Source: Zygnema circumcarinatum SAG 698-1b (taxonomy: Eukaryota > Plantae > Zygnematophyceae). From it: 64,000 nucleotides of DNA. How positions within the stretch are numbered: position 1 is the stretch's first letter; each line of letters begins with the position of its first letter. The notes under the pieces are model-generated. The model worked only from the letters and a program-made list of their open reading frames with translations, was not told the DNA's origin and searched no databases. A program made the translations under genes and the position numbers. Where the stretch lies: the NCBI GenBank assembly GCA_037447605.1, contig CM074810.1, positions 1,336,880-1,400,879 of the forward strand, written 5' to 3'. Positions 1 through 64,000 of the stretch are shown in pieces.

Positions 1-3000
1 CGGCCCAAAAGCACCAAGGCTCTCAGTCGATGCGATTGGCTGAGCAGCACTTGGAGCACAATCGGGAGCTGCTCTGGGGGCTTCTTTCGCTCCGAGCCGT
101 GTTCCAGCCACACCTCAAAAGCAGTGAGCTGCTCAGTGAAGAATGGGCTCGGCTGCATCACCAACATCAATAATGAGACATCAATCCGCGACGATTGAAC
201 CGCAAAAAGACCCGAGTTTCGACGATGGACAAAGGAGTGTCCATTTCCAATCGTAAAAAGATGAAAAGCTATATTTGTGACAGTAAACTAGAGCATCGAA
301 ACTCACTCCTCTGCTCAATTTTTAACTGCAAGTAACCGAAAGGGCCAGAATGAAGTCAGAAACTTATATTCAAAAATTGAGGGCCTGACCTGAAACTCCG
401 CATTTGGGTCGGCTAGCATGTCTGGAAGCTGTGACAGACAGATTTCAGCTGCCATATCCCATGCATGCCTGCAGACATGCCACAAATTTCCTGGGTTATA
501 GCCTACACCCCAGAAAACATTCCAGACAGACCAAAACCGACAACAAACAGGCCTTCTGCACAGAGCGCCACTTGATACCTTGATTATAGTAAGGTTGACA
601 AGTTACAAAAAGTTCCTTTGGAATGCCGATATGCTAACTAACAAGCATTCTTCCTTAAGCAAGAACTCGTCAAATCCTGGTGAAAACCACACGCAAATGA
701 GCTTAAGAAGCGACTCTGGGAAAAGCTAACTGCCCTCCATACCACATAGGATGCTGGTGTGTTGGAGGAAGGCGGGGGTGAGACAATGGTGTACAATTAG
801 CAGCTCTCATAATCCGCTCAGCAAGCAAGAAGTTGCGGAATAAACTCGCCACAAGAAGGTCCTGCCTGAAAAGTCTTTGGAACAGCTCTGCAACAAAGGC
901 AAACGACAGGCAGCTCTGACATTGACGAAGGCAAAGGGGTAAAAGGGCAGGGTCTGTCCATGTGATTTAGTACGAAAAACGTACACCTGTAAACAGTACC
1001 GTAGACAATACGGCCAATAACTTTTTTCTAAGCAGTCTATCTGAAGGTCGTCATTAAGATTCGCATGAGTGATCTTCTCAATACAGCTAAACAAGAAAGA
1101 TAGTGAGACTAATCACCACGTGGCAAGACGTTCCATGCAATTGTGTCGGTGATTGCCGTAAATATCCAGTTGAGCTCCCCAAGAGGTGTCTTCCGATCGT
1201 TTTGGCGGCCGGGAATTTTATCAATCAGATCGGCGTCCAGAGTGTCCTTCAGGAGTGACCTTGGGCAAAACCTGCTCAAATCGCGATTGAACCATAGCAT
1301 TAAAGCACGGAAAGCAAGATGAGCTGTTAAATTACAAAATAAAATTTAGTTGAAAATGAAGCTGAGTAGAATTCAGATTACACCATAATCCATAATGACA
1401 ATTGCTATCCTGTGAAGAGTGGACACCAAAAATAGGTCACCTCTTGCAAGATCAATATTTCAAATAGAGGCTTCTAGACGTTCTTATCACAATCTAACAC
1501 CGGATATTAAGAGGTACCATGACTCTCCTCCATATGCCAGCATAGAAGAGTTTAAATTAGAAAGGAAACCATATATAGATTGTAAGATCACGACTGCTGT
1601 GCTAAATCAACAAAACGTATCTAGCTATTCCCTGAATAGGCCATACTCATGTTGTGTTATTGGCTGTTCTCCCAAAATACAAAAACAAAACAAAAAAATA
1701 TAACAACAGAATGGTGTGGGTTTATGCCTCAGTGGGCTCCATTTTCAAAGGCAACGTCTTCTTTCAACGAAAACTACACACTAACGCAGAAATTATTACG
1801 ACATCTTGACATTAATATCTGAAACATCAGGATTAGACGGGTAGAAATGGAGGTCAATCGACCAGTCGTTAAAACTTACCACCTAAGAGCAATTTTGATT
1901 GGAGTTGTTAAGCACGAGGTAAATACATCTGCTGGAAACTCTGCATTCTGTGGTAGAATCTCGTCAGCACCACAAGCAGCTAATAGGATGCAATCCTTTA
2001 ATGAAGGGACTGCGGAGCCGCCATGCACAGACGGGCCTCCCTGACTCCATTCAGGCCTCTGCACATCTGAAACAACAAATGAGATGGTTTTCTTCTGTGA
2101 AATGAATTAGTTCCCACGAATACAATAAGATGACTATTTAAAATGCTGAAGTATGGCAATGACGACTTCAGTGAGAGCACATTGTGTTCTTGACTATTTT
2201 CACCGTAGAAGAGGCCCTAACTGTCATTCAAAATATCGCCCTCTGCAGGCATTCATCTGGAATACTTCAGAATATGCTATTCCAAATCTTGATAGTGGGT
2301 GATCCAATTATATGTTGCAGAAATTGGCAACCCTTCAAGGGCATGATTTCATAGAATAAGTTACCTCGCAAAAAGCATTTACAATCATTCCCGCAGCTGA
2401 GCAATCAAAGACGTAGATCGAAGGCGTCCCCAGCCACGATTCGAGATCATATACAGAGAGGGGAATGTACTGGGTATAACTCTGTTCCCATCGGCAAACA
2501 ACCCCATGAACTAATTGCAGCAACTTTCCAAAGAAGGAGAGAACTCGCCAATCCATGTGATTGAAAACAAGCGCCTCGCGCACTCTATCTTGCTGCTAAT
2601 CCAAACCAGTCATCTGGTACTCTCTTCAAAAACGCGAGTTTAGAGACCCCTTCCATCGTGTGCACCGCTCTACGTAACAGTCTTCATCTGAACAACTCTA
2701 CACCCTCCCTTATGTTCCCTTTTCCTTGAAGCATTTGTCGCCCATCGGTAGGCCATCATCGGTTATACAAACTCCGACTAGAAAAATCAGGAGCTCCCAC
2801 AATTGAAAGGCATAAAGTACTCCACAAAGCAAACACTGTTTCTGCCTGTATGCTTCTTTATCGTCTGGTTTTAGGAGGAGTACCTTATTAAATAACCATA
2901 TTTCACCATTGACCGTGGGCTTCGGCACGCCATGTCCATTGTAATGAAATAATACTCGCTCTGTTTTGGCATTTCTTCTGCAGGAAGTGCAGAGTTTCTT

Positions 3001-4379
3001 CACTTCCTCCATGGTAGGATCAAGTTGCAGCTTATATCGTGCCTGCAATAGGAAACTCCACATCAGGTTATCCTCATTCACATTAACTGGAACAGAGGTG
3101 CCTTGTGTACTGCCAAACAAGCCCCTCACAAATTTAGCGCGCAAACTGCGAGTTTCAGGGAAAGAGAGAAAACACTATTTAAATCTTGATCACTAATCAC
3201 TGTATATAGAATCAGTGCACCTCAGCAACGAAGCACATTATCAAGATATGCAGCCAATGTATGCGCAGTCTAGCGACTCCGAGCAAAACAGTTATTAAGG
3301 ACAGTTATTAAGGCTCAAAGTGCTTTACTTTCGGCTCTGTCTATCAAGCTGCAGCTCAAAAAATTAACTGAACTGCATGGCCACTCTGGAAATATTTAGT
3401 TGATCGGTCTAATGCCTCACAAAATAGGGTACAGTGCTAAAAATGTGTAGACTTCCATTGAAAGGCTTGCCAATTTTTTGAAGGAGAAATACATTTACTA
3501 CAGATAAGAAGGTCTATTGAAGTGCATCGACTTACCCGGGGTTGCCAGCGTTCATACTGGGCTTGCAAGTTCTTTCCAATGGTATCTAGAGCTTTTTGTG
3601 ACTGCATTGAGAGAGGGTCTGCCACAAAGCAAGAAGAAAAAAAAAAAAAAGAAAAAAAAAAGAAATGTGAAAGATTACATGCAGGCTAAACAGTGACCAG
3701 CTTCTAGAAGTAGTCAGGGATAGCGAGGAGAAAAGGGCAGTATAGAAACACTCTGAAAACAGCCTAAAGAACCGCTATTGCATTCAGGAATTACGCTTGG
3801 CTCCCAAGCTTGTAGAGTTTTCCGAGTTATTGATGTGAGGGGCGCTTGGTTTCACGAGCATACCTATCCAGCATTCCGTTCGAGCGCAGGGAGAGATTTT
3901 TATTACGTCGGGAGGATCAACGCCTATGTTAAGACAGAGCACTAATGCTACGCAACCAGTCTTCATCTGCCAGAAAAGCCAGCACAACTTCTCCAATCAG
4001 ATGACTAACCAAACCGTCTTTTGGAGTCGAATAAGACAAGAGGTTTGCAAAACGGTGCAGGGATTTGAGTAAAGGAAACGAAATTTACCCTATCCTTCAT
4101 TCTCCACTTTGAAACCACTCCGACTTCAGACGTATTGCCTGAGCTTGATGCTTGCCCCGAATCGTGCCGCAAATCAGAAAGATATACAAGATTAGGCAAG
4201 TAGGATATGCCGGCTTCCATCCCTGCACGCCCATTGTCCACCTCTCCCCTTCCTGTATGCTCGTCTGCCAGCGAAGACAGCTGGTGCTGAGCCTGTGACC
4301 CCTGCATGCTTTCAAACTCACTCTGAGACTCAGCCAAATCTAGAGAATCTCTCTCCTCGTCTCTCGACACGTTTCCCAT
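1..4379 (-). CDS. RAPTOR: Regulatory-associated protein of TOR (Raptor), N-terminal part; gene continues beyond position 1
   Basis: Exons 4379-4089, 3966-3864, 3618-3536, 3042-2884, 2481-2365, 2058-1880, 1271-1117, 887-743, 468-390, 152-<1; all GT-AG and phase-consistent. RNC-domain motifs: [62 protein letters not shown]. Confidence 0.97.
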
Positions 4380-4665
4380 AGTCACTCCAACCTGCTTCCT
4401 TTATTCACCACCCGGCGCTTAAGGTAAATCCTGCATTCCTCATACGGCCTGCTCCCGCCGCTCACTCCAGAGACAGAGACTAAGTCGAATACAAATAGTG
4501 CAGTGCCTGGTGCAGCATTACAGGGACATTCCCACTCCTCCGGCCGCCTGCTTTCAGTGACGCTCCGCCTCCTCTTTGAGAGCAGAGCTCGCTCGTGCGG
4601 ACCTGCACAGCTCGAGCTGCAAGCAGACGAGCCTTTCCTTGGATGACTTTATCGAAATAAGGGTA

Positions 4666-5218
4666 CCGTAAAACCGAACAGGTTGAGAAAAAAAGAAATT
4701 AAAAATTTTAGCTTCTCAAAAAAAACTCGAGACCAGTTTCTAAAAAAAAACCCTATATTTGAGAAATGAGAAATGAATTCTCATTAATATTTAATATTTT
4801 TTCTTAATCAATTTTATGAAGAACCAACTGAACATTGAACAATTATTTTTTCTTTCGTGTTCAATTTGAGGGTTCCTTGGGTCCACCGATCAACAATGAG
4901 ATTTTAGCTGATCGTAAAGCGCATGGACCCGGATGTCCGTACAGAAATTGTTGTTCTCCTCGCCTGAAGTGTCGTACGGCCAAAGTGGCGCGTGGGTTAA
5001 CCTGATCCCTCAAAGCGCACGAAACCAACGTGGCAAAAAGTGAAATCCGCACCAGCGACCGAACACATTGAACCACTGAACTTTTCTCCTTAAAACTTTT
5101 CTCATTCGAAAAAGTTTCGACCTCGAGTGTTCAAGGTTCAACCCTATTTCAATAAATTTGAGATTCGAGAAATGAACTCAACTCATTTAACAATTTCTCA
5201 ACCAGTTCGGATTTACTT
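4666..5218. mobile_element. Tc1/mariner(pogo)-like MITE, ~550 bp
   Basis: Inverted termini CCGTAAAACCGAACAGGTTGAGAAA (4666-) and TTTCTCAACCAGTTCGGATTTAC (5194-5216); TA on both flanks (4664-65, 5219-20); AT-rich interior with no credible ORF. Confidence 0.6.
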
Positions 5219-5811
5219 TAGCGCTCGAGCTACAGGCGAAGCCGCCTTTCTCTGTATGACTTTATCAAGGTAGGTAGCGCGTCCGTCTCGTTGACTGTAC
5301 TTTCCAACGCTTTCGTACGCGTTCTGTACCGAAACTGTACGAAACATATGAGATTCGTACACTTGCAGTACAAGTCGGTCACCGTACAGAAGTACTGAAC
5401 GGTGTGTGACGTCAGCATTCCGTTGCGACCGTGCATCGTACGGTCGGCGGGAAGCTTTCCCTCGAGCAAATTTTTGGAGGCGCGGGCGAAAGTGGAGCTG
5501 TGCCTCGGCTGCTGCCAGCGCTCGCATGCAGCGATATGCAGGGAACCAGGGATGGCATTTTCTTATTTATTTACTTAATTTATTTATTCTATTGTCATAC
5601 ATTTGAACCCAAAGATTAAATTTGATGGCATCGCCATCGTCAGACCATGCCACATACGTACATTCTTGTGTGTGTAAAATACCGTCTATCCAAGAGGGTG
5701 GCATCGCGTGACCAGCAGCAAGTCCAAGTATTCAGCAGCGACCATCTGATGTTGGAAACAAAGGAGACAGTGGCTGATATTTTGAGTGTGACTAAGCGCT
5801 GTACAAACGAC

Positions 5812-5815
<4 letters not shown>

Positions 5816-5880
<65 letters not shown>
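5816..5880. repeat. (CT)n microsatellite
   Basis: Direct inspection. Confidence 0.98.
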
Positions 5881-5884
<4 letters not shown>

Positions 5885-6788
5885 TATGCGATTGCATCTT
5901 GTGATCAACACATCCAATTGAAGCTCAAAGCCTATGAATAGTGGCCACCCTGCTCTGAAGATGAGTTGACATGCGAGGCGTGCAGTGACTAGCTAGCGAA
6001 GGGCTCAAAGCTCAAAGCTGCCGCCTCCACCTTGCAGCTGAGGCACAAGCCGCCCGAAAGTTCTATGGGAAGATGTAGGCAGAGTGGAGGAGCAGGCGCA
6101 AGTGGGGAATGGAGCAGGAAGTGGGCTGGCTCTGCGAGTAAGTGCCGCAACCTGCGACCTTCTTGGTGGGGTTGAAAAGGAGGGGGTCAAGGGGTGCTGA
6201 TTGCAGGAAGAGCTTCGTTTCTGAATCTCGAAAGGCGGGACTATGCATCAGGCACCTTCGTTAATAGGTGAGTGCAGTGTTTTTTTGGCTCATATGGAAC
6301 AATTGAGGCAGACATAAGGCCTCATTGGTGGGTTTTCTATGGAAGGGTCAGGTTAGCGCACCAGGCCCACTGTCAAAAGCACGAGACAACCTAATGTCGC
6401 AATGTATACATTGGCGGTCGAGTTTGGGAATGTCACCGTGCCAACCGTGGCCAACAAAAGAGGAGGCAATATCATGTGTGCAGGAGATATATGAAAAACA
6501 TCTTAGCACAGGGCGAGAGGAAATTTGCAATGTACACTCAAATTCAGAACTAAGTCTTATCGTATGATACACGCCTTTCATCCTATGACAAACAGAGGCA
6601 CGAACATCTTCCAGTATTGCCTCACGGCCTTCTCGAAACTTTGCACAAAAATCAGTTGCTGCTTACTTGCCCCACTTTGCCCCTCCTCCCTTCTATTCAC
6701 AAATGTATCAGCATCGAAATTGAAGCAGAAACATAACCTCTGCTCCGTTTTGTCAAAGCAGCCGCCAAGGCTCCATCGTTTCATCACT

Positions 6789-9577
6789 TCAACCTTTGTA
6801 GAGCTCACGCGCGATGATGACTCGCATAATTTCATTTGTTCCTTCAAGAATCGTATGTACTCGCAAGTCCCGAACATAGCGCTCAATCTTCACCTCCCGC
6901 CCGCGATCCATATGTTGGTGTGGCAGAGCAGAAAACTTACTGTATGCACGAAATCCAAACTGAAAAGAAGCGCATGCTTCAGAGAAGAGTTCTTTCAAGC
7001 AAGAGGGACGTACCGGATAATCTTTCAAGTAGCCGTACCCTCCAAACAATTGCAGTGCTTGGTTTGCCACATCATAGCATGTATCTGTCACAAATCTGAG
7101 CAAAACAGTCGAGCTTGCTGGAATTTAGGAAGAAGGAAACCAGACAAGCCACCGTCTCCCATGCTCACATGAGCAGAAAGTGCGCCCCACCATTCCAAGG
7201 ACGGAGAAAATCGGATCGCCTGCCAATGAGACATGCATCCATGTATGTGAAAGGACCTACTCACCTCTTGGCCATGGCTGCGCTTGCTGTACTTCCAGGA
7301 GCATTTGCGTCCAAAGCCATGGCTGCATCACGCACCAACAGGCGAGAGGCCACCACTGCTGTAGCCATGTCCGCCAGCCGAAACTTGGTGTTTTGGAAAT
7401 CCGCAATAGCTGATCCAAACTGCACGGGAGAAAATAGTGTTAGCTTTCTGGAAAGCTCTATGTGTTTGTACCCGCATGAAAACAGTGGACAGATGCTAAA
7501 AATCCAGAAATCAAACCTGCTTTCTGTCCTTGACATATTCCAAGGTGCGGTCGATGCAGAATTTGGCTCCTCCTACACTGCAATACACCCACTCTTAAAT
7601 GAGATGAGTGCAAACATTAAACAGATCCTTCCCTGTGCAGAAACCGCCCAACAATCGCAAAAGCTAGCAAATTTTCAGAACAGCTCATAATCACAACTAT
7701 GAGCCAGTGCATAGAAGCTACAGTTCTCGAGAATATCTGGATAGGTCTGCTAGATGCATGTTATCTCCCAACGAGCTGGAGGTGAGTGAAGCTTCAGCTG
7801 CTATTGAACCTGCAAGAGCTGATGTTGATACGTCCCCCATCGAGGCCGGCCATTGCGATACGAAAGCCTTCACCGAGAGGCCCAATGAGGTTTTCAGCTG
7901 GCACATGTACTTCATCAAACTGAACCTGTTAATTCCACACAGATAAAAATAAAAAAGGTTATTTTTCTTCACCTTGTGATTAAACCAACGGAGATCCTAG
8001 GCTGCCCTCTATGCTTCGTTTGCCTTTTGAGTATGAATCCGCTTTTTTTCTGCTGTTCAAGAGTCACTCTGCCAGGTTTCAGAAATAACAGAAAAGACAC
8101 TCTTACCGCCGCAGTTGGCTGGGAGTTCCATCCAAGCTTCTTCTCCTGTTTTCCAAAGGATAGACCCCTAGCCCCCTGCAGACACCTTCCTCCGTTAGAA
8201 CTGCTCCCTTAAATAGTTGCCCAGCATTGGCATTCAGCAACAAGCCGCTTCCTTTCGCAATCACCAAAATACCTGCCTTTTCCACCAAGAAGCAGGAAAT
8301 GCCACGTGGGCCACTACCGCCTGTGCGCGCCATGACCAGGTAAACGTTGCTAACGCCACCGCCGCTGATGAAGGCCTGCCTCAGAATCCAGTTCCCTCAA
8401 ATGTACATCAGAAACAGGTTTCGATGGTTGTACACAAGGTTCAGAGGACCGGGATAGCGCCACACCTTCGCTCCATTCAGGACGTAGTCAGTGCTGCTGG
8501 CAGATGGCCGTGCCGTAGTCTGCCCCAATTTGCCACAGACCGCCCATTTTCCAATACTTAATTTGACTCTGCAAAGACCACCACTACGGCACAGCTGCAG
8601 GAAGGCAAGTTCAGGCTCTTACCTGAAGAGATGCAGCATCTGATCCAGCCCCAGGCTCTGTCAAGCAGTAGGAAGAAAGCATTTCCTGCCCAGAGAAACG
8701 GACGAGTTACGGCGAAGGCCAACTCCAAGCAGCAGCTGCCTGCAGTAATTTCGCAGAGAGTGCACCATACCATGGACGTAAGGTAAGGAAGCCACCTCTG
8801 GCGTTGCTCCTGTGAACCGAATCTGCATCAAATTGTGAACACTAAAAGACTAAGCCTCTTTCCTCCTCCCTGGTAAATAAAAGCATTTAGAATGGTAAGC
8901 GATAAATAATGCAAAATCTTATACCTTTCTATTATAGAGCAGTTCATATTGTGGATGGTAAGGTAGGCTGTCGTGCTCACATCCGCATACGCGAGGGCTT
9001 CAAAAATCACAGCTGCATCTGCACGTCCCAAGCTGCTTGGCTTTCGAACTTGTCATTTGATGAGCATGCAGCATACAAATTCCAGCAAAACGAAGGCCTT
9101 GACAACAGGGAGCATCAGGCAACCGTAGTCAACGGATACATGTAGTAGAATTGAAAACAATGAAAGCTGATACAATATTCAAGGTTCGTAGTATTTCTCA
9201 CCCTGCGCCTCCGACATCATCACCGCAGAATAGGCCACCAAAACCAAGTGCCGCTGCTTTCTGAAGTGTTTCTACCGGAAAAATCTTTTCCTCATCCCAC
9301 CTTGCAGCATGGGGCATTAACTCCTCCGCTGCAAATTTCTGTCCCGCTCAAATGCACATATCAATGTCTTGCAGAGCCAGACAGGCCACCGGCGACTATG
9401 TTTTCTCAAAGGTAAGGCGTCGAGGATGGCAAAACATTGATAGTCTTTAAGATGCGCACCAACCTCAGCAAGACTGCGGAATTCCAGTTGTTGCTCTGTA
9501 AGGCCATGGTGATAGCTTCTGCAGCTCAGATTCTGGAGTCGTCGTGCGCAGCCAACAAGGGCTCTGCCAAGCCTCAT
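6789..9577 (-). CDS. Mitochondrial acyl-CoA dehydrogenase, isobutyryl-CoA dehydrogenase (ACAD8-like)
   Basis: 13 exons: 9577-9464, 9338-9202, 9032-8925, 8822-8771, 8685-8623, 8519-8466, 8375-8277, 8175-8107, 7925-7810, 7577-7517, 7419-7265, 7095-7014, 6887-6789. Motifs [58 protein letters not shown]; Arg-rich presequence. Confidence 0.9.
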
Positions 9578-11065
9578 CCCCTGCACGCAACAAGCGTGTC
9601 TTCAGAAATGATTATTTTTCACTAAGAATTTGGCCACTTGTGTGTATAAACGGCAAAAATTCCGTCAATCTCTCTAACCCCCTTAGTTATGACAGCCTTA
9701 TCAGCAAAGGTCCACGTAAACCTGCTGCAGCGACAATAAATGCCCTGTGGTGTACATAGCATGGCACGCGGTTTATCAGATGTTCGTATGGGATGTCTTG
9801 CAACGAAATTTAGGTTCCAGTCCTGCGAAAAAAACTAGGATGTCTTTTTCAAGTGCTATGTTTGACAAAAAAGGAGCTATATTTTGCTGAGTAATTTGTA
9901 CAAGAACGTATGCGATGTTTCAATGGAACGCTTACAGGCAGACTTTGACGGAGTCTGAAAGATTTAAGGGGGTCTTAAAGCATATGTCACGACGAATGAC
10001 CGAAAATATGCATGAATGCCTCGAAATGCTTTCCAAGACCCAAAATTCGTCGTCCAATTCGAAAAGAGCACATATTCAAACGCCTTGCAAGCAAGTGAAT
10101 GGCGCAAGAAACAGCGAGCCAATTTTGACCGAGCTCTGGGACGGCACTGAAGGCAAAAGTATCTTTGACGAGGGGAAGCTGCGAAGCAAGAGAATGGAGC
10201 GTATTCACCAACATATCTAAAGTGCTGCAGTCCAGCATTTTTTAAAAATCTTTACATGAATTTCACTCTCTGAATATACGCATGTTCTCGCCAGGACAAC
10301 ATAGGTAAACCTATTTTTCAATTTTAAGAGACGCAAGCTTGAATTTGCATTCTGAAAAGAACCCTATGCGCGTTCAGAAGAAGTTCAAATTATAACAGCA
10401 TTGCCTCCACGTTCCCTTCTCTTTCTTCATTTGCAGATAGTGATATGGCAGTAAGCATACTTCGCTTGAACTAGAATGAAAAGCAATAAGCGGCTCGCTG
10501 AAGTCAGTCTTGCAGGACGTTGCTTGCATTCCACCGAAAAGCGGTCAGGCCGAGCTAGATGCAATCAGGTCCCCCGTCTCCAACTGCCAGCTGTACTCAC
10601 CCAACGTCCACTAACCGTTCGACACGTGGCTTCTATGACACGTGGCACCGTGCCATTGGAGGATGCTCGAGGAAAAGTCCTGGTAACAGCTCGCAGTAGG
10701 AGAGGCCCGCCCGAATGAGACAGCCCCGATAAGCAGAGGGTTCTATGTTCCAGTTCGACGGTCGCGCTGTTGGAACTAGACTTCTCAACTGGAAATTCAG
10801 CTGACAGATGTCCAACATAGAACCTCACCAGTCCCTGACCTAATGACGAGCATGTGAGGGCGATGCCCTAATGCAAGACGGGCAGAACCCCGTCGTAACA
10901 AAGAAGCGATTTGGACCGTCGAATGCACGTGTGAAATACTTTGGGAGACGATCGTCCGTCGATCACGCGTGCGACCTGCCTGGGCCCTCGCTCTTGTTCG
11001 CAGCCGTCCTCCATTGGAACCCTTTCCCTCCCACTTCACCTTCCTCGGAGTAGCGTTGGGCCGCC

Positions 11066-12000
11066 ATGGCTGGCATCGCTATCGGGCTCAACAAGGGACA
11101 TGTGGTAACTAAGCGCGAGAAGGTCGCACGGCCCTCGCACCGCAAAGGGGTGAGCGCTTCTTTTCTCTGCTCATCCACAGATTATTTGCTGATATGGTTG
11201 CGGTAATTGCTTGACTGATCAGAATAGGGTTTCAACCTAAGTTGTCCGGAACCTGCAATTAAGAATTGTTTGCTGAATTTGTAAAAATGACTTGTCTGAG
11301 CAAGGGTTAGGGTTAGGGTTTCAACTTCAGTCATTTGAAACTTGTAAGAGACGTTCTTCTCCTGAACTAGTAACTTTTTTGAATTGTTTGACTGAGCACA
11401 TCAGGGTTTTAACCTAAGGTGATAGAAATGGCTGTTTGCTGAACTCGTTGTACTTCGTTAGAATTGCTTGACTGAATACATTATGGCCTCAACTTAAGTG
11501 TTTGAAATCTGTAAGGGACGAGTGGCATAAGCCACACGGTGAATTCGCGCCTTTCTCTGGCTGTATCTTATTTTTCTTTCCGTTTTCCTTTATTTGCTGT
11601 CCTTCTGCAGCATCTGGGCAAGCGTGTGAAGTTCGTGCGTTCGCTTATCCGCGAGGTGGTAGGCTTCGCCCCTTATGAGAAGCGCATCACTGAGTTGCTC
11701 AAGGTCGGAAAGGACAAGCGTGCCCTGAAGCTGGCAAAGAAGAAGTTGGGGACCCACCTACGCGCCAAGCGGAAGCGTGAAGAGATGACAACTGTACTTC
11801 GGAAAATGAGGTACGTGCTTTGTTGAAGTGCGTTGTCGCATCATTAGCCCTTTTACCGATTTCAATTGCTGGTCTTGTGGCGTTCTGGGCTTGTTAAGAG
11901 TCTGAGGCTATTGGGGAGTCCCTGTCAGGGCATAGCTGACCGGCATGATGTGGTGCTTGGGGCTTGCAGGGCGGGAGGAGGTACAGAAAAGAAAAAGTAA
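11066..12000 (+). CDS. RPL36: 60S ribosomal protein L36 (eL36)
   Basis: Exons 11066-11149, 11611-11810, 11970-12000: [16 protein letters not shown]...[31 protein letters not shown]...[10 protein letters not shown]. Confidence 0.97.
11225..11321. promoter_or_regulatory. Telo-boxes (TAGGGTTT) in RPL36 intron 1
   Basis: TAGGGTTT at 11225-11232 and 11314-11321; TGGGCC site-II-like motifs upstream near 10981 and 11057. Telo-box plus site II is a known arrangement in plant ribosomal-protein genes. Confidence 0.55.
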
Positions 12001-14393
12001 AGGGGACAACAGTCTCGTCATTTTCCATTTTTCGTTGTATGCAACCTCCATAGAGCCCTGCTGTGGCATTTTTACACTTACAGACAGTGCATTGCAGTTG
12101 ACAGATATCACGAGCAGCTCTTTAAGGGCCTTTGTTTTAGCACGGCCAGAAAGGAGGTGCTTTCAAGTGTGTCTTCTGAGCCGCAATGTCTGCTAATTGC
12201 AACCAGCATGTGCTGAAATGAGACATCTTTCAATATCTTGAGCTGCAAGAGGTCATGGCTTGTGTTCTGACGTAAGGTACTGTGAGCAGTGTGATTGACA
12301 TGAGTTAACAATTTTCTCTTTGAGCCGAGGAAATGTGTTGCATTGAGGTACATATTACTCCTATATAATTTTCCACTTTTTTGCGCTTCAATACATTAGC
12401 CAGCCACCCTCGGGGTTTTTCAGCAATTTCTGCTTGATTTGCTGGTCTTAAAGCTTTCGCCTATCGACAGCCTGAAGAGGAGGAACTGGTAGTGATCCAT
12501 ATAGCCTAAATCAGGGGGGCTTCAGGGCTACATGATGGGCTTATCGGTTTGCTGAGCCCCCGTTCCTCTGACGGGCTGGCCTATCTGCATTATAGACATT
12601 GGGTAGTGGCACATACGGCAGTATGCCAACTAATGGCAGGCAAATGAGGAGAATAAGGGGCATTTTGAAGGAACAGGAAGGCTGCATATTTGAGGGGCAA
12701 AGCTCGCCGTACCTGTTGGCCAACGATGCAAGTCTGGCATGCTACCACTTGGGTGTGGTGGTCTGCTGCAGCTTGAAGGCAGAGAATCTTCTGCTGTAAA
12801 GGCTGCAAGCTTCGGTCTATACGAAGCCCATTTTGTGGCCCTGACGGGGGCTTATGGAGCCCTGAAGTTGTGCTCTATCTCTGAACTTCAGTCGTATACC
12901 ATTTGAGGAAACGAGCCACCCCGCACTTACCAGAAGATAAAGGTCGCTGCAATACTTTTGCCAGTGCGCAACCTTGTATTATGCAGAATCTTTTGGGGCG
13001 TCTTTTGGTGGATGAGCCCACATTACGAGCCACCATCCATAAAAGTGCTGTTATAGCTGTTCTTTGCTTCATTTCAAGACACGCTGTACAGTATCAAGGG
13101 AATGACCCTTACTGAAAGGGAGACGATGTTTGCCACTAGTATGCTGCAGCTCAGTACATGCAAGAGACGAGGTAAGAGTTGCTACAGGGCGAAAGGGCCA
13201 TTGTCACTGGAAGAGGGAATGTCAGCTGTCTTGCTGGATGGCGAAGCATGCCTGCTTGGAGTCCAGAGAGAGCAATGGGCCGACTCTCACTGGTCAGATG
13301 GTGACCACGTTGTATATGAAGCAAGGCAGAGTGGGATCTGGAGATCAGTGCACTGTGCGAGGCCTCATGCCGGGACGCCATGGTCAGCAGATATTCTACC
13401 TTAATGAGTCTAGGGGTAAGCTGGAGACAACTTGGCTCGCCTGCGTTAAGTATATGCGAGAATATTTGAGCCCTATGGTTATGTGATAGTAGCGTCGACC
13501 ATGTCTGTATGGAATAGCTATAAATCAAGGTCCTCCACAATTTAGAATTACTGCACTATACTGTACTGGGCTAGGCTACCAGGCGGGGTCAGAACATGTT
13601 GCTATACGGGTTTTTGTTTGGAAAGCGTACTTTTCATTTCGCCTTCACTACTCTTTTTGGCTAGATCGATACTGATTCCGAATTTCGTACACCTGAAACT
13701 CTTCTATGCCTTATCCCCCCTACCCAACATAGACTTACCAAAATTCCTCTTATTTCCTATTATTTCCTCGTTTCCTCCTCTTCCTCCCATCACGAATTTT
13801 ACAATAATCTTTTGCACCATTCTAAACGGTTGCCATCTGTTGGTTCCACGCTCCTGCTCACATGCTGAACTGGTGAAAGGAAAGAACCCTCTTATTCATC
13901 TCTGGAAAGGCGTTCATTATTGATTTTAAAACAGCAGGAGGTCCGAGTCGGCTTCTGCTGCCATTGAAGTGAAAACCAAACTTTGTTGTTATGACGTACA
14001 GTCACAACACTTTCTGATCATTGACAGAGACCTCATTACCACACCGGACATTCCTGAGCCCTCGGAGCCATTGAGGAGCGTCCGAAAATTGGAAATCGAA
14101 GCGGCTTTCTTATACGGTAGTGCGATGTTCATGCGATGTGCGACGCGCATGCGAAGTCGCAAATGCGATGCGACTCGTGCCAGGCCGAGCGATGCGTACC
14201 GGTGCCTCGCATTACCGCCATAGTGCGACGCGAGCCCATTGTGCGACGTGCAAGCAACGTGCGACTACGGTGAACGTCATACTATGGGGATCTCGTCGCA
14301 CGAGACCAAGCCATGCGACACAAGTTTCGCAGGCTGAAGTGTGCCAGGGCCGTTGGGAGACTGATTCTGTTGCCCTCAAAATAGCTTGTACAG

Positions 14394-15317
14394 CCTCCAC
14401 ATCACTCAACTGTTGCGTTTTGATATGACTCACATCTGTTGGAGCTCTCTCCTCACAACATTGTAGAAGCGCATGGATCTGTTGCTCCTCATAAATAATT
14501 TTGTTCTACATCTTGATGCTGCCTCACTAAGACTTCAAATCTTAAAATAAACTCATCAATAAACTCTCTCCTTGAAAGACTTTTAAGTTACAAACTCTGT
14601 CCATAGAGAATTTCTTACAGCTATAGATTTCTCAAATAGATCTCTTTCAGTTTATCCCACATTTCTTTTGCTGTCGCTTTGCCGCACAAATGACAAGATG
14701 CTTTTGATCAATAAGACTAGCAATGTGATATTTTTCCTCACAGCTTGATTTCTTCCATTTCTTCAGATCTGGACCTGCCGCCACTGGTTTAGCATATGCA
14801 CCTTAACAATGTGGTATCAGAGCTGAGTGACAGAGAGTTGAGTGATAAATCTATTAAAAGAGGAAGTAAGTAAGCACAAAGAAAAGATAGGAGATTTTGA
14901 GAAAGACAAGAAAAATGAGTAAGAGCAATAATGCAGGGAAGATCTTGTCCAATAGAACAAATTATTCAACATAAGAGATCTTCACCAAAATCAAGCTGCA
15001 GAAAGAAGGATGTTGGGATGTTGTTGAAGGTACATCTGCTAAACCAAACAAAAGAAAAAAGAGAAAGAGAAAGAGATCTATCTAAAGAAATCTACAATTA
15101 AAAGAAATCTTTTATGGACAAAGTTTATGACTTTTAAGTCTTTCAAGAAGAGAGTCTATTGATGAGTTTATTTTAAGATTTGAAGTCTTAGTGAGGCAAA
15201 ATCAAGATGTAGACGGAATTATTTATGAGGGGCGGCAGATCCATGCGCTTTTACGTGAGGAGAGAGCTCCAACAAATGTGAGTTGTATCAAAACGCAACA
15301 TTTGAGTGATGTGGAGG
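14394..15317. mobile_element. Ty1/Copia PBS + leader + degenerate gag (+), with an inverted gag copy immediately upstream (-)
   Basis: tRNA-iMet-type PBS TGGTATCAGAGC at ~14813. Gag-like MSKSNN...IKLQKEGCWDVVEG from 14916. The minus strand of 14394-14808 reads AKEMWDKLKEIY...IDEFILRFEVLV (UBN2-like gag) and is the reverse complement of ~15020-15317. Confidence 0.8.
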
Positions 15318-16901
15318 TCGTATGTAACAGAGCTCTTTTGCTACAATAAGACTGTTGGTAACAAGAATATCACGCCTATTTGGTTCTTTACCAAGCACGT
15401 CTAATAATTCACAAAGAGAGGGTACAACCATCCCGTTAGTGTTGGTAGTTATAGTTCCTGGATTCTCCCCTCCTAAGCTACAGAGGGCCGGTTTTTTTTC
15501 GGTTCTTTCCCCTTCGCCGAGTCGCCGGCTCCTTCGGACATTCCTTTGCCATGTGTCCAGTCGCCTGACAACGGAAACACCGACTTTCCTTCTTCAGTTT
15601 CTCTTCCTCCTGCGGACTCAATTTTCGGATCTTTCCACGCGGGGAAGGAGCTGGCGTGTCCCCGTGGGTCTTTCTTTTCATCCCACGTCCATTCTTTCGG
15701 CGAGGTCGTTGGCTAGGTCCGCCACGACCTAAAGTGTTGCCTGCTGTGCACAAAGGACGCCCGCATCTGACGCACGAGGTGTGATAATGTCACGTGGCTC
15801 AACACGTGGACTACTGTAGCAGGCTAAGATCTAATACCCCAAAATGCTTCCCTCGCTCCTCACAGAATTTCTTCCAGTCACTGCATATCGCGGGCTGCAA
15901 GCTCTTAAACACTCTAAAAGCTTCACCCCACAGTGACGGGTAGGCATAGTTCACCCACTCCAGAGGTGGGCATCGGGTGGCGTGGAGGTAGACCTGCCCT
16001 AACCACTGCTCAATCGAGCAGTCGGTCTCGGGGCGCTCACCCCACCCTGTCAATAGGGGTCACCTCGGCCCTATTACTGTGGGGCGTGGTCCGGGTCGGG
16101 ATGATCCCACATCGCCAGTGGGAGTCCCAAAAGGGATTCCTCCACCACTGGGTTGTGCGTCCACCTCCATAGATTGACTCCCCCCGTAGTCGAGACCGGG
16201 GGAAGAGCTTCTTGCCGCAGCAGGGTGGGATACAGGGACTGCAAGAACAGGGGACGTAGACACAGCAGGGGGTCCCTATAGGGAGGTCCCTCGCAGACAC
16301 GGATCTAGACTACATCAAGGTGCGTTACGTGCGGTATGGACACTGACAGTGCAGCCTGGGGACTACCGGACGTACCTGTAGTCTTCCGCAGGCTCTCCCT
16401 GACTTCCGCCAGGTCCTTTTGCAAATCATCCCGGACGCTATCCAGGAGATTGCGGTAGTTCTCTGCAGCTGTCTGTTGATAGAGTTCCAGCTGCAGCATC
16501 CGTTGAGCTTGCAGAAGGTACTGCTCCCTCATGGCACATACCAACTCCCGGAGCTCAGCCTGCTCCGTCCGAATCCAATGCCCAGCCCTTACGGAAATGG
16601 GCTGCTCCATCAAATGTGGGGCCGTCGGGTCCCCCGGTTCTTCCTGCCAGGGCCCCTGCCCTGGCGCAGGTCGCCACTCCGGGGAGTCCGGAATCAGCGG
16701 CGACCAAGGTCCGGAGGCAGTGGAGCTGACCATAGGCAACTCCGGCCGCTCCACCTTCGTGGGAGCTGCTCCTGCTGATTCCTCCCCCCGTGCCTGGTCC
16801 TCCTCGTCCCGAATCAGCCGCGGTGGTGGTTTTGAGAGGCCCGCATCCCCTCCAGCTCGCTCCAGACTATAGATCCGTACTATACACCTTCAGGTTCGAT
16901 A

Positions 16902-18257
16902 CTGTACAGTACTGTACAATACAGTACAGTACAGTACAGTATCCCCCCTCCGACTAATATTTTCGCCATGGTTTCGGCAAATATTTTGGGGCAAAAATCT
17001 TGGAATTTGCAAATATAAGGAAGTCGAGTGTTACGAATAGGCGGGTGGTATTATGTTAGAGTCCCGGGTGCGGCCGTACTGTTTCTCTCTGTACGGAGGC
17101 ACATGGCCGCCCGGCGAGCCCTGTCGCGAGCTCCTATAAGTGCCGTACATTTAACTACACAAGCTCCTATTGGTGCCGTACGTATACCATACGATTAACC
17201 GTACCTTTTTTTTTGGAAAATTCTATTCTCACACCTTTTTTGTCTACGCACAGACCTCTTTTCCCTGGGCAGGTTTTAAAATAGACAAAAAAGGAACACA
17301 CCTTTCACACCTTTTTTTTTTCACCTTTTTTTTCACATCTTTTTGGAATCGATACACGCTACCAGTCCTGAGCGGCCGAGCGCCGTGAGACCTTTTTCTG
17401 TCGGGCAGATTTTACTCCTTATCATTTATTTTCAGAGAAAAAAATATCTGCCTGCCCGAATCCGTTCGCAGCGGAAGATCCGTCCGCCACGAGATCGTTC
17501 GCGGGTGGCCGTCCTTCACACGTGCAATAATTTTCCGCCGTCGATATTCACGCAGATCGCACCATGGCAGATCACCGTTCGATCAGCAGCCGGGCTCTGT
17601 CCCACGTGTCCCACCCAAGCCGGCTCCAAGGACCGTACAAAAGGCGTACGCCCGCAGCTTCGAGGAAAGTCAAAAAACGTAATAATTAAAGTTGAGTGCC
17701 TGTACCAATCACAGTTTGCCACGTCTAAAAAGAGCACGCGGCAGATGGTGATTGATTCAAGCTCGCAATGTAAGGAATTTAGACTTTCCTCGAAGCTGCG
17801 ACCGTACGAATTGTGTACGGTCCTCGAGCCTGCTCGGGTGGGACACGTGGGCGTGTGCCATTCGCTGGAACCGAGCCCGGCTGCCGATCGAAAGGTGATC
17901 TGCCGTGGTGTGATCTGCTCTAGAATCGACGGTGTATAGTTTCTGCACGTGTGAAGGACGGCCACCCGCGAACGATCTCGTGGCGGACGGATCTTCTGCT
18001 CCGAGTGGATTCGGGCAGGCCGATATTTTTTTCTTTGAAAAAAACAAGAAAGGGTAAAATCTGCCCGATGGAGAAAGGTGTGTATCGATTTCAAAAAGGT
18101 GGGAAAAAAAAGGTGAAAAAAAAAAGGTGAGAAGGTGTGAAAGGTGTGTTCTTTTTTTGTGCTATTTTAAAATCTGCCCGGCGAAAAGAGGCCTGTGTGT
18201 AGACAAAAAAGGTGTGAGAATAGAATTTTCCTTTTTTTTTCAGACTGTACTGTACAG
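16902..18257. mobile_element. TA-flanked MITE-like insertion with short inverted termini CTGTACAGTAC
   Basis: TACTGTACAGTAC at 16900-16912 and GTACTGTACAGTA at 18247-18259. Removing it rejoins the two gag ORFs in one frame. Confidence 0.6.
17215..18231. mobile_element. Non-autonomous Mutator-like (MULE) foldback element, 1017 bp
   Basis: ~455 bp TIRs (17215-17671 and 17782-18231) beginning GGAAAATTCTATTCTCACACC; 9-bp flanking direct repeat TTTTTTTTT (17206-14, 18232-40). The ORF track shows near-identical peptides on opposite strands. Confidence 0.85.
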
Positions 18258-19149
18258 TAAGCACCCTGTAGCACAAGATAAGTGGGGTTAAGGGGAGACT
18301 GCTGAGCTAGTTGCAGGTGCTGTACGGCCACTCGCGCGTCCGTGCTGAAACTGATGAAGGGTTGTGTTGGTGTTGTGGGTCTGCCTGCAGCATAGAGCCA
18401 GGATCCGGGGGATTCAGAGGTACGCGCAGCGGAAGACGTAGGGATCCTGAAGATGTTCCCACCGGCGGCTGGACTCGATGCGCAAAGAGCCCTTCCTTGG
18501 GGGCTCTCTTCCCCTGTCCTCTCTTCGGCTATTCTCTTCGCTAGACTTCTAGTTATCATCGGTCATTGGGAAGAGTGTAAGGCAGGATATCACAAGATGG
18601 TAGCTTGGCATAGTGACAGCAAAGGGAAAATAGGACTCAGCTTAGATAAAGGTTGTGTTTTGGAAACTCACCCCAGCCAGCGATTGGCTGGGGATTGTCA
18701 TTACAATGAAAGTGTCTTCTCACTGAAATCTTTGTCTGGCTGGGCTGAATGGGATGTCTAAATGCTATCAGCAAGAAGACTCTTTCTCTTTCTCTCTATG
18801 CAATGGAACTCTCTCTCTCTCTCTCTCTCACTTAGCATCTGTTGCTGGAGCTGAAGAGGCAGAAAAAGAAGAACAAGACAACAAACCACACAGCAAATAC
18901 AAATACTAAGCCCAGCACTAAAAGACAAACTAGCATCACTGACATCCCATCTACTTATCACTGACAGTAGATCCTGAGTCTTAGCAGTGACAGTCTCTGA
19001 TTGGCCAACTGCCCACTGAGAGGCCTGACTGACTACGTGGAGCCTTATGATAGGTCAACAAATGACAATCGGCGGCATTATGCGGCGCTTCCGAGTGCGC
19101 CTTGCTGGATGGTGTGCTGTTCCGTGGGCCGCCAACACATGGCGCCGCC

Positions 19150-19940
19150 TTCTCGCATTCTCTGTCGGCAGCTCCTGGATTATGCCGGTCCGTGACACTG
19201 AAGAGGCATATGTCAAGTACAACTGAACTGACGCGGATCCGTCGAGCGCAGCTCCACTACGCTACAACCCCTAATATTTTCCGCAATATTCCACAAGGAT
19301 GGATCGATGAAGTCGGCACAATAAAGCTGAATCTCATGGCGCGAGCTCAAGAGGAGGAATCTATGAGGTCATGTATGCGCCCAGCCTTAAGAAGAACCTG
19401 ATGTCTGTAAGGCAGCTTACCAGAAATGGTGTGCATGTCAACTTCTTTGGAGACAGATGCACTTTGAGGTGACAAAATGGTTGTTTAGCATTGGAGGCAT
19501 ATGACGATGGAAATTTGTTCAGAGTGAGATGTGCAAGAGGCAGAAGTGGAAAACACGGCACATGTGCTAAGAGCATATACTGCAGATGCTAAGCACCAGA
19601 ATAGAAAAACGAGGATGAAGTGAAATGTATGAAGGCCTCTGATGAAACAAAGAGAGTGATTATGAGTAATGTGCTGATCCAATGGGATTGTGTGTTGTGT
19701 TCATCGTGTGTGTCTGGTGCGAGTAAGAGTGTGTCATTTCTTTCACAATGTGGTATCAAAGCCGAGTGATAGAGAGCTGAATGATAGATCTACTGAGAGA
19801 GGAAGTAAGTAAGCACAGAGATAGGATAGAAGGAGATTTTGATTGAGACAGAAAGCACAGAGAAAGGATAGAAGGAGATTCTGATTGAGACAGGAAAAAT
19901 GAGTAAGAGCAAGAACAGTGATATGAAGGGTGAGTAGTGA
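19150..19940 (+). mobile_element. Ty1/Copia protease-region remnant, probable LTR end, second PBS and leader
   Basis: Degenerate ...RHMS...VGTIKL...VMYAPSLKKNLMSVRQLTRNGVHVNFFGDRC (19200-19470). PBS TGGTATCAAAGC at ~19751, followed by a leader homologous to 14813-14930 and ATGAGTAAGAGC. Confidence 0.75.
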
Positions 19941-20571
19941 GGATTGGTCGAGTAATCCTGCAGTACTCAGGATGAGCTTGAATGTGAATTTTGGCGTTGT
20001 TCCGCTACTAAAACACGACTTGCATATGAAGGAAAATTTAACTGCATTGCATGGAACTCCTCGGTCACTATTTGGTGACCAAAGATTTGTCAAAGCATGG
20101 CACGCCGGCAACAACGAGACACGCTGAAAACATCTCGGACATCACATGATGGAAAAAGCATGATGTCGACAAATCAACAAATAGCAACATCACAGATTAC
20201 GTCACACAAGTTCAATCTTAGCACTCAGATCAGTGAACAAGACATGATACGGAGTACCGAGTCAAGTCCTGCACCATGAAGAGCCGCAACAAAGGGGGAT
20301 ACATCCTGAGCTTCATAGAACTGCCGAGAACCTCACAGGTGCTGGGTTGGTTGTGCTATTGTCAAGGAGCAAGCCACGAACAAATATGCATGCAGCATGA
20401 GCCCCGTATTTTTAATCCCCATATATGTGCATTTTTTACATAAAGGCGCTTAAACAATATTTTGCACAGCTTCAAAATCCTGAAACCCGACATGCAGGGT
20501 TATTGTACGTGCACATCACCAATTCAAGATTTCCCCTATAACTTGCTAATAATGTGATACTCCTGCGGCGA

Positions 20572-23500
20572 TTAACTGGAGGAAAAACTGTCATCGAAGT
20601 ACCTGCTTCAAAGCGCACAACACAAGCAAGCATCACAAGGTTGAGTCTTAGGTAGCGAAATCAATATGGGAAAGCATCGTCGCGCTTCCTCTCGCCCCCT
20701 ATTCTCTCCCCTCCCTTTCTCCCCTCTACTCTCCCACCTCACAAAAGTCTGGAGTGAGATAGTGAGATGGCCTGTGAGAGAGCAAAATCAGCGAGAACAC
20801 GGGGTTGACTTCAGAGTGGGAGTGAAAAAGAGCGGCGAGAGCGGGAGTGAGAAAGCAAGGACAGAGAGAGAGAGTGAGAGAGGGACCTTGACCTTCTTAT
20901 TGAACCCCAACAATGCTATGATAGAAAAGGACGTAGACTCCATCGACTCTCAAGAGGAAAACTTTTCACTCACTTTGCACTCATCTGCTCGACGGCCTCT
21001 GACGCAAGAAGCAATGTTTCAGAAGCTCTCTCCATAACAGTCCAAAGATCGCAGTCGAAATTCCTTCTGAGCACAACCCACGCATTGTTCCTCCCTCTCA
21101 CACATATTTCCTGACTCTCTCTCCCTCCCTCCTCCTTCTGGTATGATCCTCCTTCTTTATCCTGCTCGGACCCTTCAGAATGTATCTGCTGCGAAGTTGC
21201 TTCTTGTCGAACTTGATTCAGCAGGGCAAGTGAATCCTGCAATACGACATCAATAACCCTACTTCAAGTGAATACAGATAAGGAAGGAGAGAATTGAAAG
21301 TTTCTTAAAGACAGCAACCTCGCCCCCTCCCACTCAGACACCATCACACCCTCTGCCTCCTGCTCACTCTCTCCCACTCTCGCACACTCCCGCTCTTTCT
21401 CCTTCCATTCCTCTTACTCCTGTGAAAAGTTGGGCGTGATAGAGACCTTAGAAAGAGTGGTCACTTTGATAGGAGGAGATGCTTGAATCGTTCGAGTGGA
21501 GGGATCAACGAGGAGGTAACGATGTCCCTTAATGTGTGTTGCCACAGGTCCTCCCCAATGGCGGGAGAGAGTTTCCTGTAATTCCTCTACCGCAGGGGCT
21601 ATCTGATAATGCAATTCCACCCAAATGTCAGTAAGTGAAACTAAGAACACAAAGCAACGGCTTATCGATGCAAGCAAGCAGCGAGCAAACCGAAATGGAC
21701 ATCAAGGAGAGGAGGTCTTAACATGGATAACATTGGGACGCCACATATACGTATAGCAACTTTAAAAAGAGGTAAAAACATACTAAACACGACAAAAATA
21801 AGTTAAAGGTGGACTCACAGTGTGAAAGAGCTCCTCTGCAATGTAGGCTGCCCCTCCTTTAGCAGGCATGAGAAGCAGCATAGTAAGGGCCTTATGCTGG
21901 AAAATCAGCATCTCTCTCCATCCCCTCTCTTTACCAGCCTTCAAATACACTCTAGGAGCCACTGCCTGACCCTCCTCCACTCCCCATGCTACGGTGCTCA
22001 AAAAACCACTCGCTGTTTTGTACCACGCATCTCCCTTCATTGGCTGTGGAGGTTGGTCGGAAAGGGAAAACCCGAATTCCTGAAAAGGGGATGGGGTCCC
22101 TGAAGGAGGAGAAGAGAAAGAGGGAGCCGTCTCTGCATTACTCCCTCCATGGGAGGAGAATCGTACATCTTCTGAAACACTTCTAGAAGGCTGGGAAGCC
22201 TGTGTTGGTCTCCTACCTCCTCCCCCTGTAAAGGGAACTTTCCCTGGAGAGGTCCTAAAGAGTGATCGCAACTTTGATCTGCCAAAAGAAGGGGGCTTCG
22301 CAGACATGGCTGAGAAGAAACTAAGAGAAGTCTGCTCTGAATCGGAGATTGTATGTGCAGAGAGGGAGGGAGAATGCAGTAGAGGGGACGACCGGGATTG
22401 GAGGAGCTGCCGAGGGATGGTGGTGGAGGAGGTAGAGGAAAGTGCAGAGGGAATAAGGCGGAGATTAGCATATGTGCAGAGGGGGGAAGTGCACTCCTGT
22501 CGTATCATGTTCATCATGATATTGAAAAAAAAAAAGAGGCAATAGAATGTCAGAAAGATTGAAGGGAGTTAGCAAGGGCCCCCACTGACCGCTTTGAGTC
22601 AAATCCTGGGGAGAGAATAGTAAGCAAGATTTGAGGCAATGTCGGAAAATCAATCAAGTCAGCAATATCGAGAAAATAATAGCGAGTGATGACGAAGATG
22701 AAGTGCATAAGCAATTTTTAGAAACCTGAAGAATGCATTGGCTTTACATATATCGGAGTTTGTACAGGTTTACATCATGCAAAGGTGAATGTGTTCTTGT
22801 TTGCAATTCGCTATTCAACAAAGCAGTGCAAACAGTTCTGGTGAATGTGACTTACGGGAGGTAGGGTGGTGGATACAAGCAAGTCATGGAACATAAGGAC
22901 GCAATCGATGCGGAATACGGCCTCCTGCGATGCTTGAATTGAGCCAATGACCGACTGCAAAGGATAGCAGGAGTCCATAGGAAATGGGACGAGAGTCAGC
23001 ATGCCATGCATTATTGAAAATTCAAACCACCACGGACAAGGAAAAGTGCATGGGATGTATGTCTGCAGTCGCTTAAGTAGAGTTCACAACCCAAGGTAGT
23101 GGCTCTGACTACCAGTTCTATAGTATACCTTCCGACAAATCAAATCCTTTAGCTCTTATCCATTACTCATGAAAATGCTGTAAATACTATTGAATACTGT
23201 TGCAGTTACGATAAAAGTTCGATATGTTTTTAAGGTCAAACACATTCAAACACATTATCCCAATTGCTACGGTTGAGTTACGGTTACAGCAGGTTTGCGT
23301 ACCTGCACATTCAAAAAAGAGTGGCGATCTAAAGGAAGCAGCTGAACTGCGCCACGTTCTGTCAGTCCGTCCGCCATGGTCGGCAATCTCCACTTTCTAC
23401 CTGTTGATCCCTCTGCCACGAATTTCTCAAGCACCGTAAAACCATGTTGCAGTATAAGCCCAAAGAAAAAAGCATCCTACCTATAGTGTTGTTTTCCCCA

Positions 23501-25213
23501 GTGAATGAAGACAATCGCAACTGGTGGATAACCACCATCACCAGTTCAATGCATGGTCGTAAACATAAACCCTCAAAGCAAGAAGTCCCCTATAGTGCTC
23601 CGTACTACTCGACTTTTTAACCTCCCCAATGCAAATGAGATGACCCACCGACTAGCCCATCCGCTTTGCTGTCAGCAATAGACGAGAGAGCGCTCCCGCC
23701 CCGCCGAGCAGCCGCTGTCCCAAAAATAAGGACAGAAACAAAGGCGTCGCAGACCTGAAAGGTAGTCCGGAAAAAATGCTGCGAGTGAACGTTTAGCTGC
23801 GTCGGGAGAAGGTTGGTCGGCCAAGAGGAGGTCGGATATGGGGCCGAAGAAGAGGTTGAAGAGAGAGTGGGCTTCACGGAGCACATCTCTTAAGGCCTCC
23901 GTGCGTATGTTTTCTTCTACTCCAGCTGTTCCGCCCTTTTCCGCCACCTGAATGACCACAGGGGGATGCCTGAGTTCGAAATTCAAAACTTTACGAGAGT
24001 GCAGTGGTCAGCAGAAGTTTTAGATAGGCTAGTCGCTCTGAAGTTTGCAGAATATGGAGATTGTTTCGGTCGGCAAAGAATGCAGTGGTAAGGTGATGCC
24101 GCATACCTACCAGCACCATCCAGATGGACGGCTCGCATTCCAGGAAAACATGAATGTGCTTCTCAGCATCCATGACCTCACATGGATGCGCCGGGGAAAA
24201 CACTCTGTTCATGCACAAAACAAAAAACATCAACAGCCAATGTTCTTCTGTCCGAAGAGTCGAGAACGTGGAGGTATAACCAAATCACGCATTTCAATTT
24301 GCACAGTGCAAGCAATACGAACTGCCTGTGCATTGTGGGAAGACAGTGGCAGCAGCGTATGTGAAAAACAAGGGTACACATTACTTGTTAGAGGATCTCG
24401 CTGTCAATGCTGTGTCGCTAAGTATGTTTGAAGAAAGATTCAACAACAAGATTCTAAAAAAAAAAAAAAAAAAAACCTCGGCATGAGACAAGAAAGGTGG
24501 TTGCTACTAGTAACCGTGCAAAACAATTTGCATGAGAAATAAGCTTACATCAGATAGGGAGATGGTTTTAACTTCACCAGATAAGTTGTTGACTAATTCT
24601 CATAAAGCAAACCACGTCGATAACTGGTTTGTAATACAACTCATGCAGTGGGCGATATGCCAGGGAGCAAGAATTCCATATTGTTGAAAAAAATTGCAAA
24701 CACCAAAAGCATTCCCTACAATCGACACCATCAAGGGAAAAACCAACAGAGCTCCAGTCTACGCCTTAAATATTCTTACCCCATTTTCCGTTTTAACTCA
24801 AGCAACTGGATTTCATTTCCTTCTCTGGCACTTTGGTCTTGTTGGAGGTTCGTTCAGGAACATATTTCGAGACAATCTTCTAGATATCATAAAACATAGG
24901 TTTCTTCTAGAAGAAGCATCGAGCAGCATGGTGCTCCACCACAAACGGTTCTACAAATTTCGAGCATGTAGATGATGATAATTTGATAGTGAGAGACTCG
25001 GAGAGTCGAAAGATCAGAGGATTAGAGGAGGGCTAACCGGGTGAAGGTGATGAGGCCCTCCGCCAAGCCCACGAGAGAGAGCTGCTCCCACGGAGCAGTG
25101 CGCTCCGGAAAGAAGTACAAAATCTTGTCCGCCTCCTCGCCTTCTTGCTGACCTCGCCTCGTATCGAACACACAGAGGCGTAAGGCCTGCGCGGCGCTCG
25201 CAGGCCCCACCAT
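20572..25213 (-). CDS. CCZ1: Vacuolar fusion protein CCZ1 homolog (MON1-CCZ1 Rab7 GEF subunit)
   Basis: 9 exons: 25213-25038, 24204-24111, 23947-23755, 23400-23303, 22954-22856, 22496-21819, 21602-21447, 21236-20974, 20602-20572. N-terminal longin motif LCVFDTRRGQQEGEEADKILYFFP...VGLAEGLITFTR; C-terminal ERASETLLLASEAVE. Confidence 0.92.
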
Positions 25214-25221
25214 TGCTTCAG

Positions 25222-25223
<2 letters not shown>

Positions 25224-25290
<67 letters not shown>
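25224..25290. repeat. (GA)n microsatellite just upstream of the CCZ1 ATG
   Basis: Direct inspection; (CT)n on the sense strand, typical of plant 5' leaders. Confidence 0.95.
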
Positions 25291-25292
<2 letters not shown>

Positions 25293-25609
25293 GCGGTTAT
25301 TCCCCAGTTGTCACCCTTCAAACTTTCAAGGCCTCCGAACTCCACACTCACTTGGAAGCAAACTAAAAAACGCGAGGACCCAGCCAATCTCGACTCGCCA
25401 CGAAAGCACTTGTGCACACGTGGCGAGCCACCATTTGGAGGAAGGAAAGAAGGAACGCAGGAATGCCCCGCAGGGCTGTTCTGTGATCTCAGTTAGGCCA
25501 CTGTCCCTCCTGCCTGTGTAGCTGCGACTGGAGCATAGAACCAGGTACACAGAACCAGCGCCTTGGACTCCGGCTCTCCCCGGCCTTGCTCCCTCACTCC
25601 CCTCCAGCC

Positions 25610-25825
25610 ATGGCGGTCGCAATGCCCTCCCCCTCCAGCAGGAGAAGGGCGCGCGCACGTGTGGCCTCCATACACGTTCTATGGCTGGTGGCGTCGCTCT
25701 CTATGATGGAGTACGGGCGGCGGCAGATGGCGGGCACGGTGGGGGAGGTGGCGGCGAGGGTGCAGAAGGAGGAGGCCAGGCTGCTAAGGAAGGTGCGCTT
25801 CATGAGGACGGGGGAGGAGGAATAG
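25610..25825 (+). CDS. Putative 71-aa small protein of unknown function, one hydrophobic segment
   Basis: Start context GCCATGG; strongly G/C-ending codons; basic N-terminus, hydrophobic VASIHVLWLVASLSMM, charged tail; divergent from CCZ1. No family recognised. Confidence 0.45.
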   Translation: MAVAMPSPSSRRRARARVASIHVLWLVASLSMMEYGRRQMAGTVGEVAARVQKEEARLLRKVRFMRTGEEE

Positions 25826-27841
25826 CGCGGCTGGTTTGCTGGCAGTGTGGATTAGGTTTTTGGATTCAGCAGATGGAGCGAGGTTTTGGATGACGCAATG
25901 GGAAAATCTGAAGTTTGAATCTCCTGTAATTTGGAACACTGAAGAAGAAAACTCGGGTGGGATGAGGAGAGGTGCTGCCTGAAGCCTGGAATATATGTGG
26001 AAGAGACGGCTCAATGAAATCTTGGCATTGCGGGGAGGGCGAGTCAACGTAGGACTGAAAGCATGACATTGGTATGGTGCGGTAACCCGTTTTGTTGATT
26101 TCGTGGCTTCTCTTCTGAAGTCGCTGTCCACGAGTTGAGAACTTTCTGTTACAGTCTGTGTTGAGAGTTTATGTAGTCACTGGAAAAGGTTCAAGTCGAC
26201 ACCTCCATTCATCCATTGCAGGACATTGTAAAGTAGAGAACAACTGCTTTTTGCTCCATTTCTGTGGAGTACAAAAAAATAGGCAGAAATTAAATTTCAA
26301 TGTAAATTTTATTCTAACGGAAGACTAGTTGGCTCGATCTCTGCCATGCTGTGGTTCCTCCCCTCGTTTCTTTTCTCAAAGAAGGAGACTCTGTTTTGGT
26401 CATTTCAGAAGGATGATCCTATCACTCATTGTACTTGCGACAAGGCTTTCTTCTGCCACTGAAGAGCATCTGCTTCATGTGACACCCTACCACTGCAGAT
26501 ACTCTCATCCCCTATCTGAAGCTGTCCATCTGCGCATGCAGCACATAGGAGCCCCCTTAGGAAGGAAAGTGGCATTGAACTCACGATGGCGAGGCCATCA
26601 AATGTACATGGACAAAAGCAGCATGGGGAAGGAATCACGAGGAACAGGTCGCAAAGGACCTAAGCACAAAAGAAAAAAGCTAGGAGCGGAAAATTACGCC
26701 TCGGCCCCTTAGCTTTCCATACGCATTCGTAATTTTGAACCAGAACCAGTTGCACTAAATGAGCACCAAAATGCATTCAACCTCAGCATGAACAGGGACA
26801 CAACTTTTTCCATCGCTCCAACCAATGCGGCTTAACAAATTTGATAGTGGTTGTTACAAGGCTAAGACAGGTTGTCTTATCAAAGCCATCTTCACCGTTC
26901 ATCGTTCCTGCATTAGTGTGAACCAAAGCCCCACAAACTTTGATGGATGGCGTAATAGAGTAGGCCACACTATTTACGCCAGTCGAGAATTGAATCACGT
27001 ATTCCCTAAAAATATGTTCTTATATTCACACTCATTTTGTACTTATACATAACAAATACACTAAGTAGACAACCCACTCTAATTGCGCCATAGACATTTC
27101 GCCAAACCAGCAACTGGTGCGGGTCACTCTAATTGCATGCTCACACTGAATACGATGACCGATGCGCAAGTGCGCAGTTAAGGGAACATCCGAGAAGGAG
27201 AGGGGTGTGGCATTGATCCGAGAACAGGGAACATCCGAGAATGGTTCATGAAGGACATCAGGGCCTGTCATCTTGAAAAAACTCAGGAAGAATTGCCATT
27301 GTAAAACCCAGGAAGAATTAGCGTTGGTTCTGGCGATGCCGATGCCACCAAAGGTGGACGGACACAAACCGACATGGAGAACCACGAGGAACCGCAAGCA
27401 GAGGAGAACGGGATGAGCTGCACCCGCCAAGGGCGCAGGGACAAGGGCCCCTCGAGGCAGTCCCAGCCAATCAGGCGCTGCCACGGCCGCATCCAACTGG
27501 ACATGTGAGTCAAGCGATCGGATTGATTGATGGGTTCAGGGCTCAAAGCGGGTCCTGAACCCCGCGACGGCGGAACTTGGACTCGACGGTCGTCCAGTGT
27601 CAACGCGCCACGTGTACAAAGTGTACACATGGCGCGTCTCCATTGGACCGTGTTCGGATCTGGCTCGCAGTAGAGGCCTCCCTGCCTGCCTGACCTGTTT
27701 CTCGCCGCCTTTTAGTACCTGCGTCTGCCCATCTGTTCATCTCTTCTTGCTCTGCGCAGCGCAGCGCAGAGCAGAGCAGGACTATGTAGGGATAAAGGTT
27801 GAAGCTTTGCAGCTTAGAAGTTTTGGGGCGCTGTTCTGGCC

Positions 27842-30800
27842 ATGGCATCGTTTAGTCAGCCCGCTTCTGCAAAGATGTTAAGGTCAGCAGTTGGAAGTAG
27901 TATTTCCGAACCGCGTTTGGTGTTGAATGCAGCATTTACAAGGAGCTGTCGTCGAGGCTCTATGGAATGTAGGCTTCGGATAGGCATGAGGCTGCAAAGA
28001 GAAGGGAAGAAGAGCATGAAGCTTCTCAGATTGAAGTACTCAGACTGTGTAAAGTTAAACAGTCCTTTTTTCGATCCTTTCAACAATGGCAGGGCTCGAG
28101 CCAGGAGCTCAGAGCTGGTGCTAATGGATGCAACGGCCCAGGACGCGCAGCAGCAGACTGACTCTCCAGATGCTTCTGAGAAGTCTGCTGAGGAAAGCAG
28201 CTCTGAAGGGCCAGGATACCATCTCGTTACCAGCATGCGGACACCTTACTCTGCTCTCACTATTGTGGATATACCCTCAAATGCTGATGGCTCCTTGGCT
28301 GGAGCAAGGTTGCTTTTGCTGGATGATTCAGGTAAACACTAGTAACCACAAGGCAGTTGCGGGCGCAATCACGCTTTGATGCGTGAGCTTTGTTGTTGGC
28401 TTTATTCTTCTTTCTCGTCTTGTAAAGACTGTTTTTGATCATGTGGTTTACACCTGTTTTAGATCGTCTATGACTTGTGCAGGACACATTCAAAGTCTCT
28501 ACTATGAGGATCGTTTTTGGACAGGCTCGTACTGGGTATGTCACGAATTTGTAGAATAAACCTCGGATCCATGCTTGAATGTTGTGGGTTTTTGCTGAAT
28601 GCCATGTGAGCGGCGGCTGCCTTGTTATGGTTGGCCAAAGTTCTACCGCTGATTAATTATTTTTTTTTAGCTCAAAGCAGGGTTTCCTTTATCATAATGT
28701 TCTGAATTGATGAATTGACAGCCTTATATTGCATATAGATGTTTCGCAGATGTTTGTTGTTTGCCGCACATTGACTTAGAATTTCTTGATCAGAATGCCG
28801 CACTCCTTACCTTAGTTTGCAATTGGTTAGTTGTTAATGTCAGGTTTCATTGCTGCGGGAATTTCGCATTTGACCTTCAACTACGGAATGAAGTCAAAGA
28901 GGTCTAAATGAAATTTATTGTCCTGAAACTTTTGGAAACGTTTTTTAAATGCTGAAACTGCTTCTGAGTGTGAACTTGCGGTCTGTTGCAGGATGAATTC
29001 GCTTCAATCGTTCCACTTCTGCCAGAAGGTCCAGTCGGCTTCCTTGGCCTGGTGTGTGCCTCAAGCTTCGGAGAAACCGGTAGAGGGTGAAGGCAGCTGG
29101 AGAGACTTCCCGGGGATGAATTAATGTGAGGATGACATTCCTTCCGATAATCAACTGACAGAATGAACTTGGACATGTTCCCTTATCGGTGTGTGTGGGT
29201 GGTCCTGTAATGGAATGGAAGGAGGGAGTGAATGGAGATGGATGATACCTGCGGCTCTTGTTTGGCGTTGTTGTTGAGGGCAAGTTTCTCATGGGCAACG
29301 AATTTTCTTATTTATAATCGTGTAAATGTGAGTGGCAGTGGTGTTGGGAATGGTCTCACATTGCGTACAGTGTTTTATGGTTCTTTCACCCCCTCAGTCT
29401 ACATGATTTTGGAACTTATGTTTAACTGTTTAATGTATAATGCGATCATTTATACGATTGGTCAATGTTTCCTTGTCTAACTGATTCATGGCAACAGCAA
29501 CTGAATATAAACTTCTCAAGTCAAGTTGCGAGAATTTGGTATATGTGAGACTTTGCACTGGCGTGATGCTTCTGTGGTCGACTGTTGTAGTTGTCAAGTG
29601 CAAAGTTAGGGACTGTGATGATTCATAAGGTCTCGTTCGTCGTAATGGCGAGTACCAACAAGCCTTGACGACCATCCTTTATATCACCACTCATAACCTG
29701 AGTCCCTTGATTGCTTTTGGCAACACTTCTCTCTGCTTTCAGAGTCTGGGGAAGTAATTGACTTTAAAATTCTTTTGCTCAACCTTTGTCGGAGGTGCAC
29801 TGGCACAGTTGAAGATACTATGAGCATGAAAACCGTTATCGTACTGACAAGGAGTAATTTTCAGATGAATCTCTCTTGTGACTCATAGCTTGCGCCTTTT
29901 TAGTTTTTCATTATGTAATTAGTAATGGCTCCTTGTGTGGTCTGTCTATCGCTTTTCTCCTGGTTTGTCCGTTTCATTCTGCCTGAGCTACTTGAATTGG
30001 GCTGGAAGTCAGGGACGATGATGTATATTTGTAAGGTCTCGTTCGTCGTAATGGCGAGTACCAACAAGCCTTGACGACTATTCTCTATATCACCACCCAT
30101 CGTCTGATGTCCCATGGCTGGCTCCAGTAGTTTTGTTCTTGCTGTCAAGAAACTGCGATGGTTTCCCTCTAATGTTTGAAGTATACTGGTTTTCGCTTGG
30201 TAAACTCTGCAACCGATTGCTTTGCCAGGCAATCACTTGAACGTGCGATGTTTGCTATTCAAGTATCTCTATTCATTTCGAGAGAAGTTTTGAAGAGGAA
30301 ATACCCTCTGCATCCGCTTGTCATGTTGACTTTAATTGGAGATCAAGACAGCAAGCAAGGAATTTTTTTTTTTTTTGTGCAATTTCTGAACCTGATGTGG
30401 CTTCCTTTTGGGACAATTGCAGACTTGTGTGAATAGTGCTTGGTTATGCAGTTATGTTAACGACGGTATAGCTCTACTAGGCCGCAGTATTGTAAGGTAA
30501 TAATGAAATCCTTCCTCGGTGAATTGTATACTTCATCGCTGATTGCTCCTCCATGATTCCCTTTTTCATGCCTGCAGGCAGGTGGAAGCGCAGCGCGTGT
30601 CATGAGGAACTTATGGCCTGCAGTGCATCTTGTGGCCTGGGAGATTGATGAGATCGTAAGTACTTTCATTTGCATACCGTAAAGCTAAACTTTTTTTAAC
30701 ATTTAATAAGTAAATATTCCAAATGTCTCAAAATATTCAATAATTTCTTAGTTAGTAGTCATTAAAGCTTTCATTTGCAGGAATGGTACTTTGTATGAAA

Positions 30801-32144
30801 GCAAGGGCGAAAAGTTTCATCATTCTATACTGCTAACTTTGTGGTTCGTAAATTGTATTCCGCCCGTGATACCTGTTCACCTGAGTTGGTGATGCCTTTT
30901 GTTTCATTCCTAATGCAAGGCTGGGAGACAAAGCTGAGTCTCTCGATTTGATGATTTTTATTTTGTGTCCAGGTGGTCGATATGGCAAGGCAACACCTGG
31001 CGTTAGAAGACTTGGAACAGCCGACTTCAGAGGGTGGCACTTTGACCGTTCACATTGGAGATGCGTTGGCAGAAAGTGCTGTGGTCGATGGGGGCTTCGC
31101 AGGTGAACGTTTGACCTCAAAAGAAGTCGATCCCCTTTGTCTCCAACTACCGTCGTTTAAACGATGGAGCTTGAGTTATAGGAGCAAGAGTTTGTGTTTT
31201 AAAGCAACAATCAGACCCAGAAGTTAAGCATGTGTGAGCTTCTGGGATACAACAAGATGCTATTGGCCACTGTGCATCTTGATTAATTCTGTCGCAGACA
31301 GAGGATTGTACACTTGTTGTCACATTGCTGCCCACTCATTTTACATGTTTGTTTATCTGTGTTTCAGGTTTGGTTGTAGACTTATTTTCTGGTGGACAAG
31401 TGCTTCCCGAGCTTCAGCAGGTTCTGCCCACCCCCCGCCCAATTTTTCGATTGAGCTGGATTCTGCTTCTTCTGAGTTTTCCATGTCTTCGCCATTTTTT
31501 GTATTGTTCAGCCCAAAACCTGACTCTGGTTGTGCCGAGCAACTCGTTCTTACACTCAATCTTACATTTTTTTTCTTGTTCTCATGATGCAAACAGCCAC
31601 AGACATGGGAATTGCTTAAGAGGCGGCTAAAACCAAACGGCCGCATCATGGTGAACTGCGGAGGAAAGACATTGACACCGGCTGCTCGTGAGAGCGGTGC
31701 AAATGAGGCTGATCCAGGAGAAGTAGCATACAAGAATACCCTCTTGTCTCTCTCTGCCGTGTTTCCAGGGCAGGTGAGTAATACGTTTACACATACATGT
31801 TGAAAGTGCGAAGTTCACAGTTTCAAGTGGGGAGGGGCATATGTCTCCATTCGACACATCATGGAGAGAGAGCGAGAGGGGGAGAGGCAGAGCGAGAAAT
31901 AGAGAGAGAGAGGGGAGGGGCATGGGGCGGACTTGCGGCTGCCAGAGGGTAGTTTGCACTGAGAACATGTGCTGAAGGAGATGTTCTCGGTGCTCTATTG
32001 CAGGTGAGTGTCAGAGACATCACGGATGCAGACAGCAACGTGTTGGCCCTCACTGGACCCCTTCCGGACCCTGCCGCCTGGGCGGCAGCACTGCCTGCGC
32101 CGCTCAGCAGGAACCGCAACTTGTGGCGCTTGTCCTGCGCGTGA
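27842..32144 (+). CDS. Plastid-targeted SAM-dependent methyltransferase, spermidine-synthase-like family
   Basis: 8 exons: 27842-28331, 28483-28535, 28992-29051, 30578-30655, 30973-31102, 31368-31420, 31597-31773, 32004-32144. Motifs WTGSYWDEF, GFLGLAGGSAA, WEIDEI, HIGDAL, VVDLF, LKPNGRIMVNC; transit-peptide-like N-terminus. Confidence 0.9.
29608..29707 (+). ncRNA. Box C/D snoRNA, copy 1 (intronic, dual 18S guides)
   Basis: Terminal stem AGGGACT/AGTCCCT; C box GTGATGA 29615-21; guide AGGTCTCGTTCGT 29628-40; D'-like CGTA; C' TTGACGA 29665-71; guide CACCACTCAT 29685-94; D box CTGA 29698-701. Confidence 0.85.
30011..30113 (+). ncRNA. Box C/D snoRNA, copy 2 (intronic, dual 18S guides)
   Basis: Stem GGGAC/GTCCC; C-like ATGATGT 30018-24; identical guide AGGTCTCGTTCGT 30034-46; C' TTGACGA 30071-77; guide CACCACCCAT 30091-100; D box CTGA 30104-07. 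Confidence 0.82.
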
Positions 32145-32969
32145 GCGGAGTCCCTTGCCCTCAAGTAGGGGTGCCGAGGGAGGAGAGAGGGAGGGGGGAG
32201 GTTGTGCCTTCACACGCAATAGAGAGCAAGCTCGTGCCCTCTTTACTGCAGCCACAGTATCACTTGTATCAGATGTACAGTACGTGCTGGAGCACCTTCA
32301 AATGCAGCACTGCAGATCCAGTGCGCAGCCCAAAGGGTTCCTTGTCTCATGAGGTGGTCCTTACGGGCCTGTGCATGTCCATTGGATGAAGAGTATGTTT
32401 TGTGTGTGCATCTATCCTGTGGAAGTTGACCATAGATTCCGTGTATGCATAGGTCGAGGCATCCGTCCATTCCGTTTTGACCACAAGCCACTGCCGCTAC
32501 TAAATTGTTCCTCAAAAAGCTCTGAATACGTGTTAGAGGCAACTACGCAGTAGACCCCCCTCTCCCCCGTGCCTATGACACAGCACAAAACTTTTTAAGA
32601 AGCCAAAGCGAAATACAATAGAAAAAGAAAAATGAAAGTTTCACACCTTTTCTGGCTAGATACACAGAGAGAAGGGTAATATCTGAAAACTCTCCCAATA
32701 GACAGACTTCAAATGCCATATTTGGAAATATCGCCGAAAGATTACCGCCCTGTATCGCCCTTAAAAGGGAGTCCCTTCCACGGAGAGGGCACCGTCGGGC
32801 AAACCCTTCAGTGCCAGCGTGTCCAGATTAAACTAATTACAGTACGCCACGTCAGAAAATCTGCAACGTGGGAGTCCGTGATTGGCCTGCTCCTAATAGG
32901 GCAAACTCGATGGAGTCCCATCCCAAGCCCTTCCCCCCTCCCCCGTCCCTTCGCTCCCTGCTCTCCGCC

Positions 32970-34883
32970 ATGGCTGCCGCAGGCTGCTGCCGCTGCCCCT
33001 TCGCCGCAGCTGCAGCCTCTGCTCCCGAGACCTCTCGGTCTGCCTGTCCACGTGGTGGAAGTTCATTGCTTCAGCGCGTCTCTTTATCTTCAGGCCATGG
33101 CGTCCTTCACAGCAGGCGTCCACGTGGCAGCGTTTCGTGCTCTGCTGTTGGTGTAAGGGCGGAAGTCGACAAGGCAGTGGAGAAGCCTCCAAGGAGCGGA
33201 AAATCGGGTAAAGGCCACTTGTAGAGTTCAGGGTCTTACTTGGGAAGGCTTTTGCTGCAGGAAGCATAGCTGCAAGCTGTAGAAGGAACTTTAGTGCATT
33301 GCATTCTTGCTATCGCTCGGGATTTGGGGTTTCCTCCAAAAAAAAAATTATTATAGCTTATGCGACTGTAGGACTCTTCAAGAATCTCTGTGATTATGGA
33401 ATTTATAGAAAGGTTTGCCCCTTACCTTCTAAACAGGATTAAACCAATCTAAGTTTTTTTTTTGGCACACTGCTGCTTCTGCCGCTTCTCTAGCATTTGC
33501 TCGGATGGTGACTAAATTTCTAAATGTCGTCTAAAAGAAATTGAAGCCAGCACTGCATCTAGTTGTAAACCTCCTTAATGCGTTGAATGCATAGATAAAG
33601 TTTCCCTGTTAGACTGTCTCCAATCCCTTTTCTCTTCCTTTTGCCCTCGCCCTATTCCATCTTCTCTCTGGACCTGGCCTTGATAAGTTCAATCAACTAC
33701 TGCGTAGCTTCACATCACCTTCTAGGACTTTGCGATCAAATACTATTCAGGAGCGTCGTTTTAGCGTTCTCATATTGCAGAAGAAGAGCATAAACAGTGA
33801 TACTAGAGTTCTTCTATTAGCACTTTCTAGGCATTCCCAAGGTGTTCGGAAGAAATCGAGACTTTCTCTGACTTGAGGCAAGTTGGATTGTCCACCCTTC
33901 GTTAATAATCAAAACATAAAAAATTCTGTGAGGTAAACATGCAGGTAGGCGCCCTCTATCTGATCAGGATGAAAGACTGTTTACATCCACAGAACTGAGA
34001 TGAATTGAATTGGTCTTGCGAAAAGTAGCAAGACTCAATAAGCCACTGCCTCACTTGAGATATCGTCTTCTTTTGTGAAATCTAACGTGACAGGCTCTTA
34101 TGTCTGGATGGGTTTGAGCAGGAACAAAATCTGCAAAAAGAGAGCTTGCACCAAAAGGCCCTCTAGTGGAACGCACTGAGGATCCAATGGGATGGAGGGA
34201 GTACCGACCAAAGTTGGATGGAGACGAAAAGGACTTTTGGGAGGGGGCACAATGGAATGGCTTTGGTTTCTTCTTGGAGTACTTGTGGGCTTTTGGAATC
34301 GTTTTTGCTGTGAGTGCTTCCCTGCTTTGCCCCTCTGTTTCTTTTCCCTGTTTTCGTGATGTTGTAAGCTCAAGAGAAGAGAAGAAAAGAGAGAAGAGAA
34401 GAGAAAAAGAGGATAAGAGCATAAGAGGCGGGCCAGTGTTGTTCCAGCCTTAACTTCAAAGCCGGTACATGTCTCTGATGGACGTTTTCAACGACAATGT
34501 ACTCCCCCTTCGATTTTTTCAGAATCTGTGTCTTAGCCAGATGTAAACTGCTGAAGGCTTTATGATTACGTGCGTGAAAACCTAATGATAACTTTTAGCA
34601 TGGTGAGGAATTCTTCTTTGTCTGAAGGAAGATGTTGCGGGTTTGTTAAGTGTTTATTGGCAGTTGCGTCAAAGTTAGATTGATAAGTTTTAGGGTTTTT
34701 AGGGGTTTCATTGTAATAATGCTTTGGTTGCAGGCGGGAGCTTCTCTGTATGCCATTCGGTCGTACAATGATGGAGCCACTGACTTCAAGGAGACAGATG
34801 CATTCAAAGCAGCTTTGGAGAGTGCCAGGGAATCCCCCCAAGAGCTTGCAGACTACCCGGTAGATGATGCCCCACCTTTGTGA
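32970..34883 (+). CDS. Conserved plant chloroplast single-pass membrane protein of unknown function
   Basis: Exons 32970-33207, 34122-34309, 34734-34883. Transit-peptide-like N-terminus, then DFWEGAQWNGFGFFLEYLWAFGIVFA...YNDGATDFKET. I recall this block from a conserved land-plant plastid protein but cannot name it. Confidence 0.8.
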
Positions 34884-36156
34884 GAACAGCCTTGTGCTTT
34901 CTGTATTTTTTTCTGCATCAATTCTTTTTTTTCTTTGTTGGGTTCACTTTTTGAAGAGGCGTAACCGATGGACTATGGACGAGATTAAAGTTCTGTCCTT
35001 ATTTAAAGTGGCAGGCGCAAGCCCTAGATTCTGCCTGTGGGGGGACTCTTTGAAGGTGTGAATCAGAAAACAGTTTGGCAGGGAGGGAGTCGCTTTATGA
35101 GACTCCTTTGAGACCTATTGAAGCTTTTTTTCCTATGTAAGGAATGAGGCTTCCTGTTTTGACATCAGAATCGTAATCGGTGCTATTAAATTACTGCCCC
35201 CTCATCAGTAAGTTGCTGTCAAGTGTCACAGTCGAGCATCATCCAATGGCAATTTGCCACGTGGATGTCGTGTACGTGGCGAGTCGCCATTGGTCGAGTG
35301 CAGTCCGTCTGCTTGCTTGCTGGCTGGCTCCATGCCTTCGCTTCTTTTGTGGGTACCCGCTCGCGCAGGTCCTTGGGACAAAAAGAAAGGAAGGGACAAG
35401 TCTCCACCCTGAAAGAAAAGAAACCAAACGAAACAGTGAAAGCAAGACTCTGAACCATAGAAATTATATGCGGTTTGGGCATATGAAAGATGAATTGTAC
35501 TATCCACCTCTGTATGCGGATAAACTCCACAGCCATGTGAGGAAACACGATGTACATTTCTAGAGCCTGAAGCGTGGTTGAGCCTAGAAACAGATGTCCG
35601 CTCATACCATAGCTTCTTTCTTTTGTCCTCAGGCCCTTTGCGACTAGCTCCTCGTGGTTCCCCATGATGCTGAGTTTGTCCATGTACATGTTGTCTATGA
35701 ATCTGCGCACAACATTGTCCGCCCGCCCACACGAGACCAACACATGGTCAACTTGCAAGCCTCACAACTGGCCGTGCCTAGACAGTAGACCAGACAGACC
35801 GGACACACGACGATGGCCGCCGTACCATTACGTACGGGTTCGTACTGTACCCTCTGGCGCGAGATGTCGGTCCGCCCGCAGGGAGGGAGGGGGGGCGGGT
35901 CTCCATTCAAGGGACCTCGCAAGTGAAGGCCAATCACGGCCTGCCACGTAGGCATGAATACTGACGTGGCAGACTGTGGTTGGTCGGGCTCGACAGAGCC
36001 CCCTTGCGGCTTTGTACTGAGGAAGCCTCGACTCCGGCCGGAGTGCAAGCGATGATGCATCACGGTATGAATCACAGAATTTGCGAAAGAAAAAGAGTGG
36101 CATATGCTCGTTTGCTTCATTGACATTCACTCAGGCAGGGAACGTAGTTGTCTTCG

Positions 36157-39100
36157 ATGCATTCGCTAAGCAAGAAGTGGAGAATACCTGTGGCGCAAAG
36201 AGACAACAGTTCAGCTTCTGCGTTTTTACGGACCATGAACAGGCCCCTTCTGCGCTTGCGGCTTTCCTGCGACTCGCAGCAAGTATTGCCCTGGAGCCCC
36301 TTGACAACTTGCAAAGCCGGACATTCGCAAGGATTGCCTCCGGTTAAGCCCTATACAGATTGCAGGCGGTCTTTGCAGGCTTTAGTCAAGCCGCCGGTAC
36401 AGCGTGCAAGAGGCATTCCAGTGGCTGCACTCGGGGAATTAGTTGCAGCCAGTAGCACTGCCGCAGTGACAGCAAACGGGCAACATTTGGTAGCCACCGT
36501 AACTCAGGTGGCAGTGACTGCGGCGGCAGTTGTCTATGGAGCGTACTTGTCCGACGAGATTCTCAGGGGAGCAAAGATCGAGGACAAAACCGGTGCGTTA
36601 GACTTCTCTTTTGGGCGCTTTGCGACGTTTTACCTGTTGTCGCAGTACAAAAGTGTTTCGCTTAAGCAAATTTCTGATGATTGTTTGGGAGATATTTAGA
36701 AAAACATAGGTGAGAGAGGTCAAACTGCTTCACATCAGATTATTTCCTCCAATTTCGAGAAACAGGTGTGCCAGTTGTTGGTCGAACTGGTGCAATTTGT
36801 GGCTCTCCTTTTAGAGTTGCCTGTTTTATGGTTTTGTCACAGAGCCGGATAAGGTTGAAATCTCACGGGCATGGTACTGCCTAGCTTCTTTGCCAAAGCA
36901 TCCGGTCTTTCAGCTGTGCCGCGTTCTTTCAGGACTTTGACGTTAATCGTATCGGGCAAGGGAATGCAGTTGCACTTGAGTTTGATGGAGTGGACGTCAC
37001 AAAGTACAAGATATTTCAAGAATTGGAGGTAAGTCCTTTGGCTCAATGTTCAAGGCATTAGGTTAAACTGGTTTTGAGTGTAAATAAGTCTGTCATGCAG
37101 GTCTGAATTTCCAGACACTAGAAACACGGTTTAACACCTGTTGGCCTAACCTTCCGTTCGGAGGAGGTTTCATGGTCTTGCCTCGTGCCTCCTTGAATAT
37201 TTGACCTACGAACTTCACATCGAAGTACTGACAGTCAAATATCGAAGAAAAAAATCCCTCCACCATTTATTTTGTTGGAAGGAAGCCTGTCAACCTTCGT
37301 TCTAGCTTTACGGGGCTACATGTGGTGAAGGTGTTCTGTAACGTGAGAGCCATGGCAATAGCATTCGAGTCAGAGCAGTGCGACGGCATGCTGTATGCCA
37401 GAATTTTGGATAATCAGAACTACTCCCTATCACCCCGGCAGACCATAGATGGTTGTTATGTTAGCCAGAGATATTTCAATCAAAAATTGAGAAGTTCAAG
37501 TGAGAAACATTGTAATTAGACGGCTATTTCAGGAGACGAATGCTTCATGGTTGTCTGATAGTTTTGGCAGATGACTGAATTTGTCACAAATTCTTCACAG
37601 TTTCAAAGCTATATCTTTCTAGCAGACACTTCTATGGTGTAGGCGTGCTGTATAGGATGGATTACGGGGGGTTAACGAAGCTTGGGCCACTTAACTTTTT
37701 GTCGTTGCATTCCGCCTATGTCTGGGTAGAGCGCCTAGAAATGATGTCTAATGAAATTGGTTAGAACTGGAAGGGTTGATTGTCAACGTACTCCTTTCAT
37801 CTCGTTGGACAAGAACTAGAGATACCTGATTTTTCTATCGTACGTTTAGCACTCCCGACTCTCCTTTCTCTCTCCCCCTTTCTCCCTCAAAAGCCCTAAT
37901 ACCTTCAAACTTTTCACCAATCACTGCAGCTAGCCTTGATTATTCGTCGTCATATTTAGAGCCTTCGCATTTTACCCTGGCCAGTAATGCAGGTGTCTTG
38001 ATGTCGTTGTCTAGGTTGAGAACTGATAACTGTCAGATTCTTTTCAGGTTTAGTGCATTGTGACTTTTTCAAAGAAGAAAAGGAGTGGATCAATCTCTTT
38101 TTCTGCTTTCCAAACGTGTTCTGCTTCAGGTTCAGAAAGCCATCAAGTTTGCCCGTGAAGCTCACAAGGGGCAGATGAGGAAAACTGGGGAACCATATGT
38201 TACTCACTGCATCCATACAGCTCGCATTCTGGCTGCATTGGTACCTTCAGAGGGACAACAGGTATTGATGATGCCAATACCAACCTGCTGAGTTAATGAA
38301 TGATTGCATTTCTGGAGTTAACATCACTTAGAGAGAGCGAGAGTAGAAAGAGAGAAAAAGAGAGACAGAGAGAGAGTGCGCAGAGATTCCGGTAATCGAC
38401 CCTGTGGACATGGTATTAATGGCATTGTAATGCATTTTCTAACAGCTTGGTATTGGCGATGTAAACTCTAGTCATCAATGGCAGTAAATCTACTTTAAAT
38501 GATGATGTCTTGCTTCTGATCATGGAAAACCTTGGTTTGTTTTAATATACAGGCAATTGACACGATCGTGGCTGGCATCCTCCATGATGTAGTGGATGAT
38601 ACAAAGTGTACTTTGGAGGATGTAAAAGAGAATTTTGGGGCAAATGCGGCGAAGCTTGTAGAGGGCGTCTCTAGACTAAGCCATATCAACCAGGTATGGA
38701 TGCAGTCTAGAACGATTCTTTCCAGTCATATATTGATGACATATCTCCCAGTTGAAGCTAAGGAAATCACAGCATGACAAACATTTCGGTCTGCTGGATA
38801 GGTGTCACGTCCACTGGACAATGCTTTAGAGAGAAGGCGCGTTGAGATGCGTTAGATGTGTGTTGTGATCGGCCTGCACTAGAGAATGCTAGTGAGTTCA
38901 CAACACAATTCAGCATTTGAGCACAGTTTTACACTGAATATTTTAAGGAAGCATGCAGTGAGAGAGTGCCGTTTCCTGAGTTGCTTACAAGTTATGTGGC
39001 TGTGCTTGCCCCTGTGGGGGCAGCTCCTACGCAGACATCGAAGAACGAGTGCCGAGCAAAACGACACTCCCAATGGCCTTAGTCCTGCTGATGTATGGCA

Positions 39101-39750
39101 ACGGCCAGCAACAAACCCCATATGGATGTGAAGTGTGAATTTGTAAACTGGTTTTGTAATAGAAGAGAATGCTGTTGTGTTATCCTTTGTTCGATCTGTA
39201 TTGAATTAGAGCTCAACACAAAGAGGCTTGTAGGAGAGATATGACATGGGCGCCACTCTGGTTAGAATGGTCAAACCAATTATCTGCTGAAATCAACAGT
39301 ATCTCAAAGTCTGCTTGCGGTACCTATGGGCTTTTCTTAGTGGCACTTTGGTAGATTTTTTCTGAATCTATTGACACACATTCTTTGCCGAATCATAATA
39401 GCTGATGCTGGTGACAGGTAGATAGCCTACGAATGATGCTGCTGGGGATGGTGAATGATCCGCGAGTGGTCCTCATCAAGCTTGCTGATCGGCTTCACAA
39501 CATGCGGACACTGTGAGTCTTCATCCAATCCAGGTTCTACTGTTTTTTACTTTAAATTTTATATAGTGCACAGGTATCCTATTTGCTTGCAAAGAAATTC
39601 GACGTCTTTTTACATGACCATTCCACGGGTCCTTGTCCTTGTGATTGTGGTTGCTGCGTTTTTTCGCTGAGCAATCACGTCATTTGTTCACAAACGGTCA
39701 CTGTCTGCAATACCTCCTTGTGTGCCCTTCTCATCCCTTCCCTCCCCATC

Positions 39751-39790
<40 letters not shown>

Positions 39791-40063
39791 CTCTCATTCT
39801 GCTCTCTATTCTACTTCTCCCGACTGTGCAGATACGCCCTCCCTCGAGCCAAAGCCTCCGCTGTGGCCCAAGAAACGTTGGCTGTATGGTGCTCTTTGGC
39901 ATCACGACTTGGTGTTTGGGCAGTCAAAGCAGAGTTAGAGGACCTCTGCTTCGCTGTGCTACGGGTGGGCCATACAAATTCTTGTCTAGACAGAGCTTTT
40001 GTTTCTGCAGTTAGTCCCCATGTGATCTTGTACTCATTGGGTTTCCTTTCAAAAAAAACACTA

Positions 40064-40119
<56 letters not shown>

Positions 40120-43100
40120 GAGAGCGACTACTATACTATACTACTATACTATTGTCGAGAGCAATGGCTGTGAGACGGTGTAATGGAAGGTCTTTGATCA
40201 ACTCAGCTGAGATGGCATTAATTTGGAAACCTTTCATTTGGGTTGCGTTGAACTACAGCCTCACCTTTTTCGACAACTGCGCGCTGAGCTGGCAGCGATA
40301 TGGACTCCACCAGATGATTGGCGACAACAACGACGCATGAAGAGGTCGAGGAGATGGGTTTCATCGGCATATGAAAATGTGGAACAGAGTGCATTGAAGA
40401 AAAATCCGGAGGATGAAGAGGAAATTTCCATCAAGGTATTAATCCATATTGGTTTTCTCCTGTTCAGGACAGTGGTATTGCTTTCCTGTTTTTTTCTGAT
40501 AGTTTAGCATCTGACCCTTAACTCGTATCAATTCTCTGACAAAGTCTTCTGTGTCTTTCCGTCCATGATTACTCTTATCCTCGAGGATATTCTAGGTGTC
40601 GTTTATGGTAGTCATATCTTTTGATGTCCATTTGTAGAATATTTCTAAGCATACTTCCATGCGTTTTTTGTAAGGATCTACAACCATAGAATGGACGTGT
40701 TGGGGCAGGTAAAGTCACTTGCTTATCTTATGCAAATCACTCGGCGAATTTATGGGTTGCTGTAGATTTTACCAGCTTTTGTCTCACGTGACTGCTGGCA
40801 GATTTCCTAAGCACTCCCTTTGTATCTGTCTCACCGTTCATGTCTACCCACAAGGAAAATTGAATGTGTTGCGTTGCCCTGTGTAGGGATGCTTCTGCAA
40901 ATGCTTTCGTGCTGCATGTTGAGAGCATTGGAGAAATGACGCAGTCATTTTGATGGAGTTTTAAGATTCAATCATATTCACTTGTCATTTGGGGACTTGC
41001 AGGAGCTGCTTGAAGCAGTGGTGCCCTTTGACGTGCTTTTAGATCGTAGCCGAAGGAGTTGTGGTCTTGGGAGCACCCCGGCAACTAAGGAGATGAAAAA
41101 AACGAAAGTTGTTCGAGATGCTGAAGTGGCCCTCGCTGCTCTTGACAAGTGTGAAGAAGCACTCGACAAGGAGCTTCTTATCACAACCCCGTATGTGTCG
41201 CTGCTTGGACTTATCACAACAACTGCTAGCAAGCAAGTCTATGTCGGATAAATTGTTCTCATTCCCCGTGTGGAAACATCGTAATAACTATGACCTTATG
41301 GGTGTAATTTGGGTTGCACATGGTCGTGAATTACGGAAACTTATCGTATCATATTGTGGAAATTCTGGAGTAACTCAGGGTGTGCAGTGAGGTGTTGAAG
41401 CGGCCCTGTTGCATACTTCTTTTAGTGTGTCTCATGCACACATTGGACACTGGGCACAAGGAGGTTCAAATGCTCGGGCAACCTTACTTCTAGACATTTA
41501 TAGAGAATGTGTCTGATGGTGTCCACAGAGTGCTGGAGATGACTGAAGGCTCACGTAATAATTGCACATTTTTAGAATTGATTGCAACAAGAGCCGCACC
41601 TTCCCCTCAGAACTTTCACGGTTTTGTCTAGGGGTTTATCCAGTATAGCATTCCGCCCTTCTGACGATTTTGTAGCTTGTACGCTCGACTGGAAAGTAAA
41701 GGCTGAGGTTGTATGGCTGTGCATACGTGCAGATATGTTCCCGGAATGGAGGTCATGCTATCAGGCCGTTTGAAGAGCGTGTACAGCATTTACTGCAAGG
41801 TGAGCCATTGTGCCCATTGAATCGATGTCACCGTGTGAACAGAATGAGACTTATGATTAGAATCTGCATTCAGACTCCCGATTCTTTGTAGATTTCTCTG
41901 CACATTTCTCTCCATCTTCAGATTGTCTGCTTTAGGGGAGTGCTCGCTTGCCTGTTAAGATAAAGTAGGCTTAGCACACACATTGTGAAGCCGTTTCTAG
42001 TGGGATATGCCATTCATTTGAGACTCCTCGGCTTCTGCCTCATTTCTCTTCCCTATTGAAGCATGGCAAACCATACGTGTGAAACCTTTGACGCTGTAAA
42101 ATATTTTGTTTAAGCTAACCAGTGTTCTGAGAAGTGAACGTAAACCTGGTCATCCATTTCAACTGTGATACGGATATGTGGGCCCTCTGATTCTGCATTG
42201 GATGGGTGTTATATTGGATCTGATTCAAATTCACGATGCTACTATGCTACTACTGCAGCGGGTTTCCCTGCCATTGCAGAATATTTCCTTCTGACTCGCT
42301 GTTCGACCATGCCAATACATAAAGCTATAAAGCCGATTATATTTATGCTGCCAAGTTAATACACATGATATTTTGCGGCCATGTGGAATGGTTTTGCAGA
42401 TGCGCCGGAAGAATATTGGTTTGGATCAGGTCTATGATGCCCGAGCCCTGCGGGTTGTAGTGGGAGATGGTGGTGGCAAAATGAATGAATCTGCGGTGGA
42501 AGGATGCTACAGTCTACTCAATGTGGTGCACAGGTGCAAAGGAAGGGAGAGCTCTTGAATATCTGTGTAGGAACTACTTCAGATAACTGAAGCTGAAACT
42601 GAGCTTCATGCATGTGCCCTTTATGCTTACAGCTGCCATCTCTTGTGTAATTTATTGCCTTCAAGATCAGATTCAAAGATGTTTGTGTTGTATGCAGATG
42701 TTGCTCGATTAAGTGTGGTTCTAACAGACTCGTTTTGCGTGCTCGTGAGCAGTCTGTGGACACCTGTTGGGGGAGAGTTTGACGACTACATTGTGAACCC
42801 AAAACCCAGTGGCTATCAGGTCTGTAGCTTTTCCTTACTGTTTGCATCGGCCATTTGCTGACCCTGAAGGTTGGAGGGTATCCCATGCCAATGTTGTTTA
42901 TTGTTTATTTATATTGTTTATTGTTTATTTATGTTGTTTATTGTTTATTTATGTTGTTTATTGTTTATTTATGTTGTTTATTGTTTATTTATGTTGTTTA
43001 TTGTTTGTTTATAAGTAGGGCGTGTGGGGATGATGTTTTGCAGTCTCTTCACACCGCTGTAATTGGTCCTGATGGGGCAGCTCTCGAGGTTCAAATCCGC

Positions 43101-45601
43101 ACGCAGGTCAGTGCACCATGGGCCAAATGGACTGCCCAATTCCATTCTTAAGTTTCACTTCTTTCAAGTTTTCCCTTAAGAGCCGAAGTCCAAAGGACCA
43201 ACCTTCAACTCTAACTTCCGTTACAGCGGAAAAGCGGGAGCAATGGCAAATTTTATTACCAACAGCGATAGGTGATGGATTGAAAGGTCCCCTTGTGAAT
43301 TGAAAGGTCATCTCTTGCTTGGTACTGATGCAGGGCATGCACGAGTATGCAGAGTATGGGCATGCTGCTCATTGGCTCTATAAGGAAGGAGACACTGCAG
43401 ATCTCACAGTGCAGGCCTTAACATCCTCCAGTATGGATTTCACTGCTGCTGCTGCTCAGGCAGGCAAGAGAAATCTCAGAGAGGGTGACATAGCTACAAC
43501 TTCAAGCCATAATGCACAGACTGATGCATTGGATTCAGGCTTGAGAGATATCTATAAAGAGAATAGTACAAATAACATTGCAATTAAGGCCAGTGAAGGA
43601 GAGGGATTGAAAAGCCTCATCTCCAATAGTGGTGAATTAGAACATAGTCAAGCGAGTTCATTAGCTGAAGAGAGACCAAGCGAGGGTGTGGAGTTGCTAG
43701 ATGAAGAAGCAAAGATGCGAATCAGCGACATTGCCAGTGTGAGCAGTCCATTTGAAGAGGAGAATGAACATGTCGCGAAAGATTTGGATGGATTGAGCAG
43801 TAGCAGGCAGCAGGAAGGGAGCAGCATCAGAGAGGAGACAGAGGGAGAGAGCAGCAAGATGCCTCTACTTCCATCGACATGGCCCGTTGCAGTGGGCCAT
43901 CCTGCTCTGCGGATAGAGGAGGGCCGACTGCTCGCAGCTGTTGTAGTCAGGTATGTCACACTCTTCCATTCTTTCACCTGCTTGGGTTCAAACGATCAGT
44001 TCCTTTTCACGGGCTCCTTTTTTGAAGAAAATCAGAGTTTTAGCATTAGTAAGCATGTTCTCATCAGTCGCCATGGTGGAGAATCTACAAATCAAAGTAG
44101 CCACTTTATCTTCACTATATCGTTGATCACTTTAGGGGCAAGGTTTACGGTTAAGGGACAAAGACACCCATGTTTTCATTAACACCGTTTACCTTTCAAC
44201 GCTCTGATGTTCTTGACACAAAATGAGTGGTAACAAGCAGCAGGGTTGTTACACCAACGCTGGCATTATCTGAAACCAAACAACATAATCTTACAAAAGG
44301 AAACAGCCTGCATTTGTGGAGAAAAACTGACTCTATTTCCTTTCCCTTTTTCTTTTTCGTTTGATATTTTCTCCTTTTCCCCCTCTGCTCTTTTCCCTCC
44401 CCTGTTTATCGCCGCAGAGTTGATAATTCTGGTCGAGACCTAATTGTTGCTGTCAGCTTTGCCTTGCGAGCTGCTGAAGCAGTGGCTGCGGGGAGGAGTG
44501 GTAGTCAGTTGAGAAGGTGGGGGACATATGCTCAGCTTCTGCATAAGGTGCAAAGGCAGTGGTGGAATGCTCCCGGCCATGGGGATTGGAGCACCTGTTT
44601 GGAGCATTACACGCTCTGCAAGGATGGAATTTACCACAAGGTGACTCACACATACCCCACGGAACAAAAGCCAATCTTTGCAGTCTTAGGGAACTTATGG
44701 TGAAGGTCGCATGCTAAGGTGAATGAGAAATGAAGGAGTCACTTTCTTTTTTTGGTCCAATGTGTTTCTGCAGAAGGACCAATTTGATCGTGCACTCCCG
44801 ACATTCATTCAGCTGTTAGAGCTGAATCTTCAAGAGCAGGCAGAGTACGCGGAGGTGACAGCACAGGTGAAGGCGGGAGAGGAGGTGGAGTCTACCATGC
44901 TTCACTCTCCCATTGGGGAGGAGGAGGGGCCGACAGAAGAAAGGGCACTGTCAACTGCAATGCGGTTGAATAACAAAGTAGGGTCTCTCACAATCCAGGA
45001 CTCTCTTGCTTTGAGAACCGTAGCAATTCAAGCAGAGTAACTGTCAATTTCCTATCGCGTGTTACTCGTGGTTCTTACTCTCTTTGAGGGGGCGAGCAGG
45101 TCCGGCTGCTTCGCTCTATGCTTCAGTGGGAACAGGAGTTGAGACACGAAGCTGCAACCGACGGCTCTGTGACCGCATTGGAGCCCTCAGCGCAGGAGGG
45201 GGACAGAGAGGGAGAGGAGGCAGTGGCCCTTTCAGAGGTCCTTATTATCCGTTGGCCAGGTACAACCTGTTTCATCCCTAATCCCTTCTTCACCCCTCTC
45301 TTTCTCTCTTCTCTATTTCATTTCATTTTCATTTTTTGCTTTTTGGGTAGACTGGAGGGGAGCCATGTTATTGACCTTGACTTTGACCTTGACTTTGGCC
45401 TTGATCTTGACTGGAAATGACCCAACTTGACGGTCTCATTGGGCCGCAGGAGGCGACATTCTCCGGATGCCCCGAGGTAGTGAGGCCTGTGATGCGGCGC
45501 GGCAGGCCGGAGCGGAGGGCCGGCTGGTCACGATCAATGGGCGAGTCGCATCGCCCCATACAAAGCTGCATGATGGGGACTTCGTGGAAATCCGGCAATG
45601 A
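36157..45601 (+). CDS. RSH: Plastid RelA/SpoT homolog, (p)ppGpp synthetase/hydrolase with C-terminal TGS domain
   Basis: 18 exons: 36157-36592, 36970-37028, 38130-38261, 38553-38693, 39024-39092, 39418-39512, 39832-39964, 40259-40435, 41003-41190, 41733-41799, 42400-42533, 42753-42819, 43044-43106, 43334-43950, 44418-44640, 44774-44977, 45100-45259, 45450-45601. HD domain ([26 protein letters not shown]), synthetase ([33 protein letters not shown]), TGS ([20 protein letters not shown]). The start codon is the least certain part. Confidence 0.93.
39754..39796. repeat. (CT)n microsatellite in RSH intron 6
   Basis: Direct inspection. Confidence 0.9.
40065..40119. repeat. (ACT)n microsatellite in RSH intron 7
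   Basis: Direct inspection. Confidence 0.95.
42901..43000. repeat. 20-bp minisatellite TTGTTTATTTATGTTGTTTA x5 in RSH intron 12
   Basis: Four identical units plus one with a single mismatch. Confidence 0.95.
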
Positions 45602-45949
45602 AGATGATGTACATGCATGCATGCATACATACACTGTGGTGTCGAGGTGGTTAGTACATATTTGGGTGAGCATGAGCAGCAAGCAGAACGAAATAATTGA
45701 GGCTTGGGACTGCTGCTCCGGCAGAGGCGAGGAGAGGGCCTGCCTGGAGTTCAGCATTTCCTTTGAGCTGAGAGGGTGGGAGTGTACAGTTCTCATACAG
45801 TGGGTGGAGGCGGGAGGGCCTCCAGGGAGGGTAGGCACGTGGCAATCTGTACTTATCATGTCTTGTAAATGAGCGTGGCCTACACCCAGTTGCAGCGTAT
45901 GGTGTTCCCTGTACTCGTGGCCTCGCTCCCCCTCCCTTCCCTTCTTGGT

Positions 45950-48385
<2,436 letters not shown>

Positions 48386-48807
48386 ACTTCCCCTCTCTCC
48401 CCTCTCCCTGTATCCCTCCCTGCGCTCCCCCTCACCCCCTCTCATAGCGGGCAGTAGTGCCCTATTCCCGTTCATCGAACGCTCTCGTCCTCACGATTCA
48501 ACACGCGTTTGTTTACCGTTGCGCCTGCTGCCGCTGCCTCTGCCGCGGCCACGTGGCAGCCTCTTGTCGTTGTCTTTGCGTTTTCCTGTCGCGTGTCTTG
48601 CTGCATTGCTCTGTTTTTGTTGTTTGTGCTTCTTTTCGTTTTTTGTTTTTTGTTTTTGGTTGTTTTGCTGCTGTTTTGCTGCGGTTTTTTCTGTTCTAAC
48701 GTTTCTCGCCTTGTTTTCTGACATTTTCTGCCGTAGCTTGTCTTGCTGTGTTGCGTTTTTCCTTTTGTCTCCCCCTTTGCGTCTATTCGTCCTTGTGCTT
48801 CTTCTTT

Positions 48808-48817
48808 NNNNNNNNNN
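48808..48817. other. Assembly gap (10 N)
   Basis: Run of N. Confidence 1.
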
Positions 48818-50241
48818 GTGCTGCAGTTGTTGGTGACCGTGTTGGTGGACTTCCGCCGCTCCCTCCTCGCGACGTGCCTCACATCGGTGACCTTTGCGGC
48901 TGCTTCTAGGGCTGCGTTGTTGTGCCTAGGCGTAGTTTTCCGCTCCTAGCTTCGTTTTATTGTGTTTCGGTCCTTTGTGACCAGTCCTTCGTGGTTCCAC
49001 ATTTTGCCTTTATCCATGTAAATTTGATGGCGAGGCCATCGCGAGTTCAATGAAAGTTTGCGTTTTCTCTCGTCCTCCATATCTAGAACAAGACGGTGCA
49101 CATTGCTCCTAGTTCGGGACAACTGTCTCAATCGTTCCTATCGGACGGTCACGCACTGCTCGCAATCGAACGGACCAAAATCACGGTCCGATTGCATCCA
49201 AAGGCTGAAATCTGTCCGATCGGAAGCTTTCAGCGAGTTTTGGGTTTCCTCGGTTGTACGGATCACATTCGCTGACCGTACGATCAGCGTACGGCTCTGA
49301 AGCGTGCGATCCATGCTACGACGTCTGTCCTACTTGCCAGTTGCGTAGTCAAAGTTTAACTGCGAACAGAACTGTGCCAGTTTTTCATGGAAACGGAGGT
49401 TCTGGAGCCCCAAAGGGGCGAGGACCCCCTCCTGGAAATCCCTCCGCCAACGCAAGCTTTGCCGGATCGCCACGTGTATGCTTTTATATACGTGGCAAAT
49501 TTCTATTGGCCAATGCGCGCCTGAGGAGGACGAGCGGCTGCTCTGCGGTGCTGGAGAAGAGGAGGACAGTTCGCTATCATTGAGAAAAAGAAGGAGACGA
49601 AAACTTCTGCGTTTTGGAGCGGAGGCGACGCAATAGCAGCAGCAGCAGCAGCAGCAGCAGGCAGGTCGGGTTGTTATCTGGGGGGGAGCTTGCTCCGGTG
49701 CGAGAGGCCTGCCTGGGACCGTGCGGCTTATAAGACTTTTTATGTTTAAGTTGCTTGATGGCTCCTCTGTATTGCTCGTCTCTTCTCTGGCGTCTGCGTG
49801 TCCATGCATTTCTTCCTCGCTTCCTTTTAATTTACTCCGCTTCCTTCTTCTTTTGGTTCCTTTTGCAAGCTGCTTCCTTGGTGTTCAAGGAAAGAGTGTC
49901 ACAGTCACCTCTCTCTCTCTCCCTCTCTCCCTCTTTTCTTGCCAGCTGTCAAGCTGAGCTACAACTTCGAATGACATTTTTTGTGGCCACACGTTTGTTT
50001 GTGTTGCTTGCCGCCCACTTTATATTGTCCGCATTCTTTGAGCATTTGTGTCTCGCATTCTAGTGAAGAAACTTCTTTCTGGAATATGCGTTGGTGTGAA
50101 CAACGACATACTCATTCATCCATCCAATCGATAACTTCGGTGTTAGTTTATCGTCATTAGAGCCGCTTCAAATGTTCACTTTTGAATGTGCATGTAAGGT
50201 CTCCTTTTTGACATGTTCTTCTGTGTCTCCTGCAGGCAGTT

Positions 50242-50716
50242 ATGGCTGACGTGGCAGGAACTTGCTGGGACAGCGTTGCAGTCTTTGCTGCTATCGCTCT
50301 GCCTCCCCTCGGAGTTTTTATGAAGAAGTCGTGCTCCCTAGAATTATTGGTGGGAAAACAGTCTACAGGATACAGTCTAGGTTATTGTTGGAGCGGTCTG
50401 TTTTTTTACGATGATGTTTTGTCCTGGTTTTTCATTCGCCCCTTTCCCCACTGTCCTTTCCTGTCCTCATTTGGAAATTGTAGAATTCACCTTTAAAAAC
50501 GTGAAATGAACTGTTTTTGTGTATAGGACTAGTGGACAGCTTCATTACTCTCCTTGAACCGCCACTCATGTGAGTTGTCTTTCGTAGTTTTAATGCCCAG
50601 GCAACTTGTAGTCATGCTACTTTTCGTCGTTTTCTGTGCAGATTTCCGTTGGGCTGACCATCTTGGGCGTTGTTCCAGGAATGGTTTACTCCGTGTACAT
50701 TGTTGTCGATGCGTAA
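50242..50716 (+). CDS. PMP3/RCI2 (UPF0057) family small hydrophobic membrane protein, 60 aa
   Basis: Exons 50242-50349 and 50642-50716: ...AIALPPLGVFMKKSCSLELL|ISVGLTILGVVPGMVYSVYIVVDA*. Family motifs LPPLGV and LTILG..PG..Y..Y. Confidence 0.88.
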
Positions 50717-52079
50717 GTGCCAAACCTTGCTTCGTGAGCTTGTGCTAATTGAACCAGAGGCTCTGAAGCTTGTAACTTCCTGAATTGAAAGATTCTCGAG
50801 TGCTGAACTAACGTAGGCTTTGTCAAAGCAGGCTTCTACAGTTGAGGATAGTGCCGTAGACTATCGCAGTATTGTTGTATGGTTTCTATGTCTCAAGTCC
50901 ATGTCCTGCTCTCAGTTCCATGGCTGTCCGAGCTCCATTGCCTGCTCCATGTGGTCGTCACAGAACTGACATGGATCCTTGTCCTTCTTGGCCCACTGCA
51001 GCATCCGAACCGAGCCTTCTGTAGTGTACTATCAGGCGCCATAGAGGGGCCCGAATCAAAAGGGAGGCCCTTTTGCCTCCCTTGGCCTCCCTCCCCTTCC
51101 TGTTCAGATGTTTGAGAAGGTGTGTTATGATGCGGCTGCCAGACCCGAGTATGGCATAGTACAGACATTGTAAAATGATTTTTATAATCTAAGAGGACTA
51201 ATATATTGTAAGAGGTTTTTTTTTTTACTTCTGCACCAGGGAACGGTTCGTTGATTTGTCCAATAGTTTTTCCCTGTTGCATCTGGTCGATGTCTCGTTG
51301 TGATACTTTGAGTTTCTTTTGATGGTTCCCTAGAAGCCCTAAAACCAAAAAATTCTAAGCTTAACAAAAACCCCAAAGGACCTTACAAACAAGAACTGCG
51401 CACTTTTCATGAATGGCTAATTTCAAACTTGTGAAATTCTTTGCAGAACCAAATTCTTGCACGAGCCCTTAGAAAATTTTAGGTTTCTAGGTCATGTAGA
51501 CCCTCAACCGTTACACTTAACTGAGCTCTCTCATTCCTACACGCATTACAAGGTTTCAGTCGTTCAGAACCGCCCACACGGACTCAGCGAATTCCCAACT
51601 GACAAGCGCGAGACATTCCGACAGTTGCAGTGAAGGTTCAGCGGAGCGTGCACCCCATTCCACCCGGGAACAACAGAATTGCATTGAAACCTTCTTGAGT
51701 GCCATTTGCCAATATATGTATATCGAATATTGCTCAATTGAAACCATCGAGTATTGAAAAAATTCTCTTTTTTTTTTTTTAGAGATCTGTTCACGAAACA
51801 AAAATGACTATCTAAGTCCTTTTTATGCGCACAATGGAACCGTTTCCGTCCAATGGCAGCCGCCATTATCTACATCAGCCAGACAGCAAACCCTAAAATC
51901 GCACAGGAAAGAAGCCCGGCACTAGAGAGGGTGGGGAAGGGGATAGGCAGGACTCTCCCTCTCCGTCTCCTTCTCCTCTCGCGCTGCCTCTCCCTCTCCC
52001 TCGCCCTCCCACTCTCTCCCTCTCCCTACTATAACACACGACCCGCTGAATGCCGCGACTTCGTCGTCTTATGCTCTCC

Positions 52080-54259
52080 TCATCTGGGCGTGACATGTGG
52101 ATTGAAATCGATCCCTCTGCAGCCAATCACAGCCCGACAACACACAACCTCCGCGTCTTTAATGCGTCCTTTAGATATACGTGCAGGGCGGAAACTTCAA
52201 AAAGGAAGTTACGAAATGCGGAACGGCAACCGCACCCTGATTACATTACAGGCAGGCAACGCAGGCATGAACTGACTACCCCCTCAAAGAGAGAGTGAGA
52301 GAGCGAAGGGAAGGGGAAAAGGGAGGGGGGAAGGGACAGTACTTTGATCACAAGTATCTTCATACATACGCATGTCACACATTCATCAAAGACTGTTGGG
52401 CACACACCTTTGCCGCGCTTCTTGGCGTAAACCTTCCACTTCGCGCTCAAGGGAGAGGCACGCAACCTCAATGTCAACATTTTTTTGAACGAGCGCCTTC
52501 CACTCCCCTTCCAGTCTGCTCAGTTCAGAAGCAGCAACTTGCTGCAGGCGAGAAAAGGGCACCGTCAGTGACTTACAAGTGCTACTACGCAGTGGGGGAC
52601 TGAAACGGGTGGGAGAGGGGGGGGGGGAGAGAGCGAGAGAGAGGGAGAGAGGGGAGAGGGGAGAGATTCTCTAAAAGCAGAAACCACACAACCTTGAGCA
52701 GCGTGTACTTGACAAGTGACTCATCACTACTACAATTGAGCAGCTAATCAAGGTGTTCCAAGAATGGTCACCTAATAGAACTACAAAAAAGTGAAAATCT
52801 GAAAATCAGAGTGACCATTGAATAAGTCCAATTTGCTTCTCTGCAAGGTACGCTTGATACCTCACCTGATTCAGTTTCCTGTCCCGATTTACTTCCTCCA
52901 TTTCCTTTTCTGCTTCTTTGTTCAGCGCAAGCAGCCTGCAAGTCCCACACGAGCCCACCTTTCAACACAATATATGTGACCCAGTTATAACTACAAAAAC
53001 CTGTACTCACAGATCAAAACTAACGCGCTGAAAAAGTGGCCCTTTCCTATATCGAATAAAGAGTCAGCGAGGAATAGCCAACCTCGCTTCAAAGGCCTCC
53101 AGATGTTGATGATGTATCCGATGCATGTTCGGTCCATACTCCAACATAAGCTCCAAGTTCTCCACCCTGTTGCCATGAAAAGGCAGCAGCATCAGCTCAG
53201 CTCTCACCTTTCCTGCCTGCGCTGAACCCACCCCCCCCACAGGAGAGGAGCCATGAAACCTTTACTTCCTGCTTTGACACAGAATACAAGAAACTACACA
53301 CTTCCTTCACCACGATGTGTGTGAAGGAAGAGGGGAAGCGACCGAAAGGAAAAGCAAACAAAGCTGATCATGAAATTGAAGAAGAAAAATGACATGAATA
53401 CAAACACACACGAATGCTATTTATATGAATGTTTGATGATTAACTCACCTAAGGACCTGATGCTGCAGCTGAGCCTTTGCATTATCGACTGCCGCCTTCC
53501 AAGCGTTGAGGTCGTTTTGCTTGTTAGGGGGAGGGGCGGCGATAGAGTAGCGGGAGGTGTCAATTAGGGTTGGAGGTCTGCCAGCTCGCACTCTCTCATA
53601 CTCTTTAGCAAGCATGGGGCTTCCCTGCAAAAAACATCTATACTCTGTTCAGTAACGAAACACGTATGCATTGTGTAGTCAATTATTAAGAAAATCGTTG
53701 CATTAGAATGAGCTAACGGATTTTGAACAACCTCTAACAAATCCTCAAGCTCATCCTGAACACTTGCAAAGCAGAAAAATCCAAAAAAAACCCACAAACC
53801 CTCATCGACCCTGGCTAGCCCTAACCAACCACAACCAGCCCTAAAAACTCCACCAATTCCTCAAGAACACAAGCACGCAGGAAAAGAAGCCCACTTCAAA
53901 ATTCGGCCCAAAAACTCACGAAACCCTAACCGAACCTTATCCCATTTTGAAAGCCACCCCTCCAACATCCACCCCTTGACCCAATCAACCCCATCAGGCC
54001 CGTGCAAACGGGCCGAGTCGCGCACCTCGAAGTTGGGGGGGGGCACGGGCGGCATCTCCTGCAGGAAGGCGGGCGGCTGGCGGGCGGCGCGCTTCTCGTC
54101 CTGCACCATCCGCACGGCCTCCGCGCGCAGCCGCGCGTCCTCGTACTCGCGGTCGATGTAGGGCAGCGCATCCGCCGCAGCAAGGCTCCGTGACAGCCGC
54201 CACGTGCCGCGGTCCCCGGAGATCGAGGGATCGCCCTCCAGGAGCAGTGGGGCAGCCAT
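52080..54259 (-). CDS. SPF27: Pre-mRNA splicing factor SPF27 / MOS4 / BCAS2
   Basis: Exons 54259-54026, 53624-53449, 53166-53083, 52935-52866, 52541-52408, 52116-52080. Motifs DALPYID, AWKAAVDNAKAQLQHQ, NLELMLEYG, VNRDRKLNQ, EWKALVQKNVDIEVAC. The last short exon is less certain. Confidence 0.93.
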
Positions 54260-55165
54260 GGAGGGAGAGGGACGGAGGGAGAGAGAGGGACGGAGGGAGG
54301 GAGAGGGACGGAGGGAGGGAGGGAGGGGTGGGACAGAAAGGAAGGAGAAGAGGGAGAGGGAGAGGGAGAGGGAGAGGGAGAGAAGACGACGGAGAGGGAG
54401 GGTGCAAAAAAGGTAGACAGAAGCGGACTGATGGAAAGAGGGGGCGCGAGGCCGGGGGTGGTGCCGGGTTCTATGTGGAAAATCGACATTTGTTGGCTCT
54501 GCAGTTAAACACGCTACTGGAGGATAATGTATTGGTACCGATATCATATTGCCTCTGTACCGGAAGCGTTATTGTATCGTAGAAGATATATCAGTACCGA
54601 TAAGTATCGGATAGATGCTGATTTCGTGGCCGATATTTTTATCGTTCCGGTGTTGTACTGGGAACAATAACGTATCGGCTCGATATTGTATCGTTTGAGA
54701 TGTCGATATTGTATCAGTTGCGGTACTGTACTGGCATGGCTATCTCTTGAAATATTGGACTGGACCCGCTACTGTTATTGCATCGCGATCGATACTGTAC
54801 CGAGCGACTCCCAGAGGTTTGAAGAGGCTGAAGATTCAATAGTTTGCCTGTACTGTACTCATGGGAACTGGAACGCTCAATTCTTGCCACAAACGAGGCA
54901 ATACAAAACATGCACACATCAGGACTGAGCTGAATTACTTCAAGAAGTTCAAACCCAAAGAAGGTTAAACCCTGGTGATGATGTTGCTGGGACCTCGGAC
55001 CTCAGACCCCTTTACACATCTCATCAAAACAAAAGAGTTGAACTTTCGTTTACTTCTTGCAGCCGTTCAAGCACAGCAAAACCGACGAGCTGAAACAAGA
55101 CCTAGAAGCCTCTTGCAGGAACATTAACACATTTCTCGCCACCGCAATTGCCTTTGGACTGTGGA

Positions 55166-55975
55166 TCACTTTACAGCGCCGACCTCCTTGAGCCAGGCCG
55201 TATGCAGGGGGCAAGGGTCCTCCTTTCCTTCTGAGATGGCGCGGCAGGAAAGCCCATAGAACCATCCATTGCGCCATTCAAACTGCACCATTCAAACCTC
55301 CAACACGTCAAAATTATGCAAGTATTCTCTTAGAAAGCATACTTGCAAAGCAGAACTTCTGAAGAATTCAGAAGTTCTGCTTTGCATGAACTCTCCCAGA
55401 ACGGGAGTCACGTGAATCCCTATTTTCTCTATCTTGCGAGAGTGATGGTGCAGCTTCAAAGTGCTTATGAAGGATGAATGGAATCACGGAAGGAAAGGAG
55501 AAGGCATGCAGCACACGGGCAGTTTCTACTCCTAACCCGCTTTAGTACATTACTCATGTCTCCAAGCAATATCCTGTTCCCTAAGGAGAGAAAGAAGTCT
55601 TATAAAATTCTCAGTATCACCCTCTCATTTTCTCTATCCCACTGATTCAAGGGTGCTTTAGATTTTTTTAGGTCTTTCTGAGATCAACAACGCACCTCCT
55701 TGACAGCTGTCGGGTAATGCGCCACACTTCGAGCATATGCACACAGCTTCTCCACAACTCCAGAATCGAACTTCACCCCTTTTTCCGCCTCCGAAACAGC
55801 AACAAGCTCCTCAATAAGGCTCACCACCTGCAAATCATCCAAGTCACAGATTCGTCCAAACCATGTTATCCTGCAAAGACTTGAATGCTCAGGCTCTCAA
55901 ACCAGGTGCTGATGTGCATGTTAGTGCACGGCGCTTTCTCTTGAAGAATAAGAGAGAGATGAATAGGGAGAGAGA

Positions 55976-56019
<44 letters not shown>

Positions 56020-57857
56020 TATAAAGTTGGAAAGGCCTTCTGAGGAGCTTTTTGATCTTGAAATTTCCGCCAGACATGCATACATGCCAGCTCCAGAGTC
56101 CGATACAGACTGGAGAATCGTCGCAAACACAGCACTTGTGCACGTGCAGATTCGAATGCAGGTCGAGTGCCAATTGCCTAGGCAATGGGTGGCTAGTGAC
56201 AATGTACATGAATCTCAATCGTACAAGTACTTCTGCTCTGTCACTTACATTCTGACAGCTTGCCAAAATTAATCCCAAGGCCTATCAAATCTCTCTACAG
56301 CAATTCTACAGTTTACTTAATTCTATGGAGCCCTTCCTTACCTCCTCTTTGTATTGACTCTCGACCGCACCGCATGTCGCTCCTGGATGACGCGCACCTA
56401 CGAGCATGAATGCACTGATCCAGATCAGCTTCTCCAACATAGACTTCCGAAACTCGAGAGGTGGCAGCACCTGCATCAATAAAGGTCCAGGATTCACATG
56501 TTATGGTCGATGCATCTGACCTACACATGGAGGTCCTGGGTGACAACTTTACATGGTTCGCTGCATACCTTGCAGCTAAGTCCTGCAGAATGCAGTCGTG
56601 CTGCCACAGCCTCTGCCCATTTTCCTGTGACTGCTGTGAGGCCCTCGGGATTCACATCCGTTATTCCATCGATGGGATCTTCTCCGAGTTTAGCGACAGC
56701 GAAGTAGACAAGGAGTTGTGTTGCATCCGCGAGGTTCTTGGATGCGAGCCAAGGTTCAATCATTCCATTCTGCAAAAACACAAGGTCTGCATCATACAGA
56801 TTCAACTACTGCATCGTGAAATAAAATCACAAGATGTGGAAATCTTGTTCACTACGCTGCATTGAAAAGTGAAGAAGTGCGAAGAAAACCAGAAGCGAAA
56901 GAGCAGAAAAATAGATTAGAACAGATTCGGAAACAAGGTGATTTGCTTAGAGCAGACCGAGCATGATAGATGTGGCTCACTGTACAGATATTCAGAGCAA
57001 CTTTTCTCTACAAGTAAAATCACTAACTCACTTTTATTGCGGTGTGATACAATTACGCTTTGAATACACATCAAAATTGCGTGGCGTCTATTCTGCAATC
57101 AAGAATTTGCATCCTGTAAAGCCTCTTACGAACTCTTAAGCAAAACCTTCTTGCGTGGTAAATGCACTTCATGTACCATGTGTAGATAATACACTTGATT
57201 CGCATATACGAAGAAATTCGCACATCCTTGTGCTAGCAGGAAGTGCAGACTCATTCAAACAGAGCTTCGGTTCGCCTTACCAGCTCGCCTCCCCGGTGGC
57301 GTAGACTCGACTATAGCATCCAAAGCATCATTCCTTGTACACACATATATTGGGCCTGTACTGCCATCTGGAACACTCTCGCCCCTCCGCACAACAATGT
57401 CTTTCCCTCCTCCAATCTTTGCAAGAGCTGCGCCGACTCGTCCAGCACCAACAATGACTCCAGGAATGACCTCGGCTTTCTTTTCTGCCACCTCAACATT
57501 GCTCCCGGCGCTGCTTGCGCTTTCAGACATGGCTGCTATCTTCGAAACCTTAACTCGTTTCTCCTCCTTTCTCAACAATGAACCGTTGCCTGCTGCAAGC
57601 CGAGAACAGTCGCTCTTGAACAAGGAGAAAGTGTGGCTTAAGGTTGAGCTTTTTAGGTAATGTTTGTCGCTGGAAATGGTTGCATTCTTCTGCAAATGCA
57701 AGTGAAAGGACGGCTGAAGTAGACGACGGGTGGGAAGTGACAGAGAGGATGTTGCTGGGATGAGTACGTTCCTTTTCCCGACAACTATGGGGAGCGGGGC
57801 TTCAAGCTTGCAGAGGGCTGGAGAGGCTCTGGATAGTAATGAATAGCAAGCCACCAT
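55166..57857 (-). CDS. Conserved chloroplast protein, At1g16080-like (ketopantoate-reductase-like Rossmann fold)
   Basis: Exons 57857-57281, 56786-56569, 56470-56342, 55827-55696, 55282-55166. Motifs VIVGAGRVG, VCTRND, DLVFLQNG, YFAVAKLG, EKLIWISAFMLVGARH, EFEWRNGWFY, DPCPLHT. Confidence 0.92.
55979..56014. repeat. (GA)n microsatellite in an intron
   Basis: Direct inspection. Confidence 0.9.
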
Positions 57858-59421
57858 GGCTGCACATGGAAAGGTGAGCTCGCAGGAAGGCAGCAGCGGA
57901 GCTTCAAGCAAGCGAGCACGCAAGTTTGCAGAGGACCTTGCGAGCAATTCAGCGTGCAGCATGCAAGTCGTGCCTGTGCTCGTACGGGAGGCAATTCAGT
58001 TCGAAACACAAAACAAGGGATGAAGTTACCAAGTCCATGTGTTCCGAGCTTTTATTTCTTTCTCATTTCCACTCTTGGAAACCCAAGTCAATGCCATTTT
58101 CCTCTTCAAGTCTTGGAATTGACTCATGTGCTTGAGACTCGTCGCTGTATCAAAACGTGCATCGTGTTGCAACACAAGTTTTTATACATCGTTTCGCGTC
58201 TAAACATGCAAAACCAAGCATTTGCATTCCCAGCACATGCATTTTCTTTCCACATGCCATGCACATGCAAAGCTTGCATTGCCCCGTCTGCACGTGAAGG
58301 GTATCGCAAGTACTTTGTAAACAACCACCTGCGCAGGATCACCCGTCCATAGTCGAAGTTCCAACAATGACAACCACAACACACGAGCAGGCTGCACACG
58401 GCTGTGTCCTCAGCAACACTGCGCAGCAGCATTCCCATTCCCTTACAGTTCCAGCACTGTTGGACAAATCACTCTGAGTCAAACTTGGGACTAGCGTTGT
58501 GGTTCAGTCATTGGGCATAGCTCGTTCCTTTTCGTCCTTAGGTCCCCTGTGAGCGATTCCTCGTGGTTCCCCATGCTGGTTTCCATGTCTGTTTGATGGC
58601 ATCTCCATGGTGAGACCAATGCCAACTTTCGCTTGAATTCATTGGGGGTTCCAGTTTCCAGCCTTGTGGCTTGTGGATCGTTCTCCATTGCAAACTTCAG
58701 TCGAGCATCTTCCAGTTCAACTCGACACGTGTAAAAGGGGGTCAACGTGGCAAGTTCACACTGGACGATGCTCAGCTATCATTCGCCATGGGAAAAAGCA
58801 CTTAAAAGGAAATTCAGTATCCAAATTCCATACATCAAACTGCGCCCATAGCTCGATGATATCATCACATCTGTCTTAACTAACAATAAAATCCGTTGAC
58901 ATTACCTTTGTCAGAGAGAGGTGTATAAAAACAAGACATGGAAATCTAATCAAGACGAAATATAAAGCTGAGATTCTAATCCACAAAATAAACCGCTACA
59001 GTTAGTTCACTCCAACCCTAAAATGAAAATATATTTTCGTTGCCATAATACATCTGAAAGAAGAACTTGTCGGAACAAACCAAGAAGCCGCTCCCTTTCC
59101 TGCTTACCTCCTCTTCTCTTCTTTCTCTCTACAGCAAGTTATTCCAAATCTTCCTATCAGTTTTTCCAAATAATCTCGGTGCTAATTTCGACCCGATGTG
59201 ATAAAATCCGGTCAATTTCTGTTTCCACTCTCCGTGGTTCTACTGAAGGGCCTGCATTCAATCATGGTCTGAGATGCAAAAAAAAGGAGAGGGCCCTTAC
59301 GGGAAGGGGCATAAAAAGTGAATACAGACACGAACTTACATGGCCTTAAATCAAATTCCCAAAAGACCCAAGAATGTTACTGATTTCCAAAGGCTTCGCA
59401 AGAATTCGCCCGAGCCAAAAA

Positions 59422-61563
59422 TTAGTCAGAGTGTACGGCCGATGCTATTGTGGTCGCCAGTTGCTGCTCCACCCAGGTCTCAATCATATCCTGAAAACAA
59501 AAAAGAGAAAGTTGAATCAAAATTTGCCATTAAACGGTAACGTTAACCAGACGCAACATCACCATTCAGCACATTGGGAAAATTACTCCTTAAATACCAC
59601 TCACTTACCTGTGAATTCACAGACTCGTCTGCAGGAACTTCATGCCCAGCACCTCGGAGGGTGTAGTGAGTAAGAGAGGCAAAGGTTCTCCTGTATCCGG
59701 CCAGCTGTCCGTTAACATGCCAACGTTCTCGCGGCGATTGAAAGAAAATATTAAGGTGACCCCACTGTAATGTGCGCATCCAATCTTCAGACGAGGCAAC
59801 TCCATCCTTAATGTCGTATAAGCCCTGATAAAGGAGTAAGGGAAGCTTGGGAAGGAGAGCCTCCACCATCCACTTAGTGCTCTTCATGGTGTCATTCCTC
59901 ATGGACTTCCGAACACGCGGGTTGCACGAGACCCACGTTGTGTTAATGTTAGCATTAAGAGCCACTTTTATCTGTAAAACCAGCGCAAATACGAAGGGTT
60001 CGTTGAGGACGAGAGCGAGTGGGGGAAGGGGGGGGGAAGAGTTGAAGGAGGTACAGAAGAGTGATAGGCGACCGGAGAGAGCGAGGAGCAGGTGGGACAA
60101 AAACAAAGCGTGAGAGAGGGCAGAAGAAAAGAGCTGCCTGGGGAGGGAGAGAGGGAGGGAGGGAGGGGAGCCCTGCTCGATGAACGCACCTGGGGCTGAT
60201 TCAAGAACAAAGCCAGATATTCTTGCCCTTGACTGTTGTAGTGGTATGCGGCGTCGCGCCGCACATCCAACAAGGTGGCGAGCCCACTCACATTCTGGCA
60301 AAGCCATTCAACAAGCACAGGAGGAACGAAGTCACAGATGAGCAAAACGTGGGAGGCATGGGGCTTGGCAGCAAAGGAGACGCAGACAGGAAGGGTCTGG
60401 AAAAAGATTATTTAAAGCAGCAGCTCTTTGTCAAGACTGTAGAAGGGAGGGACAAATTGTGAAAAAACATCCAATCAACCTGTACCAGAATTCCTTTAAC
60501 TGCCAGAAAGTAAGCTGGTTTTCATATAAGATGTTCTTTCACCCCACTTCCGATAAGTCTGGTCAACCTTACACATGTCTGTCTAGTACATCCTTAGTAT
60601 TTTGTGTTCACCCTAAAGCTTCTAAGCTTCTAAGCTTCTTCTTCTCCTCTTCCTCTCAAAGGTATCCAAAGGTACTCGACTCACCTGAATCCAGTTCACA
60701 AGCTCCGTTCTCGCAGTGTATGCAGCTTCCCACTCCTCTTTATCTATGAGCGCCACAACTGCTACAGCCAAGGCTTCGACATGTAGCTTCTGCTGATAGT
60801 CAATCACTCCAAACTGATATGCCGCCTCCGCGTGTCCTTGAACTTGTATTTTTGGATCAGTGAGCCCATTCCCAATAACAAGACCTTCAAGCCTAAAAGG
60901 GCGCTCATATCTCTCTCCTGAGCCCTCTCTCACTCCCGTAGCTTTTGGTAGTCGCTCAAAAGGTTTTCCCTCGGCCTCCTCTATCAGCTTCACTACGTGA
61001 TATCCAAAGGCAGGCACATATTTCCCGGCATAACTCTCTCCCGCAACAAAAAATGGCCTGTTGTGAAAGGAAGGATGCGCTTTGTAAAACTCTGTGACTG
61101 CAGAGTAGAGATGTGCGGCAACGCTTGGCTGATCTGTGGGAATATCTTCATCTTTTTCTGCAATACTGTATCCTGTTCCCACCGGACTATCCACAAAAAG
61201 CATGCCATAGCGCCGATTCCATGCGCCCTTGTTCTCAACCACCTGCAGCTCACTGTTTATCCTCCACCTTCCCATTTCATAGAAATTTCCGATTCCTCCA
61301 GAGCATCCCGGCCCTCCTTGCAGCCACAAAATGATCGGAACTTCTTCAAGTTCTCGCTGCGGGTCGACAGCTTCATAAAACGCGTAATACATCTGAGCAT
61401 TGGAGGATGCGTTGGCCGTCAAATATCCGCAATCTGTAGGCCTTTCTTGCTTGAGAAGCATAGCGTAGGGCTTTTGTGCAGTAAAGAAGCTGTGCGTGAA
61501 GTTAGGGTTGAAGCAAAGCGCCGCCAAGAGCACCAAGAGGCCGACATAGAGCGACCACGCCAT
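59422..61563 (-). CDS. Serine carboxypeptidase-like protein (peptidase S10, SCPL50/CPVL-like)
   Basis: Exons 61563-60685, 60294-60190, 59971-59609, 59490-59422. Signal peptide; WLQGGPGCS, FVDSPVGTGYS, catalytic GESYAG, LLYQGLYD, GAGHEVP. Confidence 0.95.
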
Positions 61564-62303
61564 GGCCGAACCCTAACCTGCCCTCTCTCCCCTCTTCACC
61601 GAGCACAACTTGACACCTGCGCACAGCCAAACGCAGGTGGCAGCCCTGAATGCTGCGGGGAAGGCATGTGACGCCGCACTTTATAGGGAGGGGAGTGGAG
61701 GGGGAGGGGGGAGGGTGAGGAAGGGGCCCTCTTTTTCCATTGTACCTCTAGTTCAACATATCCAATGGCGTCATACCACGTGACACATTGTTCATACGTG
61801 GCAGATATCTATTGGATCGTACATGTCAACTAGCTCGCACTGGAGGCCCAGACAGAGCCACATATCAAAGGGTGGGCCTCCTCTCGGGACCTAGAACCAA
61901 TCACCGTCTGCTACGTCAGCAAATGCTATCAACAGCGCCAATCACATATTTCCACGTCATCAAGTAAGCAGGGTAAATTCACAGCGTACGCGAGGACTTC
62001 CTGCTAGAGTCGCATATGAAACAGTACGGTCGTACATTCCTGCCACGTGGATAAATTCAGCTGTCGACACGTGTTGCATGGCGTCGACACGTGGACACCA
62101 GTCGGGCGCGGAGAACCGGTGGACCGTACAGTGCCTGGGTGGGTCGTCGTGGTCTGGGCGGCCGGCTGTCGTTTCCCCGAGGGACTGCCGGCCGGCGAGA
62201 CGGCCGGCCGGCGCAGCGCAGACTGGCCGGCTGGTCTGCCAGGGCGGGACGGGGTCCCGGGGCGATGGACGCCAGGGCACGAGAGCAGGCGGTGGGAGGG
62301 AAT

Positions 62304-62434
62304 GGCTGGCTGGCTGGCTGACTGACTGACTGACTGACTATTTGTGACTGACTGACTGACAAACAAGCTGACTGGCTGACTGACTGAGTGGTTGGCTGAC
62401 TGACTGGCTGACTGGCTGGCTGGCTGGCTGACTG
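62304..62434. repeat. Compound (TGGC)/(TGAC) tetranucleotide repeat
   Basis: Direct inspection. Confidence 0.93.
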
Positions 62435-63340
62435 GCAGAGGAGGGAAGGCGAGGGGGGGTGACCACAGCCTGCACATTGCAACGCAACAAGTTGCAAACA
62501 TGGGTTGTGAGTAACTCCAAGGGTTACTGCGCGCATGCATGCCTATTTGTGATTGGTTTTTGTTGCCGTGGCGTTTGGCATCGCTTGGTTGCCCTTGTTG
62601 TTTTGGAACGTGTAGTCAGACATTGAGTGTATATTAGGTGCAGGGAGACATGCCCACAGAGAGAAACTCGTGGAAGCTGCGCTACCGTACAGGGCAAGAA
62701 ACCGTTGCGGCGTCGTTTAGAAGATTAGAAAAAGAAAGAAAACCCCAGATTGCTATTGACCGTTACAGGTCACATCAGCAAAGTGCCCAAGGAGCTGTAA
62801 GAGTCTGATAACTGGTAAAAAAAGCATTGCATGTCTCGTAGTCGTTGTAGCACACACAATATTGCTTTTTAATGATTCATTGAACCCTTCTCAATGAAAG
62901 AAAATAAGGGCCGACACATGGAACAACCGGTTGCACCGGCACTGCAGCCATGGCATAAAGAAAAGAGTCATAAATCAACGAATCTTCACATCTTCACATA
63001 GCGCTCACTCCAAAGAACGACCCTCTGAAGACTGCGCCCCTCAGGACTGCTTCCTTTCTCCTTCGCATCCCTTCCTTTCAGCGGCGTGAAGCACTATCAC
63101 TTCAAGGAAGGACATGTTTAGAGATTCATCACCTATCTCGCCTCTCACTCCCTCTCAAAGCGCCGCCCCCTCGCGAAGAGGTACCCGATTCGTTGTACTA
63201 ACTTTGTAAACATTGACGTTCCCCTTCTTCCTCAAAAAATGAAGTTATAAAATGTATGTTTTGTCTCAGCTAGACCAGGGAGAAGGTCTCTCTTTGATTA
63301 GATGTAGCCTCGAGTGGATGGCTCAAAAAATAGTCTTCAC

Positions 63341-63754
63341 TCACTTTCCACTCTTCTTGAGCCCGGCTCCTCCAAGCGGTCCTTTTCCAGCAGCTTTAGA
63401 CTTCAACTCCTTCAAAGCCTGCAATCAAATGCAAAACCTGACATAGCTGAATATAATCCGAATCGTCAACATCAGCTTTTGAGACTGTGGTGGGTGGTCT
63501 CTGCATTTCTTTCCAAATTCATGCAAGTAAAGCATGTGGACTCTGAAAGAGACTTTAAACTCCTAATACGAAGGGATAACCCTCAACCAACAGAATTAAG
63601 CACAAGCTACCAAGCAACATCAACCTGCATAGAGAATATCAGGCAAGCCAAAACTAACAGTTCGACATGAAAGTGAACCAACTCTCGAAAGATCAGCAGG
63701 CGCTTTGCTCACCTTCTCCTCCTCCTTCTTCTTCTTCATAAACTCGACATCAGC
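63341..63754 (-). CDS. TMA7: Translation machinery-associated protein 7, last two exons (first exon outside the window)
   Basis: Exons 63754-63713 (ADVEFMKKKKEEEK) and 63418-63341 (ALKELKSKAAGKGPLGGAGLKKSGK*); typical TMA7 C-terminus. Absent from the ORF track. Confidence 0.9.
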
Positions 63755-64000
63755 CTGCATCCAGTTGTCGTACAACATTTCTTATCAATAATCTACCACT
63801 TTTATTCCTTTCACTTTGTCAAAGCAGCATACTTTTCCCCCTCTCAGTGAGAAACATGAAACTTTCAATTTAGCGTGTCTAGAGAGCAGTACAAATCAAC
63901 TCTTTTCTATCAGTGGGGTCCTCAGTATTATCCTCCATTTCTACTAAGAATAGGCAAAAACGCCCTACCCAGTTCAAGCGTCCATCACGAACGAGGAAAG

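Follow-up and report, generated by a model that had tools for sequence, protein, structure and literature searches.

What is known of CCAAT boxes held at a set distance from an ACGT core? In plants, NF-Y subunits are established partners of bZIP proteins. Such partnerships operate in the ABA and seed programmes of Arabidopsis (PMC3602376), and the plant ER-stress element pERSE, CCAAT-N10-CACG, is read by bZIP28 with NF-YA4/YB3/YC2 (PMC3645738). The mammalian element ERSE-I is CCAAT-N9-CCACG, read by NF-Y with ATF6/XBP1 (PMC3645738). In human, NF-Y/E-box pairs (USF, MAX) place CCAAT and CACGTG 10-12 bp apart in promoters, enhancers and LTR12 (PMC4889920, PMC3730095). The NF-Y box itself, YYRRCCAATCAG, requires all five CCAAT bases and prefers YYRR ahead of them and C/G, followed by A/G, behind (PMC3507159).

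The stretch of DNA analyzed here (the window) comprises 64,000 nt of the alga Zygnema circumcarinatum SAG 698-1b (GCA_037447605.1, CM074810.1). Counted on both strands, it contains 12 exact copies of CCAAT-N9-CCACG, against a mean of 0.11 in dinucleotide shuffles, about 100 times the chance level; the highest count in any shuffle was one, and none of 100 shuffles reached 12. An initial annotation had listed nine exact copies, all of which are found where it placed them, but it missed three, at 17705, 25384 and 27467, all on the plus strand. Its identification of the word as the ERSE consensus was correct (PMC3645738), and the peak at a spacer of 9 that it proposed to look for is present in the window, both with exact words and with up to one mismatch. 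A scan from N0 to N30 places 12 exact words at N9; single ones at N24 and at N25 arise from two sites lying next to each other, and no other spacer gives any. If one mismatch is allowed, 22 matches fall at N9 versus 0-4 per spacer across spacers 3-16. The one-mismatch copies named earlier all exist, three of them displaced by one base (correctly 35965, 58746 and 61897), and further ones lie at 17846, 25419 and 32833. Two others, at 19036 and 33051, do not show the extended consensus and probably represent the two to three one-mismatch matches expected by chance. None of the copies overlaps a recognisable coding exon; one locus is situated inside a transposon.

The convergent pairs noted in the annotation are real. 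Two halves face each other at an offset of 32-35 bp, so that the full unit is a dyad of 51-54 bp, CCAAT-N9-CCACGT-N11-14-ACGTGG-N9-ATTGG; only this facing arrangement occurs in the window, where back-to-back pairs were looked for and none was found. The gap from CCACGT to ACGTGG is 11, 13, 14, 14 and 14 bp where both words are exact; two near-exact pairs have gaps of 13 and 14 bp. Altogether, the window holds eight dyads, two half-decayed dyads and three solitary halves, listed here with the associated elements:

10608..10659: dyad; right half exact (10641-10659, minus strand), left half (10608) decayed with 2 mismatches; GAGCATC-N2 outside the right half; RPL36e ATG (11066) 407 bp downstream
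17215..18231: non-autonomous transposon of foldback (MULE-like) type
17705..17755: dyad centred on the symmetry axis of this transposon; 2 mismatches in the right half (17737, minus strand), none in the left
17846..17864, minus strand: half-site with 1 mismatch, within the transposon's right arm
25384..25437: 54-bp dyad, one half exact and one with 1 mismatch; CCZ1/longin ATG (25213, minus strand) 171 bp away with a sense-strand (CT)33 between; on the other side a putative plus-strand ORF starts 173 bp away
27467..27485, plus strand: solitary exact half-site; next dyad 109 bp further on
27594..27646: 53-bp dyad, 1 mismatch in each half; 196 bp upstream of ATG 27842
32833..32885: 53-bp dyad; ATG 32970 follows 85 bp downstream, with a C/T-rich tract between
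35243..35293: 51-bp dyad, both halves exact, GAGCATC-N2 at left; the thylakoid-like gene's last exon ends about 360 bp before it, and the RSH ATG follows about 860 bp after it
Between 35243..35293 and 35930..35983: interspersed repeat of about 120 bp
35930..35983: 54-bp dyad, one half exact and one with 1 mismatch; 174 bp upstream of the RSH ATG (36157)
49456..49509: half-decayed dyad; right half exact (49491, minus strand), left half with GCCACGT kept and CCAAT lost; a second CCAAT directly after (ATTGGCCAAT); Pmp3 ATG (50242) 733 bp downstream
54474..54492, minus strand: candidate decayed half-site, picked up by the weight matrix alone, with a score of 15.0 (shuffles yield 0.2 matches each above 14); inferred start of BCAS2 about 280 bp downstream
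58711..58764: decayed dyad; 1 mismatch in the right half, a one-base shift in the left; GAGCATC-N2 at either outer edge (58703-58717, 58759-58773); lies 784 bp upstream of an unnamed minus-strand gene (ATG 57962)
61762..61815: 54-bp dyad, both halves exact; S10 serine carboxypeptidase ATG (61563, minus strand) 199 bp away with a C-rich tract and TATAAAG between
61897..61915, plus strand: solitary one-mismatch half-site, GCTACGTCA
61938..61956, plus strand: solitary exact half-site, 41 bp after the 61897 half-site and in the same orientation

The copy closest to the assembly gap at 48808-48817 is the one at 49491, 674 bp away. The gap splits no copy or pair and bears only on distances between loci.

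Constraint extends to bases that were not searched for. Scored over 20 half-sites at positions outside the searched words, YYRR precedes CCAAT, S-R-C-R follows it, Y-G stands before CCACG and T after, giving the consensus YYRR-CCAAT-SRCR-N3-YG-CCACGT. Upstream of CCAAT, Y at -3 and R at -1 are each kept in 16/20; the S, R, C and R behind it in 17/20, 17/20, 14/20 and 18/20; position 13 is Y in 19/20, position 14 is G in 16/20 (P=1.5e-7) and position 20 is T in 18/20 (P=4e-9). To judge from the letters, these flanks fit an NF-Y CCAAT box joined to a G-box/ABRE-type ACGT half-site: the half-sites have the bases preferred by NF-Y at -3 (Y), -1 (R), +1 (S) and +2 (R), with C as the third base 3' of CCAAT versus G in the animal consensus, and the ACGT core lies within GCCACGT. 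The base after CCACGT varies, and as partner several bZIP groups, or another ACGT reader, are conceivable; only in 7/20 half-sites is it the G that completes the CACGTG palindrome of an E-box. An extra block, GAGCATC-N2, is common to four half-sites. Reading the dyad as an RNA hairpin was rejected because there is no complementarity between the arms in their N9 and central spacers. An NFI-type site (TGGC-N5-GCCA in seven half-sites) was also considered and dropped, as NFI is a factor of metazoans and the pattern is missing from the other half-sites.

What lies next to these sites? Gene starts were taken from single-exon Pfam matches and ORFs, with exons searched singly and no spliced models joined, and all distances are to start codons rather than transcription starts. 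On this measure, five dyads stand 85-199 bp upstream of the ATGs of CCZ1-like, plastid methyltransferase-like, thylakoid-like, RSH (RelA/SpoT homologue) and S10 serine carboxypeptidase genes; NF-Y boxes are expected about 60-100 bp upstream of the transcription start. In four of the five, a pyrimidine-rich (C/T) sense-strand tract separates dyad and ATG, and in one, the carboxypeptidase, TATAAAG is present. Among the genes named in the annotation, the RPL36e, thylakoid-like, RSH, carboxypeptidase and methyltransferase-like genes have the module 407, 85, 174, 199 and 196 bp before the ATG. Three loci are distant from the nearest ATG (407, 733 and 784 bp), and the dyad at 35243 sits just 3' of a gene, between two same-strand genes. 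The Pfam search recognised RPL36e, CCZ1/longin, RSH, Pmp3 and S10 carboxypeptidase, which are functionally unrelated; the gene at ATG 32970 carries a transit peptide, and the one at ATG 27842 had no Pfam match and keeps the identity given in the annotation. A word search with carboxypeptidase exon 1 returned a best match of 57% identity that is not the window's own protein. All told, the module precedes roughly half of the window's recognisable genes, at about one locus per 6 kb; no clear copy was found upstream of the Raptor, BCAS2 and acyl-CoA dehydrogenase genes.

The module shares with ERSE-I the identical bipartite word and 9-bp spacer (12 exact copies, at N9 only), a second half carrying ACGT 3' of CCAAT, and occurrence in both orientations. 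Unlike ERSE-I, it stands before unrelated housekeeping and plastid-protein genes, and it is usually a facing pair with the additional constrained SRCR, YG and T. Human NF-Y/E-box pairs likewise hold CCAAT about one helical turn from a CACGT core, serve many non-stress promoters and reside in part in repetitive elements. In contrast to these, the algal module leaves the last E-box base, G, unconserved, an indication of a bZIP-type half-site; its spacing is a single value rather than a range of 10-12 bp, and the palindromic double is the rule. With the plant G-box/ABRE it has in common that GCCACGT is ACGTGGC on the opposite strand, whereas its gene set bears no obvious relation to ABA or light. 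We know of no fixed-spacing palindromic CCAAT/ACGT dyad in the plant G-box/ABRE and NF-Y-bZIP systems.

To our knowledge, almost nothing is known of the promoter grammar of streptophyte algae, and in the literature searched we found no paper joining this motif to them. For comparison, 105 kb surrounding the orthologous carboxypeptidase genes in Marchantia, Selaginella and three Closterium species contain no exact N9 module, against 19.7 copies expected at the window's density (P=3e-9), and one-mismatch matches are at chance level. A strict 22-base dyad pattern had no match in JGI metagenome contigs. On the best reading, the module is lineage-specific.

We consider it rather probable that the module is a general promoter-proximal cis-regulatory element of this alga, putatively bound by NF-Y and bZIP proteins. 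Its enrichment, its pairing and its place ahead of everyday genes that are unrelated to each other make it look like a general building block of promoters, and the constrained flanks, the unrelated neighbours and the absence at orthologous streptophyte loci favour this over the other origin considered in the annotation. In such a promoter, two half-modules with ACGT cores 15-18 bp apart would form an orientation-neutral dyad, in which each outer CCAAT box could be bound by an NF-Y trimer and each inner GCCACGT by a bZIP protein. The invariant 9-bp spacer may reflect direct contact between the two, as for ATF6/bZIP28 on CCACG with NF-Y in the ER-stress element; ERSE, pERSE and the human CCAAT/E-box pairs are precedents for cooperation of NF-Y with an ACGT/E-box factor at fixed spacing. 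We infer both the binding factors and the activation of transcription from the sequence. A dyad 85-200 bp from the start codon would probably keep the promoter open and drive basal transcription of many unrelated genes, a role in basal transcription rather than in a stress regulon. More tentatively, and with somewhat less than even confidence, the rigid palindromic NF-Y/bZIP double could be the lineage's main promoter-proximal element for a large share of genes, spread in part by foldback elements and with GAGCATC as an optional third block.

Could the copies instead be mainly passengers of mobile elements, seeded by small foldback/MULE-like transposons whose insertion preference would account for the promoter position? 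One of the ten module loci does lie inside a transposon. The foldback element at 17215-18231 (1,017 bp) has perfect 21-bp inverted termini, long inverted arms that are 75-90% complementary, and T9 at both ends, possibly a 9-bp target-site duplication; like transposons known to carry regulatory sites, it bears a dyad, together with another half-site in one arm. However, the dyad lies at its exact centre rather than at its ends, and the nine other loci show no inverted termini and, outside the 20-50 bp of the motif, no homology either to the element or among themselves. With microsatellites masked, neither the 800-bp windows taken around each site nor the foldback element matched anything in the window by BLAST other than the motif itself. 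Transposon termini, suggested in the annotation as the alternative source of the module, are not supported as such, since the other loci share no flanking homology and the dyad is central in the one element. An interspersed repeat of about 130 bp, present near four loci, was likewise rejected as a carrier: it lacks the module, and its distances to it are inconsistent. GAGCATC-N2 in four half-sites could mark common descent, yet no extended homology was found around the half-sites bearing it. Moreover, copies vary in their N9 and central spacers but keep the factor-contact positions, a pattern of selection on binding sites rather than of recent copies. An origin mainly as passengers appears quite unlikely.

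About equally unlikely is that the geometry is functional but serves another reader, such as a lineage-specific factor or a bHLH protein, or has a role as chromatin boundary, in nucleosome positioning or at replication origins. Factor identity is deduced from sequence, the CACGTG present in 7/20 half-sites could be bound by bHLH proteins, the dyad at 35243 is remote from a start codon, and human NF-Y with USF also occupies unmodified chromatin outside promoters (PMC3730095). Against this, the final G of CACGTG is not conserved while positions 14 (G) and 20 (T) are, which an ACGT-core bZIP fits better, and most dyads lie 85-200 bp from start codons. That the sites are genuine ER-stress elements running an unfolded-protein-response regulon, as in animals and Arabidopsis, is far less probable still. 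The word is that of ERSE (PMC3645738), four half-sites read CCACGTCA, the complement of UPRE-type TGACGTGG, and the neighbouring S10 carboxypeptidase is a secretory-pathway enzyme; but the neighbours otherwise comprise a ribosomal protein, plastid-targeted proteins, RSH, CCZ1 and Pmp3, and among those in the window Pfam recognised no ER chaperone, whose absence the annotation had noted, nor any ERAD gene. The density of loci is also far too high for a single stress regulon. An artefact of chance or composition, finally, has next to no probability: chance would supply the two to three one-mismatch matches and nothing beyond, and the reading is refuted by the counts, by the peak confined to N9, by the constrained flanks and by the fixed pair geometry.

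If the module is indeed a general promoter element, an architecture whose one known role in animals and flowering plants is that of an ER-stress switch would here be general promoter grammar, and the NF-Y-bZIP partnership would be older and broader than its stress role. A composite that acts as a stress switch in animals and Arabidopsis would be shown to be usable as a housekeeping device, and its absence at the Closterium, Marchantia and Selaginella loci would make it a case of lineage-specific cis-regulatory rewiring. A sister lineage of land plants would then possess a compact, portable promoter unit, and so short an element of fixed geometry could serve as a minimal synthetic promoter unit.

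How specific is the occurrence of CCAAT-N9-CCACG in the window? A pattern search of the 64 kb found 12 exact matches, against a mean of 0.11 and a maximum of 1 in dinucleotide-preserving shuffles. When spacers of 0-30 were scanned, all 12 fell at N9 and every other length gave none, save one each at N24 and N25, which arise because two sites stand side by side. Allowing up to one mismatch, N9 yields 22 matches versus 0-4 at spacers 3-16, where mononucleotide shuffles lead one to expect about 3 one-mismatch matches at N9; those at 19036 and 33051, which lack the extended consensus described below, are probably this chance fraction. The nine exact copies of the initial annotation are all among the 12, although its list lacked 17705, 25384 and 27467 (all on the plus strand); its one-mismatch copies likewise all exist, three of them with coordinates shifted by one.

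Constraint extends well beyond the word itself, as seen in an alignment of 20 credible half-sites at positions which had not been searched. CCAAT is followed by C/G (17/20), A/G (17/20), C (14/20) and A/G (18/20), and preceded by a pyrimidine at -3 and a purine at -1 (16/20 each), while CCACG is preceded by T/C (19/20) and then G (16/20; P=1.5e-7) and followed by T in 18 of the 20 (P=4e-9). The half-module is therefore YYRR-CCAAT-SRCR-N3-YG-CCACGT. At four half-sites a GAGCATC block stands exactly two bases outside CCAAT (10654-10668, 35234-35248, 58703-58717 and 58759-58773), compared with 0.25 expected; no homology beyond the block was found around these four, and the block may represent a third, optional site for a factor.

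Most half-modules are arranged face to face in dyads of the form CCAAT-N9-CCACGT-N11-14-ACGTGG-N9-ATTGG, and no back-to-back pair of half-modules occurs in the window. The gaps from CCACGT to ACGTGG measure 11, 13, 14, 14 and 14 bp, and two near-exact pairs add gaps of 13 and 14 bp; a weight-matrix scan recovered decayed partners at 10608 for 10641 and at 17737 for 17705. The census by half-site start is as follows:

Dyads with both halves at two mismatches or fewer: eight, offsets 32-35 bp, length 51-54 bp
49456/49491 and 58711/58746: half-decayed dyads (two)
27467, 61897 and 61938: solitary halves adjoining dyads (three)
17846: half-site in a transposon arm (one)
54474: weak candidate half-site (one)

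An RNA hairpin as the source of the symmetry is ruled out: between the two arms, neither the N9 spacers nor the central spacers complement each other, so the symmetry belongs to protein sites. Abutting the half-site at 49491 is a perfect back-to-back double CCAAT box, ATTGGCCAAT (49505-49514). A lone perfect G-box palindrome without a CCAAT partner, GCCACGTGGC, lies at 48549-48556, and the window holds seven CCACGTGG palindromes.

Neighbouring genes were identified with Pfam by searching single exons, without joining spliced models; the methyltransferase-like and thylakoid-like genes were called from ORFs with transit-peptide-like starts only.

ATG 11066, plus strand: RPL36e
ATG 25213, minus strand: CCZ1/longin gene; dyad 171 bp upstream
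ATG 36157 or 36235, plus strand: RelA/SpoT homologue (RSH) with HD_4 exons; dyad 174 bp upstream
ATG 50242, plus strand: Pmp3
ATG 61563, minus strand: S10 serine carboxypeptidase; dyad 199 bp upstream
Methyltransferase-like gene: dyad 196 bp upstream of ATG
Thylakoid-like gene: dyad 85 bp upstream of ATG
2713-3174, minus strand: Raptor N-terminal domain exon
53864-54568, minus strand: BCAS2/SPF27 first exon
Within the window: acyl-CoA dehydrogenase

No copy overlaps a recognisable exon in the window. In four of the five genes with a proximal dyad, C/T-rich sense-strand tracts separate dyad and ATG, the RSH interval lacking one. For the CCZ1-like gene the tract is (GA)33 on the plus strand at 25224-25290, that is (CT)33 in the sense orientation and probably within the 5' UTR; for the carboxypeptidase it is a C-rich run followed by TATAAAG. 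This layout is what would be expected if transcription started shortly downstream of the dyad. Other loci are remoter from their ATG (RPL36, 407 bp; Pmp3, 733 bp; an unnamed gene, 784 bp), and the dyad at 35243 has the end of one gene on one side and the RSH promoter on the other, with an inserted ~120-bp repeat separating it from this promoter. Upstream of the Raptor, BCAS2 and dehydrogenase genes no copy within one mismatch was found; for Raptor and BCAS2 the weak candidate at 54474 is the only exception to the lack of a clear module.

Could transposon termini have spread the motif, as initially suggested? One locus does lie in a mobile element: 17215-18231 is a 1,017-bp foldback whose arms show 75-90% complementarity and whose 21-bp termini are perfect inverted repeats, a MULE-like non-autonomous element flanked on both sides by T9, possibly a 9-bp duplication though of low complexity. 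Its dyad (17705-17755), however, sits exactly at the symmetry centre. No second copy of the element occurs in the window, and in BLAST searches against the window both the foldback and 800-bp windows of the other nine loci shared only 20-50 bp of motif. As those nine have the motif alone in common, the idea of transposon termini fails, while transposons carrying the dyad internally make a real but minor contribution. Beside the foldback, minus-strand ORFs at 15291-16889 include a CCHC zinc-knuckle (gag-like) stretch and are probably a retroelement fragment. A ~130-bp interspersed repeat, with four intergenic copies near promoters that are 70-85% alike (26565-26682, 35572-35689, 48914-49052 and 58516-58630), is devoid of the CCAAT/ACGT module. 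The assembly gap at 48808-48817 follows by a few hundred bases a 2.4-kb near-pure (TC)n microsatellite (45966-48385; 1,216 units, 97% matches), whose difficult assembly may have caused the gap. The nearest copy is 674 bp away from the gap, which interrupts no copy or pair and is relevant only to distances between loci.

The closest relatives of the window's carboxypeptidase, which is itself absent from the protein collection, are lycophyte and Closterium proteins (50-57% identity). The homologous gene was examined with its surroundings, ~20 kb each, in three Closterium species, Marchantia polymorpha and Selaginella moellendorffii. Exact N9 matches are absent from these 105 kb, where the window's density predicts 19.7 (P=3e-9), and the five one-mismatch matches are at chance level (about 6 expected). 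A strict 22-base dyad pattern found no match in JGI metagenome contigs; the abundance is thus lineage-specific among those sampled. Our literature search found no paper on such a module in streptophyte algae. At the Closterium loci L001, L003 and L005, a Ycf54 gene lies downstream of the carboxypeptidase gene on the opposite strand, directly adjoining it in the latter two and ~6 kb off in L001. CCACG is unusually abundant in L005, with 162 occurrences in 22 kb, and a repeat is the probable source.

CCAAT-N9-CCACG is known as the ER-stress response element, bound by NF-Y at CCAAT and by ATF6/XBP1, or bZIP28 in plants, at CCACG (PMC3645738). The initial annotation identified the word as this consensus, and it is indeed the same, but chaperone promoters, the defining context of this element, were not recognised among the neighbours of the copies, so that we do not class them as ER-stress elements. 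They further differ in their palindromic doubling, their extra constrained positions, a density of roughly one locus every 6 kb, and the housekeeping and plastid-protein genes with which they are associated. Judged by sequence, they would work like an NF-Y/bZIP composite. There is precedent in many human promoters and LTR12 elements, where NF-Y is paired with E-box factors at a fixed 10-12 bp (PMC4889920, PMC3730095). Next to CCAAT the flanks fit NF-Y, with its YYRR..CAG consensus (PMC3507159), whereas those of CCACG fit GCCACGT, a half-site of G-box/ABRE type; with the final G of an E-box in only 7/20 half-sites, bZIP is favoured over bHLH. From the centre of CCAAT to that of ACGT is 15.5 bp, or roughly one and a half turns of the helix. 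NF-YA reads the minor groove at CCAAT, and bZIP the major groove at ACGT; at this distance B-DNA geometry and the NF-Y structure suggest that the two grooves would therefore face the same side. The dyad would then present two putative NF-Y/bZIP units head to head, which together may serve as an orientation-neutral, presumably activating, promoter-proximal module for many unrelated genes.

What the first reader, a model, noticed from the sequence alone, without database searches (positions are those of the whole stretch)
29608..30113. Tandem dual-guide C/D snoRNAs hidden in an intron of a plastid methyltransferase gene
Seen: two ~100-nt paralogs 403 bp apart in intron 3, each with terminal stem, C, D', C' and D boxes; boxes and guides are conserved while flanks diverge. 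Established: AGGTCTCGTTCGT is complementary to the conserved 18S segment ACGAACGAGACCU, and CACCAC(C/T)CAT to AUGGGUGGUG. By the D+5 rule the targets are the A in GA[A]CGAG and the U in A[U]GGG. From memory these correspond to human 18S Am1383 and Um1326 (yeast Um1269, snR55). Inference: one RNA guides both sites. The host is a plastid-targeted enzyme rather than a ribosome-biogenesis gene, which is an unusual host and ties cytosolic rRNA modification to this locus.
Basis: partly seen in the sequence, partly recalled or inferred. Interest (0 to 1): 0.8.

Follow-up and report, generated by a model that had tools for sequence, protein, structure and literature searches.

The report
Two intronic snoZ43 C/D snoRNA copies
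Two tandem copies of an already catalogued plant box C/D snoRNA (Rfam snoZ43), which guides two ribose methylations of 18S rRNA, sit in one intron of an uncharacterised methyltransferase-like gene, which is an ordinary arrangement for plants.

Summary
Window 29610-29705 and 30013-30112 (+) both match Rfam RF00330 snoZ43 over the full model (78.7 and 67.7 bits, gathering 43). They are the only Rfam hits in the 64 kb.

Both lie in sense in intron 3 (29052-30577) of an 8-exon, 393-aa gene that I modelled by hand.

The D' guide pairs perfectly (13 bp) and the D guide pairs over 13-14 bp with two 18S segments 64 nt apart. By the +5 rule the targets equal Arabidopsis 18S A1330 and U1266. RiboMeth-seq assigns both sites to one snoRNA, SnoR32, with a degenerate D' box (PMC8053127).

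Its Um1326/yeast Um1269 equivalence is off by 7 nt; that is the U33 site, Arabidopsis U1273.

The "unusual host" claim does not hold:
- The host belongs to a land-plant-wide spermidine-synthase-like family of unknown function, and plastid targeting is only predicted.
- Seven orthologous loci carry no snoZ43.
- In angiosperm-like contigs snoZ43 sits in polycistronic clusters.
- Intronic snoRNA clusters in assorted hosts are known in the green lineage.

Verdict: a new locus of a known family, of low interest.

The parts
29610..29705 (+). snoZ43 copy A (box C/D snoRNA). With its full terminal stem it spans 29608-29707. C box 29615-21, D' guide 29628-40, D' box (CGUA) 29641-44, C' box 29666-71, D guide 29682-95, D box 29698-701.
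   Evidence: Rfam RF00330 at 78.7 bits, E 1.3e-15, model 1-100/100. Boxes located. Duplexes with 18S: 13 bp perfect (D') and 14 bp with 3 G.U (D).
30013..30112 (+). snoZ43 copy B. With its terminal stem it spans 30012-30113. C box variant AUGAUGU 30018-24, D' guide 30034-46, D' box 30047-50, C' box 30072-77, D guide 30088-100, D box 30104-07. There is a one-base bulge between the D box and the stem.
   Evidence: Rfam RF00330 at 67.7 bits, E 1.4e-12, model 1-100/100. Boxes located. Duplexes with 18S: 13 bp perfect (D') and 13 bp with 2 G.U (D).
29052..30577 (+). Host intron 3 (1526 nt, GT...AG), the longest of the seven introns. It carries both snoRNAs. Copy A starts 558 nt after the 5' splice site, and copy B ends 465 nt before the 3' splice site.
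   Evidence: Gene model built by hand and checked by script. Distances. No other Rfam match with E below 1 in the intron.
27842..32144 (+). Host gene with 8 exons: 27842-28331, 28483-28535, 28992-29051, 30578-30655, 30973-31102, 31368-31420, 31597-31773, 32004-32144. It encodes 393 aa, a spermidine-synthase-like SAM-binding-fold protein with an N-terminal extension of about 120 aa.
   Evidence: Open frame of 1182 nt with all introns GT-AG. [quoted passage not shown] Family profile against PDB: METTL13 at E 1.3e-5, spermidine synthases at about 1e-3.

Best explanation
These are two paralogous, intron-encoded genes for the plant box C/D snoRNA family snoZ43. Functionally this family is the RNA called SnoR32 in Arabidopsis.

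Inferred mechanism. Each RNA assembles with Snu13/L7Ae, Nop56, Nop58 and fibrillarin on its C/D and C'/D' motifs. The D' guide (AGGUCUCGUUCGU, followed by a degenerate D' box CGUA) pairs with 18S ACGAACGAGACCU and places the A equivalent to Arabidopsis A1330 (human A1383) at the fifth pair. The D guide (UAUCACCAC(C/U)CAU) pairs with 18S AUGGGUGGUGGUG and places the U equivalent to Arabidopsis U1266 at the fifth pair. Fibrillarin then 2'-O-methylates both sites.

Both copies are transcribed as part of the host pre-mRNA. They are released from intron 3 by endonucleolytic cleavage and exonucleolytic trimming up to the snoRNP-protected terminal stems, as for other plant intronic snoRNA clusters.

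Shown here: family membership, anatomy, complementarity, target positions, and intronic sense location.

Inferred, not shown: expression, the processing route, and methylation in this species.
For: - Rfam full-length hits well above gathering, and no competing family.
- Seven homologues, two from the window and five from plant-like metagenome contigs. The two guides, the CGUA D' box and the boxes are nearly invariant, while the internal loop varies and keeps a small hairpin (GGC/GCC against GGUA/UACC).
- The best duplexes of each copy against a complete eukaryotic rDNA unit are exactly the two predicted sites. The +5 rule gives A1331 and U1267 in that 18S, 64 nt apart.
- Arabidopsis RiboMeth-seq finds Nm at U1266 and A1330, both assigned to SnoR32, and notes that for A1330 the guide is adjacent to a degenerated box D' (PMC8053127).
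- The core is conserved between the copies while the flanks are randomised. This argues for selection on both copies.
- Sense orientation inside a clean GT-AG intron.
- No snRNA-type USE next to the copies (the nearest loose match, with 2 mismatches, lies about 250 nt upstream of copy A and the match count is at chance level).
- snoR32 is listed among the seven C/D families conserved across land plants (PMC5122169).
Against:
- The species' own 18S was not available. Complementarity was tested on environmental eukaryotic 18S.
- Copy A has a C-to-U change in the D guide (a G.U pair at guide position 7). Copy B has a non-consensus last C-box base and a one-base bulge after box D. Either copy could be weaker.
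- That Rfam snoZ43 and Arabidopsis 'SnoR32' are the same RNA is inferred from identical dual specificity and the degenerate D' box. It was not shown by a sequence comparison. A separately named Rfam family, snoR32_R81 (I know this name from a paper's table and from memory), did not appear among the matches.
Confidence: 0.85

Rival explanations
1. The two snoRNAs are real but are transcribed from their own promoter inside the intron as an independent dicistronic unit, as in angiosperm snoRNA clusters. On this reading they would not be processed from the host pre-mRNA.
For: In angiosperm-like contigs snoZ43 lies in polycistronic clusters with U14, snoR99, snoU83, snR60/Z15 and snoR21b, outside this host gene. 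Copy B ends 465 nt from the 3' splice site, far from the short distance typical of splicing-dependent animal snoRNAs (the animal distance is from my own knowledge).
Against: Both copies are in sense within an intron. No USE-like promoter element lies next to them. Plant intronic clusters are known to be processed from host transcripts (PMC7671301). No promoter test was possible.
Confidence: 0.07
2. One or both copies are decaying duplicates that no longer give a stable, active snoRNP. The sites would then be guided from another locus in the genome.
For: Copy A has a G.U pair in the D guide. Copy B has a C-box variant (AUGAUGU), a bulge after box D and a lower Rfam score. Plant snoRNA families usually have several paralogues (PMC5122169).
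Against: 85-89% identity of the cores against flanks at shuffled level implies purifying selection or gene conversion on both. All boxes, guides and terminal stems are intact, and both score far above the Rfam gathering threshold.
Confidence: 0.06
3. The matches are chance or are fragments of antisense rDNA, not snoRNA genes.
For: None beyond the fact that the guides are by nature antisense to rRNA.
Against: E-values of 1e-15 and 1e-12. Only 13-14 nt blocks are antisense to 18S, and they sit at the canonical distance from D'/D boxes. Homologues with the same architecture occur in other plant contigs.
Confidence: 0.01

Closest known systems
Rfam RF00330 snoZ43 (plant box C/D snoRNA Z43)
   Same: Full-length covariance-model match for both copies (78.7 and 67.7 bits, gathering 43). 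Same order of elements: C box, D' guide, degenerate D' box, hairpin, C' box, D guide, D box. The guide sequences are identical to five other snoZ43 loci, apart from one C-to-U change in copy A.
   Different: - The internal loop is longer and different in sequence.
- The scores are lower than for the angiosperm-like copies (85-115 bits).
- Here there are two homologous copies in one protein-gene intron. In three of the four angiosperm-like contigs snoZ43 lies in a mixed polycistronic cluster with U14 and others; the fourth (L032) shows it alone.
Arabidopsis thaliana SnoR32 (Wu et al. 2021, PMC8053127)
   Same: One snoRNA is assigned to both 18S Um1266 and Am1330, with the A1330 guide adjacent to a degenerated box D'. 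The window RNAs predict exactly these two sites, 64 nt apart, with a CGUA D' box.
   Different: No sequence of Arabidopsis SnoR32 was available, so identity of the genes is inferred from function. The Arabidopsis orthologue of the host gene has no snoZ43 in or next to it (L130).
Human SNORD30 (U30)
   Same: It guides 18S Am1383, the equivalent of the D' target here (PMC5027482).
   Different: - SNORD30 uses its D guide for 18S A1383 and its D' guide for 28S A3804.
- There was no Rfam match to it here.
- The second target of the window RNAs (equivalent to Arabidopsis U1266) would fall at human position 1319 by the offset. To my knowledge that position is not a methylated site in human.
   Same: They target a U in the same GGUGGUGGUG stretch of 18S helix 34.
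   Different: Their site corresponds to Arabidopsis U1273, which is assigned to U33/SnoR34 in PMC8053127 Table 1. That is 7 nt downstream of the U targeted here. An unchecked note of this scan (s1-332393) reports a separate U33-like guide elsewhere in this genome.
Intronic snoRNA gene clusters of plants and green algae (rice, Chlamydomonas, Ostreococcus)
   Same: More than one snoRNA in a single intron of a protein-coding gene, in sense, and presumably released from a polycistronic intronic precursor (PMC7671301; the Chlamydomonas title is cited there and in PMC5122169).
   Different: Here the cluster is a homo-duplicate of one family rather than a mix of families.

Membership tests
Rfam RF00330 snoZ43 | Covariance-model score at or above the curated gathering score (43 bits), over the full model length | tested here: met
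   78.7 and 67.7 bits, model 1-100/100, not truncated.
Rfam RF00330 snoZ43 | The two conserved antisense elements (D' guide GGUCUCGUUCGU and D guide CACCACCCAU) shared with other members | tested here: met
   Invariant in the alignment of seven loci, except for one C-to-U change in copy A.
Box C/D methylation-guide snoRNA | C box (RUGAUGA) near the 5' end and D box (CUGA) near the 3' end, brought together by a terminal stem of 4 bp or more | tested here: met
   Copy A has GUGAUGA/CUGA and a 6-bp stem. Copy B has AUGAUGU/CUGA and a 5-bp stem with a one-base bulge.
Box C/D methylation-guide snoRNA | Antisense element of 10 bp or more ending next to box D or D', with the target at the fifth pair | tested here: met
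   13 bp perfect at D', and 13-14 bp (2-3 G.U) at D. The targets are A1331 and U1267 of the 18S in L035, equal to Arabidopsis A1330 and U1266.
Box C/D methylation-guide snoRNA | Accumulates as a stable RNA of about 70-120 nt bound by fibrillarin, Nop56, Nop58 and Snu13 | not testable with these tools
No protein-binding data exist.
Box C/D methylation-guide snoRNA | The predicted target nucleotides are 2'-O-methylated in this organism | not testable with these tools
   Only the Arabidopsis equivalents are documented (PMC8053127).
Spermidine-synthase-like (PABS) SAM-dependent transferase fold (host protein) | Significant match to Pfam PF01564 or to solved spermidine synthases or methyltransferases | tested here: inconclusive
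   - Single exons gave no Pfam hit.
- Relatives reach only 14-19 bits against a cut-off of 22.9.
- A few family members carry a precomputed PF01564 hit.
- The family profile hits METTL13 at 1.3e-5 and spermidine synthases at about 1e-3.
- The spliced 393-aa protein has no reference, so it could not be sent to the database tools.
Plastid-targeted protein (host) | Cleavable N-terminal transit peptide, or experimental plastid localisation | not testable with these tools
   The host has an N-terminal extension of about 120 aa rich in Ser, Arg and Ala. A review lists At5g44600 as predicted chloroplast (PMC11594162). That the Arabidopsis family member NP_199273.2 is At5g44600 rests on my memory and its chromosome position.

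The most novel reading that the evidence does not exclude
The window may come from a streptophyte lineage outside the sampled land-plant clades. In the host-family tree the window protein and one unnamed transcript fall outside the embryophyte group with weak support. The best hits of a neighbouring carboxypeptidase gene are only 50-57% identical, to a lycophyte and to Closterium.

If the organism is a streptophyte alga, these would be algal members of snoZ43/SnoR32. The dual U1266/A1330 guide with its degenerate D' box would then predate land plants. A 2016 survey found that land-plant snoRNA families have almost no identifiable homologues in green algae (PMC5122169). The family would also have moved between an intronic and an independent polycistronic organisation during plant evolution.
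Probability: 0.3. Interest if true: 0.35.

Novelty: new member of a known kind. Interest (0 to 1): 0.15.

Why it matters
It matters little beyond annotation. The result adds two snoZ43/SnoR32 genes to this genome and predicts two 18S ribose methylations that are already mapped in Arabidopsis.

The modest points of interest are evolutionary. The same deeply conserved guide RNA sits in an intron of a protein gene here, in mixed polycistronic clusters in angiosperm-like contigs, and in none of seven orthologous host loci. That illustrates how freely plant snoRNA genes relocate while their guides stay fixed.

The proposed functional tie between a plastid enzyme and cytosolic rRNA modification has no support.

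Tried and rejected
1. Expression evidence. The look-up of sequencing runs worked once on the whole gene and gave runs X1-X9, all Logan contigs. There are therefore no read-level data.
2. Pfam on single host exons gave nothing. I reached the family through exon 7 by reference and then through relatives.
3. Conserved host-snoRNA synteny is rejected. There is no snoZ43 in the orthologous loci of Selaginella, Ricinus, Riccia, Calypogeia, Ceratodon, Klebsormidium or Arabidopsis. There is also no host-protein tblastn hit around four other snoZ43 loci.
4. Extra snoRNAs in the intron or window: none by Rfam at E up to 10 and none by my own scan.
5. An own snRNA-type promoter: USE-like matches are at chance level. 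One exact USE at 16104 has no TATA box and no RNA family downstream.
6. The synonymy of Z43 and SnoR32 could not be confirmed from papers. The original Arabidopsis and Chlamydomonas papers are not held.
7. Organism identity: run accessions were not found in papers, and earlier scan notes name no organism.
8. The supplement of PMC8053127 is cut and holds no cross-species site table.

Full report
OBSERVATION

The sequence at 29400-30400 holds two similar stretches. Rfam (cmscan, gathering thresholds, whole 64 kb, both strands) gives exactly two matches, both to RF00330 snoZ43, a plant box C/D snoRNA. They are 29610-29705 (+), 78.7 bits, E 1.3e-15, and 30013-30112 (+), 67.7 bits, E 1.4e-12. Both cover model positions 1-100 of 100. 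A permissive scan of the intron (E up to 10) adds only noise from other families.

The copies start 403 bp apart. An 81-nt direct repeat is 89% identical. Over their full length the copies are 85% identical, while the 100 nt on either side are as alike as shuffled sequence (0.58 and 0.55 against 0.57 +/- 0.03).

Anatomy:
- Copy A has a 6-bp terminal stem (29608-13 with 29702-07), C box GUGAUGA, a 13-nt D' guide, a degenerate D' box CGUA, C' box UGACGA, a D guide and D box CUGA.
- Copy B has the same parts. Its last C-box base differs (AUGAUGU), its stem is 5 bp, and it has one bulged U after box D.

Single-sequence folding recovers the terminal stems and a small internal hairpin.

A crude C/D-box, terminal-stem and rRNA-complementarity scan of my own, run over both strands of the window, returns these two loci and nothing else.

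TARGETS

I scanned metagenome contigs for the two proposed target strings separated by 40-65 nt. Of 120 loci, 115 have them exactly 51 nt apart. All nine of those loci that I put through Rfam place them inside SSU_rRNA_eukarya.

I compared each copy with a complete rDNA unit (L035: 18S, 5.8S and 25S). The two best duplexes of each copy are the predicted ones:
- D' guide: 13 perfect pairs with ACGAACGAGACCU.
- D guide: 13-14 pairs, including 2-3 G.U, with (U)AUGGGUGGUGGUG.

The fifth-pair rule gives A1331 and U1267 in that 18S, 64 nt apart.

The Arabidopsis RiboMeth-seq map lists 18S U1266 and A1330, also 64 nt apart. It assigns both to one snoRNA, SnoR32, and remarks that for SnoR32/A1330 the guide is adjacent to a degenerated box D' (PMC8053127). 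This is exactly the architecture seen here.

18S Am1383 is guided by SNORD30 in human (PMC5027482).

1383-1326 is 57, not 64. In Arabidopsis the U33 site is U1273, 7 nt downstream of U1266. The human and yeast numbers for the U33/snR55 site are from my memory.

RELATIVES OF THE RNA

Four of the metagenome loci were not 18S but the reverse complement of snoZ43 genes. In an alignment of seven loci, the two guides, the CGUA D' box and the boxes are nearly invariant (the C, C' and D boxes each vary at a single base in one to four loci). The internal loop varies but keeps a short hairpin, for example GGC/GCC against GGUA/UACC.

In three of these angiosperm-like contigs snoZ43 lies in a polycistronic cluster with U14 copies, snoR99, snoU83, snR60/Z15 and snoR21b.

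A survey of plant snoRNA families lists snoR32 among seven C/D families conserved across land plants. It finds almost no land-plant families in green algae (PMC5122169).

I could not confirm from a sequence that Rfam Z43 and Arabidopsis SnoR32 are the same gene. The identity is inferred from the shared dual specificity and the D' peculiarity.

HOST GENE

Reading the sequence and checking by script gives an 8-exon gene on the + strand, 27842-32144, with all introns GT-AG and a 393-aa product. Intron 3 is 29052-30577 (1526 nt), the longest intron. Both snoRNAs lie in it in sense. Copy A starts 558 nt after the 5' splice site, and copy B ends 465 nt before the 3' splice site.

The spliced protein has no reference, so I did not type it into database tools. 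Single exons gave no Pfam hit. A feature search of exon 1 pointed weakly to the spermidine synthase N-terminal domain (a lead only).

An exhaustive search with exon 7 by reference found relatives. Local BLAST showed that these align with the whole host protein. Searches with two of these relatives showed a land-plant-wide family in two paralogous groups. [quoted passage not shown] The host is 44-48% identical to members of one group.

Pfam Spermine_synth is only sub-threshold in relatives. A family profile hits the METTL13 methyltransferase domain at E 1.3e-5 and spermidine synthases at about 1e-3 in the PDB. So "methyltransferase" is a fold-level label for a protein of unknown function.

Plastid targeting was not tested. 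There is an N-terminal extension of about 120 aa. A review lists At5g44600 as predicted chloroplast (PMC11594162). That the Arabidopsis member NP_199273.2 is At5g44600 is my inference.

IS THE HOST LINKAGE SPECIAL?

I fetched the genomic loci of family members from Selaginella, Ricinus, Riccia (intronless), Calypogeia, Ceratodon, Klebsormidium and Arabidopsis. Rfam finds no snoZ43 or any other snoRNA in them. Conversely, the host protein has no tblastn hit near the other snoZ43 loci.

The intron position after the GL of motif I appears to be shared at least with Selaginella. So an old intron acquired the snoRNAs in this lineage, or the other lineages lost them.

The literature describes plant snoRNAs as mostly clustered, either independent or intronic in a host gene, and processed from polycistronic precursors. 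In Ostreococcus only about half of the intronic hosts are ribosome-biogenesis or RNA-processing genes (PMC7671301). Unchecked notes of this scan also mention snoRNAs in introns of other kinds of genes in this genome. A host unrelated to ribosome biogenesis is thus not unusual and implies no functional tie.

MECHANISM

- Shown: family membership, the full set of C/D elements, the two antisense elements at the canonical distance from D' and D, the targets, and sense location in an intron.
- Inferred from the established biology of box C/D snoRNPs: binding of Snu13, Nop56, Nop58 and fibrillarin; methylation of the nucleotide paired to the fifth guide position; release from the host intron by endonucleolytic cleavage and exonucleolytic trimming.
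- Rivals: an internal promoter. No USE-type element lies next to the copies, but this could not be tested further. The other rival is decay of one copy. Copy A has a G.U in the D guide and copy B has a variant C box, but the contrast between conserved core and randomised flanks argues for constraint on both.

LINEAGE

The organism is hidden. In a maximum-likelihood tree of the host family, the window protein groups with one unnamed transcript-derived protein (62% identical). Together they fall outside the sampled embryophyte group with weak support, near Klebsormidium.

A serine carboxypeptidase-like gene in the window has best hits of only 50-57% identity, to Diphasiastrum and Closterium. A hornwort or a streptophyte alga is possible. 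If it is an alga, the family would be older than land plants. This is the only mildly novel reading left.

LIMITS

There is therefore no evidence on expression, ends, splicing or methylation in this species.

VERDICT

The finding is real and well read by the first stage. It is a new locus of a catalogued family with already mapped targets, in an ordinary genomic arrangement for the green lineage.

Noticed in passing
window 45869-48836: About 2.5-3 kb of almost pure (CT)n/(GA)n dinucleotide repeat (GC skew -0.996, AT skew -0.98). It is followed by X residues in the ORF translation, which suggests N bases or an assembly gap near 48.8 kb. Shorter (GA)n runs also lie near 25.2 kb and 31.85 kb.
   Followed up: no
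window 16104-16114 (+): An exact match to the plant snRNA upstream sequence element consensus RTCCCACATCG. No TATA box follows it and no Rfam RNA lies within 800 nt. It is probably a chance match in GC-rich, repeat-like DNA.
   Followed up: yes
window 60622-61563 (-): A long first exon (313 aa) of a serine carboxypeptidase-like 50 gene (PF00450 in all relatives). The best named hits are only 50-57% identical (Diphasiastrum, Closterium), so the genome's lineage is poorly sampled in protein databases.
   Followed up: partly
L018 898-2112; L066 495-1059 and 7765-8343; L115 5006-6648: In plant-like metagenome contigs snoZ43 is part of polycistronic clusters with SNORD14 (U14) copies, snoR99, snoU83, snR60/Z15 and snoR21b. 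L066 carries two such clusters about 7 kb apart.
   Followed up: partly
L126 1501-2580 (Riccia fluitans): The Riccia orthologue of the host gene is a single uninterrupted 359-codon ORF, whereas Calypogeia, Ceratodon, Selaginella, Klebsormidium and the window gene have many introns. This suggests intron loss or a retrocopy in Riccia.
   Followed up: no
L128 4819-4977; L129 323-610; L121 2869-2942: Other small-RNA genes lie next to host orthologues: a U1 snRNA gene about 700 nt downstream in Ceratodon, an SRP RNA upstream in Klebsormidium, and a tRNA just upstream in Selaginella. This is probably coincidence.
   Followed up: no
window 25022-25417 (-) and 43319-44182 (+): These ORF fragments look, from memory only, like the N-terminus of a CCZ1-type vacuolar fusion protein (upstream neighbour, divergent from the host gene) and like a RelA/SpoT-homologue (RSH) domain. 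I did not search for either.
   Followed up: no
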